In this document: piece after piece, positions 1 to 64,000 of the stretch | How the letters are laid out: every line of letters begins with the position of its first letter | Position numbering within the stretch: the stretch's first letter is position 1 | The notes under the pieces: generated by a model | What the model was told of the DNA's origin: nothing | Databases searched by the model: none | The model's input: only the letters and a program-made list of their open reading frames with translations | Position numbers and translations under genes: made by a program | Assembly (NCBI GenBank): GCA_964397485.1 | Contig: CAYNHT010000003.1 | Span: 10,529 to 74,528, forward strand | DNA length: 64,000 nucleotides | Direction: 5' to 3' | Source: an uncultured Muribaculaceae bacterium | GTDB lineage: Bacteria > Bacillota_I > Bacilli_A > RF39 > UBA660

Positions 1-1536
1 GTTGTAGGTAGTGTTAATATTCAAACTCGTGATGGTGATATAACTGGGGTAACGAATCCTGGAAGTAGATCTTTAGCAGCAATAATTAAATTTGATGAAG
101 AATTTAATACCGTATGGAGAAGTTTCTTTGGAGGTAGTTATTATGAACATTTTAGAACAGTCAAAGAAACAATTGATGGGGGTTACATTGTTGTTGGTTC
201 TTCTAGTTCAACCAATTATGATATGACTGGATTAGGATGGGAAACTTCTAGAAATGATGAAGCCATTATTGTAAAATACGATCAAATGGGTAACTTGCAA
301 TATAAAAAATCATTTAGAGGTACTGCATCAGATGCATTTTATGACGTTGTAGAGGTAAGTGACGGGTATGTAGCAGTAGGATATAGCAATTCTATTGACA
401 TGGATATGACTGGCTTAAATAATGGTGAAAACGGGATTAGTGAAGCCGTTATAGTAAAGTATAGCCATAATTTAAATTTAGTATGGAAAAAAACTTTTGG
501 TGGAAGTAATGATGATGTTTACACCAGTATAGTTAAAAGAAGTGATAATGAATTTGTTGTTGTAGGATATAGTAAATCGGATGATTTTGATTTAAGTGAT
601 ACGAATATATCAGGTGGTGGATATAGTAGCGGTCTTATTGTTAAATATAATGCCAGTGGTGATATATTAACGAAAAGAATCTTTGGAGGCACAAGCAGTG
701 AGACTTTCAATGCCATCATAAAAACAAATTATAATACCTATATTTTAGCTGGTGATTCTTATTCAATAGATAGAAACTTACAAAATTTTAATAAAGGTAA
801 TAGTGATGCGTTATTAGTTGCGTATGATATTAACTTAAACTTAACTAAAATTTTATCTGAACAGGTTGTTATAATAGAAAAAATGAAACCAATTACAAGA
901 GATTATGGTTCTTCAATTAGTGAACGATATGATAATATATATACTACTAATAATCCAGAGACTGATTTAGGTGGATGGTGTACAACAACTGATGCAGATA
1001 TACCTGAAAATCAAAGTAATTATGTATATGGACCTTGCCTAATTCCTCTTAATAGTGATGATTTAAAACTACTAACAAATATAGATACAACATCATATAA
1101 AAGAGTTTTAGCAGGAGAAAATGAATACACATTAGATATTGAGCCTGACAATATACATAATTGGCATAGGATATACATGTATTTAGCAGGAAGTAGCAGC
1201 AATATTGAGATATCAAATTTGAAACTAAAATTTGAGGATGGTAATTCTTATAGCATAAGCGAAGCTGTAACTAACGGATATATAGAACCACTTGTTACCG
1301 TATCTAATTCAATGAGTAACAATGTAATTAGATATTTCCCAACATTAATGGATATTATTAATCCAGGTGGAACAGCAGGAATGGGAAGTTATCCTCAACT
1401 AAATATAACTATAAAACCAAAAAGTTCTAGATTAGTTAGCTTGATTTTTACAGCGAGTAAAAATTCTGTAACAAATGATGGTTTCATAGTTCAAGAATTA
1501 CGCAATTTTGATATGTCAATACAACCCACAAATTAA
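1..1536 (+). CDS. 5'-truncated repeat protein (paralog of the downstream prepilin-fused protein); ~70-aa repeats 'VVGYSNS..DM.G...DAIIVKYD..GN..W...FGG..D' plus a conserved ~300-aa C-terminal domain
   Basis: Reading frame is open from window position 1. Repeat units and the C-terminal domain align residue-by-residue with 1645..4245. The N-terminus lies outside the window. Confidence 0.55.
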   Translation, partial: VVGSVNIQTRDGDITGVTNPGSRSLAAIIKFDEEFNTVWRSFFGGSYYEHFRTVKETIDGGYIVVGSSSSTNYDMTGLGWETSRNDEAIIVKYDQMGNLQYKKSFRGTASDAFYDVVEVSDGYVAVGYSNSIDMDMTGLNNGENGISEAVIVKYSHNLNLVWKKTFGGSNDDVYTSIVKRSDNEFVVVGYSKSDDFDLSDTNISGGGYSSGLIVKYNASGDILTKRIFGGTSSETFNAIIKTNYNTYILAGDSYSIDRNLQNFNKGNSDALLVAYDINLNLTKILSEQVVIIEKMKPITRDYGSSISERYDNIYTTNNPETDLGGWCTTTDADIPENQSNYVYGPCLIPLNSDDLKLLTNIDTTSYKRVLAGENEYTLDIEPDNIHNWHRIYMYLAGSSSNIEISNLKLKFEDGNSYSISEAVTNGYIEPLVTVSNSMSNNVIRYFPTLMDIINPGGTAGMGSYPQLNITIKPKSSRLVSLIFTASKNSVTNDGFIVQELRNFDMSIQPTN

Positions 1537-1538
1537 AA

Positions 1539-1561
1539 AGATAACAACGTTATCTTTTTTT
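1539..1561 (+). terminator. Rho-independent terminator (AGATAAC-aac-GTTATCT + T7)
   Basis: Perfect 7-bp inverted repeat followed by a T-tract, immediately after the stop at 1536. Confidence 0.6.
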
Positions 1562-1644
1562 GACAGTTTTTTACATAGTTGTTTGATTATAAAACTAATG
1601 TGTGGTATTATTTTCTTAAGATATATACGAAAGGTAGTGTAGTG

Positions 1645-3306
1645 ATGAAGAAAAAAGGATTCACATTAATAGAGTTACTCGCAGTAATAGTAATTCTAGC
1701 AATCATAGCCCTAATAGCTGTGCCAATAATAATGAATATTATTGATAGAAGTAAAGGTGGAGTCTATGATAGACAAAGAGATATGGTTGCCAAATCAGCT
1801 GAATTATATTATTTTAAATATAATGATGAGTTAGTATGGGAAGATGATATAAGTTATGTTGAAATAGGAAGATTAAAAGAAACAGGATATTTAAGAGAAA
1901 AAATATTAAATCCTTTGAATAATCAAGAAATACCAGATGAAACAAAAGTACTAATTTATAAAGAAGACGGTATAGTAAAGTATTCTCTTCAATTATATGA
2001 TAATGATTCATTTAAGTGGTATCAACAAAAAATGGTAGCTAGTGTAAAAGATTCAGGAATTAGTTTACCAACTGAAACAGGTGAAAAAACTACAATTGAT
2101 TTAAATACCTTAATTGATGAAGGAAAAGTAGCAGAGATACGTATTCCTACCAATTTAACAAGTCGTTGTGTAGGATATGTAGATATAGAAAAAGTAGATA
2201 ATGATAATTATACATATGATGCATATGTAGATTGTTTATTAGATGCTTCTACATTTGCAAGCCATTATGTCAGTTATGGTGGAAAATATTTAGACGAATT
2301 TAATGATGTAAAGGAAACAACTGACGGTGGATACATTGCTGTTGGTTCTAGTAATTCGGAAGTTATTACAAAGTATGGAAATGAAGGAAAAGGGAATTTA
2401 GATGCAATAATAGTTAAATTTGATTCCATCGGTAATGTTGAATGGAGTAGAAATTTTGGTGGAAGTAATGATGATGTTTTTTTAAGTGTTATACCAAATG
2501 AAGATGGATACGTGGCAGTTGGAAGTACATCGTCAAATGACAATGATGTAGCGGGATTATATAGAGGTGGTATAAGTGACGGATTGATAGTCGAGTTTGA
2601 CACCAATGGAAATGTTGTATATAAAAGAAGTTATGGCGGTAGTGGTGAAGTAAGCAGCGAAGAAAGTTTTACTAAAATTATTAAAGATGGGGATTACTAT
2701 ATATTGGTCGGCTATGTGTATGGGACAAATAAAGATGGAGATTTAGAAGGTACCGATGTGAGTAGTAATGCAGAAGGAATAGTATTAAAAATGAATTCAA
2801 ATTATGATACGGTTTGGAGAACATTTTTTAAAGGTAGTTATTCTGAAATCTTTAATAACGTTATTAAGGTAAGTGACGGAGGATATGTAGTTGTTGGATA
2901 TTCGAACTCTAACAATTTGGATATGTCTGGTGTTGTTTTTGATGGTGGGAGGACATCAGAAGCAATTATTATAAAGTATGATAACTTAGGTAATTATCAA
3001 TATAAAAGTATTTTTGCAGGTAATTCTTCTGATTCTTTTTATGACGTACTAGAAGTAGATAACGGATATGTGGTAGCTGGAATGAGTAGATCTACATCTG
3101 TTGATATGGAAGATATTAGTAAAGCATATAATGGCAAGGCAGATGCTATCATTGTTAAATATGATAAAAATTTAGAAAATATAATGTGGAAGAAAAGTTT
3201 TGGTGGAACAGAAAATGATGCTTTTTATTCTGTAATCAAGGATAGCCCAAATGAAGTAATTGTAGTAGGGTATAGCCAATCTAAAGATATGGACATGGAT
3301 GATTAA
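1645..3306 (+). CDS. Type IV prepilin-like N-terminus (MKKKGFTLIELLAVIVILAIIALIAVP) fused to a large repeat (propeller-like) domain; N-terminal part of a gene interrupted by an in-frame TAA at 3304
   Basis: Class III signal: Gly, then Phe at +1 and Glu at +5, then a hydrophobic helix. A Shine-Dalgarno-like sequence (GAAAGGTAG) lies before the ATG at 1645. The ORF-track start at 1579 is probably too early. The same repeats as ORF 1..1536 are present. Confidence 0.6.
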   Translation: MKKKGFTLIELLAVIVILAIIALIAVPIIMNIIDRSKGGVYDRQRDMVAKSAELYYFKYNDELVWEDDISYVEIGRLKETGYLREKILNPLNNQEIPDETKVLIYKEDGIVKYSLQLYDNDSFKWYQQKMVASVKDSGISLPTETGEKTTIDLNTLIDEGKVAEIRIPTNLTSRCVGYVDIEKVDNDNYTYDAYVDCLLDASTFASHYVSYGGKYLDEFNDVKETTDGGYIAVGSSNSEVITKYGNEGKGNLDAIIVKFDSIGNVEWSRNFGGSNDDVFLSVIPNEDGYVAVGSTSSNDNDVAGLYRGGISDGLIVEFDTNGNVVYKRSYGGSGEVSSEESFTKIIKDGDYYILVGYVYGTNKDGDLEGTDVSSNAEGIVLKMNSNYDTVWRTFFKGSYSEIFNNVIKVSDGGYVVVGYSNSNNLDMSGVVFDGGRTSEAIIIKYDNLGNYQYKSIFAGNSSDSFYDVLEVDNGYVVAGMSRSTSVDMEDISKAYNGKADAIIVKYDKNLENIMWKKSFGGTENDAFYSVIKDSPNEVIVVGYSQSKDMDMDD

Positions 3307-3339
3307 TCGATTTCTAAAGATGGATATAAAAATGCTGTA

Positions 3340-4245
3340 TTGGTAAAATATAATTCTGATACAGGAAATATATTATCAAAAAAAGTGTTTGGCGGAACCA
3401 ATAGTGACATATTTAAAAAAATAATCAAAATAAATAACAATAGATATGTAGTCGTTGGAACAACCTACTCAAACAATGGACATTTAAAAAATTTTAACAA
3501 GGGGCATAGCGATGCTTTACTCGTAAGTTATGATATCAATTTTAATTTGTCAAAAATATTTCAAGAACCAGTTATAATAATAGATAGATTAAAATCTATC
3601 CAACCTAATTATGGAACGGAGTTAAGTTTAAAATATGACAATATTTATACAAGCAATGATTCCAAAAAAGATTTTGGTAATTGGTGTACTTCTGTAATTC
3701 CTTATTTAGAAGAAGATGTGAGCAATTATTATTACGGAATTTGTCTAAGACCGTTTAATGAAGATGAGATAAAATCATTAACATTTGAGGAAACAAATAG
3801 AGGTATGAAACCGGTATATATAGGCGAAAATGAATATTCTATAGATATTGATCCAGACTATCAGTATAATTGGCACAAGATTTTTCTTGATTTTGCAGGC
3901 CACACTCCAAACATAGAAATTTCTAATCTTAAATTAAAATTTGCAGATGGATACATTGGAAGTATAAATGGTTCGATTAATACTGGACGTATTGAACCAC
4001 TGGTTACTATATCTAATAGATTAGCGCCTGCGTATAGATTGTTTCCCACTATAATAGATATAGTAAATGATGGTGGAACAACCGGATTGGCAACTTTATA
4101 TCCACAATTACATATACATTTGAAGCCTAAAAGTACCAAATTAGTAAGTGTGATTTTCACATCTAGTAGAGATTCGGTTAGCGGGGATGGAGTTCGAATT
4201 GAGGAATTGCGTAATTTTGATATGTCAATAACTCCAACTAATTAA
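3340..4245 (+). CDS. C-terminal domain of the prepilin-fused repeat protein (same frame as 1645..3306, separated only by one TAA codon)
   Basis: Both segments are in frame 1. The sequence DD*SISKDGYKNAVLVKYNSD aligns with the uninterrupted paralog (...SDTNISGGGYSSGLIVKYNASGD...). The C-terminal ~300 aa are colinear with 640..1536. Confidence 0.55.
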   Translation: MVKYNSDTGNILSKKVFGGTNSDIFKKIIKINNNRYVVVGTTYSNNGHLKNFNKGHSDALLVSYDINFNLSKIFQEPVIIIDRLKSIQPNYGTELSLKYDNIYTSNDSKKDFGNWCTSVIPYLEEDVSNYYYGICLRPFNEDEIKSLTFEETNRGMKPVYIGENEYSIDIDPDYQYNWHKIFLDFAGHTPNIEISNLKLKFADGYIGSINGSINTGRIEPLVTISNRLAPAYRLFPTIIDIVNDGGTTGLATLYPQLHIHLKPKSTKLVSVIFTSSRDSVSGDGVRIEELRNFDMSITPTN

Positions 4246-4256
4246 ACTATCAATGA

Positions 4257-4283
4257 AAGGTAATTTTATAATTGCCTTTTTTC
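4257..4283 (+). terminator. Rho-independent terminator (AAGGTAATT-ttat-AATTGCCTT + T6)
   Basis: 9-bp stem with one G-U pair, followed by a T-tract, right after the stop at 4245. Confidence 0.55.
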
Positions 4284-4352
4284 TTGATATAGAATTCAAA
4301 GTAAGTTATAATTATTTTATGAAAAAAATATTTTAAGAAAGTAGACATTAAT

Positions 4353-5405
4353 ATGAAAGAAAAACTACAAGTGCTAAAAAAGAAAATGGAAGAAGGGGTA
4401 TATAATGGAGTCTTTCCAGGGGCAACATATGCTGTTATTATAGATGGAAAAACTTATACTGATTATGTTGGTTATAGAGATTTATATCCTAAAAAAGAAA
4501 AAAATACCATAGATACTTTATATGATTTAGCGTCATTAACTAAAGTTATAGTTACAACTATATTAATAGCTCAGTTAATTGATGAGAAAAAATTAACATT
4601 AAATAATAGGGTATGTGATTACTTCCAAGACTTTAAACATAAAGATATAACCATTTATGATTTATTGACTCATTCATCAGGGTTGCCGGCAAACATTGAT
4701 TGGATGCAAATAACTACCAAAGATGATTATATTAAATTGCTTTTTGAGACTGAAAAAATATATGAAACCAAGAGTAAATCCGTATATTCAGATGTAGGAT
4801 TTATTATATTGGGTCTAATAATAGAAAAAATATTAAACCAACCATTGGATGTTATAGCAACCAATAAAATATTCAATGTATTAGGCATGAAGGAGACAAT
4901 GTATAATCCTATTGATAAAAATAGATGCGCTGCTACTGAAAAAGAAAACGATTTTTATTTAAAGGGAATAGCGCACGGCAAAAAGACCCTTCTTTTTGAT
5001 GGAATGACTGGTCATGCTGGTTTATTTAGTACAATATCTGACATGGTTAAAATTGCAGGGATGCTCCTAAATGATGGCAAATACTTAAATAAAAGAGTAT
5101 TAAGTCCGAATGTTTTTGACTCACTATTTATACCTAGGATTAAGGATACAAATGGTTTTTTAAGAGGATTAGGGTTTATTAGTGGAAAAAATGAGTTGGT
5201 AGGAAGTTATGTTAGTGAAAAAACAATATATCATACTGGCTTTACAGGAACGAGATTTCTAGTTGATTATGGTAACAAAATAAGCTTTATAATATTATCT
5301 AATCGTATTCACCCTACTAGGAAAAATGATAAATTAAAGGAATTTAGAAAAGAAGTTACTGACATGGTTTATGAGTTATTTATAGTTGGTGAAACAATTA
5401 AGTAA
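4353..5405 (+). CDS. Beta-lactamase-family serine hydrolase (PBP4*/esterase-like)
   Basis: S-x-x-K motif (SLTK), YSD motif and HTG(FTG) motif at spacing typical of class C/PBP-like serine hydrolases. Confidence 0.6.
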   Translation: MKEKLQVLKKKMEEGVYNGVFPGATYAVIIDGKTYTDYVGYRDLYPKKEKNTIDTLYDLASLTKVIVTTILIAQLIDEKKLTLNNRVCDYFQDFKHKDITIYDLLTHSSGLPANIDWMQITTKDDYIKLLFETEKIYETKSKSVYSDVGFIILGLIIEKILNQPLDVIATNKIFNVLGMKETMYNPIDKNRCAATEKENDFYLKGIAHGKKTLLFDGMTGHAGLFSTISDMVKIAGMLLNDGKYLNKRVLSPNVFDSLFIPRIKDTNGFLRGLGFISGKNELVGSYVSEKTIYHTGFTGTRFLVDYGNKISFIILSNRIHPTRKNDKLKEFRKEVTDMVYELFIVGETIK

Positions 5406-5545
5406 AATAACTCATAAAAATAGTTTTATTGGTGTATTAACATTATATTACGTATATAAAACACTTTAAATAATAAAAAAATACTTTTATCTTTATTTTT
5501 CGATTTTTTTTTGATATAATCAATTTATGATAGTGAGGGATTTTA

Positions 5546-6199
5546 ATGGATAATAAAAATAATATATTTGATGATGGGATTGAAATTATTGATGAATTTG
5601 AGCCAACACCAAATACTAACGATAATAGACAACAAGCAGACACAAATAATCAAAATGATTTAGTAATGGATGATTACATGAAAGAGTTTGCTTTTGAACA
5701 ACCAACTAATGAAGTGGCGACTGATCCTCTTCAATCGATTAATATGAATCAAAACGATGGGGTTACAAATGCAGAAGAACCGGATCTTTTAAGTGCATTT
5801 AACATAGATTTCAATAGTGAAGACACTAATGTTCCAGCTGCTCCTGGCCAAGCATTAAATGTAGAACCAGAATTAGAGACAGTAGAGCTAGATGTGCCAA
5901 TTACAGAAAATAACAATGTTCAAGGTGAACAGCCAGTTATGAATAGTGAAGTAACTGCTACACCAGAAAATACCGATAGAATTATTGAAACTTTAAACAC
6001 AGCTGGTGTTGACGATTCAAGATCATCTATGCCTGTTAGTGAAGAAAAAGAGGAAGTTTTAGCGATAGCACAAGAAGAAAAAAAAGATATTGATAACAAA
6101 AAAGGAATAATTTTCATTGCGGTTTTATTTATATTATTGATTGTATTTATAATTGCATTGCCGCAAATAACTCAAATTGTTAAACAAATTACAGGTTAA
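5546..6199 (+). CDS. Acidic low-complexity protein with a single C-terminal TM anchor
   Basis: D/E/N/Q/T-rich sequence ending in IIFIAVLFILLIVFIIALP. No recognisable domain. Confidence 0.4.
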   Translation: MDNKNNIFDDGIEIIDEFEPTPNTNDNRQQADTNNQNDLVMDDYMKEFAFEQPTNEVATDPLQSINMNQNDGVTNAEEPDLLSAFNIDFNSEDTNVPAAPGQALNVEPELETVELDVPITENNNVQGEQPVMNSEVTATPENTDRIIETLNTAGVDDSRSSMPVSEEKEEVLAIAQEEKKDIDNKKGIIFIAVLFILLIVFIIALPQITQIVKQITG

Positions 6200-6201
6200 A
6201 A

Positions 6202-6230
6202 AAATAACTTATTAAAAGTTATTTTTTTAT
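6202..6230. terminator. Bidirectional terminator between convergent genes (AAATAACTT-attaa-AAGTTATTT flanked by A- and T-tracts)
   Basis: Perfect 9-bp inverted repeat with flanking A/T runs, between the 3' ends of 5546..6199(+) and 6227..6529(-). Confidence 0.6.
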
Positions 6231-6529
6231 TGTATTTTTGATAGTTCTATTATTAGATCCATATTATCATCATTTGCCATAATATTTTTGTGATTTTTTT
6301 TGCACTTCTCACAGCGATATATAATTTTATAACTATTTTTAAATTTTTCTATTCCAATTGGTTTTAATATACCTAAACATTTATTCATTCTGTCGCCAGG
6401 ATTTATATCAACGTGTTTTGAACAAAGACAATATGGGCAATGATCACGAGCAGTATAGTTTAATTTCGAAACATTCTTGTGACAATTTTCACAAATAAAT
6501 TCTTCATCAATCATAGTAAATTTTTTCAT
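6227..6529 (-). CDS. RNHCP-domain zinc-ribbon protein
   Basis: CENC...ARDHCPYC...CEKC. Four Cys pairs, with an 'RDHCP' motif matching the RNHCP family signature. Confidence 0.5.
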   Translation of the reverse strand: MKKFTMIDEEFICENCHKNVSKLNYTARDHCPYCLCSKHVDINPGDRMNKCLGILKPIGIEKFKNSYKIIYRCEKCKKNHKNIMANDDNMDLIIELSKIQ

Positions 6530-6637
6530 TTTATCACCGGTATAATTATAACATAAATTTAAATAAATAAAAGGGAAATATCTAGTTGTTTATTAAAATA
6601 AATTTGTGTTATAATAGAAACATCTGGATGTGATAAA

Positions 6638-7366
6638 ATGAATTATAAAATAATGATTGATGAGTTTGAAGGACCATTAGACTTATTGTTACACTTAATT
6701 AAACAATCTGATATTGATATTTGTGATATTAGCATTGTAGAAATAACTGAGCAATATTTTAATTATATTCATACGATGGAAGATATGAATTTAAACATAG
6801 CTAGCGAATATTTAGTGATGGCAGCAGAACTTATTGAAATAAAATCTCATACATTATTACCAAATAAAAAAGAATGTGATGCTGATGAATATGAAGAAGA
6901 TCCAAGAGAACAATTGATTAACAGATTACTATTATATAAACAATATAAGGAAGTCACTAGTACTTTCAAACAATTAGAAGAAGAACGCCAAAAAATCTAT
7001 ACAAAAGATCCTTCTGATATGAAAAGTTTTATATCGTGTGAACCAGTCAAAATCGATGATGATCTTACTTTGCACGATTTAATGGATGCATTTAATAGAT
7101 TTTTAAAAAAGCAACTAGATAACATGCCTTTGAATACTAAAGTAACAAAAAAAGAGTTGTCAGTTAGCATAAGAAGTAACGAGATTAGAAAAATATTAAA
7201 AGAGAAAAAGAAAGTCGAGTTTACAGAATTATTCCAGGTTTATAATAGAGAATATGTTGTTGTTACTTTCTTGTCTGTTTTAGATTTAGCAAAAAAACAA
7301 GTTATTAACATTAAACAAGATCAAAATTTTAACAAGATATATTTATTAACTAAAGGAAGTGAGTAA
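6638..7366 (+). CDS. scpA: Segregation and condensation protein A (kleisin)
   Basis: N-terminal 'EGPLDLLLHLI' ScpA signature, ~240 aa, immediately followed by an overlapping scpB. Confidence 0.85.
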   Translation: MNYKIMIDEFEGPLDLLLHLIKQSDIDICDISIVEITEQYFNYIHTMEDMNLNIASEYLVMAAELIEIKSHTLLPNKKECDADEYEEDPREQLINRLLLYKQYKEVTSTFKQLEEERQKIYTKDPSDMKSFISCEPVKIDDDLTLHDLMDAFNRFLKKQLDNMPLNTKVTKKELSVSIRSNEIRKILKEKKKVEFTELFQVYNREYVVVTFLSVLDLAKKQVINIKQDQNFNKIYLLTKGSE

Positions 7367-7931
7367 AGTGAATTTAACAGCAGTATTAGAAGGGCTTTTA
7401 TTTTTACGGGGAAATGAAGGGATACTATTATCTGAGATAAAAAGCATATTAGAAATAGAAGACGATAATGATCTTAAAAATCTAATAATGAATTTACAAG
7501 AAGAATATCTTAAAGAAACAAGAGGCATAAAAATCGAAAAATTTGGGGAATATTTAAAACTGGTAACTAAAAAGGAACACAAGGAGTATTATGAAAAATT
7601 AGTTGAGATCGATGAGAACACAGGACTTAGTCAATCAGCTTTAGAAACATTGGCAATTATTGCATATAATGGTCCAGTGACCAGAGTAAAAGTAGATGAA
7701 ATAAGAGGTGTGGGAAGTAGTCATATGATAAGAAAATTACTTTCAAGAAACCTAATCAAAGAAGAAGGAAGATCAGACTTACCTGGTCGACCTATTTTAT
7801 ATGGTGTAACACCTGATTTTCTTGATTATTTTGGATTAAGCAGCATTGAAGACTTGCCGAAATTAGAAGCCATACAAATAGGTGAATTAGATGAATTAGA
7901 TTTGTTCGAATCAAAATATAAAGAAGAATAA
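7359..7931 (+). CDS. scpB: Segregation and condensation protein B
   Basis: 'LEGLLF' N-terminus and tandem winged-helix organisation. Overlaps the scpA stop, the canonical scpAB operon arrangement. Confidence 0.85.
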   Translation: MSKVNLTAVLEGLLFLRGNEGILLSEIKSILEIEDDNDLKNLIMNLQEEYLKETRGIKIEKFGEYLKLVTKKEHKEYYEKLVEIDENTGLSQSALETLAIIAYNGPVTRVKVDEIRGVGSSHMIRKLLSRNLIKEEGRSDLPGRPILYGVTPDFLDYFGLSSIEDLPKLEAIQIGELDELDLFESKYKEE

Positions 7932-7964
7932 GTTTATATAAATAATTATTAATATCAGAAAAAA

Positions 7965-7995
7965 ATATAACAATAGCATATTGTTATATTTTTAT
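7965..7995 (+). terminator. Terminator after scpB (ATATAACAAT-agcat-ATTGTTATAT + T-rich)
   Basis: 10-bp perfect inverted repeat followed by TTTTTAT. Confidence 0.5.
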
Positions 7996-8009
7996 ATTTA
8001 TGTTATAAT
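7981..8009 (+). promoter_or_regulatory. Sigma-A-type promoter for tRNA-Leu (TTGTTA-17 bp-TATAAT)
   Basis: -35 at 7981-7986 and -10 at 8004-8009. The tRNA 5' end lies 8 nt downstream. Confidence 0.5.
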
Positions 8010-8017
8010 TTTTCTAT

Positions 8018-8103
8018 GCAGGAGTGGCGGAATGGTAGACGCGAAGGTCTCAAACACCTTTGGTAGAGATACTGTGTGGGTTCAAGTCCCATCTCCTGTA
8101 CCA
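8018..8103 (+). tRNA. tRNA-Leu (anticodon CAA), long variable arm, encoded CCA
   Basis: Cloverleaf: acceptor GCAGGAG/CTCCTGT, anticodon stem AAGGT/ACCTT with loop CTCAAAC, long extra arm, T-arm GGGTTCAAGTCCC, discriminator A, then CCA. Confidence 0.85.
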
Positions 8104-8148
8104 ATAATTATTAATATAATACAATAATAAAATGTATGAGAGTTATAT

Positions 8149-8171
8149 AACTGAAAAGATCAGTTTTTTTT
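8149..8171 (+). terminator. Terminator after tRNA-Leu (AACTGA-aaaga-TCAGTT + T8)
   Basis: 6-bp stem followed by a T-tract. With the promoter above, this makes the tRNA a stand-alone transcription unit. Confidence 0.55.
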
Positions 8172-8219
8172 AACCTTTTGCCACATTACTTTGTATAGAT
8201 TTAATGGAGGAATAATTTT

Positions 8220-9098
8220 ATGACCAAAAAAGAAAATGTAAAATTGAAAAGTGTTGTCGTTATGACTATTTTAGTATTATTAGCGAGTATGTTTGCTATC
8301 ATGTCAAAAGCTTTTTTACCGAGTGATGTAAATATTGATGACTTCAATAGTGTCTTTGTTACAATTTTAGGATTCCCCATTGTTGCCTCACTTTATTTTA
8401 TTATGGTGTATTCGCATAGTGCGATTGTTACAAAAATTTTTGGAGAGAGAACAAATCTATCAAAAATACAAATAGGTCTTCGCTTTGGCGTTTGTTTTGC
8501 GTTGATTTTCCTATTTGGAATGCAAGAAGTTGTAGTTGAAGCATCACCTTTTTCTAGTTGGGGGATTGATTTTGTTGTATATCAGTTTTTTATGGGATTA
8601 GGGGAAGCGCTTGTTGCATTAATCATGTGTTTAGCAATATCTAAATGGACATTAAAAGATAAGAAACTTGTTGACCATCCTGGTGACTATAGTATAAAAA
8701 ATAAGACTTTATTATTGATATTTATTGTTGTTGCCTTTACCCTAGGAAGGGCTATGGTCTATGAAATTGGTTTAATAGCAAGTAATGTAGATAATTTTCC
8801 AATCGCAACTTATGGGTGGACAATTTTATTTGGATTAATAATAGCTTTTTGCTTTATTTTACTTTATCCTATTTTTGGGGAAGAGAAAAATAGTTTTAAG
8901 TTATCGTCTAAAATAGTTTTAATGACAATAGGGCTTAGTTGGATAATTTTTAATATGTTTATAGGTTTGATTTTTAAAGGAGCAATGGTAGATGTGCTAT
9001 TAAGAAGTGGCTTAGATGTGTTTTGGGTCTTTGTAGCATCTTACTTTTGGCACAAATATTTTAATGGGAGTAATCATCCTACTAGCGATTTACAATGA
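8220..9098 (+). CDS. Polytopic membrane protein (~8 TM), unknown function; first gene of the island
   Basis: Hydrophobicity pattern only. Has its own terminator at 9136-9168. Confidence 0.4.
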   Translation: MTKKENVKLKSVVVMTILVLLASMFAIMSKAFLPSDVNIDDFNSVFVTILGFPIVASLYFIMVYSHSAIVTKIFGERTNLSKIQIGLRFGVCFALIFLFGMQEVVVEASPFSSWGIDFVVYQFFMGLGEALVALIMCLAISKWTLKDKKLVDHPGDYSIKNKTLLLIFIVVAFTLGRAMVYEIGLIASNVDNFPIATYGWTILFGLIIAFCFILLYPIFGEEKNSFKLSSKIVLMTIGLSWIIFNMFIGLIFKGAMVDVLLRSGLDVFWVFVASYFWHKYFNGSNHPTSDLQ

Positions 9099-9135
9099 AT
9101 TTTGTTTTAATTTTAAATTGTTAATATATGTAAAA

Positions 9136-9168
9136 AAGATAAAAAACATTGATTTTATCTTTTTTTTT
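9136..9168 (+). terminator. Terminator (AAGATAAAA-8 nt-TTTTATCTT + T7)
   Basis: 9-bp perfect stem followed by a T-run. Confidence 0.55.
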
Positions 9169-9216
9169 AGTTCATTATAAGATATACTATTAGTAAGGAA
9201 TAAAGGGTGTGATAAT

Positions 9217-10833
9217 GTGATATTAAGAAAGCCATATGCATTTTTCATTAAACAGTTTAAATTAATCCATTTAATTTTAACAGCTTTAATAGCTTATTTG
9301 ATTTATCGTACTGGTTTATCATTAGCATTCTTTAATGAATACATATCTACAAATCAAACAGTAATTGATCAAGATTTGACAGGCAATTTATTTAATATTT
9401 ATATGTTTGTGATTCCGTTTTTAATTATTTTAGCATCCGTAACTATCTTATCAGTTATGCAATTGAAAAAGAAACCAATACTATTTTATGTAACTTTAAT
9501 TATCATTTATATTGCAATGCTGTTTGTCTATAATCATGTTTATTCTACTTTATTATTAATGGAAGGTAGACTCATTGATATTAGAACGGTTAGAATGGCT
9601 CGCGACTTTTTAATGATGGGCTTTGTTGCTCAAGCACTAAGTGTCATTATCACATTTGTTAGAGCAACTGGATTTGATATTCAAAAGTTTAATTTCGGAC
9701 AGGATTTAGCTGCTTTAGAAATTAGTGAAGAAGATAGAGAAGAGTTTGAAGTCGAGGTAAATCTAGATACGGACAAAGTTCAAAGGAAAGTTCGACGTAA
9801 TGTTAGGTTTGCAAGATACATATATGTAGAAAATAGATTTTTAATAAACTTAGTTTCATTAGTTTTAATAGCAACTATATGTTTTGTTGTCTACTTAAAT
9901 CTTAATATTTATAACAAGGTATATTCTGAAAAAGATGCTTTTTTAACATCTGATTTTAGTATGTGGATAAATAAAAGTTACATCACAAGGGAAGACTATG
10001 AGGGTAATGTTATTACTGGTACTGACCATTCTTTTGTTGTTCTAGAGATAAGTTTAAAGAATAATTTCGCAAATAAACAAAAATTAGATATCGCTAGAAC
10101 TCAACTTGTTATAGGGGATAAGATATTTTATCATGATTATAACCATCGTGAGAGACTTTTTGACCTTGGGCGTGTATATGATGACACTTTATTGCCTAAC
10201 AATTTTACCAAGTGGTTGTTGGTATATAAAGTTCCAAATAATATGCTAGTAAATCAAAAAATTTCGTTTAGGTACGTTGATAAAGTTGACTATGTAGGAG
10301 GAAAGTTAAGTCCAAAATACATTAATGTTACGGTATCACCTAAAAATTTAGATCAAAAGACTAAATCATATAGTTATAATATAAAAGATGAAGTAAGTTT
10401 TAGTGATAGTATCCTAGGAGACGTTAAATTGGTTGTAAATAAAATTGATATTGCTAATCAATTTAAATTAGATTATCAATTTTGTGTAAATAAAGATGAA
10501 TGTTATCAATCATATGAGTACTTGAAACCAAGTATTATAAATCAACACAATAAAACTCTTCTATATTTGAATGGATTTATTGAATGGGATGAAAAAATAG
10601 CTGTTGATCCAATTCCGAGTGTGTATAAATTTATAGATTTGTTTGGCACGTTTGTGTATGAAATAAATGGTGAAACTAAGATTCAAAACATTATTTTAAA
10701 AGAGGTAAGATCGTTAAAAATAAAAAGAGCTAATGACTATTACATAGAGTTGTTGGAAGAAGTTCAAAAAGCTGATAAAATTTCAATTATTTTTAAAGTA
10801 AGAGACGTTGAATATAAATATACACTAAAATAG
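9217..10833 (+). CDS. Membrane protein: 4 N-terminal TMs, one further TM (~res 205-228), then a ~300-aa extracytoplasmic domain; unknown function
   Basis: Topology read from the sequence. No recognisable catalytic motifs. Confidence 0.4.
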   Translation: MILRKPYAFFIKQFKLIHLILTALIAYLIYRTGLSLAFFNEYISTNQTVIDQDLTGNLFNIYMFVIPFLIILASVTILSVMQLKKKPILFYVTLIIIYIAMLFVYNHVYSTLLLMEGRLIDIRTVRMARDFLMMGFVAQALSVIITFVRATGFDIQKFNFGQDLAALEISEEDREEFEVEVNLDTDKVQRKVRRNVRFARYIYVENRFLINLVSLVLIATICFVVYLNLNIYNKVYSEKDAFLTSDFSMWINKSYITREDYEGNVITGTDHSFVVLEISLKNNFANKQKLDIARTQLVIGDKIFYHDYNHRERLFDLGRVYDDTLLPNNFTKWLLVYKVPNNMLVNQKISFRYVDKVDYVGGKLSPKYINVTVSPKNLDQKTKSYSYNIKDEVSFSDSILGDVKLVVNKIDIANQFKLDYQFCVNKDECYQSYEYLKPSIINQHNKTLLYLNGFIEWDEKIAVDPIPSVYKFIDLFGTFVYEINGETKIQNIILKEVRSLKIKRANDYYIELLEEVQKADKISIIFKVRDVEYKYTLK

Positions 10834-10888
10834 TGTAAAATAGTGTTTATAATATAGATTTTGTGGGAAATTATGGTATAATAATTAA

Positions 10889-11572
10889 ATGGAGGATGGT
10901 ATGATGAAACACTTTTATTTGTTTATACTATTTATGTTTTTTATCATATTAGTCCCAAACAAAGTAGATGCTTTATGTGATTATAATGAAAAAGCTCGAT
11001 TGAAGGCAATTGCTGCTAATATCACATTTAAAACAGATCATATTGAATCTGATGGACAAGTAGAGTTTTTTATAACACTTAGCAATCTACACCCTGAATT
11101 ATATGTGAAGGATGTTATGGGTTATAAATTTCACTATTATAATGCTTCTGCAAAGAATCCAAAAGAGTTAACAATTGGTGGTTACTCTCATGGTAGGACA
11201 ATACAGTATGAGTTTTATACTAAAAACGCTGGTTGTACGAATGAAGTCTTACTAATAAGGTACGTAACTTTACCTCCATATAATAGATTTTATAATGATC
11301 CTCTTTGCAAAGGTCTTGAAAGTTATACCTTATGTCAAAAGTGGGTTGTAAATAATCTTAGTTATGGCAACTTTAAAAAGCAGATTGAAGATTATAAAAA
11401 TAGACCTATTGTTGATCCCGATGATGAAGATCCAGGAGAAAAAATAGATCACTTTGATATGATTGCTAATTTTTTAGGTAAATATTATGTTTATATCTTA
11501 ATGACAATTATTATAGTGTGCTTAATATCAATATATAGAATAAATAAGAAAGATAGTTTCGACTTTTCATAG
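10889..11572 (+). CDS. Secreted protein with signal peptide and C-terminal TM anchor; unknown function
   Basis: N-terminal signal (FYLFILFMFFIILVPNKVDA) and C-terminal TM (YYVYILMTIIIVCLISIY). The stop lies 8 bp before the next gene. Confidence 0.4.
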   Translation: MEDGMMKHFYLFILFMFFIILVPNKVDALCDYNEKARLKAIAANITFKTDHIESDGQVEFFITLSNLHPELYVKDVMGYKFHYYNASAKNPKELTIGGYSHGRTIQYEFYTKNAGCTNEVLLIRYVTLPPYNRFYNDPLCKGLESYTLCQKWVVNNLSYGNFKKQIEDYKNRPIVDPDDEDPGEKIDHFDMIANFLGKYYVYILMTIIIVCLISIYRINKKDSFDFS

Positions 11573-11579
11573 GAGGTGT

Positions 11580-14500
11580 ATGTTTGTGAAAATTAAATTA
11601 CATAAATTAATTATGCTTGTAATAGGTATTTGTGTTATTGGTAGTGTAGGTAGTGTTTCTGCAGAAACTAACATCGGTGGTGGTGGTAATGCGGTTACTA
11701 ATCCTTGTAGCACATCTAGACCAGCAACTTGTTATAACGCTAAACTTGGGACTGGGTCGGGTGATAGTCTAGTACAAGGTGTACGTGTATCTGTTGTAGA
11801 TAAATATGGAAATAGAATACCAGGTACTACGAGTATAGATTATGTTCAAAACAGTGGGCATGCTAATCAAATAAGTACAAGCCCATATTTGAAATTTTTT
11901 CAAAGTGGTAAATATACCAAAAATGAGATATTAGCTGGAAAAGCGAGTGGTGCATCAGCAAGCGGGAGATACGCCGTAACTCATCTTGGTGAATTGCCAA
12001 CATTTATGAATATAGGACCTAATACGGTTATAGAAGATTATTTAAAAGCAAAAAAAGTTAATAGAGATTATACAAAATTAAAACAATTATTCATGGATCC
12101 CATAGGATATGATCCAAAAAAATTTCCGGCTAATGATGTGAAAACTCATTCTTTGCTTTTTGAACCATTAACTTTTATGAGAGTTACAAAATATCCAGTT
12201 TCTGGTTCCCCAACAATAACGAATTATTTTGGAACAGTAACGGAAGTTTCAAAAATGATGGTAGAAGATGGCACAATTTTATGGACGGGTTATTTTGGAA
12301 AGATGTTACCTTTAGCGATTTATGTTAGAGATTATAAAGACCCAATAACTGGCGCAACACAAACTAATCGTGCTGGGCTACAGTCAATTTCAGCTTGGGT
12401 AGCGGCAAATAAGAGTGATTATTCAACCGAAATTTTAACATCAAATGGTACGGCAGCAGGACACTTTTGGGTAAGTGAGTTGATTGAAGAGGAAAAGGAT
12501 CCTTGCGAAGTCAATCCTAATAAATTACCGGAGTGTTGTGCTTTACCACAAAATAAAAATAAATTACCAGAATGCTGTGGTTTAGAAGAAAACAAGAATA
12601 AACCGGAGTGTAATCCCGATCTATGCACATTCACATTGGACTTATCTTGTCCAGGAGATTGTGATGAAAGTACAACTGGTTATATTAAAGATATTGAAGA
12701 CTGGCAGTGTATTTTTGGAAGTAGAACAGCTACTGACGCTAATATAAGAGATCACTTCTACAAATGGGGAAATCGATATTGTTCAATGTTCTGTCGGGAG
12801 AGTTTAACTTATGAATTCCCTAATGGAAATATGACTGTATCTGCAGGAAGTCACTTCACAATTGGAGATACTTGGTATTACCCAAACTGGGGACCTGTTC
12901 ATTTTACTGGACGAAGTGAGTGTAGAACAACAAGTGATACAGGAAGTATTAGATGGGATTTATTCGAAAAAGATTGGGCTCCAGCTAATGATACTGTTAA
13001 AAGTAGATGGGATACTTATCAAATTGCTATAAAACAAGATGCAGCAGTTTCATCTTCGAGCTCCAGTGGTAAATTAGATTGTAATTGGACTTGTGATAGA
13101 TATCACCCTACATATCCTTGTGGTACTGCAGAAAAACCTAGCACTTGTGGTGGTGGTTGTGCGGCTGGAAGCTATAAAAGTACTACGATGTATCCAGCTT
13201 CAGCTTCATATGATGGTAAAAATATTACTCCAGGATCATGGTGTAGTAATAGTAGACCTAACTTCGATGTGCCTGGCAAACGTTCAAGTTATCTGAGTGC
13301 CGTAAATGCAAGAGATACTTTAGAAAGTAATCTACGTCAATGTAATGATTGGGAAAGAGGTTATGAAGAGTTCGAACCAGTCATTGGTTCTCAGTATGAA
13401 GAAGCAGTTTATGGCGGACATTATTATAATTTATCGAAAGTACTAGAAAGAAGAACTCAAACTCATTATTTCATCAATGGAAATAGTACGCCTTCGATTG
13501 ATACCTATAAAAGAACACGTTCGGATTATAGATATGTTTGTAATACAACTGGTGTTCCTTGTGTTAAAGGTCCGTCAGTAGGAGGAAGTTTGATGGTTTA
13601 CCCTACAAATGACTGGATAAGACAATTTACTACTAAAGAGTATGATTATACTTTACCAGCAAGTGTTTATAGATATGTTTTAAAACCATCTGGTGAATCT
13701 GTTAATCAAAAACCAGGTGCAGGAGAAAACTATGTTGATCTTGGTTATAGTAATTTACCAATTCATTATTCAAGAGCAACTGGTTCATATGATATATTTT
13801 TACAATATACTTCACTTGGACCTAATCACAACTTCAATAAATTTATTTTTGAAGGTGCTGAGTTAAATGTAAATTATGGAGAAAGTCTATCAATATATAC
13901 ATGGTTATTTGAAAATAACTTAACATGGATGATTGCCGATTGTGGTGAGGGTGGCCACCATTTAAGTCATTATTTTGGAGCCCCGCTTATTGCTGCAGGG
14001 CGTCTGAATGAATTTTTAGATTCGGGTTGTGCGAAACAATATGGTTGTAAATTGTTAGAAACTAGGTCACCATATCGTGTTTCATGTCCTGGCGATATTG
14101 TTGATAGTAGACATGGCGGGTCTTCGAGTAATTACAAACGTTTAATGCAGTGTATTGCAGAAAAGCGAATTGTTACTGCAAGTAGCGAAGAGTGTGATAC
14201 AAAATACGATTGTAAGTACAACGTTAGAAATTCATTAATGGATAACCCTAACGATCCAACACTTAATCCGCAAGGAATTGATGTTGTTTATCGTACGATC
14301 TCACTAACAAATCCATTCCCAGGTAAAAATGGTAATGGTAGAACTCCAGGCTCTAACTGGAATAGTAGTAGTTTAATTAAACAATATATTACTAATAATA
14401 GAAATTTATCAAATCCAGAAAGAATATATTTTGACCGTGAACCTATGTATGAAATTAATTTAACTCCGGTTGTAATAAAAGAAATAAGAACTCACAACCG

Positions 14501-14684
14501 TAAACAAGCTGCATATAACCGTGGTGGTTATGCTGATTTTGAGTTAAATTGTGGTACTGGAACTGGTCGTGAATGTAAGAGTTATTTTATAAGAGATGTA
14601 TTTAGTAAATATTTTATTTCTAATAGATGTGGAATGAGTAGCAACTGGAACGCTTGCCTTAATTCCGATAAGAGTAAGGGGTGA
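11580..14684 (+). CDS. Giant secreted Cys-rich protein (1034 aa, about three dozen Cys), candidate pilus tip adhesin/effector
   Basis: Signal peptide ...VGSVSA|ETN. Cys-rich repeats (NKLPECCALPQNKNKLPECCGLEENKNKPEC). No LPXTG motif and no C-terminal TM. It is the first gene of the Tad-like operon. Confidence 0.5.
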   Translation: MFVKIKLHKLIMLVIGICVIGSVGSVSAETNIGGGGNAVTNPCSTSRPATCYNAKLGTGSGDSLVQGVRVSVVDKYGNRIPGTTSIDYVQNSGHANQISTSPYLKFFQSGKYTKNEILAGKASGASASGRYAVTHLGELPTFMNIGPNTVIEDYLKAKKVNRDYTKLKQLFMDPIGYDPKKFPANDVKTHSLLFEPLTFMRVTKYPVSGSPTITNYFGTVTEVSKMMVEDGTILWTGYFGKMLPLAIYVRDYKDPITGATQTNRAGLQSISAWVAANKSDYSTEILTSNGTAAGHFWVSELIEEEKDPCEVNPNKLPECCALPQNKNKLPECCGLEENKNKPECNPDLCTFTLDLSCPGDCDESTTGYIKDIEDWQCIFGSRTATDANIRDHFYKWGNRYCSMFCRESLTYEFPNGNMTVSAGSHFTIGDTWYYPNWGPVHFTGRSECRTTSDTGSIRWDLFEKDWAPANDTVKSRWDTYQIAIKQDAAVSSSSSSGKLDCNWTCDRYHPTYPCGTAEKPSTCGGGCAAGSYKSTTMYPASASYDGKNITPGSWCSNSRPNFDVPGKRSSYLSAVNARDTLESNLRQCNDWERGYEEFEPVIGSQYEEAVYGGHYYNLSKVLERRTQTHYFINGNSTPSIDTYKRTRSDYRYVCNTTGVPCVKGPSVGGSLMVYPTNDWIRQFTTKEYDYTLPASVYRYVLKPSGESVNQKPGAGENYVDLGYSNLPIHYSRATGSYDIFLQYTSLGPNHNFNKFIFEGAELNVNYGESLSIYTWLFENNLTWMIADCGEGGHHLSHYFGAPLIAAGRLNEFLDSGCAKQYGCKLLETRSPYRVSCPGDIVDSRHGGSSSNYKRLMQCIAEKRIVTASSEECDTKYDCKYNVRNSLMDNPNDPTLNPQGIDVVYRTISLTNPFPGKNGNGRTPGSNWNSSSLIKQYITNNRNLSNPERIYFDREPMYEINLTPVVIKEIRTHNRKQAAYNRGGYADFELNCGTGTGRECKSYFIRDVFSKYFISNRCGMSSNWNACLNSDKSKG

Positions 14685-14689
14685 TGTAA

Positions 14690-15091
14690 GTGAAAGAATC
14701 ATTTTGGGCAGTTTTGGTTATATTAATGGGTATAATATCAATAGTATTTGTATACTTATTTCAAAATTTAACCAATACTGATGAACATAACTACCACTTA
14801 TTAAAAGAGGCTACTGAAGCAGCAATGTATGATGCTTTAGATTTAGCTGCTTATCGTAAAGATAAGACAATTAGAATTGATCGTGAAAAGTTTGTGGAAA
14901 ACTTTGTAAGAAGATTTGCGGAAAGTGCAAACCTTGCGCAAACTTACAATATAAAAATTTACGATGTTAATGAGACTCCCCCAAAAGTGAGCCTACAAGT
15001 TTCTAGTAGACAATCAGGAACTAGTGGCAGTGAAATTATTGAATTTGATATTGTTAATCGTATAGATGCAATATTGGAAACCCCATATTAG
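14690..15091 (+). CDS. Small pilin/pseudopilin-like protein (MKES leader, N-terminal hydrophobic helix)
   Basis: MKESFWAVLVILMGIISIVFVYLF followed by a ~110-aa soluble domain. Shares the M(K/R)E start with the three pilin-like genes at 18.9-20.0 kb. Confidence 0.35.
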   Translation: MKESFWAVLVILMGIISIVFVYLFQNLTNTDEHNYHLLKEATEAAMYDALDLAAYRKDKTIRIDREKFVENFVRRFAESANLAQTYNIKIYDVNETPPKVSLQVSSRQSGTSGSEIIEFDIVNRIDAILETPY

Positions 15092-15107
15092 AAAGGAATG
15101 AGAAGGA

Positions 15108-15947
15108 ATGAATAATATTATTATTTCAATCAAAAGATTTTTTAAAAACAAGAATACTGTTACAGTTGTTGGGATAATTGCAATAATTGGTATATTATAT
15201 TGGGGATATAATTACCAAATTAATAGACAAGTAAATCCAGTTAGAAATATTCCAATAGCAAAAACGACAATCCAACCTAGAACATTAATTACGGAGGAAA
15301 TGATTGACTATGTTGATATTGCTCCAATTGTGCTAAGACAAAATACTGTCACTTCTTCTAGATTAGTTGTTGGGAAATATACTGACTACAATACAGTTAT
15401 CCCAGAAGGAAGTTTATTTTATAAGAATGTTTTAGTAGATAAAGATGAACTACCAGATGCAGCTTTTGTTAAGGTAAAAGAAGGAGATGTTGTATATAAC
15501 TTCCCGGTTAATATGGATACTACTTATGGTAACTCTATTTTCCCAGGAAATAAAATTGACATCTATATGAAAGCAGAAAATGCAGGAAGACAAATTATGG
15601 TTGGGAAATTAATTGAGAATGTTGAGGTTATCGCTGTTAAAGATAGTAGTGGATTACATGTATTTGAAAATACGGAAGAAAGAAGAATTCCATCTACATT
15701 GATCTTTGGTGTAACTCCAGAAATTAATATCTTATTAAGAAAAGCAAGTTATATGAAATCATTTGCTGTTGAATTATTCCCAGTTCCTCATGGTGGGACA
15801 ATTGTAAACCAAGGTGAAATACAAGTTACTTCACAAAGTTTAAAAGATTTCATTAATGCTAATACTGTTCCTAATGATGATATTGTAGCTCCAATTGATG
15901 AAGACCCTATTATCGATGAAGAAAATAATGACGATATCGTAGGTTAG
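15108..15947 (+). CDS. CpaB/RcpC-like Flp pilus assembly protein (N-terminal TM + SAF-like domain)
   Basis: Single N-terminal TM, then a 'V..A..I..G..I..E.I..V.I.P......LVVGKY....I.EG' pattern typical of the CpaB SAF domain. Sits directly upstream of the CpaF-like ATPase. Confidence 0.45.
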   Translation: MNNIIISIKRFFKNKNTVTVVGIIAIIGILYWGYNYQINRQVNPVRNIPIAKTTIQPRTLITEEMIDYVDIAPIVLRQNTVTSSRLVVGKYTDYNTVIPEGSLFYKNVLVDKDELPDAAFVKVKEGDVVYNFPVNMDTTYGNSIFPGNKIDIYMKAENAGRQIMVGKLIENVEVIAVKDSSGLHVFENTEERRIPSTLIFGVTPEINILLRKASYMKSFAVELFPVPHGGTIVNQGEIQVTSQSLKDFINANTVPNDDIVAPIDEDPIIDEENNDDIVG

Positions 15948-15958
15948 GAGGAAAAATT

Positions 15959-17125
15959 ATGCATGATAATATATTTGCCCAGATAGACTTCGGTGCTTTA
16001 AACGAGTATATTCAAAATGATGACGTAACCGATGTTTCATATAGTAATGGTGGGCAAGTATGGTTAAAAACCTTATCAAAAGGTATATATAGAGTAGATA
16101 ATCCTGCAATCAATAATGCTTTTATGGAAAAACTAGCCTTTCAGTGTGCTAACGTTATGGGAAAGACATTTAATATGGCTCATCCTTTCTTAGATGCTGA
16201 AAGCGCTGAACTCCGTTTGAACTTTGTGCATGATTCAGTAGCACGTAATGGTGTTGCGGTAGTTATCCGTAAGACACCAGCTAAAATACGTCTTGAAAAA
16301 GAAAAAATTATTGAAGATAAGTATATTACTTTAAGTATTCATGATTTTTTAGTTAAGTGCATTGAGGGTCACTGTAATGTTATTGTTTGCGGTGAGACTG
16401 GTTCTGGTAAAACAGAATTTGTAAAATATTTAGCCTCTAAAACTAAAGAAAATGAAAAAATTATCACAATAGAAGATACTCTGGAACTTCACCTTGATAG
16501 AATTTTCCCGCATCGTGATATAGTTGCAATGAAAACTAATAATATCGCATCATATTCAGATGTGTTAGTCACATGTATGCGTCAAAATCCTAAATGGATA
16601 TTACTATCTGAGGTACGTAGTGCGGAGGCTGTTATGGCTGTTCGAAACTCAATATCATCAGGACATTACATTTTATCTACAATCCATGCTGATAAAGCAG
16701 CATCAATACCTAACCGTATGTACAGTCTATTAGAAACAAATCAAGATATTGAACAGTTCTTGAAATCTATTTACAGATACATACAACTAGGTATTTATGT
16801 TAGAGGATATCAAGATAAAGTTAGTAAACGTTTCATTCGTGAAATAGCAGAAGTGACAGAATTTTATGTAACACCTGATAATGAGGCTAAGTACAATACA
16901 ATCTATAGAAAGATGGCTGATGGAAGAGTTATCCAAAAGCGTCCTAGTGATTATTTATTCGATTATTTAGAAATACAAGGTGTTATGTTAGATAAGAATA
17001 TTATTCAACCAAGTGAAGATAAAGAAGATACTGAAATTACAGGTGAAGATATAAATACTGTGGTTGAACCAACGAATACTAATAGTGGTATTTTCGAAGA
17101 AAAAGTTGAAGTATTGTTTGAATAA
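15959..17125 (+). CDS. CpaF/TadA (VirB11-superfamily) secretion ATPase
   Basis: Walker A (GETGSGKTE), Asp box (TIEDTLEL), 'RQNPKWILLSEVRSAEA' (RxxPDxIxxGExR) and a His box (STIHA). Confidence 0.8.
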   Translation: MHDNIFAQIDFGALNEYIQNDDVTDVSYSNGGQVWLKTLSKGIYRVDNPAINNAFMEKLAFQCANVMGKTFNMAHPFLDAESAELRLNFVHDSVARNGVAVVIRKTPAKIRLEKEKIIEDKYITLSIHDFLVKCIEGHCNVIVCGETGSGKTEFVKYLASKTKENEKIITIEDTLELHLDRIFPHRDIVAMKTNNIASYSDVLVTCMRQNPKWILLSEVRSAEAVMAVRNSISSGHYILSTIHADKAASIPNRMYSLLETNQDIEQFLKSIYRYIQLGIYVRGYQDKVSKRFIREIAEVTEFYVTPDNEAKYNTIYRKMADGRVIQKRPSDYLFDYLEIQGVMLDKNIIQPSEDKEDTEITGEDINTVVEPTNTNSGIFEEKVEVLFE

Positions 17126-17137
17126 AGGAGGGATATA

Positions 17138-18043
17138 ATGAGTAGTGGTGTTATTTTTATAGTTATTTCTTTTATAGTTGTTTTTATTATAGCTTATAGA
17201 AAAAATACTGGTGAGAATGTCTATAAATATATAGTTAGGCAAGTTGGAACTGCCTATGATAAATATGCCCCTTTTTCATTTAAAGTAGTTAGAGAAAAGG
17301 TAAAAGATTTAGGTCAGGAGTATACTCCTAGACAATATGCGATTCAAATTACAATTTTTGCGTTAGGATCATTAATTATATCCTATATGTATTTCTATAG
17401 TTTGGTTATATCGCTAATGTATATGACTATATCTATAACAATAATTCCTTATTTAACATACTTAAGATGTAAGAGACTATATAGTGAGTTTATTTTTGAA
17501 CAAATTCAAGTATACACAACTAACGTAATTATGGAATTTGCAACAACTCAATCATTTGTTAAATCATTAGAGGGTGTTTACGAATCTGGGGTTTTAGAAG
17601 ACCCAGTAAAAAAAGATGTAAAAGCCATGATTGATTTGGCATATGAAAACGGTACTATATATGCATCTTTAGATCATATGGATAAAAATTACAATTTTTA
17701 TATAGTAAAGAACATGCATCAATTATTTTTACAAATAACTAATGAAGGTTCTAAAGATGCTGGTGCATCTTTAGAAAATATGTCTCTTGATATAGATATG
17801 TTAGTTGAAAGTGTGTATAGAGATAGATTAGACCGTTCATCATTCCATAAAAAGTTTTTACAATTTGGTATCGTTTTATACTTAATGGTAATGTTAGTAC
17901 AGTTTTTATTAGGTGTAGAAACCTATATAAAAATGCTTGATAACGTTCTTGTTCAGTTGTTACTGCACTTAATTGTCCTTGTTAATACATTATTTTTGTT
18001 AAATGGGGAAAAATATTACAATGAGAATGTGGGGGCGGAATAA
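17138..18043 (+). CDS. TadB-like platform membrane protein (T2SS-F-like topology)
   Basis: N-terminal TM, a cytoplasmic domain and C-terminal TM pair. Lies immediately downstream of the secretion ATPase, with a 4-bp overlap to the next gene. Confidence 0.45.
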   Translation: MSSGVIFIVISFIVVFIIAYRKNTGENVYKYIVRQVGTAYDKYAPFSFKVVREKVKDLGQEYTPRQYAIQITIFALGSLIISYMYFYSLVISLMYMTISITIIPYLTYLRCKRLYSEFIFEQIQVYTTNVIMEFATTQSFVKSLEGVYESGVLEDPVKKDVKAMIDLAYENGTIYASLDHMDKNYNFYIVKNMHQLFLQITNEGSKDAGASLENMSLDIDMLVESVYRDRLDRSSFHKKFLQFGIVLYLMVMLVQFLLGVETYIKMLDNVLVQLLLHLIVLVNTLFLLNGEKYYNENVGAE

Positions 18044-18825
18044 TGGAATTTATATTTATTGCGATAATAATACTATATATATTAGAAATTAATCGACAAG
18101 TAGATACAAAAAAATTCATTGATGATACCGAACCATATTTTCGCTTTTTAATGGAAGATGACTATAAGTTTTTATTGATGCTAAGATATGGGTCTGATGT
18201 TGATGTAAATAAATTATATACAATTAGAGTAAGAAATGGGTTAGTTGCAATTATATTTATGATTTTTGTCTTTATGACTAACCTAAATTTCATTAATGTA
18301 ATATTTGCTTTTATTGTTGGATTTATTATGTTTAAATTACCATATAATAAATTGCGCAATTTTTACAAAGCAAATCTTCATCAAATTAATTTAATGTTGC
18401 CTTATTATTTGAAGAGTTTAGAAATTTTAATTCAACATTATACAGTTCCAGTAGCGCTTGGGCGTTCAATTGAAACTGCACCAGACATATTCAAACCAGG
18501 TTTAAGAAAATTAATTGCTAAAATAGAATCTGGGGATCCAACGGTTGATCCATATATGGATTTTGCGAAAGAATACCCAGTTAGGGATTCAATGCGTATG
18601 ATGAGATTGTTATATCGACTTGGTCTTGGATCGCAAGAAAATAAGCAAGATCAATTGATGATGTTTTCTAGAACTGTGTCGGCACTTCAAAGTAAATCTA
18701 GGGAACAAAAATATCGTGATCGTCTCGATAAAATGGAAAATCAAACTATGTTAATGTTGGGGGTAACTGGTGGCGGAATAATGTTACTGATGTTACTGTC
18801 AATGATGATGATGATGCAATTTTAA
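18043..18825 (+). CDS. TadC-like platform membrane protein
   Basis: Same topology class as the previous gene. Second of the characteristic TadB/TadC pair. Confidence 0.45.
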   Translation: MEFIFIAIIILYILEINRQVDTKKFIDDTEPYFRFLMEDDYKFLLMLRYGSDVDVNKLYTIRVRNGLVAIIFMIFVFMTNLNFINVIFAFIVGFIMFKLPYNKLRNFYKANLHQINLMLPYYLKSLEILIQHYTVPVALGRSIETAPDIFKPGLRKLIAKIESGDPTVDPYMDFAKEYPVRDSMRMMRLLYRLGLGSQENKQDQLMMFSRTVSALQSKSREQKYRDRLDKMENQTMLMLGVTGGGIMLLMLLSMMMMMQF

Positions 18826-18892
18826 TGCTTGTTAATATTAGGCTTTTATGCTATAATTAATGTGTTGATAACGAAAGTAAGGTGGTGATAGA

Positions 18893-19084
18893 ATGAAAGA
18901 AGCGGCAGGGGAAGCAAACTTAACAGTAGTAGCTATTATTCTAATCGGGGTAATCGCGGCTGTTGTAACACCTATTGTCACAAACATGATGAATACTACT
19001 CAAAAAAGATCATGCTGTTTAAATAACGGTGGAACTTGGGTAAATGGTAAATGTCAAGGAGCTAGTGATGTTTGTCCTAGTTAA
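18893..19084 (+). CDS. Flp-like small pilin (63 aa) with a 4-Cys C-terminal knot
   Basis: MKEAAG|EANLTVVAIILIGVIAAVVTPIV: short leader ending in Gly, then a hydrophobic helix. C-terminus RSCCLNNGGTWVNGKCQGASDVCPS. Size and position match a Flp pilin. Confidence 0.5.
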   Translation: MKEAAGEANLTVVAIILIGVIAAVVTPIVTNMMNTTQKRSCCLNNGGTWVNGKCQGASDVCPS

Positions 19085-19104
19085 TTAATAAGAGGTGTTG
19101 ACTT

Positions 19105-19524
19105 ATGAGGGAAGGTATAGGAAGTGTCTTTTTATACAATATAATTATTACTTTTATAATAATAGTATTCGCTTTTTTGGCTGGAACTCTTAGTTATACT
19201 AAAGCCTTTAAAGTAAATACTAAAATAGTTAGTGCTATTGAAAAGTATGAGGGATATAATAATTTATCTAACAACGAGATAAATAAAGCGTTGCAAACTT
19301 TAGGTTATAGAATTAGTACAAATAATACTTGCCCCAAAAGGGATGGCAAGAGTGCCATGACTAATTTATCTAATAACTATAAGTATTGCGTATATGAATT
19401 TTCTGAAGGAAAAGGATATCGTACTTATGGAGTTGTAAGTTATATTTCTATTGATATTCCGATTATAGGTGGTTTATTACAAATACCTATATATTCAAGA
19501 ACAATAAAAATGTATAATTTTTAG
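19105..19524 (+). CDS. TadE/TadF-like pseudopilin, paralog 1
   Basis: MREGIG leader, hydrophobic helix, a conserved Cys pair (TCPKRDG...YKYCVY) and a C-terminal 'D(I/V)PIIG..(I/F)PIY' block shared with paralog 2. Confidence 0.45.
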   Translation: MREGIGSVFLYNIIITFIIIVFAFLAGTLSYTKAFKVNTKIVSAIEKYEGYNNLSNNEINKALQTLGYRISTNNTCPKRDGKSAMTNLSNNYKYCVYEFSEGKGYRTYGVVSYISIDIPIIGGLLQIPIYSRTIKMYNF

Positions 19525-19537
19525 AAGGTGAAGATAT

Positions 19538-19969
19538 ATGAGAGAATCAGTTGGTAATACGTTTATATTTAATACAATTATTATATTTGTTTCGATATTA
19601 ATTGCTTTATTAGTTGGTTCTCTTAGCTATTCAAAAGCTTTTAAAGTAAAAAACCGAATTGTATCAATAATTGAAAAGCATGAAGAATATAATTCAAGTG
19701 CTAGAAATGAAATTGAGGCTGCATTAGCAAGTATTGGTTATCGTGTCAATCCTAATGGCACACAATCGTGCCCTAATAGGGAAGGTGCGTCAGCTATTAA
19801 TACAACTAATAGTAACTACCGTTATTGTGTGTATCTGTATGATACAGGTACCTACGGTAAAGGGAGATATTATGGAGTTGCTGCTTATATGCACTTTGAT
19901 GTTCCGATTATTGGACAATTTATTGAGTTTCCCATTTATGGAGAAACCAGAATCATTTACGTTATATAG
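19538..19969 (+). CDS. TadE/TadF-like pseudopilin, paralog 2
   Basis: MRESVG leader. Colinear with 19105..19524, including the Cys pair (SCPNREG...YRYCVY). Confidence 0.45.
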   Translation: MRESVGNTFIFNTIIIFVSILIALLVGSLSYSKAFKVKNRIVSIIEKHEEYNSSARNEIEAALASIGYRVNPNGTQSCPNREGASAINTTNSNYRYCVYLYDTGTYGKGRYYGVAAYMHFDVPIIGQFIEFPIYGETRIIYVI

Positions 19970-19986
19970 TTTGGGAAGGTGAAAAG

Positions 19987-20985
19987 ATGAATGTAATAGT
20001 TTCTAATAAATATCAGTCAATGCTTCAAAGTTTAAATATTGACATAATTAAAAATCAATCAGGTGAATTTGAAGTAGAGGAATTGATTTCAACTTTCCAA
20101 AACTTTTATTATCAAAGAATGATTTTAGATATTACAGCAATCAAAAATTATAAAGATGTTAAGACTTTGCAAAAATTGTCTATTTCTTTGGACATGGATA
20201 AAATAATTTTATTATTAGATGATTCTGCAGAAAGTACATCATCAGACTATTTATCAAAACTAATTTCAATGGGAATTTATAATTTTACTAGAAATATAGA
20301 GGGTATAATGTATTTATATCATAATCCAAATAGTTATCGTGATGTTGCTCACATTCATCAATTAGATAATTTTAACGATGAAGATAAAACTCAATTTGTT
20401 ATTAATGTTACTAACAACGGTGTTCGTATCGTTGGGGTGAAAAATGTTACTAAACAATCTGGGGCTACATCTTTAATCTACATGATGAAAAAGCAATTAG
20501 AACGAAATTATTCTGTGGTTGCACTTGAAGTTGATAAAAGGGATTTTATGTACTTTAAGGATAAAGAAATGCTTAGTGTTGTAAATGCCGAAGTAGGTAA
20601 TACAATTGCTAAACACAGTGATTGTGATATTATTTTAATTGATATAAATAATAGTGTGTCAGCAGAAGGTTTGTGTCATGACATTATCTATTTAATTGAA
20701 CCATCAGTTATAAAGCTTAACAAACTTATGATGCTTGATGGTAAAATATTGGAAAGACTAAAAAATAAGAAAGTTATTTTAAATCAAAGTATGCTAAGCT
20801 CTAAAGATGTGTTAGACTTTGAATATGAATCAAGAATTAAAGTTTTCTACAATATGCCACCTTTGGATGAGAGGGAAAAGGAAATTCATATTTTAAATGT
20901 GTTTTTAACAAGATTAGGGTTCGATCGTCAAAAGAGTGAAGAAACTGAGAAAAAAAATAAACTTTTAGGTTTATTCAACATATAA
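19987..20985 (+). CDS. TadZ/CpaE-like protein (receiver-like N-domain + degenerate ParA/MinD-like domain)
   Basis: Position in the locus, and 'GVKNVTKQSGATSLIYMM' where MinD/ParA proteins carry GKGGVGKTT. The Walker A is degenerate, as in many TadZ proteins. Confidence 0.3.
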   Translation: MNVIVSNKYQSMLQSLNIDIIKNQSGEFEVEELISTFQNFYYQRMILDITAIKNYKDVKTLQKLSISLDMDKIILLLDDSAESTSSDYLSKLISMGIYNFTRNIEGIMYLYHNPNSYRDVAHIHQLDNFNDEDKTQFVINVTNNGVRIVGVKNVTKQSGATSLIYMMKKQLERNYSVVALEVDKRDFMYFKDKEMLSVVNAEVGNTIAKHSDCDIILIDINNSVSAEGLCHDIIYLIEPSVIKLNKLMMLDGKILERLKNKKVILNQSMLSSKDVLDFEYESRIKVFYNMPPLDEREKEIHILNVFLTRLGFDRQKSEETEKKNKLLGLFNI

Positions 20986-20988
20986 TCG

Positions 20989-21017
20989 TTGACAAAAGAT
21001 GGAAAATGACGTATTAT
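20989..21017 (+). promoter_or_regulatory. Consensus sigma-A promoter (TTGACA-17 bp-TATTAT) at the Tad-module/T4SS-module boundary
   Basis: -35 at 20989-20994 and -10 at 21012-21017, 26 bp upstream of the 21043 start. Confidence 0.55.
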
Positions 21018-21042
21018 ATTTGGTAATAAGGGAGGTAATTTT

Positions 21043-21372
21043 ATGTTTATATTAGCGACAACAGTTCAATGTGGTGGATACAATGTACCCGTTCCAATTA
21101 TTAACATAGTTCATACAATTGTTGAACTTATTAAAATTGGTGTTCCTATTTTATTAGTTATCTTTGGTATGCTTGATTTAGGAAAAGCTGTTATGGCTCA
21201 AAAAGAGGATGAAATCAAAAAAGGACAACAAACTTTTATTAAGAGATTAATCGCAGCTGCAATTGTTTTCTTTGTAATCGTAATTGTGCAGTTAGTATTC
21301 AATTTAGCTAGCGGCGGAGATGAAGCAAACATCTGGAGTTGTGTAGAAAAATTCGTTGTAACTGGTGCTTAA
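21043..21372 (+). CDS. VirB2/TrbC-like conjugative pilin candidate (two hydrophobic helices separated by a charged loop)
   Basis: IGVPILLVIFGMLDLGKAV...FIKRLIAAAIVFFVIVIVQLVF. The same ~60-aa module forms the C-terminus of 21456..23054. Followed by a hairpin and T-run. Confidence 0.4.
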   Translation: MFILATTVQCGGYNVPVPIINIVHTIVELIKIGVPILLVIFGMLDLGKAVMAQKEDEIKKGQQTFIKRLIAAAIVFFVIVIVQLVFNLASGGDEANIWSCVEKFVVTGA

Positions 21373-21380
21373 AAAGAGAA

Positions 21381-21416
21381 AAAACAATTAATATCTATTT
21401 ATTATTGTTTTTTTTT
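21381..21416 (+). terminator. Terminator/attenuator after the small pilin-like gene (AAAACAAT-15 nt-ATTGTTTT + T6)
   Basis: 8-bp stem, a large loop and a T-run. Followed by an extended -10 (TGTTATAAT). Confidence 0.4.
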
Positions 21417-21455
21417 ATGTTATAATGTAGGTGGTTAATTATCGACATAGGAGTT

Positions 21456-23054
21456 GTGAATATGAAATTAAATAAATATATTATTTCGTTTGTTTTATTA
21501 GGAATATTTTTTTTAGGTGGCATAAATGGTGTTAAAGCGGAAGTAGATGCAGTTAGTGGTGCTGCCCCAATAGCAGAAAACGCTTTTTATGCTAGTACTA
21601 AGTGTTGGTATGAACGTAGTAACGGTAAACAAGCTGTTATTGAAAGAAAATATACGGCTAATGGTATTGTTAACACTGTTACTAGATATAAGAAAGATGG
21701 GAGTCTTGATGACACCAAAGATAGAACTATTGCCTTTACTGGTTTTTGGTATGTTTATAACAATACTACTGAGTGTCCAAAATCAGTTGATATAAAAGGT
21801 GGGGGATTGTTTAGTGCTGATCAAATATATCCTTTTGATTACGAAACTGAATATGTACTATATAAACAAGAAGCTACGGGAGAAAACTTATTAAATAAAT
21901 TGCCTACTTGTGAGTATCAGTCAAATGTTTCTCAATATAAGGGAGAAGAATTTAAATTAATTCATACCCCAGTTTTTGAGGACTATAAAACACATTATAG
22001 TGAAATTTATGTTAAAATTCTGACATTTAAAGTTAGTGTTCAAAAGACAATCTTGCAAGATGGTGATTTTGTATGGATAGATGAAACTAGTACCCCTTTA
22101 TTGGGTGATAAAAATCAGTACACTACTACATGTCCAACATACGCACATTATAATCCACCAGGGAGTATACACGAGTATGTTCTGACAAGTTCTTTTGATA
22201 AACCAAAAGGATGGAAAGAAGATTATATTTTAGAGAGATATGTTGATTTTTCTAGTCAAGAAGCAGCAATGGATAAAATTCATGATGATTTCAAAAAAAT
22301 TGACGATGACATATATTATGATTTATCTGATTGTTTTGATTCGCTTACAATAAATGCTTCAACCTGTGATACGGTTAATTTAAAAAGCGGGTGTTTAACT
22401 TTAGATAAGTTAAAAAGTCTTGATCAAAAATTGGTAAGTGCTTATAACGATGCAATGGCAAAGATAAGGGCGATTAAATTAGATGGTGATTATACAGTTA
22501 AAGATATAGAGGAAGGTAATATAAGTTCTTCTATATACAAAGGTATATCACAAAAATATGCTACTATTATAGAATCGATCAAGAAAAAATTTAGCCTTAG
22601 TAGTGAAATGATAAGTTGTGCATACTTGAAATTAGAAAATGACACAACTCTTACCGAAGAAGAAAAAGAAGAAATAACTACAGCAAGAGCAGAATCGGAA
22701 GAAGAAAGAAGCGTAATAATAAAAGAACTATCGAGAATTGATGGTAATTTTAACGTTGATCCAGGTGAATATGATTGTAGTGTTATATTAGATGATGCGA
22801 TGATAGAATGGATAGAAGCTGCATTTTTATTCATCCAAATAGGTGCTGCAGTTGTGGTTGCTGTTATGGGAATGTTAGATTTTTCTAGAGCAGCCGTGTC
22901 AAATGATGCCGATGCGATGAAGAAGGCTTGGCAAAAATTCATTAAGAGGTTGCTGGCTTTACTTATATTATTATTGTTACCATTTATTATTCAATTTTTA
23001 TTGGGATTGATTGAAATTCCAGGTTTAACTAATACAGACCCATTATGCAAATAG
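21456..23054 (+). CDS. Secreted ~450-aa domain fused to a C-terminal VirB2-like two-helix membrane module
   Basis: Signal peptide (GGINGVKA). C-terminus IGAAVVVAVMGMLDFSRAAV...FIKRLLALLILLLLPFIIQFLLGL aligns with 21043..21372. Confidence 0.45.
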   Translation: MNMKLNKYIISFVLLGIFFLGGINGVKAEVDAVSGAAPIAENAFYASTKCWYERSNGKQAVIERKYTANGIVNTVTRYKKDGSLDDTKDRTIAFTGFWYVYNNTTECPKSVDIKGGGLFSADQIYPFDYETEYVLYKQEATGENLLNKLPTCEYQSNVSQYKGEEFKLIHTPVFEDYKTHYSEIYVKILTFKVSVQKTILQDGDFVWIDETSTPLLGDKNQYTTTCPTYAHYNPPGSIHEYVLTSSFDKPKGWKEDYILERYVDFSSQEAAMDKIHDDFKKIDDDIYYDLSDCFDSLTINASTCDTVNLKSGCLTLDKLKSLDQKLVSAYNDAMAKIRAIKLDGDYTVKDIEEGNISSSIYKGISQKYATIIESIKKKFSLSSEMISCAYLKLENDTTLTEEEKEEITTARAESEEERSVIIKELSRIDGNFNVDPGEYDCSVILDDAMIEWIEAAFLFIQIGAAVVVAVMGMLDFSRAAVSNDADAMKKAWQKFIKRLLALLILLLLPFIIQFLLGLIEIPGLTNTDPLCK

Positions 23055-23069
23055 AGAGGTGGAGATTTT

Positions 23070-24914
23070 ATGGATTGGTTAGAGAGTATTGTTAGATTCC
23101 TATTTGCATGGATAGACAAGATTATTGCTTGGGTAATAGAACAAGCATATTCTCTTTTTATACTAATATCTGATACTAATATCTTCAATCAACAAGTTTT
23201 AGAGATGTTTAGTAGGAGAGTATATGCCTTACTTGCAATATTTATGTTATTTAAATTAGCGTTTTCGCTAATTAATTATATTATAAATCCTGATGATTTT
23301 ACTGATAAAAGTAAGGGGGCAGCTAAGCTCATAACAAATGTTTTTATTGTGTTAGGACTTATTGTTACCGTACCTTACATGTTTAAATTAGCTTATGATT
23401 TTCAAGGGTTAGTGGTAAAAAATAGTGTCATTCAAAAAGTTGTGTTAGGTGTTGGTGGCGCTAGTGTTAAGGATGACCAAACGCCTGGGAAAATTATGGC
23501 ATTTACTGTGTATAGTGCGTTTGTTACACCAAATCCAAATTATCCAGGTATGGATGATAAGTGTGATGAATTATATTCAAAGCGTGAGGTTAGTCCTGAT
23601 TGTGAAGATATTGTAAGATCAGCTGCTGGGCCGAATGGACCATTAATTTTGAAAAATGCAGTTGATGCATATGATAGTCAATCTCTATTAAATTATGATT
23701 TAATAGTTAACGCGAAAACGAACAAACAATTTTTATTTAATTATACACCTATTATATCTAGTATATGTGCTGGTATAGTAGCATGGATAATTTTGATTTT
23801 CTGTATTGATATAGCAATTCGTGTTGTAAAACTTGGGTTCTTACAACTTATTGCTCCGATACCTATCATTTCATATGTAGATCCAAAAAGTTCAAAAGAG
23901 GGGATGTTTAAAAAATGGACTAAAATATGTTTCTCAACATATGCAGATTTATTTGTCCGTTTGATTGCAATCTCATTTGCGATTTTCATTATAAACATAA
24001 TAGGAACCGGAGAAATAACTAAGATTAGTAAACCTGATGAAGTTATTAGTTTTACTACACATCCATTTGTTAAGATTTTCATTCTCTTAGGAGCATTAAT
24101 GTTTGCTAAGCAAATACCGAAATTAATTGAAGATTTAACTGGTGTTAAAATGGGTGATAGTTTCACTTTAAATCCTATGAAAAAAGTAGGAGCATCACCA
24201 TTTGCTGCTGCCGCATTAGGTGGTGTTGGTGGTCTTGTAGGTGGTGGACTTGCTAATGCTTATGCTGCTGGTAGTAATATGAGAAAGACTATTGGTGAAA
24301 AAGGATTACGAGATGCATTTACTGGAGGGAAAACTGGTGTTAGAGGATTCATGCATGGTGCTGGAACAGTTTTTGGTGGAGCCGGTACAGTTATTGCTGG
24401 TGGTGCAAGTGGTATGTTTAGAGGTGGCGGAGCCGCAGCTAAAGATAAAAATGTTGGCGGAGGTATTGTCAAAGGGATTAAGGGTTCTGTTGACGCTCGT
24501 GATATACGTGATGCAAGGCAAGAAGCAGACTATGGTATAGCAACTAGAGGAATGGATACTATTAGAGGAATGGCTGGTGTAGATACGCAAGCTAAGGAAA
24601 GAGCAAATGAAATAAAAGGTAAGATAACTAACTTACAAAGACAACAAGCTCAATATGATAGTATTGCCGAAAATATTGCTGTTACAAACAATTATACTCC
24701 TGAGAAAATTACTCAACTTTCTCAAGCATCAAGACAAGAGTTGCCTGGAGGAGTTGTTCAATACCGTGATGCTGCTGGTGCAACGATTACAGATGCTAAC
24801 GAGATTAAATACTTAGAAGCAGTTACACGTTCTAGCAAAACAAGTGTTGAAATTATTAAAACTAATAAAAAGTTAAAGATTTATGAAGCTGAAAACAATA
24901 AAAAGACAAGTTAA
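23070..24914 (+). CDS. VirB6/TrbL-like polytopic channel protein (TcpH/Orf15-like) with Gly-rich C-terminal region
   Basis: At least 6 TMs in the first 400 aa, then a Gly/Ala-rich low-complexity tract (GGVGGLVGGGLANAYAAG...GGGAAAKD). Lies upstream of VirB3/VirB4. Confidence 0.55.
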   Translation: MDWLESIVRFLFAWIDKIIAWVIEQAYSLFILISDTNIFNQQVLEMFSRRVYALLAIFMLFKLAFSLINYIINPDDFTDKSKGAAKLITNVFIVLGLIVTVPYMFKLAYDFQGLVVKNSVIQKVVLGVGGASVKDDQTPGKIMAFTVYSAFVTPNPNYPGMDDKCDELYSKREVSPDCEDIVRSAAGPNGPLILKNAVDAYDSQSLLNYDLIVNAKTNKQFLFNYTPIISSICAGIVAWIILIFCIDIAIRVVKLGFLQLIAPIPIISYVDPKSSKEGMFKKWTKICFSTYADLFVRLIAISFAIFIINIIGTGEITKISKPDEVISFTTHPFVKIFILLGALMFAKQIPKLIEDLTGVKMGDSFTLNPMKKVGASPFAAAALGGVGGLVGGGLANAYAAGSNMRKTIGEKGLRDAFTGGKTGVRGFMHGAGTVFGGAGTVIAGGASGMFRGGGAAAKDKNVGGGIVKGIKGSVDARDIRDARQEADYGIATRGMDTIRGMAGVDTQAKERANEIKGKITNLQRQQAQYDSIAENIAVTNNYTPEKITQLSQASRQELPGGVVQYRDAAGATITDANEIKYLEAVTRSSKTSVEIIKTNKKLKIYEAENNKKTS

Positions 24915-24935
24915 ATAAAAAGGGTGTGATATTAG

Positions 24936-25256
24936 GTGAATAATCAATTTTTGATACCTGCGAATTCTAAAAGGTCAATTTTATATTTTGGTCTATTTAA
25001 CAAATTTGATTTAGCACTATTTTCTTCAGGATTAGTGGTGACGTTAATACTATTATTAATAGTCCCACTAAACAACTTAGCAATTACAATTATGGCAATA
25101 TTGCCAGGCTTTATTAGTGGATTTTTGGTCATGCCAGTACCAAACTATCATAATGTACTGACGATACTAAAAAGTGCAATTGGATTTTATACTAGCAGGC
25201 AAAAATATGTGTGGAAGGGTTGGTGTTTCCTAAGTGGCAAAGAAAACGAAAAGTAA
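24936..25256 (+). CDS. VirB3-like small membrane protein (PrgI/Orf17-like)
   Basis: ~100 aa with two TMs, immediately preceding and overlapping the VirB4 gene, the canonical arrangement. Confidence 0.5.
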   Translation: MNNQFLIPANSKRSILYFGLFNKFDLALFSSGLVVTLILLLIVPLNNLAITIMAILPGFISGFLVMPVPNYHNVLTILKSAIGFYTSRQKYVWKGWCFLSGKENEK

Positions 25257-25779
25257 GTATACTAATGATGATATCCCGGTTAAAAGTATTACAAATGGGA
25301 TGATTATATTAGATAATAATTTTAAAGTTACGGGTGTTAAAATAATGCCTCGTAACATATTTATTCTAGATCAAGATATGCAAAACAGTATAATCGCAAA
25401 TTTAAAAAACGTTTATAACATAATTGATTATGAATTTTGGATAATGGCGGCTGATAGACCAGTTGATATTAATGTCTATTTGTCTCAGCTACAATTGCTG
25501 TATAACTCAGTAACTAGTCAAGCAAAGAGAAAATTAATCATGGAGGATATTAACAAAGCAAATATGTTTATGAACAACAATGTTGTTGATACAGAATATT
25601 ATCTTTTATTCAAGGAAAAAGATAATGAGTTAATTCAAAAACGAATTAGGGTATTGATTAATTCGTTCGCTAGTGCAGGTCTTTCTTCACATCAAGTTAC
25701 TAATGATGATTTAAGAATGATTTTAGATAACTTCTTAAATGGTGGACAAACAACTGATTTTGGGACGGTGATTGGATAA
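25234..25779 (+). CDS. VirB4-family ATPase, N-terminal domain (separate ORF)
   Basis: Colinear with VirB4/TcpF/PrgJ N-domains. Ends in TAA overlapping the next ATG (ATAATGG); the continuation is in another frame. Confidence 0.55.
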   Translation: MAKKTKSKYTNDDIPVKSITNGMIILDNNFKVTGVKIMPRNIFILDQDMQNSIIANLKNVYNIIDYEFWIMAADRPVDINVYLSQLQLLYNSVTSQAKRKLIMEDINKANMFMNNNVVDTEYYLLFKEKDNELIQKRIRVLINSFASAGLSSHQVTNDDLRMILDNFLNGGQTTDFGTVIG

Positions 25780-27563
25780 TGGATATAAAGAGTCAAATTG
25801 CGCCTAAGGGTCTAGAGTTTAGATCAGCTGATTTTATTATCAGTGATAAACACGCAACAATTTTATCAGTTATCTCTTACCCTAAATTTATTAGTCCTGG
25901 ATATTTAGCTTCATTGACAAGTATGTCAGGAATAAAAGTTGTTATAAAACATATTCCGCTACCTTTTAGTGTTATAACAAAGATGTTGAATAAAGAAATT
26001 GCTGATTTAAAGCAACGTTATCAAGAAGAAAATGATAAAACAATTCAAGAAAGAATAAGACAAGATTATGAATCGTTAGAGTATTTTATTACTCAATTGG
26101 CAGCTAGCCAATCTAAAATTTATGATTTTCAAATGCATGTAATGGTTACTGCTGATTCTGCAGATCAATTGATTAGTAAGAAGTTACAGGTTAAAAATTA
26201 TTTAGAAGCAATGGAATTGCGCGCATTTCCATTACGTTTTGAACAAGAAAAAGTACTTAAATCTATTATTCCGATATATCCTTCACAGGATGTAGAAAGT
26301 AGAATAGGAACACCGATACCTGCACCAACTATTGCAGCAATGTATCCATTTATCTTTGATAGTATTAAAGATCCTGGATTATCTACATTGTTAGGAGTAG
26401 ATTTTTCAGGAGGGGTTATTCTTTTTAATCAATTCTTATATCAAATTCGTAAAGAGCATAACCGAAATAATGCAAATATGATTATTTTAGGAACATCTGG
26501 TAGTGGTAAATCTACTGCTGCTAAAATGATGTTAAGAACAAATATTAGAAATAATAATCAACTTGTAGTTATCGATCCCGAGGGAGAACTTGAGGAAATG
26601 TCTCGTTTATATGGTGGAGACTTTATTGATCTAGGTAAAGGTGGAGAATATGGGATGATAAACCCATTGGAGGTCGTTCTAGATTTCGATGAAGAGGAAG
26701 CAAAACAAGGCCTTGGTTACACTGTATTAACTAGAACTTTGCAAACGATAAAGGCATTCTTGAAATATTACGATCCAAAGGTAGAAGAAGATGTTATTAC
26801 TTTATTTAGTGAAGTAGTTCAGGATACATATCGTCGTTTCGGAATGGATTTCAATACAGATTACTCAAAATTCACTTCAAAAGATTATCCTACATTTAAA
26901 GATGTGTATGCTACTATTAGGGGTAGACTATTATCAATGCCTGAACAAAGTCACGAAAAATCTGTAATGGAGAAGTTAGAATTAAAAATTAGACCAATTG
27001 TAAAAGAATTAAAATATTATTTCGATGGTCATACAACTATCTCTCCACAAAGTGAATTTATAGTTTTTAATATAAGAGAATTAATGAATGCTGATATGAA
27101 CATCAGAAATGCATTGTTCTTTAATATTTTAAAATATGCATGGGGATTAACGTTAAATAAAGCAATTAATACAATATTAATGGTTGATGAAGCTCATGTA
27201 CTATTGAGTGGTAATAATACATTAGGAGCTGATTTCTTAGCTCAAGTTCAAAGACGTTCGAGAAAATATAATACTGGAACAATAATTATTACGCAACAAC
27301 CAAGTGACTTCTCTGATCCTAGTGTTATTACACAAGGAAAAGCAATTTTTGACAATGCATCTTATTACCTAGTTATGGGATTAAAGAAGCAGGCTGTTGA
27401 AGATTTATCGAAGTTAATTGATTTAAATGATAATGAAAAAGAAAGTATTAAGAGATATAACCAAGGTGAAGCACTATTTGTTTGTGGAAGCCGCAGAATG
27501 CGAATTAATGTAATTGCTACTGAGCAAGAACTTGATTCATTTGGAAGCGGTGGGGGATTCTAA
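25779..27563 (+). CDS. VirB4-family ATPase, core/ATPase part
   Basis: Walker A (GTSGSGKST), 'VIDPEGE' and Walker B (MVDEAHVLL). The combined 181+594 aa is the size of a VirB4. Confidence 0.8.
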   Translation: MDIKSQIAPKGLEFRSADFIISDKHATILSVISYPKFISPGYLASLTSMSGIKVVIKHIPLPFSVITKMLNKEIADLKQRYQEENDKTIQERIRQDYESLEYFITQLAASQSKIYDFQMHVMVTADSADQLISKKLQVKNYLEAMELRAFPLRFEQEKVLKSIIPIYPSQDVESRIGTPIPAPTIAAMYPFIFDSIKDPGLSTLLGVDFSGGVILFNQFLYQIRKEHNRNNANMIILGTSGSGKSTAAKMMLRTNIRNNNQLVVIDPEGELEEMSRLYGGDFIDLGKGGEYGMINPLEVVLDFDEEEAKQGLGYTVLTRTLQTIKAFLKYYDPKVEEDVITLFSEVVQDTYRRFGMDFNTDYSKFTSKDYPTFKDVYATIRGRLLSMPEQSHEKSVMEKLELKIRPIVKELKYYFDGHTTISPQSEFIVFNIRELMNADMNIRNALFFNILKYAWGLTLNKAINTILMVDEAHVLLSGNNTLGADFLAQVQRRSRKYNTGTIIITQQPSDFSDPSVITQGKAIFDNASYYLVMGLKKQAVEDLSKLIDLNDNEKESIKRYNQGEALFVCGSRRMRINVIATEQELDSFGSGGGF

Positions 27564-27577
27564 CATTTAATATGTAA

Positions 27578-29881
27578 TTGGTGGTGAGTAAAATGGATAA
27601 CGAGAATAACAAGCAGGAACAATCAGGATTGCAAAAAGCTGCAGGCAAGGTTCAAAATGTGAAGAATATGGTTGACAAAGTTAAAAAAATCAAGGCTTTG
27701 ATGCCTATAATTTCTCTTCTTGCGCCAATTCTAGCTAAAATTGCTATTGCTATTCTAATTATTATTTTAGTCATGATACCAATTATGTATATACAAGACA
27801 AAATTGAAAATATAGCTATTGGTTTAGATAAATTTATAAATTTTATTACATTGAATGGATGGGAAGAAAGTGATCAAGTATTCTTTAAAAAATTGCAAAA
27901 TGAATACGATCGATTTGATAGTTTCCCTAGGAAGCAAGGCGAATTTGATATTCCTTTAATAGCTTCAACAATTCATTACAGTACGCTAGTTACTCCAGAC
28001 ACATATTCATATAATGAATCTGATAAAAACAGTTCTTATCAATATAATAATACTGATCCTATGATTCCAGGTAATCAAATTAGAAATTTCTATATTGTTG
28101 CTAATGATAAATTAGGTAGTGCGTTTACTTTAATACCAGGTGAAAAAAAATTAATCGGTCATCTAATAGATACAAAATTCACTACAAAATGTGTTAATGT
28201 TCCACAAGGTTGGGCTGCTCTTAATCCTTTTGAATGGGGAGATGCATATGATGCAGCAAAAGAACTTGTCGAAAGTTTATTCTTACATTTTAAGTATGGA
28301 GTTGAAGACACTGGCAAAGTATATTTTACGAGATTAAACTTACTTAAAGTTATTCAATTACTTTATAGTTATAATGCTGTAGGTGAGAATAAATGGATTG
28401 CTGATATAGAAAACTTAAAACATGAGGTTATAAATGATAATTTTGCTCAGGATTTAATAAGAATTATTAAGCAATCAGAGATGGCAAATACATGTGGCGA
28501 AGGACAAGTTCCAATGCCGATGATCACAAAATTTATTAACTATGAATATTATAAAGATTACTTAAGAGGAACAACTATATTAGGGGTCCAACAACCGGGA
28601 TATTTGGGAATTCAATCTTTTGCTGTATGTGATAGATGTGAATATAAAAATGCAACAGCTGAAGAGAAGAAATTCTTAAAAGAAGTATGGATAAATGAAA
28701 TATTCGATCAGAAAGATGCATATAACTACTTGCAAGGTACAAGGTCTAGAAATCAATTAACTGAGTACCTGCCAGGGATGTCCACATTGCCAATTCAGGT
28801 TGGCGCTGGGGAGAGTTGGAAAACAAATGTTACACGAGGTTTTGCATTAGGAACAGCCAAGTGCTTTAAAAATGGTGTTTGGACTGGAGAAACTACATGT
28901 AACCACTTAGGGATAGATTTTGGTTATCCAACCGGAACTCCTGTTACAGCCGTAGCTAATGGTTATGTAATAGAGGCATCATATAATAGTGGCGGATATG
29001 GACTATATGTAAAATTAGGACATGACGTTGATGGTGATAATCGATATGATTATTATAGTTTATATGCCCATTTATCTGTTATAAATGTTGCTGAAAATTC
29101 GATGGTTGGTGGCGGACAAAAAATAGGTGAAGTTGGATCTACTGGAAATTCATCGGGTCCCCATTTACATTTTGAAATTATGGATGATAAAGGTACTAGA
29201 ATAGATCCTGAACCTATTTTAAATGGTATTGCAACCGGTGCAGGTAATCCTTTAAATCCATTATCTGGATCGATGACATGTGGCATGTTTACTGACTCTC
29301 AATTAAAAGATCGTAATGATGCCTTAGCTCAAAAAGTTAAGGATGCAGGTCTTGGTACTAGAGAGGGAGTTGTAGCGGCTGCTCGATACTTATCAACTGA
29401 ACTGGGTGTTATTATTCCATATTGGTATGGAGGAAAACACACTCAAAAAGGTTTAAGTAGTGAGTGGGGTTGCGGTAAGGCAATAACAGCTGACCCAGCT
29501 ACTACGCAACAACCAACTGGAACAACACACCCGTATGGAATGGATTGTAGTGGTTTTGTTTCTTGGTCTGTAAGAAATGGTGGTTATAAGGCTAGTACCA
29601 TTCCAGCTGGATCTACAAATCAAGGTAATTTCACTGATGATAAGATTCCATGGGGAACTGAAAGTATTAGTTATGCTAAACCAGGAGACTTGGCATGGAA
29701 TTCATCTCATATCGGCGTTATTATAGCCGTTGATAGTGCAAAATGCAAGTACTATGTAGCTGAAGAAAGAGGAGCTGAATATGGTTTGGTAGTCACTGAA
29801 AATGACTGTACTAGTAGAAGATATACTCATATTGTCTTAATGGACGACTATTATAATAATAGTAATAATAAGGAGGGCTAA
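27578..29881 (+). CDS. Membrane-anchored bifunctional cell-wall hydrolase: M23 (LytM) peptidase + CHAP/NlpC-P60 domain (VirB1 functional analog, PrgK/TcpG-like)
   Basis: N-terminal TM. M23 motifs (HLGIDFGYP...LYAHLS...GSTGNSSGPHLHFEI). C-terminal Cys-His domain (DCSGFVSW...SHIGVII). Confidence 0.75.
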   Translation: MVVSKMDNENNKQEQSGLQKAAGKVQNVKNMVDKVKKIKALMPIISLLAPILAKIAIAILIIILVMIPIMYIQDKIENIAIGLDKFINFITLNGWEESDQVFFKKLQNEYDRFDSFPRKQGEFDIPLIASTIHYSTLVTPDTYSYNESDKNSSYQYNNTDPMIPGNQIRNFYIVANDKLGSAFTLIPGEKKLIGHLIDTKFTTKCVNVPQGWAALNPFEWGDAYDAAKELVESLFLHFKYGVEDTGKVYFTRLNLLKVIQLLYSYNAVGENKWIADIENLKHEVINDNFAQDLIRIIKQSEMANTCGEGQVPMPMITKFINYEYYKDYLRGTTILGVQQPGYLGIQSFAVCDRCEYKNATAEEKKFLKEVWINEIFDQKDAYNYLQGTRSRNQLTEYLPGMSTLPIQVGAGESWKTNVTRGFALGTAKCFKNGVWTGETTCNHLGIDFGYPTGTPVTAVANGYVIEASYNSGGYGLYVKLGHDVDGDNRYDYYSLYAHLSVINVAENSMVGGGQKIGEVGSTGNSSGPHLHFEIMDDKGTRIDPEPILNGIATGAGNPLNPLSGSMTCGMFTDSQLKDRNDALAQKVKDAGLGTREGVVAAARYLSTELGVIIPYWYGGKHTQKGLSSEWGCGKAITADPATTQQPTGTTHPYGMDCSGFVSWSVRNGGYKASTIPAGSTNQGNFTDDKIPWGTESISYAKPGDLAWNSSHIGVIIAVDSAKCKYYVAEERGAEYGLVVTENDCTSRRYTHIVLMDDYYNNSNNKEG

Positions 29882-30619
29882 ATGAACAAAAAGATAGTAA
29901 CTAAGTTAATATTATTGTGTTTCTTTAGTCTCTTTTTAATTGGTTGTAATGCCAAATATGACTTGACAATATATAGTGATAATTCAGTGAAGGAAAACAT
30001 AAAAATAACAATCCCGAATCAGTTAATACTATCAGAGACTAAAAATATAAAAAGTTATTTAAATGATAAAATAAAATCGTATAAGAATATTAGCACCTAT
30101 AACAATTATAAATTTGATAGACGTGTATTAAAAAATTATTCTTATGTTAATGCTAGTAGATACTATGATACATTAAGTGATTATGCAGAATCTCCACCAG
30201 TGAATAACTTATTTCAAAATCTTATGGTGGTTGAAAATGAGTATTATACGATTTTTCAAACAGTTGGAGAATATTATTATGATTATTTGTATGGAGCTGA
30301 AAGTGAAGGAACAAGTCCATTAGCTGATACTGCAATGAAAGATGTTGTTGTTTCTATTAAATTACATAATAAAATAATTGAAACGAATGCTGATTTAAGG
30401 GATGAGAAAGCTAATGTTTACACTTGGAATTTAACCCCAAATGACAAATTAAAAAGTATATATATAAAGTATAGTACTGAAAAAAGATATGACGTGATAA
30501 TTCTTTCATATATTATGAATAATATTGTAATAGTGATTTTAGGTGGAGCAATAATAATTGCCTTACTAGTAGGGTTGATAATATTAAAAACTAAATACCT
30601 AAGCAACAATCGAATTTGA
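29882..30619 (+). CDS. Lipoprotein with C-terminal TM anchor, paralog A
   Basis: Lipobox LIGC and C-terminal TM IVIVILGGAIIIALLVGLII. The body is colinear with the next gene. Confidence 0.45.
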   Translation: MNKKIVTKLILLCFFSLFLIGCNAKYDLTIYSDNSVKENIKITIPNQLILSETKNIKSYLNDKIKSYKNISTYNNYKFDRRVLKNYSYVNASRYYDTLSDYAESPPVNNLFQNLMVVENEYYTIFQTVGEYYYDYLYGAESEGTSPLADTAMKDVVVSIKLHNKIIETNADLRDEKANVYTWNLTPNDKLKSIYIKYSTEKRYDVIILSYIMNNIVIVILGGAIIIALLVGLIILKTKYLSNNRI

Positions 30620-30672
30620 TTAGGAGGAAAAGTAATGTATAAATTGAGAATAATATATAAAGGTGCCGAGAT

Positions 30673-31386
30673 ATGAAAAAAACTAAATTGATGTTACTAA
30701 TGTTGATCGTGTTTACTATTACTGGTTGTACTATTGATTATAATTTAACAATTAATAGCGATAAACAAGTTGAAGAAACAACCAAAATCATAAATAGTAA
30801 CGAAATGATTCTCTTGCACAATGAAAGTGTTAATTTGTTTTTGACAGAACAAATCAATACTCATAAGCAAATTGATATATTTAGAAGATATGTTTTTGGT
30901 AAGCATCTTGGAAAAGATTCTTCATATATTAGCATAAAAAGAACATATGGAACATTAAAAGATTATATTACTTCTCCTACATTTAATCATTTATTCGAGA
31001 ACGCTACAATAACAGAAACAGAAGAATATGTATCTTTTCAAACAACTGGAGAATATTATTATAATAATGTTTATGGTGAACAATCCGAACCAGACTTTTA
31101 TGTTGGAGATATAAATATCCAAATTAGATTCCACAATAAAATTATTGATAGTAATGCCGATGAAATAGATGAAAAAAGTAATACATTAAAGTGGAAAATA
31201 ACTGATAAAAATCTTGAAAAATCAATCTACTTTAAGGTTAGTAATGAAAAAAGATATGATATAATAGTAATAGATTACATAATGAAAAATCAATCTACTA
31301 TTATAATTAGTTTATCAATACTAGTTGTAATAATGATAATCAGTTTATACGTATATGTTAATTTCAGAAAGAATAATACAATATAA
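30673..31386 (+). CDS. Lipoprotein with C-terminal TM anchor, paralog B
   Basis: Lipobox ITGC. Shared blocks (YYY..YG..SE, IQIRFHNKIIDSNAD vs VSIKLHNKIIETNAD, RYDIIVIDYIM vs RYDVIILSYIM). Confidence 0.45.
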   Translation: MKKTKLMLLMLIVFTITGCTIDYNLTINSDKQVEETTKIINSNEMILLHNESVNLFLTEQINTHKQIDIFRRYVFGKHLGKDSSYISIKRTYGTLKDYITSPTFNHLFENATITETEEYVSFQTTGEYYYNNVYGEQSEPDFYVGDINIQIRFHNKIIDSNADEIDEKSNTLKWKITDKNLEKSIYFKVSNEKRYDIIVIDYIMKNQSTIIISLSILVVIMIISLYVYVNFRKNNTI

Positions 31387-31398
31387 TGAGGTGAGATA

Positions 31399-33702
31399 AT
31401 GAAGTTGAAATTTAGAGCAGATGCTAAAGATATTGCTATATTCATTATTTTTGCACTATTTCTTTTATATTTTGTTTCAATTGGTGTACTTAATATAGGA
31501 AATTTTGCTAAAAATAATACACTACATGGATTTAATCCATTTCCGGCTTTTTCGCCAGAATATCTTGCCCCAACTATGGTCTTTTATCTATTATCATTGA
31601 TTGCTATTATTACTAGCGTATCATCGTATTTCTTTGATCGAGAAAAAGGATTTGGGGTTGTTACTGATCCTAAAACAGATAAAGGATATTCTAGATGGGC
31701 GAAAGATAAAGAGATGAAAAGTTTATTAAGTATGGTAACCCCAAATAGTAAAACGGCAGAAGCTGCAGGCGTACCAATGATAAATGATGGTAAAGAAATT
31801 TGGGTAGATAACGGTGAATATCATAATTTAATTATTGGATCAACAGGTAGTGGTAAAACACAAATTGTTGTTCATCCATTAGTTAAACTGTTAGCAAAAA
31901 AAGGTGAATCAATGATTGTTACCGATCCAAAAGGGGAAATATATGAAGAAAATGTGGAATTATTAAGACAAAAAGGATACAATATTGTCTTATTAAACTT
32001 CCGTGATCCTCAAAGAGGTAATGCATGGAATCCACTTAGTTTACCTTATTCACTATACCAAGGAGATAATCAAGATAAAGCAAATGAGTTATTAGATGAC
32101 CTTGCAATGAATATCCTATATGATGAAAAATCTCAAAATCAAGATCCATTTTGGGAAAGAACTTCTGCTGATTATTTTGCAGGATTGTCTTTAGCACTTT
32201 TTGAAGATGCAAAAGAAGAAGAAATAAATTTAAATAGTATTAACTTAATGACAACTGTTGGTGAGGAAAAATATTTAGGAAATACTTATATTAAAGAGTA
32301 TTTTAGTGATAAAAATCAAGCTTCACCAGCTTATATAAATGTTGCTAGTACTTTGATGGCACCTAGTGATACAAAGAGCAGTATTTTATCTGTATTTAAA
32401 CAAAAGATCAAGTTATTCTCTTCTCGTGAAAATCTATCAGAGATGTTATCACATAATGACTTTGATATGAAGGATATAGGTAGACAAAAAACAGCTGTAT
32501 TCATTGTTATCCAAGATGAGAAAAAGACATATCATTCATTAGTAACAATTTTTATTAAACAATGTTATGAAACATTAATTGATGTTGCACAAGAGAATGG
32601 TGGAAAGTTACCATTTAGAACGAATTTCATTTTGGATGAGTTTGCTAATATGCCACCTTTAAAAGATGTAACTACAATGGTTACTGCAGCTCGTAGTAGA
32701 AATATAAGATTTAATTTTATTATTCAAAACTTTGCTCAATTATATCAAGTATACGGCAAGGAAAATGGAGAAACTATAAAAGGTAACTGTGGTAATATCA
32801 TATACTTAATTAGTAGTGAATTAAGCGCGTTAGAAGAAATCAGTAAGATGTGTGGAGAAGTTAAGTCAAAAGAAAAAGATAAGACTGCTAGTACGCCGTT
32901 AGTTACTGTTAGTGATTTGCAACGACTTAAACAATGGGAAACGATTATTCTTAGGACAAGAATGATGCCATTTAGAACGAGATTGACACCTAATTATAAA
33001 ATGAATTGGGGAGAGACTTTTCCAAAAGGAACATATCCTAGTCGTGAGAAACAACCAATTGCTATATTTGATTTGAAAAAATATGTTGATAATAAAAGAA
33101 ATGCTAAATTTGAATCAGCAAATGATATTTTAAATGATGGCAAGGAAAAAGAATCTTTATTTAATCCTACAAACTTATTTAATCAAGGAAAAGAAGCAAA
33201 TGATGGGTTGAACATGGATGATCTTATTAAGCGTATTGATGCAAAAATTGCGGAACTTGAAGAAGAAGAAAGACGCGAAAAAGGTGAGGCTATGGTTAAA
33301 CCTGATGCTGTCATAAATAATTTGGATGAAGAAAAGCAAAATAACATAGTCGGTTTAAACGAAGAGATAAAGAATAATGATGAAATAATTAGTAATCCGT
33401 TTAATAATAATGATATTATTGATACTAAATTTGATAATATAAGTTTTATAAATGATAATATTAAAAGTGAAACAATAGAAGAACCTATTATAGAACAACC
33501 AGTAGAGGAAATTGTTAGTGACCGTACAATTGAACCTGTAATAGAAGTTGTCCCTATTGAAAAAATTGAACAACCTATTCAAACAATGGACAAAACACCT
33601 AAGATTGAAAAGAATGTTGAAAATATTTCAAGTCATAATAATACAAAATACGTGACAGATGATCAATTTTTTGATGATTTCTTTAGTGATGATGAAGAAT
33701 AG
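31399..33702 (+). CDS. VirD4/TraG-family type IV coupling protein with acidic low-complexity C-terminal tail
   Basis: Two N-terminal TMs, Walker A (GSTGSGKTQ), 'TDPKGE' and Walker B (NFILDEFANMPPL). The C-terminal ~200 aa are D/E/N/I-rich. Confidence 0.8.
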   Translation: MKLKFRADAKDIAIFIIFALFLLYFVSIGVLNIGNFAKNNTLHGFNPFPAFSPEYLAPTMVFYLLSLIAIITSVSSYFFDREKGFGVVTDPKTDKGYSRWAKDKEMKSLLSMVTPNSKTAEAAGVPMINDGKEIWVDNGEYHNLIIGSTGSGKTQIVVHPLVKLLAKKGESMIVTDPKGEIYEENVELLRQKGYNIVLLNFRDPQRGNAWNPLSLPYSLYQGDNQDKANELLDDLAMNILYDEKSQNQDPFWERTSADYFAGLSLALFEDAKEEEINLNSINLMTTVGEEKYLGNTYIKEYFSDKNQASPAYINVASTLMAPSDTKSSILSVFKQKIKLFSSRENLSEMLSHNDFDMKDIGRQKTAVFIVIQDEKKTYHSLVTIFIKQCYETLIDVAQENGGKLPFRTNFILDEFANMPPLKDVTTMVTAARSRNIRFNFIIQNFAQLYQVYGKENGETIKGNCGNIIYLISSELSALEEISKMCGEVKSKEKDKTASTPLVTVSDLQRLKQWETIILRTRMMPFRTRLTPNYKMNWGETFPKGTYPSREKQPIAIFDLKKYVDNKRNAKFESANDILNDGKEKESLFNPTNLFNQGKEANDGLNMDDLIKRIDAKIAELEEEERREKGEAMVKPDAVINNLDEEKQNNIVGLNEEIKNNDEIISNPFNNNDIIDTKFDNISFINDNIKSETIEEPIIEQPVEEIVSDRTIEPVIEVVPIEKIEQPIQTMDKTPKIEKNVENISSHNNTKYVTDDQFFDDFFSDDEE

Positions 33703-33762
33703 TATCCAAAAATAAGCAAATAAACTCTATTTAATTGTATGTACTACATATAATGAAGTAGG

Positions 33763-34062
33763 GTGGTTAATATGATATCGAGTATTTCTATATCGGATTT
33801 TATTAAAAGTTCACCAAGTGGAAAAATTATTGATATAAGGAGTATTGAAAAATATAACAGTAATCATATTCCTGATGCCAAGAATATACCAATGGAAAAA
33901 TTAATAGCCGAACCTCAAAAATACCTTGATAGATATCAGACTTATTATGTATATTGCCAAAAGGGAATAAAAAGTATAAGAACATGCCAAATATTGCAAA
34001 GATTAGGTTATAGAGTTGTTAATATTAATGGGGGTTATGAAAGCTGGATATTAGAAAAATAA
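33763..34062 (+). CDS. Single-domain rhodanese (sulfurtransferase)
   Basis: ~100 aa, with the active-site Cys in 'YVYCQKGIKS'. Confidence 0.65.
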   Translation: MVNMISSISISDFIKSSPSGKIIDIRSIEKYNSNHIPDAKNIPMEKLIAEPQKYLDRYQTYYVYCQKGIKSIRTCQILQRLGYRVVNINGGYESWILEK

Positions 34063-34095
34063 GATATTTTACAATATCTTATTTTATTTTTAGCA
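34063..34095 (+). terminator. Terminator (AAGATATT-ttac-AATATCTT + T-rich)
   Basis: 8-bp perfect stem after the rhodanese stop. Confidence 0.45.
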
Positions 34096-34130
34096 TAAAT
34101 GTATTATAATAGAAATAGAATGGTGACTAT

Positions 34131-34718
34131 ATGAAAGAAATAATTGAAGCAATAATTAATTTTTTAACTGAGTTAGTTCAAAGTAGTAGCCCAATTGTTG
34201 GAATAGTTATTGGTATGACGATTATAATACTAGAGTCAATTATACCAATATTGCCATTGGCTCTATTTATTGCAATAAACATGTTGGTTTTTGGAAATTT
34301 GATGGGTTTTTTGATATCTTGGGTTGCAACTATAATTGGTTGTATTTTAGCATTCACTATTTTTAGGGAATTGTTTAGAACCTATATACACAAAAAAATA
34401 AGCAAGAAAACTAATATATTAAAATTAATAGATTCAATCAGCAATATAAAATTTACAACTTTAGTAATTATAATGGCAATGCCTTTTTCACCGGCTTTTG
34501 CAATAAACATTGCAGCTGGACTTTCAAAGATTAGTTACCGCAAATTTTTAGTTAGTGTTATACTTAGTAAGGCATCACTTGTATATTTTTGGGGATTTGT
34601 CGGTACTACACTAATAGAAAGTATTACTGATATCAAAGTTATAATTGAAATTAGTATGATACTTTTAATAGCATATATATTATCAAAAATAGTTAATAAG
34701 AAGTTTAATATAGAGTAG
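34131..34718 (+). CDS. DedA/TVP38-family membrane protein
   Basis: ~195 aa polytopic. Architecture and motifs (..G.L.G...) typical of DedA/SNARE-associated proteins. Confidence 0.55.
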   Translation: MKEIIEAIINFLTELVQSSSPIVGIVIGMTIIILESIIPILPLALFIAINMLVFGNLMGFLISWVATIIGCILAFTIFRELFRTYIHKKISKKTNILKLIDSISNIKFTTLVIIMAMPFSPAFAINIAAGLSKISYRKFLVSVILSKASLVYFWGFVGTTLIESITDIKVIIEISMILLIAYILSKIVNKKFNIE

Positions 34719-34728
34719 GAGTGATAAA

Positions 34729-35808
34729 ATGGAATATATTATAATTGGCCTTTTAATAGTAATATTAATACTTGTTGTCATGTCACTAGCCAAAAATATA
34801 AATGAGGCACATATAACGGAACGATTAGGTAAACTGGAAACAAATATGATTAAAGAAATAAGTGATTTTAAAATGGATTTTAGTAGAAATTTAACTGATG
34901 ATTTTAATGTACTAAATGATAAAATTGAAAATCGATTAAGATTAATTAATGATAGAGTTAATGAAAGACTAGATGAAAATTTTGAAAAAACGAATAAGAC
35001 TTTTACCTCAGTTTTAGAACGATTATCAAAAATAGATGAGGCTCAGAAAAAAATTGATAATTTATCCAATGATATAGTTTCACTACAAAGTGTATTAACA
35101 GATAAGAAATCTCGGGGGATATTTGGGGAAGTAAATCTTAATCATATTATGTCTAGTGTATTTGGAGAAAATAATAATAGGATATATAAAATGCAATATA
35201 CTTTTGATAATGGAACCATAGCTGATTGTGTTTTATTTTCACCAGAACCACTAGGAACAATTGCGATAGATTCTAAATTCCCTTTGGAAAATTATCAAAA
35301 TATGGTTAATAGAAATAATTCTGAAATTATTAGAGTTCAATCAGAAAAATCTTTTAAGATGGATATGAAAAAACATATTGATGCTATTGCTAGTAAATAT
35401 ATTATCCCTGGTGTAACAACAGACCAAGCAATATTATTTTTACCAGCAGAGGCTATTTTCGCAGAGGTGAATGCTTATCATCAAGATATCATTGAGTATT
35501 CATATAAGAAAAAAGTTTGGATTACCTCACCAACTACTTTAATTAGTACCTTAACAACAATCCAAATCATTATTAAAAATATTGAACGCGATAAATATGC
35601 ATCAATTATTCATCAAGAACTTAAATTGTTGGATGATGAATTTAAACGTTATAAAGAGCGTTGGGATAAGTTATCACGCAGTATAGATACAGTTAATAAA
35701 GATGTTAAAGAAATTCATACTACAACTGAGAAAATAACGAAAAGATTTAATTCGATAAATCAAGTAGAAATGGAGCAAATAGATTATGATACTAATCAAG
35801 ATAGTTAA
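34729..35808 (+). CDS. rmuC: DNA recombination protein RmuC
   Basis: N-terminal TM, a long coiled-coil and a C-terminal RmuC-type domain (AILFLPAEAIFAEV). Confidence 0.65.
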   Translation: MEYIIIGLLIVILILVVMSLAKNINEAHITERLGKLETNMIKEISDFKMDFSRNLTDDFNVLNDKIENRLRLINDRVNERLDENFEKTNKTFTSVLERLSKIDEAQKKIDNLSNDIVSLQSVLTDKKSRGIFGEVNLNHIMSSVFGENNNRIYKMQYTFDNGTIADCVLFSPEPLGTIAIDSKFPLENYQNMVNRNNSEIIRVQSEKSFKMDMKKHIDAIASKYIIPGVTTDQAILFLPAEAIFAEVNAYHQDIIEYSYKKKVWITSPTTLISTLTTIQIIIKNIERDKYASIIHQELKLLDDEFKRYKERWDKLSRSIDTVNKDVKEIHTTTEKITKRFNSINQVEMEQIDYDTNQDS

Positions 35809-36409
35809 TTATCTATTGATAATTGTTACTATTGCAGTTAGTTGTATACTAGGTTTTAATAATATAATAAGTGGTGATTTATATAATGTTTTAATAACCT
35901 TATCTATTTTGCCAGTAATGTTAATGCCAAGGATATTACGTAAATGGTTTAAGTTAAAAATTGATCCTGCTTTTGAGATGATTTATATAATATTTATATT
36001 TTTTGCCCATTTTTTAGGGTCAGTTTTAAAACTATATAATCTAATCACCTGGTATGATGGGGTAATGCACCTGTTATCAGGTATGTTGGTGCCATTTGCA
36101 GCTATTGTTATCTTGATTTCATTTAAACAGTATAACCCAAAAAAATTATGGTTTAATATAGTATTTATCATAGTATTCAATCTTGCAATTGCAGCCTTAT
36201 GGGAATTTAACGAATTTATATTTGATAATTTATTTAATAAAGATGCACAGCGAGTAATAGCTACAGGAGTTAATGACACTATGAAGGATATGATTGCAGC
36301 ATTTCTTGGATCAATTTTATTTTGTATTATGTATTTTTATGAAGAAGTAACTAAAAATAAAATAATAGTAAAGCACTTTATTGAGGAGTTGAGAAGTAAT
36401 GAACGATAA
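35786..36409 (+). CDS. Polytopic membrane protein, unknown
   Basis: Hydrophobicity only. Confidence 0.4.
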   Translation: MILIKIVNYLLIIVTIAVSCILGFNNIISGDLYNVLITLSILPVMLMPRILRKWFKLKIDPAFEMIYIIFIFFAHFLGSVLKLYNLITWYDGVMHLLSGMLVPFAAIVILISFKQYNPKKLWFNIVFIIVFNLAIAALWEFNEFIFDNLFNKDAQRVIATGVNDTMKDMIAAFLGSILFCIMYFYEEVTKNKIIVKHFIEELRSNER

Positions 36410-36695
36410 AGAATTATTAAGACAATTAAGAGAATTATTAGTCGAAAGAAAAAACAATGTGGATAGTGATAATACTAATAGTAAGGATGCTGGTAGTCAG
36501 ACAATGAGCCAATCATATGGTAGCAAGCAAATAAAATTAGGTACACACCCTAATGCTGGTAACCTTTTTGCGCAAAGTACAGAAGCGGAAAATACAATTA
36601 CTAAAAATGGATTTTCAACAGTGTTTATGTTAGGTTTTTTAACTATGTTTTTCCAGGCATTGTTTTTGGTAATTAGTTATTTCATTTTCAAATAA
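36399..36695 (+). CDS. Small tail-anchored protein, unknown
   Basis: Polar N-terminal region and a C-terminal TM. Followed by a terminator. Confidence 0.35.
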   Translation: MNDKELLRQLRELLVERKNNVDSDNTNSKDAGSQTMSQSYGSKQIKLGTHPNAGNLFAQSTEAENTITKNGFSTVFMLGFLTMFFQALFLVISYFIFK

Positions 36696-36720
36696 GGCTC
36701 TAAGCCTTTTTTTGTATATA
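36696..36720 (+). terminator. Terminator (AAGGCT-cta-AGCCTT + T7)
   Basis: 6-bp GC-containing stem followed by a T-run. Confidence 0.6.
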
Positions 36721-36758
36721 AAAAGATCTTTCTACTAATAATATAAAAAGGTGATAAT

Positions 36759-37670
36759 ATGATACTGGTAATGATTGATGATAAAATCTTTTTATCTAAG
36801 ATAATAAGCTACTTAGAAAGAAACAATATCAAATATACGACTGATATAAGTGACGATTATGATAGACTTTTAGTTGCAGAAATAAACAAAAAAACAATAT
36901 CATTAATAAAAGAAAATCATAGAATGAAAAAGAAAATTATATTTATCACTCATTTAGAGGAATTAAAGATACAAAAGCATTATGCATTATATAATAAAAG
37001 AAGTACATATTATAAAAGCAAACTTTATAACAATTTAAATATGTGTTATTTAGTAATAGTAAGTTTACCTTATTTTAAAAAAATTTTATCAAGTAAAATT
37101 AATTCTGCTATAGAAGTGATTGAAAGGGAATTACCATACTACGAGGCATATAATAAAAAAGTGCGAAGTAAAAAAGAAGTAGTATGTGTTGATCCTGATT
37201 ATGATAATATAAATTATATTTATAAATTAGCTATTGAATATCCAAAATACAAATTTAAAGTTTTAGGATATTCTCCTAGTTATCATTTACCTAAAAAGAC
37301 AAAAGATTTATTAATTAGTAGTCCTAGTAATATTATTTATATAAAATACTATGATCATTATACTTTTATTGACCTAAATCGTAATAGTTTTATGATAATA
37401 TATTTTGACCATAATCTTTTAAATTTTAACTATCTATACAGTGCCTTTTTAATGAAAAAAATAGTATTGTTAAAAAATAATGAAATATATGATGATTATA
37501 TTGTTAACAGTAAAAATGGATATTTATTTGATAAGTATGAAGAGTTAAATATGAAATTTAAAAAGATATCTCACGATAGGGTAGCCAATCTATCTGGGGA
37601 AATGTATGAAATGATTAAAAATAATAATTTTGACAAAATAAGTGTTAAATTTGGTAAAAAGTTACAATAA
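36759..37670 (+). CDS. Hypothetical cytoplasmic protein (303 aa)
   Basis: Long ORF with a good Shine-Dalgarno context. No recognisable motifs. Confidence 0.4.
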   Translation: MILVMIDDKIFLSKIISYLERNNIKYTTDISDDYDRLLVAEINKKTISLIKENHRMKKKIIFITHLEELKIQKHYALYNKRSTYYKSKLYNNLNMCYLVIVSLPYFKKILSSKINSAIEVIERELPYYEAYNKKVRSKKEVVCVDPDYDNINYIYKLAIEYPKYKFKVLGYSPSYHLPKKTKDLLISSPSNIIYIKYYDHYTFIDLNRNSFMIIYFDHNLLNFNYLYSAFLMKKIVLLKNNEIYDDYIVNSKNGYLFDKYEELNMKFKKISHDRVANLSGEMYEMIKNNNFDKISVKFGKKLQ

Positions 37671-37721
37671 CACTATATTTTTATTGTTATATACTTTATA
37701 ATATAAATAGAGGTGTAAATT

Positions 37722-39833
37722 ATGCAAGACCGTATTTTAGAATATTTAAAAAAAGAAGATAGAGCTTTTTCAGTGCATGAAATTAGTGATGCTTTAGGAA
37801 TAAAGACTGGTGATGAACTAAAAGAATTAATAGAAGAACTTAAAAAGTTAGAAGATATTATGAAAGTTTATCGTACAAAAAAGGATAATTATATGCTTTT
37901 TACTAATAGCCATTTGAAAGTTGGTAGATTAATGGCTAATAAAAAAGGGTTTGGCTTTGTTGATGTAGATGGCGATGCTGATGTTTTTATTGCGCCTTCT
38001 AACATGAATGGGGCAATTCACAACGATACGGTTATAGTTGAACTGATTTCTAAAAAAGGCATTGATTTAGAAGGTAGAATTGTAAAAGTAGTAGATCGAA
38101 AATTAAAGCAAATGGTTGGAGAATTTTATTATAAAAAAGGTAAAGGTTATATCAATTTAGATGATGAAAAAATAAAACTAAATATTGAAATTGATTCCAA
38201 AAGAACACTAGGTGCGATGAATGGACATAAGGTATTAGTTAGAATTACTGATAAAATAAAAGACAATAATTATAAAGGTGAAATATTAAAAGTTCTTGGA
38301 CACAAAAATGACCCTGGAGTTGATATATTATCAATTGTTAGTAAATATGGAATAAATGATACATTTCCTGAGTCTGTTATGAATGAACTAGAAAATGTAC
38401 CAAATGAAATCTCAAACGATGAAACTATTTTTAGAAGAGATTTAAGAGATCAAGAAATATTTACAATAGATGGAGATGACACTAAAGATATTGATGATGC
38501 TATTTCGCTAGAAATATTAGAAAATGGTAATTATTTATTAGGTGTTCATATAGCTGATGTAAGTTATTATGTAAGAGAAAATTCTGAAATTGACAAAGAA
38601 GCCTATGATCGTGGTACAAGTGTATATTTGGCAGATCGTGTTATTCCAATGTTACCCCATAAACTATCTAACGGGATATGTTCTTTAAATCCTGAAGTAG
38701 ATAGATTAGCTGTTTCGTGTAGCATGGAGATAGATAATAATGGTAATGTAGTTAGTTACGATATTTTCGAAAGTATAATATGTTCTAAAAAACAAATGAC
38801 ATATAAATGTGTTAATGCTATTTTGGAAGGTAGGGAAATTCCAGAAGGTTATGAACCTTATGTTGAAACCCTTCACAAAATGGAAGAACTAGCTAAAATT
38901 TTAAGAGCTAATAAAGAAAAACGCGGTTATATTGACTTTGATATTGATGAAGCCAAAATAATTGTTGATGATAAGGGAGAAGCAATTGATGTTAAAGTTA
39001 GAGAGCGTGGCATAGGTCAAAAATTAATTGAAGATTACATGATTGCTGCTAATGAGACAGTAGCAACTGCAATATATTTCATGGAATTGCCATTTGTTTA
39101 TCGTATACATGGTAAACCAAACGAAGAAAAAATTAACAATTTCTTGAAATTTGTAAGTGTACTTGGATATAAAATAAATGGTAAAGTAAAAGATATAACA
39201 CCAAAAAGTATGCAGTATATATTAGAAGAATTAAAAGAAAAGAAAGAATTTCATATTTTATCTAGTCTTCTTTTAAGAAGTATGCAAAAGGCCGTGTATG
39301 ACAAAAATAATATAGGTCACTTTGGATTGGCAAGTAAATGTTATACTCATTTTACATCACCAATTAGAAGATATCCAGATACTACAGTACATCGTTTATT
39401 AAGAACGTATTTATTTGAAAATAAAATGGATCATGACACTGTAAATTATTGGGATAATAAATTACCATTCTTAACGGAGCACTCTTCACAAAAAGAAAGA
39501 GATTCTATTGAATGTGAAAGAGAAGTAGATGACATGAAGAAGGCTGAATACATGATGAAACATATTGGAGAAGAATATACCGGTATGGTTAGTAGTGTAA
39601 TGAGTTTTGGTATGTTTATTGAATTACCTAATTTGATAGAAGGATTAATTAGAATAGATGATTTAAAAGATGATACATATACTTTCGATGAGGAAATTTT
39701 CGCATTAATTGGAAAGAAAAATAAAAGAGGTTATCGCTTAGGAGATACTGTAAAAGTTATTGTTAAAAATGCCAGTAAGCAAGCAAAAACAATTGACTTT
39801 ATCTTAGCGCCAACAGAACAAAAAGAAGACTAA
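37722..39833 (+). CDS. rnr: Ribonuclease R
   Basis: Cold-shock-like N-domain, an RNB catalytic domain (HFGLASKCYTHFTSPIRRYPD) and a C-terminal S1 domain. Precedes smpB/ssrA as in many Firmicutes. Confidence 0.85.
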   Translation: MQDRILEYLKKEDRAFSVHEISDALGIKTGDELKELIEELKKLEDIMKVYRTKKDNYMLFTNSHLKVGRLMANKKGFGFVDVDGDADVFIAPSNMNGAIHNDTVIVELISKKGIDLEGRIVKVVDRKLKQMVGEFYYKKGKGYINLDDEKIKLNIEIDSKRTLGAMNGHKVLVRITDKIKDNNYKGEILKVLGHKNDPGVDILSIVSKYGINDTFPESVMNELENVPNEISNDETIFRRDLRDQEIFTIDGDDTKDIDDAISLEILENGNYLLGVHIADVSYYVRENSEIDKEAYDRGTSVYLADRVIPMLPHKLSNGICSLNPEVDRLAVSCSMEIDNNGNVVSYDIFESIICSKKQMTYKCVNAILEGREIPEGYEPYVETLHKMEELAKILRANKEKRGYIDFDIDEAKIIVDDKGEAIDVKVRERGIGQKLIEDYMIAANETVATAIYFMELPFVYRIHGKPNEEKINNFLKFVSVLGYKINGKVKDITPKSMQYILEELKEKKEFHILSSLLLRSMQKAVYDKNNIGHFGLASKCYTHFTSPIRRYPDTTVHRLLRTYLFENKMDHDTVNYWDNKLPFLTEHSSQKERDSIECEREVDDMKKAEYMMKHIGEEYTGMVSSVMSFGMFIELPNLIEGLIRIDDLKDDTYTFDEEIFALIGKKNKRGYRLGDTVKVIVKNASKQAKTIDFILAPTEQKED

Positions 39834-39945
39834 AGTACATTGTATTTTAGTCTCTTATATTAAAAAACAAAAAATTCTACAATTATTGAATTATTCTGTA
39901 GTAGTATTATATATAATTAATAAGTATATAATGGAAAGGGATAAT

Positions 39946-41055
39946 ATGAAAAGGATAAATAAACTTTTGTTGTTAATTTCTGCTTTTGTTTTGTTAGTAA
40001 GTTGTACAAATAATCAAAATAATCAAGATATAAATAAAAATAATGATGTTAATACTAAATATGAATTATCGATGATAATGGCAGGCGATGCACTTATTCA
40101 TAATGGTGTTTATTTAGATGCATATGAAGGAAATGATTTTTATAATTTTAAACCGATGTTTGAAGATATAAAGCCTGTAGTTAGTTCTTATGATTTAGCT
40201 TTTTATAATCAAGAAACAGTTATTGGAGGAAAAAAGATAGGTTTATCAACTTATCCAAGATTTAATTCACCAGAAGAAATTGGTGATGCTTTAGTTGATG
40301 CTGGTTTTAATATGATTAGTTTATCTAATAATCATACATTAGATCGTGGGGAAGAAGCGATTACTAACTCTATTAATTATTGGAAAGATAAAGATGTAGT
40401 AACTTCAGGTAGTTATCTTTCATTTGAAGAAAGAAATAAAATAAGTGTTCATAAAAAAAATAATATTAGATATGCAATGCTTGCATATACAACAACTACT
40501 AATGGATTAAGAGCACCAATCGGTAAGGAATATTTAGTTAATACATATAATGATGAAATTGTTAAAGAAGATATAGAAAGAATAAAAGATTATACAGATG
40601 TTATTATTGTATCAATGCATTGGGGTGTAGAGTATACTCATACCCCTACACAAGAGCAAAAGCGAATAGCTGAGTATTTATCTTCATTAGGTGTAACAAT
40701 TGTTATTGGCCATCATCCGCACGTTATACAGCCTATTGAATTTATTAATGACACATTAGTCGTATATTCATTAGGAAATTTTATATCAGCCCAAGTAGGC
40801 ACACCTAAACTAATAGGAATGCTTGTTTCATTAAATATTGTAAAATCTATAGACAATAATGAAATAAGTGTTAAAATAGAAGATGTTAAAGGAGATTTGA
40901 TATACACGTATTACGATAATTTTAAAAACTTCAAAGTTATTCCTTTCAACAATCTAAATGATGATTTATTAAATAATTATAAACAAATAGAAACACAATA
41001 TACTTCTATCATAAATCAATATGATAAGACAATAAAAGTTGGTATATTTGAGTAG
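39946..41055 (+). CDS. CapA/PGA_cap-family metallophosphatase lipoprotein
   Basis: Lipoprotein signal (LLLISAFVLLVSC), MAGDALIH..., 'LSNNHTLD', 'HWGVEY' and 'GHHPHV'. The start is chosen at the ATG after a Shine-Dalgarno-like sequence (AAAGGGA); the ORF-track start at 39886 is probably too early. Confidence 0.65.
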   Translation: MKRINKLLLLISAFVLLVSCTNNQNNQDINKNNDVNTKYELSMIMAGDALIHNGVYLDAYEGNDFYNFKPMFEDIKPVVSSYDLAFYNQETVIGGKKIGLSTYPRFNSPEEIGDALVDAGFNMISLSNNHTLDRGEEAITNSINYWKDKDVVTSGSYLSFEERNKISVHKKNNIRYAMLAYTTTTNGLRAPIGKEYLVNTYNDEIVKEDIERIKDYTDVIIVSMHWGVEYTHTPTQEQKRIAEYLSSLGVTIVIGHHPHVIQPIEFINDTLVVYSLGNFISAQVGTPKLIGMLVSLNIVKSIDNNEISVKIEDVKGDLIYTYYDNFKNFKVIPFNNLNDDLLNNYKQIETQYTSIINQYDKTIKVGIFE

Positions 41056-41066
41056 GAGATGATAGT

Positions 41067-41513
41067 ATGCTTGAAATAAACAATAGAAAAGCTAAATTTG
41101 ATTATGAAATTTTAGATACTTTTGAAACAGGTATTGTTTTAAAAGGAACCGAAATTAAATCGATTAGAAATGGTAGTGCTAATTTAAAAGATAGTTATGC
41201 AATAATTAAAAATAATGAATTGTTTTTATTAAATATGCATATAAGTGAGTATGACCATGGGAATATTTTTAATCATAATGAAACAAGAACTAGAAAATTA
41301 TTAATGCACAAAAAGGATATATTAAAATTAGGGAGTAAAATAGCACAAGAAGGACTTACATTAATTCCTTTAAAATTATACTTTAAAAAAAATAAAGCAA
41401 AAATATTACTAGGATTAGCAAAAGGTAAAAAAAATTATGATAAAAGAGAATCAATCAAGGAAAAAGATATGAAAACAGATATTCAAAAACAATTAAAAGA
41501 AAGTTATCGCTAA
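41067..41513 (+). CDS. smpB: SsrA-binding protein
   Basis: ~148 aa. 'GIVLKGTEIKSIR' and 'YDHGNIFNHNETRTRKLL' are conserved SmpB blocks. Directly upstream of the tmRNA. Confidence 0.85.
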   Translation: MLEINNRKAKFDYEILDTFETGIVLKGTEIKSIRNGSANLKDSYAIIKNNELFLLNMHISEYDHGNIFNHNETRTRKLLMHKKDILKLGSKIAQEGLTLIPLKLYFKKNKAKILLGLAKGKKNYDKRESIKEKDMKTDIQKQLKESYR

Positions 41514-41523
41514 ATTTAAAATA

Positions 41524-41552
41524 TTTACTTTTTATTGAAATAGTGATATAAT
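41524..41552 (+). promoter_or_regulatory. Promoter for ssrA (TTTACT-17 bp-extended -10 TGaTATAAT)
   Basis: -10 at 41547-41552 preceded by TG. The tmRNA 5' end lies 8 nt downstream. Confidence 0.45.
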
Positions 41553-41560
41553 CCCCATAT

Positions 41561-41905
41561 GGGGTTGCCTGGTTTCGACGGGAATATTAGAGTTTAGGTT
41601 GCAAGTCGGAGGTACACGTCACGTACAACAAAAAAATAACTGGAAACAGAAATCAATTAGCTTTCGCTTAATAAAAGAATAGTGAAAGGCTTCCTTTTTT
41701 TCCTCTCCCATGGGAAAACTAGGAGGCTCAATTTAATGGGATATATTATTATTTAGCTTAGAGATAATAATGAATTTTATAAGCTCACTAAAAAACGGTT
41801 TGTTAGTTGGCATCGTTTTTTAGAAAATTTAACAACTAACTAAACTTGTAGATATTTAAATAGCTATGTTTTCGGACAGGGGTTCGAGTCCCCTCAACTC
41901 CACCA
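41561..41905 (+). ncRNA. ssrA: tmRNA (ssrA); tag reading frame ends ...GNRNQLAFA-TAA-TAA
   Basis: 5' GGGGTTGCCTGGTTTCGACGGG and 3' GGACAGGGGTTCGAGTCCCCTCAACTCCACCA (tRNA-Ala-like T-arm/acceptor with CCA). Internal tag ORF with a double stop. Located after smpB. Confidence 0.85.
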
Positions 41906-41977
41906 AATGAAAATAAAGTTTTTATATAAAGAACGTTTTTATGTTATAATAGTTTTATAAATAAAATATATTGGAGG

Positions 41978-42394
41978 ATGGATACAATGAATAGTGCTGA
42001 AGCAATACTAGATAAGCAAAAAGTTTTTGAAATAATTTTTTCTTTAATCGAGCAAGAAAAAGATGTTCAAAAATTAGTGGAAAAAATTTCGGTTTTAGTT
42101 GATGGACTTTATAATTCTGGGTTAATAAGTCCTAGTGTAGTAAATATTGCAAAATCATTTGCTAAAAATGAATTACCAATTTATTTGAAGACGAAAGAGT
42201 TATTCTCTGAAAAAGGTTTTGATTTAAAGATAGTTTCAAAACAAAAAGAAAAAAATTATACTCCAGAAGAGATAGCAAAAATTGCTGATTCTAGAATAGA
42301 AAGAGTTAGAACTTCTATTATAAGCGAGGCAATAGAAAAAGCTAGTTCAGCATCTACTGCTGAAATTTCTGAAACTCTAAGAAAACGTTTATAA
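41978..42394 (+). CDS. Hypothetical protein (138 aa)
   Basis: ORF with a Shine-Dalgarno sequence (GGAGGA). No motifs. Confidence 0.4.
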   Translation: MDTMNSAEAILDKQKVFEIIFSLIEQEKDVQKLVEKISVLVDGLYNSGLISPSVVNIAKSFAKNELPIYLKTKELFSEKGFDLKIVSKQKEKNYTPEEIAKIADSRIERVRTSIISEAIEKASSASTAEISETLRKRL

Positions 42395-42543
42395 AAACTA
42401 ATTATAAATAAACATAACTTAATTTTAATATAATTTAGGTTTAAGAATGCCTAAAAAAAGAACTAGGAAACATTAACCTAGTTTTATTTATATAAATATA
42501 GTGTGCTTTTCAAAAAAAGGAATTCTAAAATAATTTCATTTTA

Positions 42544-43269
42544 TTAACTCCTTATAAACATTTGAGTCCAAAATAAATTACCTTTATCGTCTCTTGCAAC
42601 ACCAACACCAATTTGATTATATGTAGAACTAAGGATATTTGATCTATGCCCTGAAGAACTCATCCATGTATTCATAGCCTCAGCTGCAGTTTTCTGGCTG
42701 CTTGCAATATTTTCAGCGGCAGCAGTATATGTAATTCCAAAAGATCTAAGCATATCAAATGGAGTTCCGTATGTTGGTGAATTATGAGAGAAGTAATTGT
42801 TATCTATAAAGTCTTGCGATTTAATTCGAGCTACACGACTTAGATCATTTTTTTCAGTTAGTGCAGGTTGACCAGCTTTTGCTCTTTCAATATTAACCAA
42901 ACGTATTACTTCCGTTTCTAATTCCCTTATATTACTTGGAACACTAGGCACACTAGGTGTAATGGTATCATCGGGAATATTAATTGTTTGACCCGGGAAA
43001 ATAAGAGCAGAATTAGTAATTTGTGGATTTGCTGCTACTAAATCATTTAATCCAATTCCATGTTTTGTGGCTATACTCCACATAGTATCACCTGGGGAAA
43101 CTGTATATTTTGATGTGTCAGTAGCAGGAATATTTATCGTTTGGCCAGGGAAAATAAGAGCAGAGTTAGCAATTTGCGGGTTTGCTGCTATTAGCTCATT
43201 TAATCCAATTCCATGTTTTGTAGCTATCCCCCACATTGTATCGCCTGGTAAAACCGTATAATTTGTCAT
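42544..43269 (-). CDS. Secreted 2xLysM + CAP/SCP (YkwD-like) domain protein
   Basis: Two near-identical LysM repeats (YTVxPGDTMWxIATKHGIGLN(E/D)L(I/V)AANPQIxNSALIFPGQTINIP), then a CAP domain (...GHRSNILSSTYNQIGVG...). Confidence 0.7.
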   Translation of the reverse strand: MTNYTVLPGDTMWGIATKHGIGLNELIAANPQIANSALIFPGQTINIPATDTSKYTVSPGDTMWSIATKHGIGLNDLVAANPQITNSALIFPGQTINIPDDTITPSVPSVPSNIRELETEVIRLVNIERAKAGQPALTEKNDLSRVARIKSQDFIDNNYFSHNSPTYGTPFDMLRSFGITYTAAAENIASSQKTAAEAMNTWMSSSGHRSNILSSTYNQIGVGVARDDKGNLFWTQMFIRS

Positions 43270-43450
43270 AGTGAAACCACCCTTCTATTAATCTAGTTAT
43301 ATTATATGAGTTAATGTGGGTTTGGCAACATCTAGGCTTAAAATAGTAGTTTAATTAGTATAATAAAATAAAAATGCAATTTAAGTAAGGGGAATCTTAA
43401 TTGTGTTTTTTAAAAACGAAAAATATGTTATACTATATGGGGTGCTATAT

Positions 43451-44116
43451 ATGAGGATATTTTTAATTAGACATGGCGAAAGTATGCAAAATAATAAGGA
43501 AAACTTTAATTTAAAGTTACCGGATCATAAAGTTTATTTAACAGATAAGGGTAAAAGACAAGCAGATGATGTTGGTTCTTTTTTAAAAAGATATGTTGAT
43601 GAAAATAATATTGATTTAGAACAATCCACATTATTTGTTAGTCCATATACTAGAACAAGGGAAACTGCTAATATTATTAATGAAAAGTTAAATATTCTGG
43701 ATGTTAAAGAAGATATTGCATTAATTGAACAGCGTTATGGTTTGTTTAGTGATAACCCAATTAGTGAGTGTAGAAAAAAATTTCCTGAACAGTTTGAACT
43801 ATATGATAGATATTATCAAAATGATGGTAAGTTTTATGCTAGATTACCACAAGGGGAAAGTCCTTATGACGTCGCGATAAGAGCTAGAATATTTTTAGAA
43901 ACATTGTTTAGAGATTACAAAGAAGGTAAAGAAAACTTCTTTGTAGTTGCTCATGGAACTACAATAAGAGCATTTTTACTCTCATTTTTTCATTACAGTC
44001 CGGAATGGTTTAACAAAGAACCTAATATGGAAAATTGCTCAGTTAGATTAATTGAAAAAATAGATCATGAAAATATAGATTTAGGATATATTCATGGCGG
44101 ACATATAAAGAAATAA
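43451..44116 (+). CDS. Histidine phosphatase family protein (phosphoglycerate-mutase-like)
   Basis: 'IFLIRHGES' catalytic RHG motif at the N-terminus and 'VAHGTTIRAF' (second His). The start is chosen at MRIF...; the ORF-track start at 43403 is probably too early. Confidence 0.6.
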   Translation: MRIFLIRHGESMQNNKENFNLKLPDHKVYLTDKGKRQADDVGSFLKRYVDENNIDLEQSTLFVSPYTRTRETANIINEKLNILDVKEDIALIEQRYGLFSDNPISECRKKFPEQFELYDRYYQNDGKFYARLPQGESPYDVAIRARIFLETLFRDYKEGKENFFVVAHGTTIRAFLLSFFHYSPEWFNKEPNMENCSVRLIEKIDHENIDLGYIHGGHIKK

Positions 44117-44141
44117 AAACATTAAATTAGATTAATTATTA

Positions 44142-44168
44142 AATCACTGTTTGTAGTGATTTTTTTTA
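44142..44168 (+). terminator. Terminator (AATCACT-gtttgt-AGTGATT + T8)
   Basis: 7-bp perfect stem followed by a T-run, after the phosphatase stop. Confidence 0.6.
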
Positions 44169-44178
44169 TTTAGTTAAT

Positions 44179-44207
44179 TTGACAAAAGGCATTTAATTTA
44201 GTAATAT
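44179..44207 (+). promoter_or_regulatory. Sigma-A promoter (TTGACA-17 bp-TAATAT)
   Basis: Consensus -35 at 44179-44184, 28 bp upstream of the 44235 ATG. Confidence 0.5.
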
Positions 44208-44234
44208 AATGCACATAAAAAAGGGGGGGATTTT

Positions 44235-45146
44235 ATGTTAGTCGAAAATTTCACTACTAAACAATTTAGAAGATTGCAACGTTATATATTGCCTGATGGG
44301 GTATCATCTATAGAGTGTGATTTATATCTCCTTGATAAGAAATTAAATCACAGTAAACACCTATTAAAAATATATAAACGAACAAGTGGAGAATATATGG
44401 GCAACAAGTTATTAACTATAAATTCCCTAATGGATAATAAAGATAATATAGATATTGATGAATTAGTCTTCCCAGAAAAATTAGCAATCGTTGATAAAAA
44501 ATTAGTTGGATTTACAATGCAATTGATTGAAAACAATACTAATTTAGCAGTATTATTAAAAGACAAACAAATCACCACAAAGCAAAAAATAGAGTGGTTA
44601 AAGCAAGTTGGTAAAATATTGACTAAGGTTCAACATGTTAATTCAGTAAATGGTCAATTTTTATTAGGGGATATTCATGAATCTAATTTTATTTTAAACC
44701 ACGATACTAATAAAATAATATGTGTTGATTTAGATGGATGTAAAATTAGTAATAACAAAATATATTCAATGAAATATGGTAGTTTTAATGAAAAATTTTA
44801 TTATTTTCCGAATAAATATCCATTAGACGACGATGATGAACCAATCCCAACTTACAATACAGAGTGGTATTGTTATACTACAATGGTGCTTAATATGATA
44901 GCTAATGGTTCAATTCATAAACTTTTGCTTTCAGATTATTACGATTATATTCAATATTTAAGAGATTCTAAATTCCCTGATGAATTAATTGATTGTTTTA
45001 TCAATATATATACTAATCATGATAATTATTCACCTAGAGATTTATTAGAGCAAATACCAAATAATTTAGATAAAGTTAGCCTAGGTTCGTTTGTTGAAAA
45101 AGCGAAAATTAATTATTTAAGTATGAATAATAAAAGACACAAATAG
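44235..45146 (+). CDS. CotS/aminoglycoside-phosphotransferase-like kinase-fold protein
   Basis: 'LLGDIHESNFIL' (GDxHxxN catalytic loop) and 'VDLDG' (DxD metal-binding), as in the APH/CotS family. Confidence 0.45.
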   Translation: MLVENFTTKQFRRLQRYILPDGVSSIECDLYLLDKKLNHSKHLLKIYKRTSGEYMGNKLLTINSLMDNKDNIDIDELVFPEKLAIVDKKLVGFTMQLIENNTNLAVLLKDKQITTKQKIEWLKQVGKILTKVQHVNSVNGQFLLGDIHESNFILNHDTNKIICVDLDGCKISNNKIYSMKYGSFNEKFYYFPNKYPLDDDDEPIPTYNTEWYCYTTMVLNMIANGSIHKLLLSDYYDYIQYLRDSKFPDELIDCFINIYTNHDNYSPRDLLEQIPNNLDKVSLGSFVEKAKINYLSMNNKRHK

Positions 45147-45162
45147 TGTGTCTTTTTTATGT

Positions 45163-45879
45163 TTATATATCAAAACTATATATTGATAAGCTTTGATTAG
45201 TAAATAGGTCAAATCCATTTTTATTAAAATATAGTGGTGTGATGATTATTCCTAAAGTATCAGCTCCATATAATCCAATTACTCTTTGCAAAGCATATAG
45301 TTCAAATACACCATCCCTATTAATATCAACCGGATATAAATTATTTAGTGCCAGCACGTATCCATTTATATCTTTTTTCAGTGTTCCATTATTGTTATAA
45401 ATGGTTTCTAAATACTCTTTACCTTTGTTGGATATATCTATTAAGAAGGATTTTTTTAATGTTTTATTTATTACTTCGACTTTATAATTATCTTTATATT
45501 TTACTACGTAATTATAGGTATTACTAAAACTTTCTGAACTAAATACTTCTGTTACTGTATTATTCTTAAAAGAATATATGTAATAGTATCCATAACCCCC
45601 ACTACCACCTGAGTCAATAGCAACAAAAATATTGTCCATATTCTCATTGGTAAAATTATATAAATTTAATGTTGGATTATATCCCATATTTTCTTTTAAT
45701 ATAATAGGATAAGTATGACCGTTTTTTCCATCTTTAATAATAATAGATATATCAGTTACTAATGGGGATGAATCACTTGATTTCTTCCCAATCAAATAAA
45801 CAGTATCATTAATCCTATCACCATTTACATCACCATTTTGGATAGCTAAAATAGAAGTTTCGTTAGTTTGACCCTCCAT
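45163..45879 (-). CDS. Hypothetical protein (238 aa)
   Basis: Long ORF on the minus strand with a Shine-Dalgarno sequence (GGAGG... revcomp). No motifs. Confidence 0.4.
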   Translation of the reverse strand: MEGQTNETSILAIQNGDVNGDRINDTVYLIGKKSSDSSPLVTDISIIIKDGKNGHTYPIILKENMGYNPTLNLYNFTNENMDNIFVAIDSGGSGGYGYYYIYSFKNNTVTEVFSSESFSNTYNYVVKYKDNYKVEVINKTLKKSFLIDISNKGKEYLETIYNNNGTLKKDINGYVLALNNLYPVDINRDGVFELYALQRVIGLYGADTLGIIITPLYFNKNGFDLFTNQSLSIYSFDI

Positions 45880-46057
45880 AAATCACCTCATAATAAGTTT
45901 ATGAATGGTTATAAGAAGAAAGAACGCTGATATAATGTTTGTGTTGTGTTCATAATTATCAATATGATGATATAATAAAATTATAAAAAATAATAATTTA
46001 CATAAAATCCTCATAACTTGGTGGCATAATGTAAATAATTAAAGAAGGAGGAATATC

Positions 46058-48280
46058 ATGAAAAAACAAGAACTTAAGGTTGTTGGGATGACTTGTGCAT
46101 CGTGTGCAAAAGCGATCGAAAGATCAGTCGCAAAAGTAGAAGGGGTAAGTAGTGTTAATGTTAACTTAGTATCTGAAAAGATGTATGTTGAACATAGTGA
46201 TGAAACTACAGTGGAAAACATTAAAAGTGCTGTTTCTAAGGCTGGTTATAAAGTTGTCGATGAAGTAAAAAATAATAATGAGGATCAAAAGGAAAAGGAA
46301 ATAAGCATTTTGAAATTCAAAGTAATAGTTGCTTTACTTTTTGCAATCCCATTATTTTATATAGCTATGGGACCAATGATTGGATTACCGATTTTTGATT
46401 TTGTAAATCCAATGATGTCACCATTAAAATCAGCAATAATTCAACTGCTTTTAACAATTCCAATTATTATTGTTGGACATAAATTTTATACAGTTGGATT
46501 TAAAGCTCTTTTCAATGCAAATCCAAATATGGATTCTTTAGTTGTAATTGGAACTAGTTCGGCTTTTCTTTTTAGTATTTATTCGACTATAAAGATAGCT
46601 GGTGGAAATATGCATTTTGTGGAACTGTTATATTTTGAAATACCAGGTGTAATACTTGCTTTAGTATTATTAGGAAAATATTTAGAAGTTAAATCAAAAG
46701 GAAGAACAAGTGAAGCAATTAAAAAATTAATGGGACTAGCGCCTAAAACAGCACTAGTAATTCGTGAAAATCAAGAAATTGAAGTATTAATAGATGAAGT
46801 GGTTGTAGGTGATATTGTTATCGTAAAACCAGGTGAAAAAATTCCTGTCGATGGGATAATAATTGATGGATATACCGCAATAGATGAATCAATGATAACT
46901 GGTGAAAGTCTTCCGGTTGAAAAGAAAACGGGCGATAAAGTAATTGGTGCTAGTGTTAATAAAACTGGTTCATTTAAATTTAAAGTAACAGATGTTGGAA
47001 ACAATACAGTACTGTCACAAATAATTAAACTAGTTGAAGAAGCTCAGGGGTCTAAAGCTCCAATTGCTAAAATAGTAGATATTGTTTGTCGTTATTTCGT
47101 TCCGGTTGTAATAGCAATCGCAATTATTTCACCAATTATATGGTTATTAGCAGGACAAAGTTTTGAGTTTGCATTAATTATATTTGTGTCAATTTTAGTA
47201 ATAGCTTGTCCATGTGCTTTAGGGATAGCAACCCCAACAGCTATTATGGTTGGAACTGGTAAAGCTGCTGAAAATGGAATTTTATTTAAAAATGCAGAAG
47301 CATTAGAAATTACCCATAAATTAGATACTGTAGTATTTGATAAAACTGGTACTATAACTATGGGACGTCCTGAGGTAACAGACATTGTAACGTATAACAT
47401 AGAATCAGAAAAATTATTACAAATAGCAGCATCAGCTGAAAAAGGATCAGAACATCCCTTGGGTGAGGCAATTGTTAGAAAATTTAAAGAAATCAATCTT
47501 GATTATTTAAAATATTCTAATTTCCAAGCACTACCGGGATTAGGAATAGAAGTTAAAATTGATAATGATGATGTTTTATTAGGTAATATTAAATTAATGA
47601 AGGAAAAAGACGTTAAGTTGTTAGATTCTGAAAATGTTATGGATAAGTTAGCTAATGAAGGTAAAACGCCTATGTTTGTTGCTGTTAATAATACATTAGT
47701 AGGTATTATAGCGGTAGCAGATGTAATAAAAGAAACTAGTAAGAATGCAGTTAAAAAATTAAATGACTTAGGTATTAAAACAATTATGTTAACTGGAGAT
47801 AATAAAAAAACAGCTATGGCTATAGCTAAACAAGTTGGCATAACAGAAGTTATTGCAGAAGTTTTACCAGATGATAAGACTAACAAAATTAAACAATTAC
47901 AAGAACAAGGATTCTTAGTGGCGATGGTAGGAGATGGAATAAATGATGCTCCAGCCTTAACACAAGCAAATGTTGGTATAGCTATTGGTAATGGAACAGA
48001 TATTGCTATGGAATCTGCAAGTGTTGTTCTTATGCATAATGATTTAATAGGAGTATCATCAGCAATAGCTTTAAGTAAGGCAACACTAAAAAATATAAAG
48101 CAAAATTTATTCTGGGCGTTTTTCTATAATATTCTTGGAATACCAGTTGCAGCAGGTGTTATATATGCATTTGGAGGACCGATGTTAAGTCCATTATTGG
48201 CAGCATTAGCAATGTCGCTAAGTTCTGTTTCTGTAGTTACTAATGCTTTACGATTAAATAGATTTAAAATAAATAAGTAA
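46058..48280 (+). CDS. copA: Copper-translocating P1B-type ATPase
   Basis: N-terminal HMA domain ([12 protein letters not shown]), CPC in TM6, DKTGTIT, 'HP' in the N-domain and GDGINDAP. Confidence 0.9.
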
Positions 48281-48300
48281 TAGATTCAGGAGGTATTTTT

Positions 48301-48798
48301 ATGTCTGGAAAAAAGATTATCATTATAATAGGTGTTGTTACGGTAGGATTTTTATTAATACTACTCTCTAAACAAGGCAGTAATGCTTCTAATGATTTAA
48401 ATGATAATATAAATAAACCTAATACAAAAGAGGAAATGAGTTATGATGAGGTAAAAATTAGAAAAAGTGATATTACTAGTCAAGCTAGATTTTATCCTGT
48501 AACTATAGATGGTGTTGAAATGGAAGTTATTGCAGTTAGAGCAAGCGATGACACTATTAGAACAGCATTTAATGCATGCCAAGTGTGTGCTGATTCTGGT
48601 CGTGGATACTATATTCAACAAGGTCGAAAATTAGTTTGTCAAAACTGTGGAAACCAGTTTGACATCGATGAAATAGAAATTGTTAGGGGTGGATGTAATC
48701 CAGCTCCAATAACAAGAGATGAAAAAATTGATGATGGTGAATTTATTATAATACCATCTGATACTTTAAAAGCAAACGAGTATTTATTTAACTATTAA
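48301..48798 (+). CDS. Membrane-anchored Cys-x2-Cys x2 protein (DUF2318-like), metal-cluster associated
   Basis: N-terminal TM, then CQVC...CQNC. A family frequently adjacent to metal transporters. Confidence 0.4.
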   Translation: MSGKKIIIIIGVVTVGFLLILLSKQGSNASNDLNDNINKPNTKEEMSYDEVKIRKSDITSQARFYPVTIDGVEMEVIAVRASDDTIRTAFNACQVCADSGRGYYIQQGRKLVCQNCGNQFDIDEIEIVRGGCNPAPITRDEKIDDGEFIIIPSDTLKANEYLFNY

Positions 48799-48828
48799 TT
48801 CTCGTCTATAATGTAAGGAAGTGATAAA

Positions 48829-50154
48829 ATGAGAAAGATTACTGAAGAAAAATTAAATATTGATGGTATGTCTTGTCATAGTTGTGAGAAAGTTTTGAAA
48901 AGTAGTATCAAAAATTTAGATGGAATAACAAAAGTAAGTGCTAGTTTTAACGATAAAACGGTAACTGTTAAATATGATGAACAAAAAGTCTCGCGAGATG
49001 ACATAATAGCTGTAATTGAAAAAGAAGGATATACTTTAAAAAATAATTCAAGTAATAATTTTGTAATAATAAGTATTATAGCGATTCTCATTTTATACTT
49101 AGCATTAAAAGATACAAATATATTCAATTTCATACCTGAGGTAGATCAAAGTATGAATTATGGTATATTGTTTGTAGTCGGATTACTTACATCACTACAT
49201 TGTATTGCTATGTGTGGTGGAATAAATATGAGTGTTTCAATTAATCATCAATTAAAAAATAAAGATAAAAGCAAAAAAAATACTATTATTCCGGGTATGT
49301 TATATAATCTAGGAAGAGTAACCTCATATACAATAATTGGTGGTATAGTCGGGTTAATTGGTAGTGTTATTAGTTTTTCACCAGATGCTAAAAACTTAGT
49401 ATCAGTAGTTGTTGGGCTCTTCATGATTGGGTTAGGTATTAATATGACAGGAATTATAAAAAATAAGAAATTATTTAATTTTCCAATTCCTAAATTTATT
49501 ACCTCATTTCTAATCAAGCAAAAAAGGAGAGTTTCATCACCTTATACAATTGGATTAATAAATGGTTTTATGCCATGTGGCCCATTACAATCAATGCAAG
49601 TTTATGCATTGGGGACTGGTTCATTTTTCTACGGAGCTATTTCGATGTTCTTCTTTGCGCTAGGAACAGTTCCTTTAATGATAATAGTAAGTTTAATGAG
49701 TAGTTTTCTATCTGCAAAAATGAGTGTAACCTTAAAAAAAATAAGTGCAGTTTTTATTATTTTCCTAGGATTAATTATGCTTAATAGAGGAATTGATTTT
49801 AACACACTTATTCCAAAAAACGAACCAACTATACCCAAAAGTGCAATTACTGCTGAAATAAAAGATGGTTATCAAGAAGTAACAACTAGATTTTATAGGG
49901 GGCAATATGTACCTATCGTAGTTCAAAAAGGGATTCCAGTTAGATGGACAATTGTAATCAATGGTGGTGATTTAAACGGATGTAATAATAAAATTTACAT
50001 TGCTAAATATAATCTTACTGTTCCTTTAGACTTTGGGGAAAATATTGTTGAGTTTACTCCGGATGAAAGTGGAGCATTTAGATATACTTGTTGGATGAAT
50101 ATGCTTAGAAGTACTATCTATGTTGTTGATAGTCTTGAAATAAATAATGAATAA
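48829..50154 (+). CDS. HMA-domain (CopZ-like) fused to a TauE/SafE-type permease and a C-terminal cupredoxin-like domain
   Basis: Heavy-metal-associated 'GMSCHSCE' N-domain, ~7 TMs with Gly-rich helices, and a C-terminal soluble domain with Cys/Met (YTCWMNM). Confidence 0.5.
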   Translation: MRKITEEKLNIDGMSCHSCEKVLKSSIKNLDGITKVSASFNDKTVTVKYDEQKVSRDDIIAVIEKEGYTLKNNSSNNFVIISIIAILILYLALKDTNIFNFIPEVDQSMNYGILFVVGLLTSLHCIAMCGGINMSVSINHQLKNKDKSKKNTIIPGMLYNLGRVTSYTIIGGIVGLIGSVISFSPDAKNLVSVVVGLFMIGLGINMTGIIKNKKLFNFPIPKFITSFLIKQKRRVSSPYTIGLINGFMPCGPLQSMQVYALGTGSFFYGAISMFFFALGTVPLMIIVSLMSSFLSAKMSVTLKKISAVFIIFLGLIMLNRGIDFNTLIPKNEPTIPKSAITAEIKDGYQEVTTRFYRGQYVPIVVQKGIPVRWTIVINGGDLNGCNNKIYIAKYNLTVPLDFGENIVEFTPDESGAFRYTCWMNMLRSTIYVVDSLEINNE

Positions 50155-50219
50155 TTATATAATTATGTTAGTGATATTATGAAGGGCGGTTATAGGTATG
50201 ATTAAATTTAAAATATGGT

Positions 50220-50921
50220 GTGTTAATAATGCGCAACTATAGGGTTTTAGTGGTAGATGATGAAACTAGTATTGTAGATGTAATTAAATCATACCTAGAA
50301 CTTAATAACTATGAAGTTAAATGCGCCTATAATGGTAATGAAGCATTAGAATTATATAAGAAATTCAATCCTGACATAATGATATTAGATTTGATGTTGC
50401 CAGATATTTCTGGTGAACAAATATGTAAACAAGTGAGATTAGAAAGCCGTATACCAATTATTATATTGAGTGCTAAAACGGGAGAAGAAAGTATTATAAA
50501 TGGGCTTGATATTGGGGCTGATGACTATGTTATCAAGCCTTTTAGTCCTAAAGAAATAGTTGCTAGGGTTAATGCTAAATTACGACGTAACAGTGGTGAG
50601 ATTATCCCCTTGAGTAATAAAATAACTTTGAATAATGGAACAATCATTATTGATAACCTAAAGCACGAAATTATGAAAGATAATAAATTAATTAAGTTAA
50701 CACCTAATGAATATAAGATTTTTATGACTTTACTTTCTTATCCCAATAAGACATTTAAAAGAGATGAATTAATAGAGGTAGCATTCTCAAATAATTATGA
50801 AGGGTTTGATCGTACAATTGACTATTATATCAAAAATATAAGAAAAAAAATAAGTAATAATATTATTGTTACAGTTCATGGAATTGGCTATAAAATAGGT
50901 GGTGATAGGAATGAAGAATAA
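50220..50921 (+). CDS. OmpR-family response regulator
   Basis: Receiver domain (VLVVDDE...D54-like 'ILDLMLPD'...K) plus a winged-helix output domain (...YIKNIRKKI...GIGYK). Confidence 0.85.
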   Translation: MLIMRNYRVLVVDDETSIVDVIKSYLELNNYEVKCAYNGNEALELYKKFNPDIMILDLMLPDISGEQICKQVRLESRIPIIILSAKTGEESIINGLDIGADDYVIKPFSPKEIVARVNAKLRRNSGEIIPLSNKITLNNGTIIIDNLKHEIMKDNKLIKLTPNEYKIFMTLLSYPNKTFKRDELIEVAFSNNYEGFDRTIDYYIKNIRKKISNNIIVTVHGIGYKIGGDRNEE

Positions 50922-52302
50922 ATTAAACGTTAAGTTAGTTGGTTCTTATCTGTTGCTCTCTTTTATAGTTGTTTTTTCATTAGCACTAGTTATAAATATT
51001 TCATTTGGAGTTCAGTTTAAACAGTATGTAATGAACATTCAACAAGAAAAAAATCAAAAGATAGTTTCTAGTATTATTACCGAATATGAAAAGGCAAGTC
51101 AAAACATCGATTATGATACAATTGATTTAATTGGAATGAATGCATTAGAGGAAGGATTAATTGTTAAAATAATTGATAATAATAATAATGTTTTATGGGA
51201 TGCAATGGAACATAATAGTGGTATGTGTGTGGAAATGTTATCAAGAATGGCAGAAAACATGAAAAAAATTTATCCTAATTTCAAAGGGAATCATGTTGAA
51301 GATGAATATTTACTTGAGAAAAATGGGGTTCTTTATGGGAAAGCAACGATTGGATATTATGGGCCTTATTACTATAACGAGAATGATATAGCATTCTTAC
51401 AAACATTTAATAATATGTTATTAATAGTTGTTGTTTTGGCCATTTTTCTATCTTTAATATTTGGGATATTAGTGGCTAGAAAAATAACTTCTAATATTAC
51501 TAAAGTAGTAGATGTTACTAAAAATATAGTTGATGGTAACTACAATCTAAAAATAGTTGATGATACTAAGATTACTGAAATTAGTGATTTGATTTCATCT
51601 ATAAATTTTTTAGCACAGACTTTAAATAAACAAACTGTTCTTAGAAAAAAATTAACCGTTGATATAGCCCATGAATTAAGAACACCGATAGCTGTTTTGA
51701 AGAGTCATTTAGAAGCATTAAAAGATGGAGTTTGGGAAGTTGATCAAAAACGAATAATAAGTCTTCATGATGAGGTTACTAGATTAAGTAAATTAATAAA
51801 TGGTATTGATAAATTAAATGATTATGACAGCAATCTTTCTACATTAAATAAATCAAAATTTGATTTGCGTGAACTAATTGATCATTTAGTTGTTAATTTT
51901 GATAAAGAATTAAAAGATAAAAACATTAAATTACAAGTTATTGGTAATAATATTACTATAAATGCTGATCAAGATAAGATAACAAGTGTCTTAGTAAACC
52001 TGATATCTAATGCAATTAAATATACTGATAAGGCTGGTAATATTAAAATAAGTATTAAAGGTGATAAAAAGAATGTTGTAATTGAAGTAAGCGATGATGG
52101 AATAGGAATAGAAAAAGAACATCTCCCTTATATATTTGAACGTTTTTACCGAGTGGATAATTCTAGATCTAGAATTACAGGAGGAACAGGAATAGGCCTT
52201 TCTATTGCGAAATCTATTGTCGAAAACCATAAAGGAAGCATTATGGTAAGAAGTAAAGTAAATAACGGATCTACGTTCATTGTAACGATTCCTAAAAAAT
52301 AA
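50899..52302 (+). CDS. Sensor histidine kinase (2 TM, HAMP, HisKA, HATPase)
   Basis: H-box 'IAHELRTPIA', N-box 'NLISNAIKYT' and G-boxes 'DDGIGI'/'GGTGIGL'. Overlaps the response regulator's stop. Confidence 0.85.
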   Translation: MVIGMKNKLNVKLVGSYLLLSFIVVFSLALVINISFGVQFKQYVMNIQQEKNQKIVSSIITEYEKASQNIDYDTIDLIGMNALEEGLIVKIIDNNNNVLWDAMEHNSGMCVEMLSRMAENMKKIYPNFKGNHVEDEYLLEKNGVLYGKATIGYYGPYYYNENDIAFLQTFNNMLLIVVVLAIFLSLIFGILVARKITSNITKVVDVTKNIVDGNYNLKIVDDTKITEISDLISSINFLAQTLNKQTVLRKKLTVDIAHELRTPIAVLKSHLEALKDGVWEVDQKRIISLHDEVTRLSKLINGIDKLNDYDSNLSTLNKSKFDLRELIDHLVVNFDKELKDKNIKLQVIGNNITINADQDKITSVLVNLISNAIKYTDKAGNIKISIKGDKKNVVIEVSDDGIGIEKEHLPYIFERFYRVDNSRSRITGGTGIGLSIAKSIVENHKGSIMVRSKVNNGSTFIVTIPKK

Positions 52303-52389
52303 AATCTCTTACCAATCTATTTTGACAAAAAAATAATATGATGATATAATTATAAGGCTTAAAAAACGGAATATAGTAAGGTGGTATAA

Positions 52390-52971
52390 ATGAAGATTAA
52401 CAACGTTGAATTAATTATAAGTGCGGTTAGACGTAGTCAATATCCAACGGATGAAAAACCGGAAATTTTGTTAGTGGGTCGTTCAAATGTTGGAAAAAGC
52501 AGTTTTATTAATACAGTAATTAACCGTAAAAATTATGCCCGTACATCTTCTAACCCTGGTAAAACACAGACAATAAATTTTTATTTAGTAAATGAAAGTT
52601 TTTATTTAGTGGATGCACCAGGATATGGATATGCTAATTTAGCTAAAAAAAAGAAGAAAAAATTTGGATTAATGATGGAAGATTATTTGGTTAGTCGTAA
52701 CAATTTAAAACAAGTTTTTATGTTAATTGATTTTAGACATAAACCTAGTAGTGATGATATAATGATGTATAATTTTTTGAAACATTATAAGATTCCTGTT
52801 ACAATTGTAGCCACAAAGGCGGATAAAGTGGGAATCACTTTACATCAGAAACAAAGAAATTTAATTTTAAATGAACTAGATTTAGTTGTTGGAGATGATT
52901 TTATTGTGTTTTCAAATGTAACAAAAGTTGGCCGTGAGGAAATTCATTCTAAAATTGAGAGAACAATTTAA
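52390..52971 (+). CDS. engB: Ribosome biogenesis GTPase EngB/YsxC
   Basis: G1 'GRSNVGKSS', G3 'DAPGYG' and G4 'TKADK', ~190 aa. Confidence 0.85.
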   Translation: MKINNVELIISAVRRSQYPTDEKPEILLVGRSNVGKSSFINTVINRKNYARTSSNPGKTQTINFYLVNESFYLVDAPGYGYANLAKKKKKKFGLMMEDYLVSRNNLKQVFMLIDFRHKPSSDDIMMYNFLKHYKIPVTIVATKADKVGITLHQKQRNLILNELDLVVGDDFIVFSNVTKVGREEIHSKIERTI

Positions 52972-53020
52972 AATGTATCCCATTATCTTCTTTAACTCAT
53001 AGAATATCTTAGGTGATATT

Positions 53021-53515
53021 ATGAAAGTTAATGTTCAAGATGAAGATAATATTATGCTGTATATAAATAACCTTTACGTAGATAAGGTTATTTTCGATGA
53101 TAAGAACGAATTAGAAAGATATTTTAAACAATTGTTTGGAAGACTAAAAAAATTCTACAAAATTAATATTAAAGGATACTATAATATTAATGTACATACT
53201 GATAGTTTTTATGGAATTATAATTAGTATGCAAAGGGAAAATATTGATTATTGTGACTATTTTGGAAATCAAGTTGATATGCGTATAACGGTTGAGAAAA
53301 ATAATTGTTTTCTTTATAAAATTAATGATATCTTTATGATTAATAAAAAAATCTTAGATAAAATTAATATATTAAAATATAAAAATAATTTTTATATCAA
53401 GGTTTTAAAAAAACTTGATGATATAGAATTTGCTAGTATTATTGAAAATAGTATTATTATATACGATAATGAGGTAAATAATATTATTTTAAATGGGAAA
53501 TTAGTAGTTATGTAA
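53021..53515 (+). CDS. Hypothetical protein (164 aa)
   Basis: ORF only. Very AT-rich and low complexity. Confidence 0.3.
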   Translation: MKVNVQDEDNIMLYINNLYVDKVIFDDKNELERYFKQLFGRLKKFYKINIKGYYNINVHTDSFYGIIISMQRENIDYCDYFGNQVDMRITVEKNNCFLYKINDIFMINKKILDKINILKYKNNFYIKVLKKLDDIEFASIIENSIIIYDNEVNNIILNGKLVVM

Positions 53516-53623
53516 ATGTATTTGTAAAAATACATTTTTTTATTTCTTTAGTAATAGGGAATATTGCTTTATGTAATAATAATTGTTATAATAGTAATAT
53601 AAAAATATTAATGGGGGATAGAT

Positions 53624-54133
53624 ATGTATCAAAGTGAAATAAGTAATATTTTAGAAGCTAGTATTAATGAAATGATTTGGCAAATATTAAGAGATAATCA
53701 AAACAAATTCAATCAAACCTTTTATAATACTAAACAACGACCAGATGCAAAAGATTTCGTTAAAAATATTAGAATTACAATAATGGGGAATTTCGGATTA
53801 ATAAGAGAGTTTCTTCTAAAACAAGATAAAGGTGTAAAAGATATGGAAACATTTGAAGTGATTTGCTCCATGTTGAAAATAGCAGATCCTAAGATTAAAT
53901 TAGAACTACAATATGCTAAAACAGATAGTTGGTTCAAAGGTCTTCTTGCGGTTGAGGGGAGCATAAAAAAGAAATTAATTGGTTATGAAAAATATTTTGA
54001 AAGTGTTCCTTTATCTGATGTGGCTAATTATATTGCTAAAGAAGAAGAAATGAAAAAACAACTGTTAGATGAATTGTATATCAAGTATGGAATTAGCTTG
54101 CAGTTTGATACCAATAAAAGATCAATGAAATAA
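53624..54133 (+). CDS. Hypothetical protein (169 aa)
   Basis: ORF with a Shine-Dalgarno sequence (GGGGGA). No motifs. Confidence 0.35.
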   Translation: MYQSEISNILEASINEMIWQILRDNQNKFNQTFYNTKQRPDAKDFVKNIRITIMGNFGLIREFLLKQDKGVKDMETFEVICSMLKIADPKIKLELQYAKTDSWFKGLLAVEGSIKKKLIGYEKYFESVPLSDVANYIAKEEEMKKQLLDELYIKYGISLQFDTNKRSMK

Positions 54134-54251
54134 AATTATTAATTTAAATGATAAAACGCTCATATTTATTTTATTATTATAAATAATAAGTATAAGAGCG
54201 CTTTTTTGTTTAGGTTTAATGGATTTGTGATATAATATTTAAGAAAAAGAG

Positions 54252-55577
54252 GTGGATATTATGAAAAAACCAGTTGTAGCCTTAGTAGGAAGACCAAATG
54301 TGGGTAAATCAACTATTTTCAATAAATTAGTAGGTAAAAAAATATCAATCATAGAAGATACTCCAGGCATAACTAGAGATCGTATTTATGGTAATGTAAC
54401 TTTTAATGATTATAAATTTCATTTAATTGATACAGGTGGTATTGACATAAGCGAAGAAATTTTTAATAGTGTTATTAAAGTTCAAGCGGAAATAGCTATC
54501 GATGAGGCTGATGTTGTTTTATTTGTTGTTGATGGAAAAGAAGGATTGACGGCAAATGATTTTGTTGTAAGAGATATGCTTATGAAAGCTAACAAAGATG
54601 TTATTGTAGTTATAAATAAAATTGATAGTAAAATCTCAAAAGAAAATATATATGATTTTTATGAATTGGGTTTTGACAAATATCTAAATGTTAGCGGTGA
54701 ACAAAATATTGGGATTACCGATTTATTAGAAGAAATAACTTCTGATTTTAAACGTTTCGAACAAGAAGAATATGATGAAGGTATTGTTAAGTTTTCTATT
54801 ATAGGAAGACCAAATGTTGGAAAAAGTAGTTTAGTAAATGCTATATTAAATGAAGAGCGAGTAATTGTCAGTAATGAGGCGGGAACTACACGTGATGCAA
54901 TTGACACTCCGTTTACATACCATGGACAAGAATTTATTGTGATTGATACAGCGGGAATGCGTAAAAAAGGAAGAATATATGAAAATGTTGAAAGATATAG
55001 TCTGCTTAGAGCTTTAAAGGCAATTGATCGTTCAGACGTTTGTGTCATAACAATCAATGCCGAAGAAGGAATTATCGAGCATGATAAACATATTGCAGGT
55101 TATGCATTAGAAGCTGGTAAAGCAGTTGTCATTGTTGTAAACAAATGGGATGTTGTTGACGAAAAGGATACAGCTATGAAAAGATTTACAAAAGAAATTC
55201 GCAACAATTTTCAGTTTATGCCTTATGCTCCAATTGTGTATCTATCAGCATTAACTAAAAAAAGAATTCATACTTTAATGCCGGAAATTATTAAAGCTTA
55301 TAGTAATAGTAAAAAAGAAATTAAGACTAGTTTATTAAACGATATAATTAGAGACGCATATGCACTTAATCTTCCGCCAACTTATAAGGGAAAAAGATTA
55401 AAAATATATTTCTGTAATCAAGTATCAGTTAGTCCGCCAACGTTCAATATTCAAGTTAACAGCAAAGGATTAATTCATTTTTCATATGAACGTTATATAG
55501 AAAATAAAATAAGAGAGTCATTTGATTTTGAAGGAACACCAATTGTGCTTCAATTTAAAAACAAAGGTGAGCAATAA
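54252..55577 (+). CDS. der: GTPase Der (EngA), tandem GTPase domains + KH-like domain
   Basis: Two G-domains (GRPNVGKST...DTGG...NKID and GRPNVGKSS...DTAG...NKWD) plus a C-terminal KH-like domain. Confidence 0.9.
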
Positions 55578-55628
55578 TAATAACCCTAAAATCCCTTTTA
55601 CATATACTAAATGTAGGAGGGATTTTTT

Positions 55629-55874
55629 ATGTTAAATTTTTCAGATAATTTTTTTAATAAAATAGAAAATAAAACGAAGGTCGGAAAAGATACAATACTT
55701 AGTTTAGCTAATAAACTTCAAAAGTCAGATATGAAAAATGAGAGCACTTTACGTGAAATCATTCAAGAGTTAGGCAAGATGACGGGGAAAGAAGTTCCTA
55801 AAGATAAAGAAGATAAAATTGTTGAAGCTGTTGTAAATGATAAAGTTCCAAAAGATTTAAATAAGTTTATTTAA
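55629..55874 (+). CDS. Small hypothetical protein (81 aa)
   Basis: ORF preceded by a Shine-Dalgarno sequence (AGGAGGG). Confidence 0.35.
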   Translation: MLNFSDNFFNKIENKTKVGKDTILSLANKLQKSDMKNESTLREIIQELGKMTGKEVPKDKEDKIVEAVVNDKVPKDLNKFI

Positions 55875-55922
55875 ATATAGATATAAGTTATTATATTACA
55901 CCCTAAAATGAATAGTAAAAAC

Positions 55923-55957
55923 AAAAAAATGAATTTAAATAAATTCATCTTTTTTTA
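55923..55957. terminator. Bidirectional terminator (A7-ATGAATTT-aaat-AAATTCAT-T7) between convergent genes
   Basis: Perfect 8-bp stem flanked by A- and T-runs. Confidence 0.6.
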
Positions 55958-57031
55958 GTGTATTATTTTTTTCTTCTTTTTTAGACTTCTTTCAGCACCA
56001 ATCCATAAAATTAAAGGAATAATTATTTGGAAAGGTACTGCATAAATTGAATACACTGGCAAAAATTCAAACATTTGTTGTATGTTGTCATATAAAATAG
56101 TACATAGCGCTAGAATAATAAGAGCAACACTTACAATAATTGAATTATAATTTTTTATTGAAAATAATTTAGATATTCCCTTTGATGCCGCAATCAAGCA
56201 TACTGTTATTTTTGTTATACCAGCAAGGATAAAATTAATCGTAATTGATCCCTCAATTCTTGTTAAGAAATCGCTAATACTTATTAACCTAGTTGTGGTA
56301 TATGAAGGAAAGTAAGATGCTTGTGACATGGGAACTCCTAATACAGTTATATTTCGCATTATTATAATCATAAAAATAATTCCTGCAATTAAAATGGCGT
56401 ATAAATAAATTTTATAAGGACTATCTTTTTTTCTTATGGATGATGCTATTGTCATAAATAAGATTGTTTCAGCAAACGGAAAACTAAATATATGATAACC
56501 CGAAGTAAGCACATCTCCTATTTGATGTTCACTGATTGGAAGAAGATTATCAAAGCTCATATTACCTATCGAAGCTAGTACTGTAAATATGACTACGGCT
56601 ATTACTATTACAAAGATAATAATAGACCATCTTCCTAAAACCTCAACACCACTTTTAGCTAAATAGATTACTACTAAAAGCATAGTAATCATAATTATTA
56701 ACTGCGGTGTTTCAGTTAGTGTGGCGATCTGTATGAACTCTGAAAAATTTCTTAAAACAAGTGCACCTAAATGAATTGCATACCAGGTTATGAGGATAAT
56801 AATAATTTTCCCGAAAATTCTTCCAAACAATTCTTCAGAAACATCATATATGTCTTTACCCGGGAAAATTTTTATAATTCTAGCATATATCAAGGCAAAG
56901 GGAATAAAAAGAGCGATAGAAACTCCAATGGCTATCCATACATCTTGTCCTAATTCGGAGTTAACCCCCATTACAACACTACTACCAAATAAAAACATAA
57001 TTATGATAGCAATAGCTTGTTTCGAAGACAT
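55955..57031 (-). CDS. Spore germination protein, GerAB/amino-acid-permease-like subunit
   Basis: ~10 TM, 358 aa. Third gene of a gerA-type tricistronic operon. Confidence 0.7.
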   Translation of the reverse strand: MSSKQAIAIIIMFLFGSSVVMGVNSELGQDVWIAIGVSIALFIPFALIYARIIKIFPGKDIYDVSEELFGRIFGKIIIILITWYAIHLGALVLRNFSEFIQIATLTETPQLIIMITMLLVVIYLAKSGVEVLGRWSIIIFVIVIAVVIFTVLASIGNMSFDNLLPISEHQIGDVLTSGYHIFSFPFAETILFMTIASSIRKKDSPYKIYLYAILIAGIIFMIIIMRNITVLGVPMSQASYFPSYTTTRLISISDFLTRIEGSITINFILAGITKITVCLIAASKGISKLFSIKNYNSIIVSVALIILALCTILYDNIQQMFEFLPVYSIYAVPFQIIIPLILWIGAERSLKKKKKIIH

Positions 57032-57063
57032 GATTTCTTTTTGAATAATTTATCCCCACCTTT

Positions 57064-57276
57064 CTATTTTAAGAATATTTTTTCAATAACGTTTTTTATT
57101 ATGGGAGATGGCCCTGGAACTTTTACTCCTATAGATATTAGAAAAAGAATACTAAAACTAATTAGATACGCACACAAATAGACATAAGTTGCGGTTTTAT
57201 TTCCCTTTTTAGATAAGGGAATGAAATCTATGATAAAAATTACAATGAACAAAAGTAGTACAATGGCTATTTCCAA
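57064..57276 (-). CDS. Small two-TM membrane protein inside the ger operon
   Basis: 70 aa, hydrophobic. Lies between the C and B subunit genes (GerD/GerKD-like small subunit candidate). Confidence 0.35.
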   Translation of the reverse strand: MEIAIVLLLFIVIFIIDFIPLSKKGNKTATYVYLCAYLISFSILFLISIGVKVPGPSPIIKNVIEKIFLK

Positions 57277-57292
57277 CTGGCTTCATCCTTCC

Positions 57293-58444
57293 TTATTTAA
57301 TAAAAGCAGAATTGACAATTTTTATTTTTGACTTAACTTCAATATCGACATCTTTAATAATATTCTTCCAGTTGCCACTAATATCTTCCCATAATTTTGG
57401 ATTTTTTTTATAAATAATTTTACCAAAACCTAAGATATCAGTATTGTAATCCTCGATTATTTTTTTTATAATTTTGGTTACTTCTTTATCCAATTTTTTT
57501 TGTGCTTCTTTTTGTAAATCTTGGATATCATCATCTTTGAAACTGCTTGTTTGGCTACTATCTTCCCCCAAATAACAATCAAGCTCGATACTAATATTAA
57601 ATTTAAAAGAACTATCCACTTCTTTAAATGTTGCTTTTGTTTTTGACTTTACTAGCTCTAGTGAAATATTATCTTTATCATCTTTAGTAGTATCTAGAGT
57701 TAAAATACCACCTTGTACATTATTAGTAGCAAAAAGGAAATATTTTGTTTCATCACTATCTAGATAACCAATCAATTTATCTGCATAAAACACGGCAACA
57801 CCGTCCACTTCTACTGTTTCAATGTCATGATTTTCAACACTTTTAAAAGCTGGAATAGCTAGTTCTTCTTTTTGTGAAGTTAAGATATTAAATATTTTAT
57901 ATAATTCAATGTTAATTGTAGAGGCTGTAACTTTATTGTCTCTACTAACCGATTCGCGGATCTCATAAGATGTAATGGGGTCGCCTATACCTTTAAGGGA
58001 AATTAAATCTTTTGCTGTTGCTTCCTTTGATATAACGATATTCAAGTCTTCTCTTGGTTCGGCATCTCTAATAAGCCAGTTTACTATACCTAATATACCT
58101 TCTTCTTTAGCAATCTGTTCACTTATTATAACAATTTGAGCATTGCCGAAATAGAGTTTATTAGTAATTCTTTTTTTTGCGTTTCTGATGGCATCAAAGA
58201 TAGTAGTACCTTCAGATTCAACTATAGTAGTTTTCACTCCTTCTTCTTTATTAGAAGTGACTAAATCAATGATTTCAAAGGACAAGTGATATCGATTATT
58301 ATCATTATTTTTATCAATTGCAATACCAGCTACTATTGTTATTTCATCTAATCCAATATAATTCCAGCATCCACTAACTAGTAATGAATGTAACAGTATT
58401 ATTAAAATTAAAATTTTTTTTCTAATCATTGTTGTTATCCCCAC
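57293..58444 (-). CDS. Spore germination protein, GerAC-type lipoprotein subunit
   Basis: Lipobox (LLVSGC) and the ~380-aa GerAC architecture. Overlaps the A subunit stop. Confidence 0.7.
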   Translation of the reverse strand: MGITTMIRKKILILIILLHSLLVSGCWNYIGLDEITIVAGIAIDKNNDNNRYHLSFEIIDLVTSNKEEGVKTTIVESEGTTIFDAIRNAKKRITNKLYFGNAQIVIISEQIAKEEGILGIVNWLIRDAEPREDLNIVISKEATAKDLISLKGIGDPITSYEIRESVSRDNKVTASTINIELYKIFNILTSQKEELAIPAFKSVENHDIETVEVDGVAVFYADKLIGYLDSDETKYFLFATNNVQGGILTLDTTKDDKDNISLELVKSKTKATFKEVDSSFKFNISIELDCYLGEDSSQTSSFKDDDIQDLQKEAQKKLDKEVTKIIKKIIEDYNTDILGFGKIIYKKNPKLWEDISGNWKNIIKDVDIEVKSKIKIVNSAFIK

Positions 58445-59966
58445 TGTTCATTCGCTTGCGGTTATTTGTTACTAATTTTGGTCTTAATATCATGTCCCAC
58501 CAAGGGGCTCTAATTGCTTTGTCTTTGATATTTTGATATGAAACATCACCTGATGCCATTATTTGAGGTATACCAAATGAACGAAGATTAACTAAATGAA
58601 TAATTAAAACTGCTATTCCTAAAACAAGTCCGTAAAAACCTAGGAAGCTTGCTAGGATTAAAAAGGCAATTCGTAAAAAAATAACCGGTGTATTTACTTT
58701 AGGAATCAAAAGACTTGTAATACCAGTACTAGCAACCACAATAATCATAGGTGCCGCAACTAGCTTTGCCTCAACAGCAGCTTGACCAATAACAAGGGCT
58801 CCAACAATACTAAGGGCTTGACCAATATTGGAAGGCATTCTAACTCCAGTTTCTTTTAATATATCAAACATTATTAATAACACAAAGGCTTCCACAGCAG
58901 CTGGTAAGGGAACGCTTTGCCGTTCCATAGCTATATTTATAAATAAAGAAGTAGGTAGCATTTCGTGATGAAAAGCAACTATTGCTATATAAAATGCTGG
59001 AATAAATACGGTAAGTACAAATCCAAGGAAACGCAAAAATCTAGAAAAAGTTGCATAATAATGGCTTAGATAATAATCCTCACTATTTTGAAAATTTTCA
59101 ATAAAAAGATAAGGTAATGTAATAACAACTGGTGTACCATCTACAACAACAGCAATTCTTCCTTCTAATAATTTACCAACAATTGTATCCGGTCTTTCTG
59201 ACCCTCCAGTGGTTCTGAACATAGAAAAAGGAGCATCTTTTATTAATTCAACAATATAGTTAGAATCTAAAACACCATCTATATCGATTTTGTCGAGTCT
59301 GCGATATAACTCGGTTAACACTTTTTTATTAACAATGCTATCGATATAACAAACACACGCCTGAGTATTGCTTTTCTTACCAAAATTTACGTATTTCATC
59401 TTTAATTCATTGGTCCTAAGTTTTCTGCGAATTAAGGATAAGTTAATTAAAAGAGACTCAGAAAATCCTTCTCTTGGACCACTAAGTATTTTTTCACTGC
59501 TTGGTTCTTCTATTCCTCTAGTTTGAAATCCCTTTGTATTTAAACTAAGCGCTCTATTAGAATTTTCTATAAATAAAACGGTATTTCCATAAGTGATCTC
59601 TTCAATGATTTCTTTTATAGTACTTATTTTCTTTATGTCATTAATTAGAATAACTTGGTTAATTAAAGAATCTAATATAGTTTTTTGTGATATATTTACA
59701 TTAGATAGCATAAGTGGTTTAATTATATTTTCATTAATAATAAGTGGATCTACCATTCCATCACAGTATACAATGCAGTATTTAAAATTATCATCAAAAT
59801 TATTAACAATGCTTCTAGTTATTAGTGTGTCATCATTTTCAAATAGCTTTTTAATGGCTATAGTATTTGTTTCAATTGAATCAGACAAGTTATGACTTTC
59901 TAAAGTCTCATTAAGTTTCTTTACTTTTGTTTCGACAATTGATTCTTTTGATTTAAAAATAGACAT
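58422..59966 (-). CDS. Spore germination protein, GerAA-type subunit
   Basis: GerA-family conserved blocks (SERPDTIVGKLLEGRIA, C-terminal TM bundle). The start is chosen at the ATG after a Shine-Dalgarno sequence (GGAGGTGG) at 59966; the ORF-track start at 60032 lacks one. Confidence 0.8.
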   Translation of the reverse strand: MSIFKSKESIVETKVKKLNETLESHNLSDSIETNTIAIKKLFENDDTLITRSIVNNFDDNFKYCIVYCDGMVDPLIINENIIKPLMLSNVNISQKTILDSLINQVILINDIKKISTIKEIIEEITYGNTVLFIENSNRALSLNTKGFQTRGIEEPSSEKILSGPREGFSESLLINLSLIRRKLRTNELKMKYVNFGKKSNTQACVCYIDSIVNKKVLTELYRRLDKIDIDGVLDSNYIVELIKDAPFSMFRTTGGSERPDTIVGKLLEGRIAVVVDGTPVVITLPYLFIENFQNSEDYYLSHYYATFSRFLRFLGFVLTVFIPAFYIAIVAFHHEMLPTSLFINIAMERQSVPLPAAVEAFVLLIMFDILKETGVRMPSNIGQALSIVGALVIGQAAVEAKLVAAPMIIVVASTGITSLLIPKVNTPVIFLRIAFLILASFLGFYGLVLGIAVLIIHLVNLRSFGIPQIMASGDVSYQNIKDKAIRAPWWDMILRPKLVTNNRKRMNSGDNNND

Positions 59967-60104
59967 ATTAAACCACCTCCATTTAAAATGGTAATTTCTA
60001 CTAGTATTTGTTTTTCTATATAAAATATACATATATCTATATTTTTGATTGATATAATTAAATGACTCTAAAATAATAATCAGAAAATAATTTGGAATAA
60101 TTTA

Positions 60105-60133
60105 TCATATATTATTTTTTATATACATATATT
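60105..60133 (+). promoter_or_regulatory. Candidate sigma-E-type promoter for spoIVA (tcATATa-14 bp-CATATATT)
   Basis: Close to the sigma-E consensus kmATATT-14-CATACAnT. Lies 30 bp upstream of the spoIVA ATG. spoIVA is sigma-E-dependent in Bacillus. Confidence 0.3.
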
Positions 60134-60162
60134 TAAGTGAATTAGATGAAAGTAGGGATTAT

Positions 60163-61638
60163 ATGGAAAAAATAGACATTATTAAAAGTATAACTGAGCG
60201 AACTGGTGGCGATATTTATCTTGGAGTAGTAGGGGCAGTAAGAACAGGTAAATCAACTTTTATAAAAAAGATAATTGAGAACTTGGTTGTCCCTAATATT
60301 GCCGATGAATATGAGAAAAAAAGGGCACTAGATGAAATTCCACAAAGTGCGCAAGGTAAAATGATTATGACAACGGAACCAAAATTCGTTCCAAGTAGTG
60401 CAGCTAAAATTAACATTGATGATTTTAGTGCAAATGTTAGACTCGTAGATTGTGTTGGTTTTGTTATACCGGGTGCTAAAGGTTATGAAGATGAAAATGG
60501 ACCTAGAATGGTAAAGACACCATGGTATGATGAAGAAATACCTTTTATAGAAGCAGCAGAAATAGGAACTGAAAAAGTAATAAAAGATCATTCTACAATC
60601 GGTATAGTTGTTACGACTGATGGTTCAATTGGGGAAATAGGACGTAATGATTATATAGAAGCAGAAGTAAGGGTTGTTAATGAATTAAAAGAAATAGGAA
60701 AACCATTCATTGTTCTTCTTAATTCAACACACCCAATGTTACCAGAAACTGAACGTTTATCTGAAAAAATGCATGATGAGTATGGGGTTCCAGTTATGCC
60801 AATTAGTATCGAAAATATGAGTGAAAGAGATATTTACTCTATATTAAGAGAAGCTTTATATGAATTTCCAGTCAATGAAGTTAATGTTAACATGCCAGAA
60901 TGGATAGCATGTCTATCACCAAATAACTGGCTAAAAAAAGTATACATTGAAAAAATCAGAGAAAGTGTTGTTGAAGTTGATAAACTAAGAGATGTTGAGT
61001 GTATAACAAGTCCGTTCACTGATTGTGAATATATTAGTAGGGCTTACTTATCTGATGTTGATACATCAACAGGTAATGTTACAATAACCTTAGAAGCACC
61101 AAATGAATTATATAATCAAGTGTTAAAAGATATTATAGGTATTAATGTAACAAGTAGGGCCGATTTATTAACTTTATTCCAAGATTATAATGAAGCTAAA
61201 ATGGAATACGATCAGATTAAAGTTGCATTAAAAATGGTTAAACAAACAGGATATGGCGTTGCTTCACCTGGATTAATAGATATGAAACTAGAAACACCAG
61301 AAATTATTAAACAAGGTAGCCGTTATGGAATAAAACTTAAAGCAGTAGCACCTTCAATTCACATGATTAGGGTAGATGTTGAATCAACATTTGAGCCAAT
61401 CATTGGTTCAGAAATTCAAAGTAAGGAATTAATTAATTATCTGATGAAAGATTATGATGATTCTCCTGATAATATATGGAAAAGTGAAATATTTGGACGT
61501 AGCTTAGATGTAATTGTAAAAGAAGGTATTCAAGCTAAATTATCATTGATGCCAGAAAATGCTAGATTTAAGTTGCAACAGACATTGTCTAAGTTAGTTA
61601 ATAAAGGTTCAGGTAATCTATTTGCTATTGTATTATAA
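60163..61638 (+). CDS. spoIVA: Stage IV sporulation protein A (coat morphogenetic ATPase)
   Basis: Walker A 'GAVRTGKST' near the N-terminus, conserved SpoIVA blocks, 491 aa. Confidence 0.9.
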   Translation: MEKIDIIKSITERTGGDIYLGVVGAVRTGKSTFIKKIIENLVVPNIADEYEKKRALDEIPQSAQGKMIMTTEPKFVPSSAAKINIDDFSANVRLVDCVGFVIPGAKGYEDENGPRMVKTPWYDEEIPFIEAAEIGTEKVIKDHSTIGIVVTTDGSIGEIGRNDYIEAEVRVVNELKEIGKPFIVLLNSTHPMLPETERLSEKMHDEYGVPVMPISIENMSERDIYSILREALYEFPVNEVNVNMPEWIACLSPNNWLKKVYIEKIRESVVEVDKLRDVECITSPFTDCEYISRAYLSDVDTSTGNVTITLEAPNELYNQVLKDIIGINVTSRADLLTLFQDYNEAKMEYDQIKVALKMVKQTGYGVASPGLIDMKLETPEIIKQGSRYGIKLKAVAPSIHMIRVDVESTFEPIIGSEIQSKELINYLMKDYDDSPDNIWKSEIFGRSLDVIVKEGIQAKLSLMPENARFKLQQTLSKLVNKGSGNLFAIVL

Positions 61639-61661
61639 AGATGATTACTCATCTTTTTTTC
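61638..61661 (+). terminator. Terminator (AAGATGA-ttac-TCATCTT + T7)
   Basis: 7-bp stem followed by a T-run, overlapping the spoIVA stop. Confidence 0.6.
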
Positions 61662-61826
61662 TCCCAAATAATCATTTTGCCTTGAAATAAAAGGGAAAAC
61701 ATGGTATTTTACCCTTGTTTTTACCAAATATTACAAAAAATGTAGAAAATATATTGATTTTATTTATAAAAAGTGTTATTCTTTAATTGTAAGCAAAGTA
61801 GCTTATAAAAATAGGGAGGTAAAAGA

Positions 61827-62099
61827 ATGACAAAAACAGATTTAGTAAATTTTATGGCTGAAGAAACTGGATTAACAAAAGCTGATGCATCTCGTGCTTT
61901 AGAAGCTATGATGAACGGAGTTATTAGTGGATTAAAAAGTGAAGGTAAGGTAACTTTAACTGGGTTCTGTACTTTTACAGCTAAAAAGAAAGAAGCTAAA
62001 GAAGGACGTAATCCTAGAACTGGTGAAACAGTTAAAATCCCAGCTAGAGTTGCAGCAACTATTAAAGCTGGATCTAAATTAAAAGATGCTTTAAACTAA
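61827..62099 (+). CDS. hup: DNA-binding protein HU
   Basis: 90 aa. 'GFGxF' arm (GFCTFTAKKKEAKEGRNPRTGE) and 'IPA...V..F..G..LK'. Confidence 0.9.
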   Translation: MTKTDLVNFMAEETGLTKADASRALEAMMNGVISGLKSEGKVTLTGFCTFTAKKKEAKEGRNPRTGETVKIPARVAATIKAGSKLKDALN

Positions 62100-62125
62100 A
62101 AGGCTTTGTTGCCTTTTTTTAATGA
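62100..62125 (+). terminator. Terminator (AAAGGC-tttgtt-GCCTTT + T6)
   Basis: 6-bp stem followed by a T-run, after the hup stop. Confidence 0.55.
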
Positions 62126-62138
62126 CTAGAGGTGATTT

Positions 62139-63233
62139 ATGTTTAATACTGCACTTAAGGTATTAAAAAAAATTGAGGATAAAGGATATCAGGCCTATAT
62201 TGTTGGAGGATATGTAAGAGATCTTTATTTAAATAAAGAAAGTATAGATGTTGATATATGTACTAATGCCACTCCAAAAGAACTGAAGGAGATATTTACT
62301 AAAGTAATGTTACCTAATGTTCAATATGGCTCTATAACGGTTATTTTCAATAAAATAAGATTTGAGATAACTACATATAGAAAAGAAATTAAGTATGAAA
62401 ATAATAGGCTTCCAGTTGAAATAAAGTATATTAATGATCTATCTTCAGATATAAAAAGAAGAGATTTTACTATAAACACATTATGTATGGATAGTAGTGG
62501 TAATATACTTGATTTATTAAATGGTCGCAAAGATCTAGATAATAATATTATCAAAACAGTTGGAAATCCTAAACACAAATTAAAAGAAGATTCACTAAGA
62601 ATATTAAGAGCAATCCGTTTTGCAACTATCCTTAATTTTGAATTAGAACGAGACTTGAAAAAATATATAAAGAAATATGGATATTTGTTAAAAAAATTGT
62701 CATATCAACGCAAGAAAGAAGAACTTGAAAAAATATTTTCATCACCTAATGTTAGGTATGGTCTTAGTCTTATTAAAGAATTAGGACTAGATAAGCACCT
62801 AGAAATATCAAATATTGATTCAGTAGTTGTAACAAGTTCAATTATTGGTATATGGGCACAATTAGATGTTTTGGATATTTATCAGTTTAATAACAATGAA
62901 AAAGAAATAATTACAAAGATTAATGAATTATACGATAAGGATATTTTAGATTATTCTAATTTATATAATTATGGATTATATATCACAACAATAGTAGGTG
63001 AAGTTAAGAAAATTGATCGTAAAATAATTACTAAAAAATATAATGAATTATATATTAATAGTCGAAAAGATATAGATATTAATTGTAATGATATTTGTAG
63101 AATTCTAAATAAAAAACCAGGCCCATTTTTAAAAGTTATTTTCAAAGACTTAGAAAATAAACTAGTTGAAAAAAAGATAGAAAATGAGAAAAGATTATTG
63201 AGTAAATATATTTTAGAAAATTATAATAATTAG
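62139..63233 (+). CDS. cca: CCA-adding tRNA nucleotidyltransferase
   Basis: Pol-beta head 'GGYVRDLYL...DVDI' and an 'RRDFTIN' motif. ~365 aa, the Firmicute short form. Confidence 0.8.
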   Translation: MFNTALKVLKKIEDKGYQAYIVGGYVRDLYLNKESIDVDICTNATPKELKEIFTKVMLPNVQYGSITVIFNKIRFEITTYRKEIKYENNRLPVEIKYINDLSSDIKRRDFTINTLCMDSSGNILDLLNGRKDLDNNIIKTVGNPKHKLKEDSLRILRAIRFATILNFELERDLKKYIKKYGYLLKKLSYQRKKEELEKIFSSPNVRYGLSLIKELGLDKHLEISNIDSVVVTSSIIGIWAQLDVLDIYQFNNNEKEIITKINELYDKDILDYSNLYNYGLYITTIVGEVKKIDRKIITKKYNELYINSRKDIDINCNDICRILNKKPGPFLKVIFKDLENKLVEKKIENEKRLLSKYILENYNN

Positions 63234-63271
63234 ATTTATATAACATACCTTATAATAGGGTGTGTTTTTAA

Positions 63272-63928
63272 ATGAAAAAAGTGTTGTTTATTTTTTTCTT
63301 AGTCATTATTTATATTGTAATAATTACAGAAAAATTAGAACCATCATTTGTTGAAAAGATTGATTTAAACTTAAAAGAAAATGAAGTTGGAATTACCTTT
63401 ATATCTCTAACTGACAGCAAATCATTATTAATTAATAGAGGTAATAGAAAAATATTAGTTATTCTTGAATATTTAAATAGTCATAAAATTAATAATGCTT
63501 TGAAATTGTTTGGAGCCGAAAGCTTAGATTACATAGTAATGAATAATAACTATAGTGTAGATATTACAGCTAAAAATAATATAATCATTGGCAATAAAGA
63601 AATAGAATTATATGATATTGATTTTTCAATCAAAAACGATGTATTAAAAATTGAGTATCAAGATCATGACTTATGTATTTATCAAAAAGAGAATCCTCGC
63701 AAGCTTACTGAAAATTGTCATTATATTTATTTTTTGAAGGTGGATAAAAATCTTAATATAAACGATAGTGTGAATATGATTTTTTATGATGAAGATACAA
63801 ATCCAGACTATCTAGAAAGTATATTTGATAAGTGGATTGATATATATATGATAAAAAAGAATTACTACGTTACACTTAAATTGGATGAAGATACGTATGA
63901 TACCATTACATTACCTATATATAAATAG
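63272..63928 (+). CDS. Hypothetical protein with N-terminal TM/signal (218 aa)
   Basis: ORF with N-terminal hydrophobic segment LFIFFLVIIYIVIITE. Confidence 0.35.
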   Translation: MKKVLFIFFLVIIYIVIITEKLEPSFVEKIDLNLKENEVGITFISLTDSKSLLINRGNRKILVILEYLNSHKINNALKLFGAESLDYIVMNNNYSVDITAKNNIIIGNKEIELYDIDFSIKNDVLKIEYQDHDLCIYQKENPRKLTENCHYIYFLKVDKNLNINDSVNMIFYDEDTNPDYLESIFDKWIDIYMIKKNYYVTLKLDEDTYDTITLPIYK

Positions 63929-64000
63929 GAATATACAAATAAAGCAAAATAATGTATAATATTTATAGGTGATAATTATGATGGAAAAAGTTATAAATTT

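Follow-up and report, generated by a model that had tools for sequence, protein, structure and literature searches.

A chromosomal gene cluster in the uncultured gut order RF39 that resembles the mating machinery of conjugative plasmids from Gram-positive bacteria

Conjugative plasmids such as pLS20 and pAW63/pXO2/pBMB67 combine a VirB6-VirB3-VirB4-hydrolase-VirD4 channel with a block built around an ATPase labelled "VirB11" (PMC8557374, PMC1196294). Chromosomal, relaxase-less, lineage-wide type IV secretion systems (T4SSs) with T4SS_pilin paralogues also have a precedent (PMC12102498, PMC12857230), and the cluster described here parallels the T4SS of Patescibacteria. It consists of 22 co-oriented, conserved genes (g02-g23, 9217-33702, +) within a 64-kb window, the whole stretch of DNA that was analysed. 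Profile searches bore out the inventory given in an earlier note on this DNA, a chromosomal, co-oriented Tad-like module and monoderm T4SS. The same note took this combination for an undescribed hybrid, a reading that does not survive comparison with pBMB67, the pLS20 family and pAW63/pXO2, which carry both modules in the same internal gene order.

Layout of the cluster and its plasmid counterparts

The landmarks that bracket the cluster and its first three genes are as follows.

8018-8103, +, tRNA-Leu(CAA), left landmark (ARAGORN)
33763-34062, rhodanese gene, right landmark
9217-10833, +, g02, 538-aa conserved membrane protein, first gene of the cluster
10889-11572, +, g03, 227-aa conserved protein that carries a signal peptide, five Cys and, at its C-terminus, a membrane anchor
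11580-14684, +, g04, 1034-aa secreted protein with a signal peptide and 36 Cys, putative adhesin

Homology to plasmid mating systems was detectable for nine components. When RF39 profiles were run against the ORFs of pBMB67, matches were obtained for g05 (6e-10), g06 (4e-43), g07 (7e-42), g08 (4e-12), g09 (7e-13), g17 (1e-5), g18 (7e-24), g19 (7e-93) and g23 (1.5e-89, to VirD4), and these stand in the internal order of the RF39 cluster. The profiles match a Priestia plasmid and a pLS20-family plasmid as well. On the evidence here, the plasmid "VirB11" block is a divergent, nearly complete Tad-like filament-assembly module, whose members are a TadA/CpaF-like ATPase with its TadB/TadC-like platform, a DUF5411 pilin-like protein, CpaB-like and TadZ-like proteins, and several small N-terminal-helix proteins; this nature of the Gram-positive block has apparently gone unreported until now. 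In contrast to the plasmids, the RF39 cluster is chromosomal and has no DNA-nicking enzyme (relaxase) nearby, and an order-wide, chromosomal, relaxase-less version of the plasmid machine appears to be new.

By hydropathy, g02 has five N-terminal hydrophobic segments and a large extra-membrane C-terminal domain; it has no match in Pfam or NCBIfam, and its orthologues in 35 loci have a median identity of 35%. The 57 orthologues of g03 have a median identity of 29%. g04 is fast-evolving (dN 0.65, pN/pS about 0.7), and its putative role as an adhesin is judged from gene position: at the corresponding place, pLS20-type plasmids encode the thioester adhesin Tie, and the Priestia plasmid and pBMB67 encode large surface proteins, a likeness of position.

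Components of the two modules

The Tad-like module, and a sequence in the gap that separates it from the T4SS module, are listed below.

14690-15091, +, g05, DUF5411 protein, pilin-like
15108-15947, +, g06, CpaB/RcpC-like (SAF) protein, anchored at its N-terminus
15959-17125, +, g07, secretion ATPase of the TadA/CpaF-VirB11-FlaI group
17138-18043, +, g08, putative TadB-like platform protein
18043-18825, +, g09, putative TadC-like platform protein with g08-type topology
18893-19084, +, g10, 63-aa protein, candidate major fibre subunit
19105-19969, +, g11 and g12, paralogous pilin-like proteins of ~140 aa
19987-20985, +, g13, putative TadZ/CpaE-like protein
20989-21017, +, possible internal promoter, sigma-70-like TTGACA-17-TATTAT

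The g05 product begins with MKES followed by a hydrophobic helix and matches Pfam DUF5411 (2.1e-53). Its profile detected pBatNRS213 gene 36 (3e-9), a Priestia DUF5411 protein (1.6e-10) and the pBMB67 counterpart (5.7e-10), hhalign gave 97% against the plasmid proteins, and by sequence g05 is a homologue of pLS20 gene 36. Weak but consistent matches point to a CpaB-like identity for g06: RcpC (8.9e-6) and TIGR03177 (1.4e-6), both under the curated cut-offs, canonical CpaB by hhalign (86%, E 5e-6) and plasmid SAF proteins (1e-43). The g07 ATPase matches T2SSE (5.7e-27), scores far under the cut-offs of both the VirB11 (115 bits) and TadA-family (104 bits) models, has PDB matches to FlaI, VirB11 and CpaF that all lie at about 1e-16 to 1e-18, and aligns with CpaF at 99.6% by hhalign. 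A ComG competence set was rejected, as the ComGA score of 82.7 bits fell well short of the cut-off (300).

Intermediate sequences indirectly support the assignment of g08 and g09 as TadB/TadC-like, through a chain that runs from g08/g09 to plasmid proteins and from these to canonical TadB/TadC (hhalign, negative controls <=0.4%). g08 has transmembrane segments at 1-24, 68-107 and 239-290 around a soluble middle domain of ~130 aa, finds no direct match in Pfam, NCBIfam or PDB, and was negative when compared directly with canonical TadB by hhalign; its AF2 model (pLDDT 48.6) was unusable. Its profile matches a Priestia 'T2SS F family' protein (8.6e-15) that in turn matches Pfam T2SSF (3.4e-5), a transitive link, and hhalign gave 97.4% between g08 and the plasmid group and 94.5% between that group and canonical TadB, with reference alignments of 3-4 sequences each. 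For g09, hhalign gave 98.5% against plasmid proteins in the TadC position, 85% between those and canonical TadC, and 56.7% (E 1e-4) directly against canonical TadB; its profile detected plasmid homologues at 8e-18 and 7e-13.

The earlier note called g10 Flp-like and g11 and g12 TadE-like, names that could not be upheld: these are small N-terminal-helix proteins without a G/XXXXEY motif. g10 has an MKEAAGEANLTV N-terminus that hardly varies among orthologues; a hydrophobic helix and a tail rich in Cys come after it, and the protein has neither an Flp profile match nor an Flp motif. g11 and g12 (hhalign 100% to each other) share the N-terminus M[KR]E..G and a hydrophobic helix and have no TadE profile match; their N-termini match plasmid DUF4320 proteins (hhalign 84.6% and 92.8%). 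A TadZ-like identity for g13 has indirect support from its predicted fold, which combines a receiver-like domain at the N-terminus with a ParA/MinD-like one whose Walker A is degenerate. The possible promoter is the locus's best consensus match and is to be read as a consensus match only, as sigma-70-like matches overall were not more numerous than in shuffled sequence.

The T4SS module follows.

21043-21372, +, g14, VirB2-like two-helix hairpin protein, T4SS_pilin family
21456-23054, +, g15, 532-aa secreted protein with a g14-like T4SS_pilin hairpin at its C-terminus
23070-24914, +, g16, VirB6/TrbL-like channel protein
24936-25256, +, g17, small VirB3/PrgI-like protein
25234-27563, +, g18 and g19, split VirB4 ATPase
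27578-29881, +, g20, membrane-anchored cell-wall hydrolase
29882-31386, +, g21 and g22, paralogous lipoproteins with a lipobox cysteine and, by hydropathy, a C-terminal anchor
31399-33702, +, g23, VirD4 coupling protein whose C-terminal tail is long and acidic

The VirB2-, VirB6- and VirB3-like calls are weak but consistent. T4SS_pilin is significant in seven g14 orthologues (best 5.6e-6), although g14 of the window itself reaches just 0.1; g14 also weakly matches the N-terminus of a mycoplasma ICE TM protein and is present in 1-6 copies in relatives. The C-terminus of g15, a protein that varies from genome to genome, matches T4SS_pilin at 0.0085 and MMCAP2_0566 at 0.026. g16 matches TrbL_4 (1.3e-5), Mbov_0396/MMCAP2_0566 (1e-10) and plasmid VirB6 proteins (hhalign 96.6%). 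g17, with a hydrophobic segment of two-helix length, detected a pBMB67 'PrgI family' protein (1.2e-5, hhalign 66%), and its PrgI (0.0023, in one orthologue) and TcpE (0.047) matches are marginal.

VirB4 is split, as in the plasmid homologues, into an N-terminal piece (g18, 181 aa) and the main ATPase (g19, 594 aa, 25779-27563). g18 matches VirB4_plasma (5.4e-15, positions 98-276 of 894), PF26593 TraC-like and pBMB67 (6.7e-24), and g19 matches P-loop_TraG/AAA_10 and the solved VirB4 structure 4AG5 (2.3e-55). g23 matches T4SS-DNA_transf (8.6e-56), TrwB_AAD_bind and TraG-D_C. The earlier family calls for the ATPase, VirB4, VirD4 and the M23 hydrolase were thus confirmed; for g20, which is variable among relatives, Peptidase_M23 is clear (4.6e-27), whereas the CHAP part of the call is weak (8.7e-4, with NLPC_P60 at 2.8e-3, in the C-terminal 208 aa). 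g21 and g22 (hhalign 100% to each other) lie roughly where plasmids carry a VirB8-like gene, and hhalign found no match between them and plasmid VirB8-like proteins.

Conservation and mobility hallmarks

Matching gene order, often with matching flanks, was found in well over a hundred related loci, with the order g02 to g23 retained. At least 504 GTDB species genomes encode relatives of the g07 ATPase (70-88% identical; 68-83% for the best 80), and the named genomes are RF39 (PMC8035907) or unnamed Bacilli/Mollicutes MAGs; VirB4 relatives occur on at least 444 metagenome stretches, the best 80 being 74-90% identical. Rhodanese/dedA/rmuC lie downstream of VirD4 in 24 of 28 loci, and several relatives (L004, L013, L037, L045, L046) likewise have tRNA-Leu(CAA) in the interval from scpB to the first conserved gene. 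Core proteins are conserved to the level of their housekeeping neighbours: median identities are 80% for VirB4, 75% for the ATPase (both inflated, as loci were picked via these two proteins), 73% for g18, 65% for VirD4 and about 65% for g08/g09, against 75% for rmuC, 58% for rhodanese, 55% for scpA/B and 46% for dedA. Synonymous sites are saturated equally in locus and flanks (pS), and core dN is 0.07-0.2. Comparison across loci indicates that the cluster is vertically inherited in a fixed chromosomal neighbourhood under strong purifying selection.

These observations bear on the proposal that 8.2-33.7 kb is an inserted accessory island. Only 8220-9098 is genome-specific, the remainder being kept with its flanks across RF39-type genomes. 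A recently inserted island is rejected by this synteny, by the saturated synonymous sites and by composition, which is ordinary and carries no signature of insertion. As the earlier note had stated, relaxase, recombinase/integrase and A24 prepilin peptidase were absent among the ORFs scanned in the locus and the whole window (>=100 aa inside the locus, >=110 aa outside, and a few shorter ones), so that no relaxase/integrase pair lies inside the interval; the tRNA 3′ end is not repeated elsewhere in the window, which also contains no att repeat. Searches by tblastn with three types of plasmid relaxase found none in 2.66 Mb of flanking DNA. Since relaxase, integrase and att are lacking and the cluster is vertically inherited in a fixed neighbourhood under purifying selection, we regard it as a host organelle and not a mobile element, and the suggestion that it is domesticated fits.

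Proposed working and alternatives

Taken alone, the identity of the cluster, its homology to plasmid mating machines and its vertical inheritance are highly probable. The whole statement, that 9217-33702 is an RF39 (class Bacilli) chromosomal homologue of the plasmid mating apparatus and an organelle that works as proposed here, we favour with moderate confidence; its mechanistic steps are much less secure. The M23/CHAP-like hydrolase (g20) would open the wall locally, and the g07 ATPase, positioned by TadZ-like g13 on the g08/g09 platform, would polymerise g10 into a short wall-spanning fibre, with g05, g11 and g12 as minor subunits and CpaB-like g06 as a wall-side collar. Filament formation is something we infer, because the pilin-like proteins have neither an Flp/TadE match nor a prepilin-peptidase site and the window holds no peptidase. 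The fibre would display the fast-evolving, Cys-rich surface proteins g04 and g15 and so catch a partner cell, after which a channel of VirB6, VirB3-like protein, split VirB4 and T4SS_pilin may move a VirD4-selected substrate.

What is moved could be of several kinds. The leading candidate, though a tentative one, is a non-conjugative transfer that depends on contact and benefits the host, in which proteins or other macromolecules pass to or from neighbours, as has been proposed for Patescibacteria. Mobilisation of DNA in trans, by relaxases whose genes lie elsewhere, is less likely, and what likelihood is left falls to adhesion only, or to DNA uptake or release. The Tad-like and T4SS modules might also work independently, as they are non-adjacent in 18 of 68 informative relatives; in the other 50 the T4SS genes follow g09 and the modules are contiguous, which does not bear out two independent neighbouring islands with separate histories. 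For the apparatus as a whole, strong selection to keep it throughout RF39 suggests that these bacteria use it for contact with other cells.

Gene content and conservation of the cluster

The window is AT-rich chromosomal DNA (GC content about 29%), and the genes flanking the locus are scpA, scpB, tRNA-Leu(CAA) (8018-8103), rhodanese, a DedA/VTT protein, rmuC, rnr, smpB, tmRNA, der, a gerA operon and spoIVA. Between tRNA-Leu and rhodanese lie 23 tightly spaced ORFs in the same orientation, 22 of which (g02 to g23; 9217-33702, + strand) are conserved and are referred to here as the cluster. Direct Pfam and NCBIfam scans gave no match for 13 of the 23 proteins, the first of them (g01) included. 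Profile matches within the cluster were as follows:

14690-15091, + strand, DUF5411 protein (g05); direct profile match
15108-15947, + strand, CpaB/RcpC-like protein (g06); RcpC 8.9e-6 and TIGR03177 1.4e-6, both below the curated cut-offs
15959-17125, + strand, T2SSE-family ATPase (g07); T2SSE 5.7e-27
23070-24914, + strand, VirB6/TrbL-like protein (g16); sub-threshold profile match
25234-25779, + strand, detached N-terminal part of VirB4 (g18), 181 aa; NCBIfam
25779-27563, + strand, VirB4 (g19); direct profile match, and 2.3e-55 to the solved Thermoanaerobacter VirB4 domain 4AG5
27578-29881, + strand, M23 hydrolase (g20); M23 4.6e-27, weak C-terminal CHAP/NlpC-P60 signal
31399-33702, + strand, VirD4 coupling protein (g23); T4SS-DNA_transf 8.6e-56

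No relaxase, recombinase or A24 prepilin peptidase was found in the window, for which ORFs were scanned from 100 aa upward in the locus and from 110 aa upward elsewhere. A search with the 3′ end of tRNA-Leu found no second copy, and no flanking att direct repeats were detected. Profile searches, the ORF scan and the repeat search left the gene inventory and the absences listed in an earlier note, made from the sequence alone, essentially intact.

The gene at 8220-9098 (+ strand) separates tRNA-Leu from the conserved cluster and encodes a 292-aa protein with 7 hydrophobic segments (7-TM). No family match was found for this protein, its counterparts among the related loci are confined to the two near-identical contigs L001 and L002, and its gene is the sole genome-specific one of the tRNA-rhodanese interval. 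On the far side of the cluster, the tmRNA (41561-41905) encodes the tag VTYNKKITGNRNQLAFA and is followed by a gene for a secreted LysM and CAP-domain protein (42544-43269, - strand). Two ORFs beyond it (44235-45146 and 45163-45879) have no family matches, and there is no integrase after the tmRNA gene.

The earlier note had proposed an accessory island and had suggested that its composition be examined and the scpB-tRNA-Leu/rhodanese junction be compared among relatives. Thousands of metagenomic proteins from MAGs labelled Bacilli or Mollicutes share 70-88% identity with the ATPase g07, and when GTDB was scanned with one genome for each species, ATPase relatives appeared in at least 504 genomes; the named carriers Ca. 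Coprosoma and Ca. Fimihabitans belong to order RF39, family CAG-822 in GTDB (PMC8035907). A metagenome scan placed VirB4 relatives at 444 or more additional loci. Gene order from g02, g03, g04 and g05 through g19 and on to VirD4 was kept in 160 fetched loci, with rhodanese, dedA and rmuC after VirD4 in 24 of the 28 that were informative. One related locus (L042) lies in the circular 1.54-Mb MAG OZ007038.1. On the upstream side, scpAB is present in relatives, accompanied at five or more loci by the same tRNA-Leu. Dozens of species-level genomes have the cluster at the same site, in many cases between the same neighbours, and only 8220-9098 is specific to this genome.

Core proteins of the cluster are conserved to a degree comparable with the housekeeping proteins beside it. 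Median identity to the window proteins was 80% for VirB4 and 75% for the ATPase (both biased upward, as the loci were fetched through one or the other), 73% for g18, 65% for VirD4, 65% and 64% for the predicted platform proteins g08 and g09, and 60% for g05; for the flanks it was 75% (rmuC), 58% (rhodanese), 55% (scpA/scpB) and 46% (dedA). Against three relatives, pS was saturated (0.55-0.77) equally in cluster and flanking genes, and dN was 0.07-0.2 for core genes and 0.4-0.65 for the fast surface proteins g04 (secreted, Cys-rich), g16 and g21/g22 (lipoproteins). Because dS is saturated, dN/dS ratios would be meaningless and only pN, pS and dN are given. GC content was slightly higher in the cluster (31.1%) than in the rest of the window (27.9%), GC3 was 19.9% versus 17.1%, GC skew was unremarkable, and the tetranucleotide distance lay inside the window's range, all of which is ordinary. 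Synteny, core identity, saturated pS, low core dN and ordinary composition together indicate that the cluster is old, vertically inherited and under strong purifying selection.

The ATPase block and its plasmid relatives

The sequence of g07 scores equally close to FlaI, VirB11 and CpaF, with an hhalign value of 99.6% against three canonical CpaF proteins, so it is the partner proteins that decide whether the block is Tad-like. The CpaB-like protein g06 aligned with canonical CpaB (hhalign 86%, E 5e-6). The platform proteins g08 and g09 are alike in topology: a TM segment is followed by a double-length hydrophobic segment, probably a pair of TM helices, and a soluble domain of ~130 aa precedes the TM segments at the C-terminus. 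They matched plasmid proteins at the same positions (hhalign 97.4% and 98.5%), and those plasmid proteins in turn matched the canonical TadB (94.5%) and TadC (85%) of three proteobacterial tad loci, with at most 0.4% for unrelated controls. A Priestia homologue of g08 matched Pfam T2SSF at 3.4e-5, with 24.2 bits against a GA of 25.2. In direct comparisons with canonical TadB, g09 gave 56.7% and g08 was negative. As that g08 comparison was negative, and as an AF2 model of g08 from a shallow alignment gave no usable fold (pLDDT 48.6), the link to TadB/TadC is a transitive one.

Other searches with the platform proteins were negative. Neither g08 nor g09 had a direct Pfam, NCBIfam or PDB match to the T2SSF (GspF) domain, and hhalign of one against the other gave no significant match. 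PDB profile searches with alignments of g08 and of g13, the TadZ-like protein, found nothing, a concatenated g08+g13 query against a protein database recovered g13 relatives only, and tblastn of g08 against plasmids gave no match. An exhaustive representative search returned 270 matches, mostly fragments, which define g08 as a small, tight family whose distant members lack a T2SSF domain. The TadZ-like label of g13 is given for its predicted fold only, a receiver-like domain combined with a ParA/MinD-like domain as in TadZ/CpaE, with no detectable sequence kinship to plasmid or canonical TadZ.

Four small proteins of the block (g05 and the pilin-like g10, g11 and g12) start alike, with a highly conserved M-[KR]-E-[SA]-x-(G) ahead of ~20 hydrophobic residues; g10 starts MKEAAGEANLTV, and g11 and g12 are paralogous, with N-termini that match DUF4320. 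None of the four matched Flp or TadE profiles or carries a G/XXXXEY site, and g10 has neither a Flp_Fap match nor an EY motif. The nearly invariant M-K/R-E-S/A directly precedes the hydrophobic helix in g10 (18893-19084) and its orthologues, as it does in g05, g11 and g12. It is pure speculation that Glu3 of these proteins might act as Glu5 of mature type IV pilins, with no cleavage of a leader.

A canonical type IV pilin-like gene lies elsewhere in the window (1579-3306, + strand), with the Pfam N_methyl motif, a GFTLIE sequence and an internal start, MKKKGFTLIELLAVIV. Its product is fused to a long repeat-rich C-terminal region, and a repeat region of a similar kind recurs in the two flanking ORFs (223-1536 and 3340-4245), which have a C-terminal domain in common. 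This N_methyl pilin implies a PilD/ComC-type prepilin peptidase elsewhere in the genome.

The RF39 module resembles canonical Tad/Flp (type IVc) loci, such as Caulobacter Cpa, Aggregatibacter Tad and those of Ralstonia and Sphingobium, in having a CpaB-like protein, a TadZ/CpaE-like two-domain protein, a CpaF/TadA-family ATPase and a putative TadB/TadC-like platform pair, followed by small proteins with an N-terminal hydrophobic helix. Unlike them, the RF39 module is without the Flp pilin motif, TadV/CpaA peptidase, secretin, TadD and TadG, and its similarity to the canonical components is detectable only by profiles or folds. On plasmids, such a module always accompanies a T4SS. By its parts list the ATPase block would be a Tad machine, yet two defining Tad features fail, the Flp G/XXXXEY site and a TadV/CpaA (A24) prepilin peptidase in the ORFs scanned across the 64-kb window. 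For this reason we do not class it as a Tad system proper. Two other assignments were rejected. A ComG competence set, which the earlier note had named as an alternative identity, disagrees with the score of g07 against the ComGA model (82.7 bits, cut-off 300) and with pilin-like N-termini that are without GFTLxE; a spoIIIA-type feeding-tube operon has the wrong gene content and does not account for the clear VirB4 and VirD4.

In a tblastn search of PLSDB with g07, Gram-positive plasmids came out on top (the pLS20 family and Priestia, Paraclostridium and Virgibacillus plasmids), followed by Enterococcus, Listeria, pXO1 and pXO2, all above proteobacterial CpaF, VirB11 and TrbB. The pLS20-family protein is annotated by its authors as a "VirB11-like ATPase".

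Gene order in plasmid homologues
pLS20-family operon, first part: adhesin Tie; 126 aa; VirB11-like ATPase; 267 aa; 245 aa; DUF4320; several tiny proteins; two of 363 aa
pLS20-family operon, then: VirD4; VirB6; 103 aa; 192 aa; VirB4; VirB8-like; VirB1-like; relaxase
B. thuringiensis pBMB67, block 1: MobP3 relaxase; VirD4; 126 aa; TrbL; PrgI; 227 aa; VirB4
B. thuringiensis pBMB67, block 2: large protein; 134 aa; SAF; ParA-like ATPase; secretion ATPase; 305 aa; 244 aa; 89 aa; DUF4320
Priestia plasmid: DUF5411; SAF; AAA_31; CpaF/VirB11; "T2SS F family protein"; hypothetical protein; DUF4320

Profile HMMs built from RF39 orthologues matched nine pBMB67 proteins (g05, 6e-10; g06, 4e-43; g07, 7e-42; g08, 4e-12; g09, 7e-13; g17, 1e-5; g18, 7e-24; g19, 7e-93; g23, 1.5e-89), and comparable matches were found in the other plasmids. 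The pLS20 family (genes 34-54; pBatNRS213, OK210094) has the same order of parts, beginning with a large surface adhesin. Its gene 36 (pilin-like, about 126-133 aa) is a g05 homologue, its "VirB11" ATPase is 31% identical to g07 (1e-45), genes 38 and 39 are counterparts of g08 and g09 (hhalign 97-98%), and its DUF4320 protein, which is accompanied by tiny hydrophobic proteins, matches the N-terminus of g11/g12. As in RF39, there are a VirB6, a ~100-aa protein, an N-terminal VirB4 piece, VirB4, a hydrolase and VirD4. Unlike the RF39 cluster, which is chromosomal and without a relaxase, pLS20 is a plasmid that encodes a relaxase together with auxiliary relaxosome proteins, carries an oriT and is under quorum-sensing control, with surface exclusion as well (PMC8557374). 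Neither a CpaB-like nor a g13-like gene was detected in it, its VirD4 lies ahead of VirB6, and identity to the RF39 sequences is low, at 22-31%. The B. cereus-group plasmids (pAW63/pXO2/pBT9727 and pBMB67) likewise carry both blocks on a single replicon. One comprises DUF5411-like, SAF(CpaB), ParA-like ATPase, secretion ATPase, two membrane proteins, a small protein and DUF4320; the other comprises VirD4, a small hairpin protein, TrbL, PrgI, an N-terminal VirB4 piece and VirB4. They differ from RF39 in having a MobP3 relaxase, in blocks that lie apart and are broken by IS elements and group II introns, in a TadZ-like gene that lies ahead of the ATPase instead of after the pilin-like genes, and in a VirB4 only 29% identical to that of RF39.

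VirB11, VirB4 and VirD4 have been known to occur together in pAW63/pXO2 since 2005 (PMC1196294) and also in pLS20 (PMC8557374), with the neighbours of "VirB11" listed as unknown and Gram-positive elements said to make no pili (PMC1196294; PMC8557374). The view that the RF39 hybrid is unprecedented gives way here, as profile HMMs, hhalign and these reports place a homologous combination on pLS20, pAW63/pXO2 and pBMB67. The "unknown" genes around "VirB11" lie at 10402-13927 of L163 (pBatNRS213), 30260-36471 of L166 (pBMB67) and 13517-19296 of L165 (Priestia), three plasmid stretches fetched for comparison. pLS20 genes 36 and 38-40 are homologous to DUF5411, TadB-like, TadC-like and DUF4320 pilin-like proteins, with CpaB-like and ParA/TadZ-like genes in addition on pBMB67 and the Priestia plasmid. 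Since these neighbours match Tad-like parts, the plasmids appear to encode a Tad-like assembly module, and the comparison indicates that pLS20/pAW63-type plasmids have a nearly complete Tad-like module with pilin-like substrates, of which "VirB11" is a part. We found no such reading of this neighbourhood in the part of the literature covered, and an earlier account is possible. Reviews describe Gram-positive T4SSs as without VirB11 and pili (PMC12857230; PMC8557374); a Tad-like reading of the plasmid block bears on this textbook statement and is testable in the tractable pLS20/B. subtilis system.

The T4SS block

Orthologues of g14, the VirB2-like protein, match Pfam T4SS_pilin (best 5.6e-6), and a g14-like hairpin also ends g15, a secreted variable protein. 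The VirB2-like pilins described in Patescibacteria are likewise assigned to T4SS_pilin (PF18895; PMC12102498). Tandem copies of g14 vary from 1 to about 6 between species, and fusion proteins also occur (e.g. L029 14383-21000, L031, L039, L043, L087 16316-18172 and L107 17039-19165, all related loci); some genomes have extra large proteins with a g14-like domain after VirD4. This variation recalls the multiple VirB2 paralogues reported in Patescibacteria.

Several further components are those of a monoderm T4SS. VirB4 (7e-93 to pBMB67) is split into g18 and g19 in the same way as in the plasmids, VirD4 is well matched (T4SS-DNA_transf 8.6e-56; 1.5e-89 to pBMB67), and a VirB6 (hhalign 96.6%) and a wall hydrolase (M23 4.6e-27) are present, while the PrgI/VirB3-like match of g17 is marginal. 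The lipoproteins g21 and g22 are paralogous. Their assignment as VirB8 homologues found no support, as hhalign gave no match to two plasmid VirB8-like proteins. NCBIfam mycoplasma ICE models were the best named matches for g14, the C-terminus of g15, g16 and g18, which places the channel part among Firmicutes/Tenericutes-type T4SSs; scores against these models (the Mbov_0396/MMCAP2_0566 TM protein and the Mbov_0397 VirB4) were all far below family cut-offs. Unlike the RF39 cluster, mycoplasma ICEs have no ATPase/Tad-like block, and they are mobile elements that carry a DDE recombinase. No match to three plasmid relaxases was found by tblastn in 2.66 Mb of flanks of the related loci.

Alternative readings and possible role

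In 50 of the 68 RF39 loci that extend far enough downstream to be informative, the T4SS genes are contiguous after g09; in the other 18, g09/g10 are followed by unrelated genes. Elsewhere only g14 to VirD4 are present, next to rhodanese; the Tad-like half alone is seen in L032, L056, L061, L073 and L026, and the T4SS half alone in L102, L107 and L110-L112. The cluster can therefore be split. The earlier note had read the two modules as one hybrid apparatus; they are contiguous in the 50 loci and apart in the 18, and the break point is after the platform genes (g09/g10), not at the Tad/T4SS border that had been drawn. Two independent neighbouring machines, a Tad-type adhesive pilus and a separate T4SS, would account for these splits, for a best promoter-like match that falls in the gap between g13 and g14 (promoter and terminator scans found sites no commoner than in shuffled sequence of this AT-rich DNA), and for pBMB67 blocks several kb apart. 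We consider this unlikely, as both blocks are present on every examined plasmid homologue with a full transfer region, the pLS20 ATPase block sits inside a single conjugation operon between adhesin and VirD4 (PMC8557374), and the RF39 blocks are mostly contiguous and break away from the supposed border.

A mobile accessory island, meaning an ICE or ICE remnant inserted at tRNA-Leu in this strain, is very improbable. The cluster does begin just 3′ of tRNA-Leu, a classic ICE target, its GC content is slightly above that of its surroundings, and its closest characterized homologues are all on conjugative plasmids; against this stand its fixed place in dozens of species-level genomes, tetranucleotide distances inside the window's range, synonymous saturation equal to that of the flanks, core proteins conserved as housekeeping genes are, and the lack of a detected integrase, relaxase or att repeat in the window. 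The site beside tRNA-Leu possibly reflects an ancient ICE integration in an RF39 ancestor, which also fits a domesticated apparatus. A working conjugation machine for chromosomal DNA or mobilizable elements, with relaxase and oriT elsewhere in the genome, is a more serious contender that overlaps with domestication, and we regard it as possible but not probable. Mycoplasma chromosomal transfer and T4SS "hitch-hiking" by mobilizable elements are comparable cases, the well-conserved VirD4 retains T4SS-DNA_transf, TrwB and TraG-D_C domains, the T4SS part resembles mycoplasma ICE proteins, and characterized homologues all move DNA (PMC1196294; PMC8557374). Relaxase was not found in the window or, with three queries, in the related flanks, and a direct physiological benefit would explain more easily than second-order gains from gene exchange why reduced genomes hold a non-mobile cluster of 24 kb under very strong purifying selection. 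An apparatus for DNA uptake (competence) or release, comparable to H. pylori ComB, archaeal Ced or the Neisseria GGI, is quite improbable: a chromosomal T4SS without relaxase, a canonical type IV pilin gene nearby and the gain that reduced genomes would draw from imported DNA or nucleotides speak for it, but ComB-type systems are without the VirD4 conserved here, the ATPase is no ComGA equivalog, no linked ComEC or ComEA is present in the window, and the Neisseria release system requires a relaxase.

We tentatively favor a direct physiological, contact-dependent role, a reading that falls a little short of probable. It is preferred to mobilization of DNA in trans because the cluster is immobile, costly in a small genome and conserved like housekeeping genes; adhesion only, or DNA uptake or release, would take what likelihood remains. 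In such a role, the hydrolase would open the wall, and the ATPase, platform, TadZ-like and CpaB-like proteins would polymerize g10 and minor subunits into a short wall-spanning fiber that may show the variable Cys-rich surface proteins. A VirB6/VirB3/VirB4 channel with T4SS_pilin proteins would pass the substrate selected by VirD4. We infer this working of fiber and channel from the parts. A gerA-type germinant receptor operon (55955-61638, - strand) adjoins spoIVA, and both fit published predictions of sporulation and a peptidoglycan wall in RF39, in keeping with the cluster requiring a wall hydrolase.

By analogy, the closest functional parallel would be the chromosomal relaxase-less T4SS of Patescibacteria (PMC12102498). 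Patescibacteria/CPR systems are of monoderm type (MPF-FATA-like), chromosomally fixed and lineage-wide in reduced genomes, mostly without relaxase, have several VirB2-like/T4SS_pilin (PF18895) paralogues, and have been proposed as co-opted for a non-conjugative role (PMC12102498; PMC12857230). The RF39 cluster is likewise chromosomal, lineage-wide and relaxase-less, with T4SS_pilin paralogues; it belongs to a different phylum, and a Tad-like or VirB11-like ATPase block beside virB4 is not reported in Patescibacteria. The sole experimental case is in Saccharibacteria, where such a T4SS is essential for epibiotic growth (PMC12857230). No description of this locus was found in the part of the literature on T4SS, pili or conjugation in RF39 that was covered, and an earlier account is possible.

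The cluster is neither an island nor an unprecedented combination, and is probably a conjugation-type apparatus domesticated across a whole uncultured order. It would be the second independent conjugation system turned host organelle, after that of Patescibacteria, and with a second case the role of domesticated monoderm T4SSs becomes a comparative question. The biology of RF39, a gut lineage that is widespread but has never been cultured, has been deduced from genomes only, and an envelope machine of 24 kb and 22 genes, which these small genomes keep as they keep housekeeping genes, points strongly to how the cells live. RF39 are abundant gut Bacilli with reduced genomes and many auxotrophies, and it is conceivable, if doubtful, that they are obligately contact-dependent by way of a domesticated mating machine, in which a Tad-like wall-spanning fiber attaches to other bacteria and the T4SS exchanges macromolecules. 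If true, the cluster would parallel, within the Firmicutes, the T4SS of epibiotic Patescibacteria, and might explain why RF39 resists pure culture.

Follow-up and report, generated by a model that had tools for sequence, protein, structure and literature searches.

What does a large, cysteine-rich secreted protein do at a locus that encodes both a putative filament and a type IV secretion system (T4SS)? The gene in question lies at positions 11580..14684 of the 64-kb stretch of DNA analysed here (the window; all features described below are on its + strand). The ORF call and translation confirm that it is a real gene, as the first-pass annotation had proposed, and together with an AF2 model define a 1034-aa secreted, Cys-rich product. 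An AGGAGG ribosome-binding site is located 5' of the gene, and the gaps to the preceding and following genes are 7 nt and 5 nt respectively. The proposed signal peptide is borne out by a hydropathy scan, in which residues 1–30 are the sole hydrophobic segment and end in a VSA/ET signal-peptidase site; the Sec signal peptide (11580..11663; residues 1–28, h-region 9–24) is predicted to be cleaved after VSA. An N-terminus of MKK, a hydrophobic stretch and alanine is common to all of the relatives, A28, G33 and G34 are conserved in the alignment, and the mature protein begins with a conserved NIGGGG motif. We note that this is an ordinary Sec signal peptide with no pilin-like N-terminus, which counts against a role as a filament adhesin. 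No LPXTG motif, second transmembrane (TM) segment, LysM or choline-binding anchor was found by regular expression, hydropathy or Pfam searches, in agreement with the earlier description of the protein as lacking an anchor, and a Pfam scan extending to E 10 found no LysM, choline-binding or SLH wall-binding repeats.

The protein belongs to a family that is uncharacterised and has no recognisable fold. Searches of Pfam, NCBIfam and PHROGs gave no match and we reject membership of a known family; common cell-wall proteins, which had been named as the obvious alternative, are among the families not matched, and there is no PDB relative by sequence or fold. Sequence profiles of the PDB gave no match either for the whole protein or for its C-terminal module alone. 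A PF26613 (DUF8193) match is precomputed for a single family member, L057 (907 aa), but none is on record for the window protein or for other members, and our own Pfam search missed PF26613 in L057 too. A plasmid origin is rejected by the lack of DNA or protein matches in PLSDB, and a phage origin by the lack of relatives in IMG/VR contigs, of PHROG matches and of BFVD fold matches. Word-index searches had returned only 11 and then 9 matches, suggesting a tiny family, but this is a sensitivity artefact since an exhaustive HMM search identified 1,251 representative clusters (at 50% identity). The carriers are uncultured Mollicutes-related Bacilli from gut and environmental (sediment) sources and include human-gut members.

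The abundance of cysteine, estimated initially at about three dozen residues, is clear. There are 36 (3.48%), compared with an average of 0.78% for the other 57 window genes (binomial P 4e-13 for enrichment beyond chance), and the quoted clusters PECCALP, PECCGLE, CNPDLCTFTLDLSCPGDC and CNWTCD..YPCG..STCGGGC are all present. Because C18 is within the signal peptide the mature chain has an odd number, 35, and at least one cysteine must therefore be unpaired. In alignments of 70–127 relatives sharing ~30% identity, 9–12 cysteine columns are invariant or nearly so, and the mature-chain count is even in 102 family members versus odd in 45; the neighbouring pairs 654/661 and 43/51 also co-occur. 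Even cysteine counts have been used as a signature of disulfide formation by Daniels et al. (PMC2823432), who report that cysteine is otherwise excluded from what aerobic Firmicutes export. The (near-)invariant columns and the even-count bias sustain the view that the cysteines are structural, and the protein has the sequence attributes of a disulfide-stabilised exported protein, in which disulfide bonds probably form. Conserved cysteines are also present in the 63-aa pilin-like protein and in two other products, o227 and o532, and the use of cysteine thus appears to extend across all that the machine exposes. No DsbA-like protein is encoded within the 64-kb window, where the sole Dsb-type match is a DsbD_2/CcdA-like protein in a metal operon.

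The AF2 model was built from a 70-sequence alignment (pLDDT 82.9); an earlier run with 11 sequences (pLDDT 53) was unusable and was left out of the fold search. Residues 46–300 (11715..12479; pLDDT 80–97) form a predicted N-terminal alpha/beta domain that varies more than any other region, with the N-terminal 300 aa sharing 21–44% identity among close orthologs, and it is the fastest evolving component of the operon (mean pairwise distance 0.74 vs 0.24 for the ATPase described below). It is followed by a Cys-rich linker (residues 301–350; 12480..12629) modelled with low confidence (pLDDT 54–63), containing LP-x-CC motifs whose repeat number differs among aligned homologs. The conserved core (residues 351–750; 12630..13829) is predicted to contain beta-rich domains, two long helices (459–491 and 564–589) and a beta-sandwich (about 600–745), and C349, C361, C377, C401, C405, C448 and C588 are the invariant cysteines assigned to it. 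A helical insert (residues 751–890; 13830..14249) is optional, being present in only about 20–40% of family members (column occupancy 0.22–0.37, with alignment gaps). The most conserved part is the C-terminal module (residues 891–1034; 14250..14681; conservation is highest over the final 130 aa), with 2.3–2.6 bits per column, lower model confidence (pLDDT 50–89), the motif string YRxxxLxxPFPGxxGxGRxPGxNW ... NNRGV ... PMYxIxLTP ... IRxYN ... DFxLxC....CxSxF, and invariant R905, F913, R921, W927, P955, C991 and C999; we regard it as a candidate docking module. The extreme C-terminus varies across the family and the monomer model has a helix at 1025–1033; neither the family C-termini nor the model has an evident conserved terminal beta-strand. 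A PDB fold search found no solved relative, and the only similarities are to Ig-like/macroglobulin beta-sandwich domains. Such domains are typical of adhesins and pilus proteins.

The gene is part of a ~25-kb chromosomal operon in which a Tad-like filament module is combined with a T4SS resembling that of Mycoplasma ICEs. It had been described as heading this operon but is the third gene, and the two that precede it do so in every syntenic locus. The first, o538 (9217..10833), is conserved and carries five TM segments at its N-terminal end, its C-terminal part being extracytoplasmic; the second, o227 (10889..11572), encodes a 227-aa protein with a signal peptide, five cysteines and a C-terminal TM anchor. 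A tRNA-Leu(CAA) gene (8018..8103) between scpB and the operon forms the left border and is conserved in most related genomes. No + strand terminator was found, in a scan that is weak for such AT-rich DNA.

The genes to the right fit the pseudopilin, CpaB and ATPase genes of the first-pass annotation: a DUF5411 protein with a pilin-like N-terminus, a weak RcpC/CpaB match and a T2SSE-family ATPase. The DUF5411 protein (14690..15091; 133 aa; PF17424, E 2e-53) has a prepilin-like leader (M-K/R/Q-E-S-x-W-G/A) and a hydrophobic helix and belongs to a family of 2,629 clusters; it is a candidate minor pilin and docking partner for the Cys-rich protein. The CpaB/RcpC-like protein (15108..15947) matches below the family cutoff. 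The ATPase (15959..17125; T2SSE / VirB11 / TadA superfamily) matches PF00437 above cutoff (E 6e-27), and its best NCBIfam matches (VirB11, TadA-family and TrbB) all fall far below their cutoffs. There follow two polytopic membrane proteins of 301 and 260 aa (17138..18825) in the TadB/TadC platform position, with no family match and 72–83% identity across genomes; a 63-aa pilin-like protein (18893..19084; MKEAAG/EANLTV...) with four conserved cysteines (CC..C..C) in its short head; two paralogous minor-pilin-like proteins of about 140 aa with the leader MRE-x-x-G (19105..19969); and o332 (19987..20985), a conserved cytoplasmic protein in the TadZ/CpaE position with no family match. N-terminal comparison shows that a prepilin-type leader and hydrophobic helix are common to the DUF5411 protein, both ~140-aa proteins and the 63-aa pilin, and the module thus appears to encode a major pilin-like subunit and three minor ones. 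These leaders, together with the order of the genes and the sizes and topology of their products, agree with a Tad system and point, weakly, to that identity, the superfamily match of the ATPase being the one solid assignment. No T2SSF, Flp or TadE match was found in the module even at E 10, nor a prepilin peptidase (peptidase A24) among the scanned window genes. As all of the carriers are uncultured, the filament is a prediction from its genes. We found nothing in the literature specific to DUF5411, DUF8193 or a Tad plus T4SS locus in Mollicutes-related Firmicutes.

The T4SS half (21043..33702), identified with Pfam and NCBIfam, begins with a 2-TM VirB2-like candidate (21043–21372) and a Cys-bearing surface protein (21456–23054). 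These are followed by a TrbL/VirB6-like protein (23070–24914; TrbL_4, and the MMCAP2_0566/Mbov_0396 family of NCBIfam), a VirB3-like protein (24936–25256) and a split VirB4 (25234–25779 and 25779–27563; Mycoplasma ICE Mbov_0397 family, 4e-104), with the VirB4 and VirB6-like scores falling below the NCBIfam equivalog cutoffs. An M23 wall hydrolase (27578–29881; Peptidase_M23 match), two lipoproteins (29882–31386) and a VirD4 coupling protein (31399–33702; CD1115 family, 298.8 bits vs a cutoff of 250) complete the set. With VirB4, VirD4, VirB6-like and wall hydrolase genes all present, the module has the gene content predicted for a conjugative T4SS. There is no integrase, transposase, relaxase or att repeat in the interval 8104–34130, the composition of the operon is close to that of its flanks, and the scpAB-tRNA-Leu left border recurs in many diverged genomes. 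A recently integrated ICE at tRNA-Leu is rejected by the absence of an integrase, a relaxase, an att repeat and a compositional break, and the operon may be an anciently fixed element.

Is the Cys-rich protein a component of this machine? The gene order o227, Cys-rich protein, DUF5411, CpaB, ATPase is fixed in every related MAG locus, and of the 31 informative metagenome loci found through the Cys-rich protein itself, 28 preserve this slot. It is unchanged where the protein has fallen to about 30% identity and where the operon has changed its chromosomal neighbourhood. The association with the apparatus proposed in the first-pass annotation is thus upheld by the related MAG loci and 28 metagenome loci. 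The expectation that the gene would also be found in otherwise syntenic loci holds in part: among six lineages found through the machine (DUF5411), four carry it at the locus and two have a complete machine without it, both retaining all of the filament genes and o227. The protein is therefore a frequent accessory and not a core component, and it is not essential for assembly in the manner of PilY1 or CpaL, unless orphan copies are present elsewhere in those genomes. There are one to three copies per locus, in every case with o227 immediately 5' of the copy, and the pair forms a duplicable two-gene cassette; orphan pairs also occur away from machine loci.

These observations lead us to favour, tentatively and at a little short of an even chance, the view that the protein is a non-pilin, interchangeable adhesin of the filament. 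The fixed slot, the 5–7 nt gaps, the pilin-like neighbours, the fast N-terminus, conserved C-terminus, paralogs, cysteine evidence and Ig-like similarities argue for it; it is from gene position and evolutionary pattern that the original label of 'tip adhesin or effector' may be apt. Points against it are the Sec-type N-terminus, the lack of an evident conserved beta-strand at the C-terminal end, the two lineages with a complete machine but no copy at the locus, the weak Tad identity of the module, and a mirror-tree test (below) that does not set DUF5411 apart. The protein would be exported by Sec with cleavage of its signal peptide, and would fold outside the membrane into a multi-domain structure with roughly a dozen or more disulfides. 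It could then join, as an accessory component that is not itself a pilin, the filament that the neighbouring Tad-like genes are predicted to assemble. Its C-terminal module would dock, most probably onto the minor pilins at the tip, and o227 may be its partner in the membrane or hold it there until it is loaded. The hypervariable N-terminal domain would face outward and bind a partner cell or surface, bringing cells close enough for the products of the operon's other half to carry out type IV secretion / DNA transfer, and tandem and orphan paralogs would supply alternative specificities.

There are instructive similarities to known systems. PilC/PilY1, the tip adhesins of type IVa pili, and MshQ of the MSHA pilus are Sec-exported non-pilins of ~1000–1200 aa encoded beside minor-pilin genes (e.g. 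pilX-pilY1 and mshP-mshQ); their C-terminal part is conserved and docks onto a minor pilin of the PilK type, their N-terminal part is adhesive and varies, and paralogs are common (PMC13533445). The Cys-rich protein is alike in size, Sec export, neighbouring gene, conservation polarity and paralogs, but differs in its Gram-positive host, its predicted disulfide-rich nature and the lack of an evident conserved terminal beta-strand; it has no PilY1/PilC Pfam match and no beta-propeller by sequence or fold. It therefore appears to resemble PilC/PilY1 in role without being homologous, and unlike PilY1 it is probably not an assembly-licensing factor since it is absent from some complete loci. TadG/CpaL is likewise a large accessory protein of a Tad-type (type IVc) pilus, with implied roles in the function of the tip and in interacting with surfaces (PMC13533445, PMC12607857), but is itself pilin-like because it carries an N-terminal pilin-like domain, in contrast to the cleavable Sec signal peptide (VSA/E) here; Pfam gave no TadE/Tad or vWA match for the Cys-rich protein, and a prepilin leader with a retained pilin helix was not found. 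The Kil Tad pilus of Myxococcus xanthus has variable, multi-copy tip modules and is coupled functionally to a T3SS* (PMC12075869). The paralogs described here resemble such interchangeable tips, with a T4SS as the second apparatus, but the Kil tips consist of minor pilins that carry variable domains, and their host is a Gram-negative predator, whereas this protein is a separate non-pilin, and the coupling here is genomic (one operon). The IncI2 plasmid TP114 combines a type IV pilus with a conjugative T4SS and variable PilV adhesins that set mating specificity (PMC9045228), a similar combination; PilV is a shufflon-diversified minor pilin of a Gram-negative plasmid, whereas our locus is chromosomal, its diversity comes from paralogs, and no shufflon or mobility genes were found at it.

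A second reading, possible but doubtful, is that the protein serves the T4SS half and not the pilus, either as a cell-surface mating adhesin or as an envelope-spanning part. Held on the cell by the TM helix of o227, it would span the wall and stabilise contact with the recipient, like PrgB-type aggregation substance or the surface lipoproteins of Mycoplasma ICEs but with no sortase anchor. Large surface adhesins are a typical part of Gram-positive conjugation systems, and PrgB-type aggregation substance is a large surface protein encoded with a Gram-positive T4SS that promotes donor-recipient contact; these adhesins are LPXTG-anchored, Cys-poor and have known adhesin domains, and differ in all three respects from the protein described here. 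The complete VirB4/VirB6/VirD4/hydrolase set related to conjugation systems is consistent with such a role, as is the position of o227 directly upstream of every copy (7-nt gap in the window), orphan pairs included. In a mirror-tree test the C-terminal module correlates with o227 (partial r 0.78) at least as well as with DUF5411 (0.71); DUF5411 is thus not singled out, no partner is set apart among DUF5411, o227, CpaB and o538, and the result does not discriminate between the readings. Against a mating adhesin, the gene is in the filament half beside the pilin-like genes, with the T4SS genes beginning 6.4 kb downstream, and o227 persists in lineages without the Cys-rich protein and therefore has a role of its own.

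It is unlikely that the protein is instead a released effector (a toxin, bacteriocin-like protein or enzyme) that is co-regulated with the machine without being attached to it, its disulfide-rich fold giving stability in gut or sediment and o227 acting as a protective or immunity partner. The lack of any anchor, the fast evolution, the multiple copies and the small cognate neighbouring gene would fit, many Arg, Asn, Asp and Tyr residues are invariant in the C-terminal module and might make up an active site or a binding site, and a catalytic function is possible because the fold is novel. The polarity is the reverse of that in polymorphic toxins, since it is the N-terminus that varies and the C-terminus that is conserved; the small partner gene is upstream and its product is itself exported and membrane-anchored; and no toxin, enzyme or defence family was matched in Pfam, NCBIfam or PHROGs. 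Export by Sec would also leave the T4SS and pilus module unneeded for release. Finally, a passenger role, in which a secreted protein of the wall or spore surface has nothing but its transcription unit in common with the machine, is very improbable, for although orphan copies lie amid housekeeping genes (L013, L050 and L051), two of the six lineages have the machine without it, and the host is a spore-former (SpoIVA and GerA are encoded in the window) and spore coats are Cys-rich, the slot is kept despite divergence to ~30% identity and relocation of the operon, and neither a sporulation-type context nor a sporulation family match was found.

At the level of the apparatus, the operon can be compared with Mycoplasma ICEs. 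Its VirB4 finds its nearest match in the Mbov_0397 family of these elements and its VirB6-like protein in Mbov_0396/MMCAP2_0566, and the carriers are Mollicutes-related Bacilli; the operon differs in having the filament module and the Cys-rich family and in lacking a transposase, integrase, relaxase or att repeat. To our knowledge neither the filament module nor the family occurs in Mycoplasma ICEs. It is conceivable, but on present judgement rather improbable, that the protein is the exchangeable target-recognition module of an undescribed, chromosomally fixed hybrid of a Tad-like retractile filament and a Mycoplasma-ICE-like T4SS, used by uncultured Mollicutes-related gut and sediment Bacilli for contact-dependent DNA or protein exchange, a free-living relative or precursor of mycoplasma conjugation, with the protein itself representing a new disulfide-rich adhesin fold. 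If so, that fold would sit in a phylum otherwise avoiding extracellular cysteine. The protein runs counter to the Firmicutes rule of Cys-free exported proteins, which implies that this lineage has a capacity for oxidative folding, or a niche, as yet undescribed for it. With more than 1,200 clusters at 50% identity, the family of ~1000-aa proteins is nameless and has no functional annotation, and its size, together with a confident model that has no solved relative, marks a real blank in what is known of the surface proteins of bacteria. It also draws attention to a conserved 25-kb chromosomal operon that combines a type IV filament module with a conjugation-type T4SS, in human-gut members among others. 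If the protein sets specificity, the repertoire of paralogs would decide the contact partners of these bacteria, and possibly the partners with which they exchange DNA.

The cysteine-rich gene described in the first-pass annotation is confirmed as an open reading frame (11580-14684, + strand) encoding a secreted protein of 1034 residues with a signal peptide and 36 cysteines, which include every cysteine cluster quoted there. Cysteine makes up 3.48% of its residues; the mean for the other 57 genes of the window is 0.78%, and the binomial probability of finding 36 cysteines in a chain of 1034 is 4e-13. The single hydrophobic segment is the N-terminal Sec signal peptide, with a cleavage site at VSA/ET, and the reported lack of an anchor was borne out, as no LPXTG motif, second transmembrane segment or wall-binding repeats were found in the protein. 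An AGGAGG site lies 5′ of the start, the gaps to the upstream and downstream genes are 7 nt and 5 nt respectively, and no + strand terminator was found between 7900 and 15200. The proposal that the gene heads the operon was not borne out; it is the third gene, behind two conserved genes, o538 (9217-10833) and o227 (10889-11572).

We refer to this protein and its homologs as the FAM family. Searches of Pfam, NCBIfam, PHROGs and PDB sequences with the window member gave no match, and a word-index search returned only 11 clusters. An exhaustive profile search covering 1.84 billion representatives identified 1,251 FAM proteins at E ≤ 1e-3, with 274 at E ≤ 1e-30. Among the 157 retrieved sequences the median length is 1016 aa and the cysteine content runs from 2.0 to 4.8% (median 3.4%), and the full-length members among them start with a signal peptide. 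All carriers are uncultured, and every named member, from MAGs of uncultured Bacilli, Mollicutes or Firmicutes, is listed as ‘hypothetical protein’; a precomputed match to Pfam DUF8193 is present for one member (L057), and our own Pfam scan did not return this model.

The operon block (9217-33702) is on the chromosome, flanked to the left by RNHCP-scpA-scpB-tRNA-Leu(CAA) and to the right by VTT/RmuC/RNase R/SmpB/tmRNA. SpoIVA and GerABC are encoded in the window, indicating that the host is a spore-former. The first half of the operon begins with o538, o227, the FAM gene and a gene for DUF5411 (PF17424; 14690-15091, + strand), a 133-aa prepilin-like candidate minor pilin. Behind these come a CpaB/RcpC-like gene (a match below cutoff), an ATPase of the T2SSE/VirB11/TadA superfamily, a pair of polytopic membrane proteins, a pilin-like gene of 63 aa, two paralogs of ~140 aa and a cytoplasmic protein of 332 aa. 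DUF5411, both ~140-aa proteins and the pilin share the start M-(K/R/Q)-E-x-x-(G/W)-(G/A/S) followed by ~20 hydrophobic residues, an N-terminus of the prepilin type. Even at E 10 no family match was returned for the platform and pilin genes, no prepilin peptidase is present in the window, and we describe this half as ‘Tad-like’ from its architecture. The second half (21043-33702) is a type IV secretion system (T4SS) composed of a VirB2-like candidate with two TM segments, TrbL/VirB6-like and VirB3-like proteins, a split VirB4, an M23 hydrolase, two lipoproteins and the coupling protein VirD4. Its best NCBIfam matches are to Mycoplasma ICE families (Mbov_0397 for VirB4, at 4e-104, and Mbov_0396/MMCAP2_0566 for the VirB6-like protein), and VirD4 scores above cutoff for the CD1115 family. 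The conjugation machinery of mycoplasmas may have a chromosomal relative in this half. VirB4 is encoded by two ORFs that overlap by 1 nt, one of 181 aa for the N-terminal part (25234-25779) and one of 594 aa for the ATPase (25779-27563), and the same split occurs in other genomes (L057, L058, L059 and L062), where the 183-aa ORF matches a ‘TraC-like’ family. No integrase, relaxase, transposase, att repeat or compositional break was found in the operon, and PLSDB and IMG/VR contain no relatives. From its left border, the absence of mobility genes and its composition, the operon is probably a fixed chromosomal locus.

Several neighboring features can be described. The RNHCP-domain protein (6227-6529, − strand) is 8% cysteine and is conserved beside scpA, and tRNA-Leu(CAA) (8018-8103) comes after scpB in most of the related genomes. 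A 292-aa protein with seven TM segments and no family match (8220-9098), between this tRNA and the operon, is seen in the window genome only. Further upstream, a protein of 575 aa (1579-3306) bears the N-terminal methylation motif of type IV pilins, which indicates that the genome has another type IV filament system, separate from this one. To the right, SmpB is followed by tmRNA with the tag VTYNKKITGNRNQLAFA (41067-41905), and there is a secreted LysM-CAP protein at 42544-43269 (− strand).

Cysteine conservation was read from a 70-sequence alignment (~27-35% identity) and from a second, larger alignment of 127 sequences. In the former, nine cysteines are invariant (C349, C361, C377, C401, C405, C448, C878, C991 and C999) and five are nearly so (C523, C588, C654, C661 and C1017). 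Adjacent variable cysteines are gained and lost together (654/661, phi 0.63; 43/51, phi 0.50), and 102 of 147 mature chains have an even number of cysteines, about 4.7 SD from parity. Daniels et al. found that cysteine is excluded from exported proteins in aerobic Firmicutes, and took an even-count bias as their criterion for inferring disulfide formation (PMC2823432); by that criterion, disulfide formation by the FAM cysteines is well supported, short of proof. Conserved cysteines are also present in other exposed parts of the operon, with four in the head of the 63-aa pilin, four to five in o227, and ten in the surface protein o532 (21456-23054). The four in the pilin-like protein (18893-19084) form the pattern K-x-CC-x3-GG-x-W-x3-5-C ... 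C within a head just 25-45 residues long and are kept across all loci, so that the filament subunit itself looks disulfide-dependent. We note that 48301-50154 encodes an FtrD-like protein together with an HMA-domain membrane protein that is DsbD_2/CcdA-like, the latter being the sole thiol-redox-type membrane protein in the window. They adjoin a heavy-metal P-type ATPase (46058-48280) and probably serve a metal operon and not oxidative folding.

AlphaFold2 with 70 sequences gave a model of FAM with pLDDT 82.9 and pTM 0.57, and 512 residues at ≥ 90; with 11 sequences the pLDDT was 53. In the predicted layout the signal peptide (residues 1-28) precedes a Gly-rich mature N-terminus that bears the conserved NIGGGG motif. 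Residues 46-300 form an alpha/beta domain, 301-350 an LP-x-CC linker of low confidence, and 351-750 a conserved, beta-rich core that includes two long helices and a beta-sandwich; 751-890 are a helical insert that is optional, and 891-1034 a C-terminal module of lower confidence. The Gly-rich motif is x-x-N-I-G-G-G-G in the window member (residues 29-40, 11664-11700), and across the family the signal peptide is followed by comparable G-rich stretches. The tandem motif NKLPECC(A/G)L..NKNK (residues ~314-347, 12519-12620) is modelled at low confidence, and homologs have one to three LP-x-CC units in variable copy number.

FAM homologs beside the filament/T4SS machinery elsewhere, which the first-pass annotation proposed to look for, were found. 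All of the related MAG loci run in the order scpA, scpB, tRNA-Leu, o538, o227, FAM (a single copy or two), DUF5411, CpaB, ATPase and the genes beyond. A DNA motif written by hand for PFPG-x4-GR-x2-G-x-NW retrieved 38 metagenome stretches; 35 contain a FAM member, which in 28 is directly between o227 and DUF5411. Two of the others are consistent with this slot yet ended by the edge of the fetched DNA, two are too short to judge, and three are orphans. Many loci have two or three paralogs arranged FAM-o227-FAM, and there are orphan o227-FAM pairs and single FAM copies amid housekeeping genes (L013, L037, L050 and L051). One example is L013, from a Hadza-gut Bacilli MAG, where orphan paralogs of 1112 and 1083 aa with 41 and 43 cysteines (9401-12739 and 13837-17088) are on either side of a GAPDH-like gene, and no machine genes were found in the fetched 22.7 kb. 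The o227 product has a signal peptide, four to five cysteines and a C-terminal TM anchor, and with each FAM copy forms a two-gene cassette (10889-11572 for o227 in the window) that also occurs far from the machine (L016, L037 and L044). Some MAGs with the Firmicute-type operon are labelled ‘Muribaculaceae’ or ‘Ignavibacteriales’ (L008, L014 and L015); these are probably binning or taxonomy errors because scpAB, GerA and DUF5411 on these contigs are typical of the Bacilli lineage.

Because loci found through FAM cannot show its absence, we also sought contigs through DUF5411 (2,629 clusters), sampling six lineages. The first-pass annotation named absence from otherwise syntenic loci as counting against its reading; FAM is present in four of the lineages and absent from the locus in two. 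FAM is in the slot in L056/L060 (1178-1183 aa, 41 cysteines), L057 (913 aa, 30), L059 (1155 aa, 43) and L063/L064 (983-985 aa, 35). It was not found in any frame of the 13-20 kb fetched for L055/L058 and L061/L062, where DUF5411 directly follows o227; L061/L062 are members of the most frequently assembled DUF5411 cluster. FAM is thus a frequent accessory and not an obligate core part, and o227, persisting in both lineages, has a role independent of FAM. The operon is not always beside scpAB, as L055-L058 and L060 have other flanks with the internal slot kept. One of the two sampled contigs in each FAM-less lineage has an opposite-strand YfhO-family gene between the pilin and minor-pilin genes (L055 14636-17038 and L061 7796-10243, both − strand); we take YfhO to be a glycosyltransferase family.

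Mean pairwise distances among 20 non-identical loci show that the fastest-evolving parts are the FAM N-terminal domain (0.74), o227 (0.63) and o538 (0.60), followed by the FAM C-terminal module (0.54), minor pilins (~0.5), pilin (0.45), CpaB (0.41), DUF5411 (0.34), platform proteins (~0.29) and ATPase (0.24). Within FAM the N-terminal 300 residues are only 21-44% identical among close orthologs, and the C-terminal ~130 residues are the most conserved part. A mirror-tree analysis for a docking partner gave partial r values of 0.7-0.8 for o227, CpaB, DUF5411 and o538 alike, with no discrimination among them. The main alternative, with a real if minor share of the probability, is that o227 keeps FAM at the membrane, where it would act for the T4SS as a mating adhesin on the cell surface. 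The polarity of conservation and the persistent slot make it improbable that FAM is a released effector, and for the same reasons an unrelated passenger is very hard to credit; the rest of the probability is assigned to no reading.

In function, FAM is best compared with the tip adhesins PilC/PilY1/MshQ, whose C-terminus docks to a PilK-type minor pilin (PMC13533445); a second analogue is the set of interchangeable tips on the Kil Tad pilus of Myxococcus, a machine coupled to another secretion apparatus (PMC12075869). TP114 shows that adhesins which set mating specificity can be displayed by a type IV pilus whose genes accompany those of a conjugative T4SS (PMC9045228). Membership in any of these families is excluded, as FAM lacks a propeller and a pilin-like N-terminus and is unrelated to them in sequence or fold. 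The explanation that we favor, tentatively and a little short of an even chance, is that FAM is attached to the filament module as an exposed element that confers specificity, given its Sec export without an anchor and disulfide-rich build, its conserved C-terminal module and hypervariable N-terminal domain, and its fixed position beside the pilin-like genes together with the paralog cassettes.

Follow-up and report, generated by a model that had tools for sequence, protein, structure and literature searches.

Can proteins that begin with an unusually short, charged leader be pilin precursors in a locus that carries no gene for a prepilin peptidase? The question is raised by four genes of the window (the whole stretch of DNA analyzed, 64,000 nucleotides), found on the plus strand at 14690, 18893, 19105 and 19538 and each preceded by a Shine-Dalgarno-like sequence 6-9 nt 5' of the start. 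The reading that we favor, with a probability of about one half, is that the four products are pilins with class III signals, and that the peptidase which trims them is encoded at another place in the genome.

Four proteins with a common N-terminal layout

The first of these proteins (14690..15091, plus strand; 133 aa) is a pilin-like member of the DUF5411 family (PF17424, E=2.1e-53); it has a GTG start and begins MKESFWA/VLVILMGIISIVFVYLF, with a predicted 7-residue leader (nt 14690-14710) followed by a transmembrane helix. A 63-aa protein (18893..19084, plus strand) begins MKEAAG/EANLTVVAIILIGVIAAVVTPIV (leader at nt 18893-18910), while two minor-pilin-like proteins of 139 aa (19105..19524, plus strand) and 143 aa (19538..19969, plus strand), paralogues with 50% identity in alignment, begin MREGIG/SVFLYNIIITFIIIVFAFLAG (nt 19105-19122) and MRESVG/NTFIFNTIIIFVSILIALLVG (nt 19538-19555), respectively. 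The common start can be written M-[K/R]-E-[A/S]-x(1-2)-[G/A/S]; a hydrophobic helix of about 20 residues comes next. The M[KR]E start alone occurs in 6 of the 61 plausible genes of the window; the full pattern, M[KR][EQ][ASG]x(1-2)[GAS] with a transmembrane helix, is found only in these four. As the sequence-only reading had claimed, all four lack the canonical G/xxxxEY and G/FxxxE motifs, and none has Glu at +5. The published class III signal has a hydrophilic leader, with Gly or Ala as its last residue, ahead of 20-25 hydrophobic residues; Glu5 is present "often but not always" (PMC10191384). The layout of the four N-termini fits this definition.

The original observation of a shared class-III-like N-terminus holds in all four proteins, and more strongly than first stated, the pattern being kept in the corresponding loci of over 80 species. 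In the four divergent families the last leader residue is Gly, Ala or Ser in about 98% of homologues, with Asn, Thr or Met in a few, and E3 is retained in 112 of 132, 77 of 78 and 53 of 61 homologues of the family sets. For the DUF5411 protein the sequence-only reading is to be corrected in one point, since its leader too ends in a small residue: this is Ala7, replaced by Gly in most homologues (M-[KR]-E-S-F-W-[G51 A6 S3 M1] in 61 unique sequences). Homologues of the 63-aa protein read M-K-E-A-[AST]-G-E-A-N-[LM]-T-V, with Gly6 in 76 of 78 and Ser in the other 2; an alignment of 26 homologues shows no change at positions 1-3, 6-9 and 11, which are near-invariant in the 78 unique ones. Position 6 of the upstream paralogue is Gly in 80 and Ser in 4 of 84 homologues, that of the downstream paralogue Gly in 46, Ala in 25, Ser in 9 and Asn in 4 homologues of related loci, and the paralogue family as a whole shows G101/S14/A14/N2/T1 among 132 representatives drawn from clusters built at 50% identity. 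Nearly all of 150 listed representatives of this family match from residue 1, so that the leader length is fixed. PilD-type enzymes require little beyond Gly at -1; the leader is conserved beyond the needs of a removed peptide, which hints at a function of the N-terminus itself or at a specialized partner.

The names "Flp-like pilin" and "pseudopilin pair", given earlier to the 63-aa protein and to the paralogues, reflect size, position and topology, and were not borne out at the level of families, since none of the Pfam families Flp_Fap, TadE and N_methyl matches the pilin-like proteins significantly. In the 63-aa candidate major subunit the leader is followed by EANLTV, a transmembrane helix with a conserved Thr-Pro and a short Cys-rich tail; Flp_Fap does not match, and the sole trace of a pilin family is GspG at a sub-threshold E=0.069. 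The upstream paralogue has no Pfam match, and the family of the downstream one, which forms 110 clusters at 90% identity and has 1490 representatives at the 50% level, contains no Pfam domain in either set. AF2 models predict, for the downstream paralogue, which has two invariant Cys, a helix at 2-48, a second at 53-66 and four strands (pLDDT 84.6), and for the DUF5411 protein a helix at 2-48, two short helices and three strands (pLDDT 74). Both models thus show an N-terminal helix of about 47 residues and then a small beta-sheet, the "lollipop" layout of pilins. Foldseek searches of the PDB with the two models returned no pilin and nothing significant; the top matches of the DUF5411 model are weak, NTF2- or cystatin-like folds, including the conjugation NTF2-like protein 3ub1.

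A Tad-like module in a type IV secretion cluster

The four genes belong to a Tad-like module whose content and gene order are conserved, formed by the DUF5411 protein, a CpaB-like protein, a TadA/VirB11-like ATPase, two polytopic proteins, the 63-aa Flp-like protein and the two paralogues. The CpaB/RcpC-like protein (15108..15947, plus strand; 279 aa, N-terminal transmembrane segment) matches PF16976 RcpC at E=8.9e-6, below cut-off, and TIGR03177 CpaB at E=1.4e-6; RcpC is recorded for its orthologues. The ATPase (15959..17125, plus strand; 388 aa; PF00437 T2SSE, E=5.7e-27) belongs to the TadA/CpaF-VirB11 group, with VirB11 TIGR02788 at E=3.8e-33 and TadA-family TIGR03819 at E=1.1e-29, both below their cut-offs, and the ComGA model at E=2e-23, well below cut-off. 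Its closest plasmid relatives are the "VirB11-like ATPase" genes of the pLS20 family (about 31% identity). The polytopic proteins of 301 aa (17138..18043, plus strand) and 260 aa (18043..18825, plus strand) are TadB-like and TadC-like platform candidates by position and topology. The former has five hydrophobic segments around a soluble region of about 130 residues and a median identity of 71% across species, the latter 69%; Pfam, NCBIfam and PDB sequence searches gave no match for the first, family searches nothing significant for the second, and the two show neither detectable mutual similarity nor similarity to T2SSF. The T2SSE-family ATPase, the CpaB/RcpC-like protein and the two polytopic neighbors fit a filament machine. 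Downstream, a conserved cytoplasmic protein (19987..20985, plus strand; 332 aa), present in 84 of 88 loci, has no family or PDB match; a Walker-A-like stretch aligns weakly (Prob 3.6%) to an AAA_31 protein of plasmid pBMB68, and a TadZ-like role is possible.

The genes just upstream (9217..14684, plus strand), with synteny kept in the relatives examined, encode three proteins: one of 538 aa, polytopic and with an Ig-like ectodomain; one of 227 aa, secreted or anchored; and a giant one of 1034 aa, secreted, rich in Cys and a candidate adhesin. This giant gene and that of the DUF5411 protein are present or absent together across loci.

A context that the sequence-only reading had missed is that the module is not a stand-alone Tad island, being embedded in a Gram-positive type IV secretion cluster. 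The genes at 21043..33702 (plus strand), assigned by Pfam matches and by precomputed Pfam records of orthologues, include VirB2/T4SS_pilin-like, TrbL/VirB6-like, PrgI/VirB3-like and TraC-like proteins, VirB4, an M23 hydrolase, two lipoproteins and the coupling protein VirD4; housekeeping genes start after 33702. The VirB2-like label of the 21043 gene derives from position, two transmembrane segments and a weak TadE match, and the T4SS_pilin domain (weak) is recorded for a neighboring 122-aa gene in one related locus (L008), not for the 21043 orthologue.

The same module is found on the conjugative plasmids of the pLS20 family and on Bacillus thuringiensis pBMB68, where it is uncharacterized. 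Block 36-41 of the pLS20 family (e.g., in pBatNRS213) and the block of pBMB68 present the parts in the same order as the window: a large surface protein (the Tie adhesin in the pLS20 family, at the position of the giant gene, and an 851-aa protein in pBMB68), a small N-anchored DUF5411 or DUF5411-like protein, a VirB11/TadA-like ATPase, two polytopic proteins that match no family, and finally small N-anchored proteins (DUF4320) with a tiny hydrophobic protein. In pBMB68 the CpaB/RcpC-like protein has its counterpart as well, a SAF plus RcpC protein, and the plasmid blocks are likewise clustered with VirB4, VirD4, TrbL/VirB6, PrgI and a cell-wall hydrolase. Gene 36 of the pLS20 family matches DUF5411 at Pfam E=6e-5 (hhalign Prob 55%, E=1.2e-4); a tblastn search of plasmid sequences with the DUF5411 protein of the window found nothing, and the paralogue family has no significant match to DUF4320. 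The plasmid proteins differ in lacking the M-K/R-E...G leader, with N-termini such as MKGSIMTLG, MLEGSVMAIG and MLDQNADRMYWVIG; moreover, the plasmids are mobile and carry a relaxase, whereas the cluster of the window sits on the chromosome, lacks a relaxase and is fixed next to scpAB, a position kept in uncultured gut Bacilli. In the pLS20 family, genes 36 and 38-41 carry the label "unknown" (PMC8557374), and DUF5411 had already been noted beside CpaF and PilC/GspF genes in Clostridia (PMC9523054).

Possible processing of the leaders

The earlier statement that the island has no A24/TadV gene was upheld: PF01478 matches no polytopic ORF of the window, and no GxGD-type motif occurs in its six frames. 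The same motif is absent from 1.54 Mb of related loci (88 loci), no A24 Pfam family appears among the called genes of those related loci for which gene tables were returned, and no unexplained polytopic ORF recurs in the 88 loci besides the two platform-like proteins. The polytopic protein at 8220..9098, named at first as a candidate TadV, was rejected: it has no Pfam match and belongs to a widespread, unrelated family of uncharacterized Firmicute membrane proteins, whose Ruminiclostridium cellulolytium member sits in an unrelated gene context. Conversely, the G/FTLIE signal reported at the left edge of the window is real. The protein at 1645..3306 (plus strand) begins MKKKG/FTLIELLAV and matches PF07963 N_methyl above cut-off (E=1.7e-7), and another N_methyl protein is found immediately upstream of the window. 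With canonical N_methyl proteins encoded in the genome, an A24 enzyme is to be expected somewhere in it; as the peptidase is missing from this cluster and from about 90 related ones, it must act from elsewhere in the genome or not be needed. The lack of a peptidase in a locus is not in itself unusual: it is the rule for MSH loci, systems exchange their peptidases, and tadV may occur as a "loner" (PMC6668835). The earlier proposal that a PilD/ComC-type enzyme encoded elsewhere may process the island pilins is reasonable. The plasmids share the module, and the part of pBMB68 examined (6-68 kb) has no annotated prepilin peptidase; this suggests that a host enzyme would be used there, if one is needed.

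In the favored reading, the four genes would encode type-IV-pilin-like subunits of a Tad-like filament module within a monoderm type IV secretion machine, the 63-aa protein probably being the major subunit, the 139-aa and 143-aa paralogues minor subunits, and the DUF5411 protein a further minor subunit that may couple the upstream-encoded giant secreted protein to the filament. The hydrophobic helix would insert each protein N-in, and the 6-7-residue leader would be cut on the cytoplasmic side by a prepilin peptidase of the A24 family whose gene lies elsewhere in the chromosome, either the PilD/ComC-type enzyme that the genome's own G/FTLIE proteins require or a TadV not linked to the locus. 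Assembly of the mature subunits would then be the task of the TadA/VirB11-like ATPase, the two polytopic proteins and the CpaB-like protein.

The main alternative, somewhat unlikely in our opinion, is that the proteins stay uncleaved, as bitopic N-in membrane proteins whose leader motif is a cytoplasmic docking or assembly signal and which need no prepilin peptidase. They could be leaderless pilins with an intact N-terminus, the charges of K/R2 and E3 replacing the pair formed by the N-terminal amine and Glu5; an established view holds against this that extraction from the membrane of a subunit with uncompensated N-terminal charges is unfavorable (PMC10191384). They could also be stalk or channel components of a type IV secretion machine, similar to VirB8-type proteins; a 63-aa protein that is nearly all helix is hard to read in this way. 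The absence of a locus-linked peptidase in 88 species and of an annotated one in the pBMB68 regions examined, the unusual conservation of the "leader" including its acidic position 3, the missing Glu at +5, the failure of every pilin family test (Pfam/NCBIfam families, Foldseek), the non-significant NTF2- or cystatin-like Foldseek tops of the DUF5411 model, 3ub1 among them, and the statement that Gram-positive conjugative elements make no pili (PMC8557374) all speak for uncleaved proteins. Against them, the strict Gly, Ala or Ser at a fixed position of the cytoplasm-membrane boundary in four divergent families is the prediction of a peptidase site; together with the fixed leader length it favors prepilin peptidase cleavage, and a plain membrane anchor gives no reason for it.

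It is improbable that a peptidase outside the A24 family, encoded in the locus itself, cuts the leader. Candidates are the "dark" polytopic proteins at 17138 and 18043 and the 538-aa protein at 9217, three families that are kept with the module and have no recognizable family or PDB relative; the plasmid versions carry equally unassignable polytopic proteins, and the strong leader conservation suggests a dedicated recognition partner. However, none has a GxGD-like motif or an invariant membrane-proximal Asp pair, and positive evidence of protease activity is missing; in the 301-aa and 260-aa proteins it is the soluble region in the middle that contains the invariant acidic residues, in agreement with a platform with a cytoplasmic helical domain, and the two genes directly follow the ATPase, in the place of TadB and TadC. 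Least credible is that the paralogues carry ordinary Sec signal peptides, cut by signal peptidase I after Y-S/T-K-A (residue 34) with release of soluble proteins: Y31-x-K33-A34 is invariant in the downstream family and its S-K-A triplet resembles an AxA-type site placed where the hydrophobic segment ends, but the -3 residue of the upstream family is often Tyr, Met, Phe or Asn, none tolerated under the -3/-1 rule of this enzyme, the AF2 helix runs unbroken through the site (residues 2-48, pLDDT about 90), the n-region has no net positive charge, and the 63-aa and DUF5411 proteins have no such site.

Comparison with known pilus systems

The Tad (type IVc) system comprises Flp, TadE/F, TadA, TadB/C, CpaB/RcpC, TadZ and TadV. 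The window's module resembles it in its gene for a hydrophobic subunit of about 60 aa with two larger pilin-like genes behind it, in its ATPase, which is from the same superfamily and has two separate polytopic proteins directly after it, and in its CpaB/RcpC-like protein. Differently from Tad, it has no TadV, no G/xxxxEY motif, no Flp_Fap or TadE Pfam match and no T2SSF signature, a TadZ-like role is only possible, and the module lies inside a type IV secretion cluster. Like the loci for MSH pili, it encodes (candidate) pilins, ATPase and platform without a peptidase of its own, processing being presumed to be carried out by an enzyme of another system in the same genome (PMC6668835). MSH pilins, however, have canonical N_methyl signals with Glu5, and their co-resident peptidase is known from genome surveys, whereas the signal in the window is non-canonical. 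From the Com pseudopilus the module is set apart by the lack of sequence similarity and of an N_methyl match, and by an ATPase of the TadA/VirB11 rather than the ComGA type. Possible points of likeness are that, in Bacillus subtilis, the ComG minor pilins have short leaders with Lys or Glu before the Gly, one subunit lacks Glu5, and the ComC peptidase that processes ComGC-GG is encoded outside the comG operon.

A common leader in four pilin-like proteins

The sequence-only reading had placed four genes with a common short leader at 14690, 18893, 19105 and 19538, and all four are present as described, each with a purine-rich ribosome-binding site before its start. The DUF5411 protein (14690) begins with MKESFWA-VLVILMG..., the 63-aa Flp-like protein (18893) with MKEAAG-EANLTVVAIILIG..., and the upstream (19105) and downstream (19538) paralogues with MREGIG-SVFLYNIII... 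and MRESVG-NTFIFNTIII..., respectively. A class III signal is defined by a short hydrophilic leader ending in Gly or Ala, followed by 20-25 mainly hydrophobic residues (PMC10191384). The leaders of the four proteins, hydrophilic and 6-7 residues long, agree with that of type IV pilins (IPR012902, PF07963), and the stretch that follows has the hydrophobicity of such signals, the hydropathy of each over 19 residues being 2.7-2.8; in the four families the terminal leader residue is Gly, Ala or Ser in about 98% of the homologues, Ser being a minority variant that goes beyond the strict Gly/Ala wording of the definition. An M[KR]E start is not rare in this AT-rich genome (6 of 61 window genes); only these four also have a small amino acid as residue 6 or 7 and, directly behind it, a transmembrane helix.

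The leader is highly conserved. The family of the downstream paralogue comprises 110 clusters at 90% identity, and an exhaustive profile search with it retrieved 1490 representatives at 50% identity. With one genome scanned per species, 384 matching stretches were obtained, nearly all from MAGs of uncultured gut bacteria that bear the labels Bacilli, Mollicutes, Tenericutes or Erysipelotrichaceae, and gene order is nearly invariant across 88 loci. The 63-aa protein has the consensus M-K-E-A-[AST]-G-E-A-N-[LM]-T-V, with Gly6 in 76 of 78 unique sequences, and Gly6 is found in 80 of 84 homologues of the upstream paralogue. At position 6 the downstream paralogue has G46/A25/S9/N4, and the paralogue family as a whole G101/S14/A14/N2/T1 (132 representatives, clusters at 50% identity). 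For DUF5411 the consensus is M-[KR]-E-S-F-W-[G51 A6 S3 M1]; since its homologues mostly have Gly at the last of these positions, Ala7 of the window protein is the counterpart of that Gly. Nearly all of the 150 representatives listed among the 1490 match from residue 1 onwards, and therefore the length of the leader is invariant. Such a fixed small residue at the cytoplasm-membrane boundary of four divergent families is what a prepilin-peptidase site predicts.

The names "Flp-like" and "pseudopilin" refer to size, position and topology, and not to membership of the N_methyl, Flp_Fap or TadE profiles. No match at E<=0.1 was obtained with N_methyl (PF07963) for any of the four proteins, in contrast to the 1579-3306 protein of the same window, which matches it at E=1.7e-7; Flp_Fap (PF04964) was likewise without a match at E<=0.1, and TadE (PF07811) at the same threshold for the two paralogues. 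Precomputed Pfam domains are present in none of the 110 clusters of the 19538 family. The canonical motifs are missing, as had been claimed: G/xxxxEY is absent, Gly6 of the 63-aa protein being followed by EANLTV, and at mature +5 Glu is replaced by Thr (Flp-like protein), Tyr or Phe (paralogues) or Leu (DUF5411). Glu at this position is frequent, not obligatory, in mature type IV pilins (PMC10191384).

The AF2 model of the paralogue family, which has two invariant Cys, shows a helix at residues 2-48, a second one at 53-66 and four strands (pLDDT 84.6); that of DUF5411, built from database homologues, has a helix at 2-48, two short helices and three strands (pLDDT 74). Both predicted folds are compatible with the pilin lollipop. 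Foldseek found no significant match in the PDB for either model, and a search of PDB sequences with the paralogue family profile gave nothing significant.

Prepilin peptidase and fate of the leader

The reported lack of an A24 or TadV peptidase in the island was upheld by Pfam, motif and related-locus scans. Every polytopic ORF of the window was scanned against Pfam and none matched PF01478; none of the frames of the window contains a GxGD-type motif, nor do membrane proteins across 1.54 Mb of related loci, where the A24 motif scan returned four matches, all in long non-membrane proteins. For the related loci that were examined, precomputed Pfam annotation records no A24 family, and TadV is found neither in the window nor in 88 related loci. 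The only recurrent polytopic ORFs of 110-400 aa in these loci are the two proteins that follow the ATPase; nine other unexplained polytopic ORFs proved to be antisense artefacts, FtsX, a glycosyltransferase-like insert or type IV secretion proteins. In the window, the six-TM ORF of 207 aa at 35786 is a DUF2238 protein, and the remaining polytopic ORFs have ordinary assignments. The 8220..9098 protein, singled out beforehand as a possible hidden TadV, has neither a Pfam match nor a GxGD motif; its family counts 178 homologues in many Firmicutes, including Ruminiclostridium, Evansella and Pelotomaculum, with no Pfam domain among the 120 listed, and the R. cellulolyticum homologue lies in an unrelated gene context. 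For these reasons it is rejected as a TadV. That the locus has no peptidase of its own is a real feature and holds throughout the family, in the window and 88 loci alike.

The canonical prepilin signal noticed at the left edge of the window is also real (MKKKG/FTLIELLAV at 1645), and another N_methyl protein is encoded just before the window begins. A search for pilD/comC to the left of the window found only hydrolases and two N_methyl proteins. The presence of canonical class III signals in the genome implies that an A24 enzyme is to be expected elsewhere. Two large proteins with canonical N_methyl signals (861 and 553 aa) have repeat-rich bodies (window 223-4245 and about 5 kb upstream, L092 4599-9893), and no pilus assembly genes are found beside them. 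ORFs 223-1536 and 3340-4245 have a similar C-terminal domain of about 200 residues, ending in ...ELRNFDMSI(Q/T)PTN.

A locus without its own peptidase is not unprecedented among type IV filaments: all MSH loci lack one, a peptidase can serve more than one system and tadV can lie apart from its locus (PMC6668835), a precedent for a trans-acting enzyme. We put at roughly one in two the probability that the four proteins are class-III-signal subunits of a Tad-like filament of the secretion machine and that an A24 peptidase with its gene elsewhere cuts their leader behind Gly6 or Ala7. The earlier observation is confirmed and extended, and its interpretation supported in part.

That the proteins stay uncleaved is the main alternative, to which we give clearly less weight; the leader, including Glu3, is better conserved than a discarded peptide needs to be, Glu is missing at +5 and all pilin profile tests failed, and on the other side stands the small residue kept at the leader end. 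A broader proposal, which we consider unlikely, is a type-IV-filament-like structure independent of A24, with N-termini either intact or cut by a new kind of enzyme encoded in the locus; it would be the missing "pilus" of a Gram-positive T4SS class that includes the conjugation systems of pLS20 and pBMB68. In the version with intact N-termini, the near-invariant K/R2-E3 pair would stand in for the pairing of the N-terminal amine with Glu5. If processing were indeed A24-independent, a defining rule of type IV filaments would change. A new type of peptidase within the locus is itself improbable: the invariant acidic residues of both polytopic proteins (17138 and 18043) are in the soluble middle, as would be the case for platform proteins, and the alignment of the 538-aa protein shows no catalytic-looking motif. 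Cleavage by signal peptidase I after Y-S-K-A can hardly be maintained, because bulky residues are frequent at -3 in the sister paralogue family and the site would fall inside a continuous, confidently predicted helix.

Composition and genomic setting of the cluster

The window is of low GC content (about 29%) and derives from a spore-forming Firmicute, GerA/B/C and SpoIVA being present. From 9217 to 33702 all genes are on the + strand. The first three genes of the locus encode a polytopic protein of 538 aa (with an Ig-like ectodomain), a protein of 227 aa and a secreted, Cys-rich protein of 1034 aa; these are followed by DUF5411 (E=2e-53), a CpaB/RcpC-like protein and a T2SSE ATPase, then by the two polytopic proteins without family match, the 63-aa protein, the two paralogues and a conserved 332-aa protein. 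The type IV secretion genes come next, on the same strand: VirB2/T4SS_pilin-like, TrbL/VirB6, PrgI/VirB3, TraC-like, VirB4, M23 hydrolase, two lipoproteins and VirD4. The cluster is followed by rhodanese, DedA, RmuC, RNase R, SmpB and tmRNA.

The ATPase matches T2SSE at E=5.7e-27, while VirB11 and TadA-family models score about equally, both below cut-off. The two polytopic proteins, each with about 70% identity between species, suit TadB/TadC in position and topology; neither matches PF00482 (T2SSF), the family of the Tad platform, and a profile search against PDB sequences gave nothing significant for them, nor for the 332-aa protein. In the 538-aa protein (9217-10833) the N-terminus is nearly invariant (MILRKPYAFLIK). 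The protein has four to five TM helices and, on the cytoplasmic side, an acidic linker (DNEEFEV), and its Ig-like ectodomain contains two conserved Cys; its only family assignment is a weak DUF4352 match.

The giant 1034-aa protein and DUF5411 (11580-15091 region) are both present in 47 of 56 related loci and both absent from 5; DUF5411 occurs without a detectable giant protein in 4, and the reverse in none. This near-joint presence and absence fits a subunit that carries an adhesin, and suggests that the two form an adhesin-plus-carrier pair. DUF5411 was earlier noted beside CpaF and PilC/GspF genes in Clostridia (PMC9523054). Farther along (21043-23054), the C-terminal 90 or so residues of a 532-aa protein (21456-23054) resemble the preceding 109-aa VirB2/T4SS_pilin-like protein in the two-TM layout and in the motif MLD..(K/R)A...(D/E)..(M/I)KK..Q.FIKRL; this region thus carries two copies of the pilin-like module, one of them joined to a large ectodomain.

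Searches for relaxase and integrase domains from 8220 to 33702 gave no match, and the cluster is flanked by housekeeping genes. A tRNA-Leu(CAA) lies at 8018-8103, just upstream of the 8220 gene, and a tmRNA gene (41561-41905, tag VTYNKKITGNRNQLAFA) follows smpB and RNase R. Integration of an island at the tRNA-Leu was considered and rejected, no direct or att-like repeat being found there; neither this gene nor the tmRNA shows signs of an integration site. The cluster adjoins scpAB in five other species (loci L004, L056, L059, L068 and L078), and hence in at least six with the window. In those five, ScpA and ScpB are 54-60% identical to the window proteins, as compared with 79-85% for VirB4, about 80% for the TraC-like protein and 72-79% for the ATPase. 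Since the position beside scpAB is kept and the core is more conserved than ScpA and ScpB, the cluster looks vertically inherited, strongly constrained and not recently mobile. Together with the lack of a relaxase, this suggests that it serves the host, in adhesion, cell-to-cell contact or delivery of protein or DNA, rather than selfish transfer.

Related modules on conjugative plasmids

Clustering of VirB4, VirD4, VirB6/TrbL, PrgI/VirB3 and a cell-wall hydrolase places the system with the monoderm T4SS of the pLS20/pBMB68 type, and the same cluster also holds a VirB11-like ATPase and a DUF5411(-like) gene. On plasmids, the window ATPase has its nearest relatives in the "VirB11-like ATPase" of Bacillus conjugative plasmids that belong to the pLS20 family. 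On one of these, pBatNRS213 (L089, 8428-13239), the Tie adhesin is followed by a 126-aa protein with an N-terminal anchor (gene 36), the VirB11-like ATPase, two polytopic proteins (genes 38 and 39), a DUF4320 protein that again has an N-terminal anchor (gene 40) and two copies of a 47-aa hydrophobic protein, with VirD4 and VirB6 farther along; the Tie adhesin holds the place that matches that of the giant protein of the window. Gene 36 matches DUF5411 (Pfam E=6e-5; hhalign Prob 55%, E=1.2e-4). Genes 36 and 38-41 are given as "unknown" by the authors who described the family, according to whom Gram-positive elements do not make conjugative pili (PMC8557374). Gene 45 (78 aa) matches Pfam T4SS_pilin with 28.8 bits (cut-off 26.6), in contrast to the 2021 description of the pLS20 family as encoding no VirB2 homolog.

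The layout of the B. thuringiensis plasmid pBMB68 is nearer to the window cluster than that of pBatNRS213: an 851-aa protein, DUF5411, SAF/RcpC, an AAA_31 ATPase, a T2SSE ATPase, two polytopic proteins without match, a 115-aa protein and DUF4320 (L090, 23705-33027), in the neighbourhood of MobP3, VirD4, TrbL, PrgI, VirB4 and NlpC/P60. No annotated prepilin peptidase is found on this plasmid between 6 and 68 kb. The conjugation operons of pBMB68 and of the pLS20 family have the same module, made of a DUF5411-like protein, VirB11-like ATPase, two polytopic proteins, DUF4320 and tiny hydrophobic proteins. Comparisons by hhalign were not significant for the paralogues against DUF4320, nor for the two polytopic families against each other and against pLS20-family genes, positional counterparts included; tblastn of the window DUF5411 gave no match among plasmids. 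The M-K/R-E...G leader is absent from the plasmid proteins and specific to the chromosomal clade.

Literature searches turned up no description of a Tad-like module for RF39-type bacteria or for Gram-positive T4SS, and none is mentioned for Gram-positive conjugation machines in a recent review on type IV secretion (PMC12857230). The data point to such a module: in many gut Bacilli and on well-studied Bacillus plasmids, pilin-like proteins are encoded together with a pilus-type ATPase and platform-like membrane proteins within a T4SS cluster. What is new is the non-canonical, nearly invariant leader common to four pilin-like families, a simple experimental handle, and its setting in a Tad-like module built into a chromosomal, relaxase-less Gram-positive T4SS cluster. 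The window cluster looks like a domesticated, possibly important machine of its host, and in this it recalls the T4SS of Patescibacteria, described as essential (PMC12857230).
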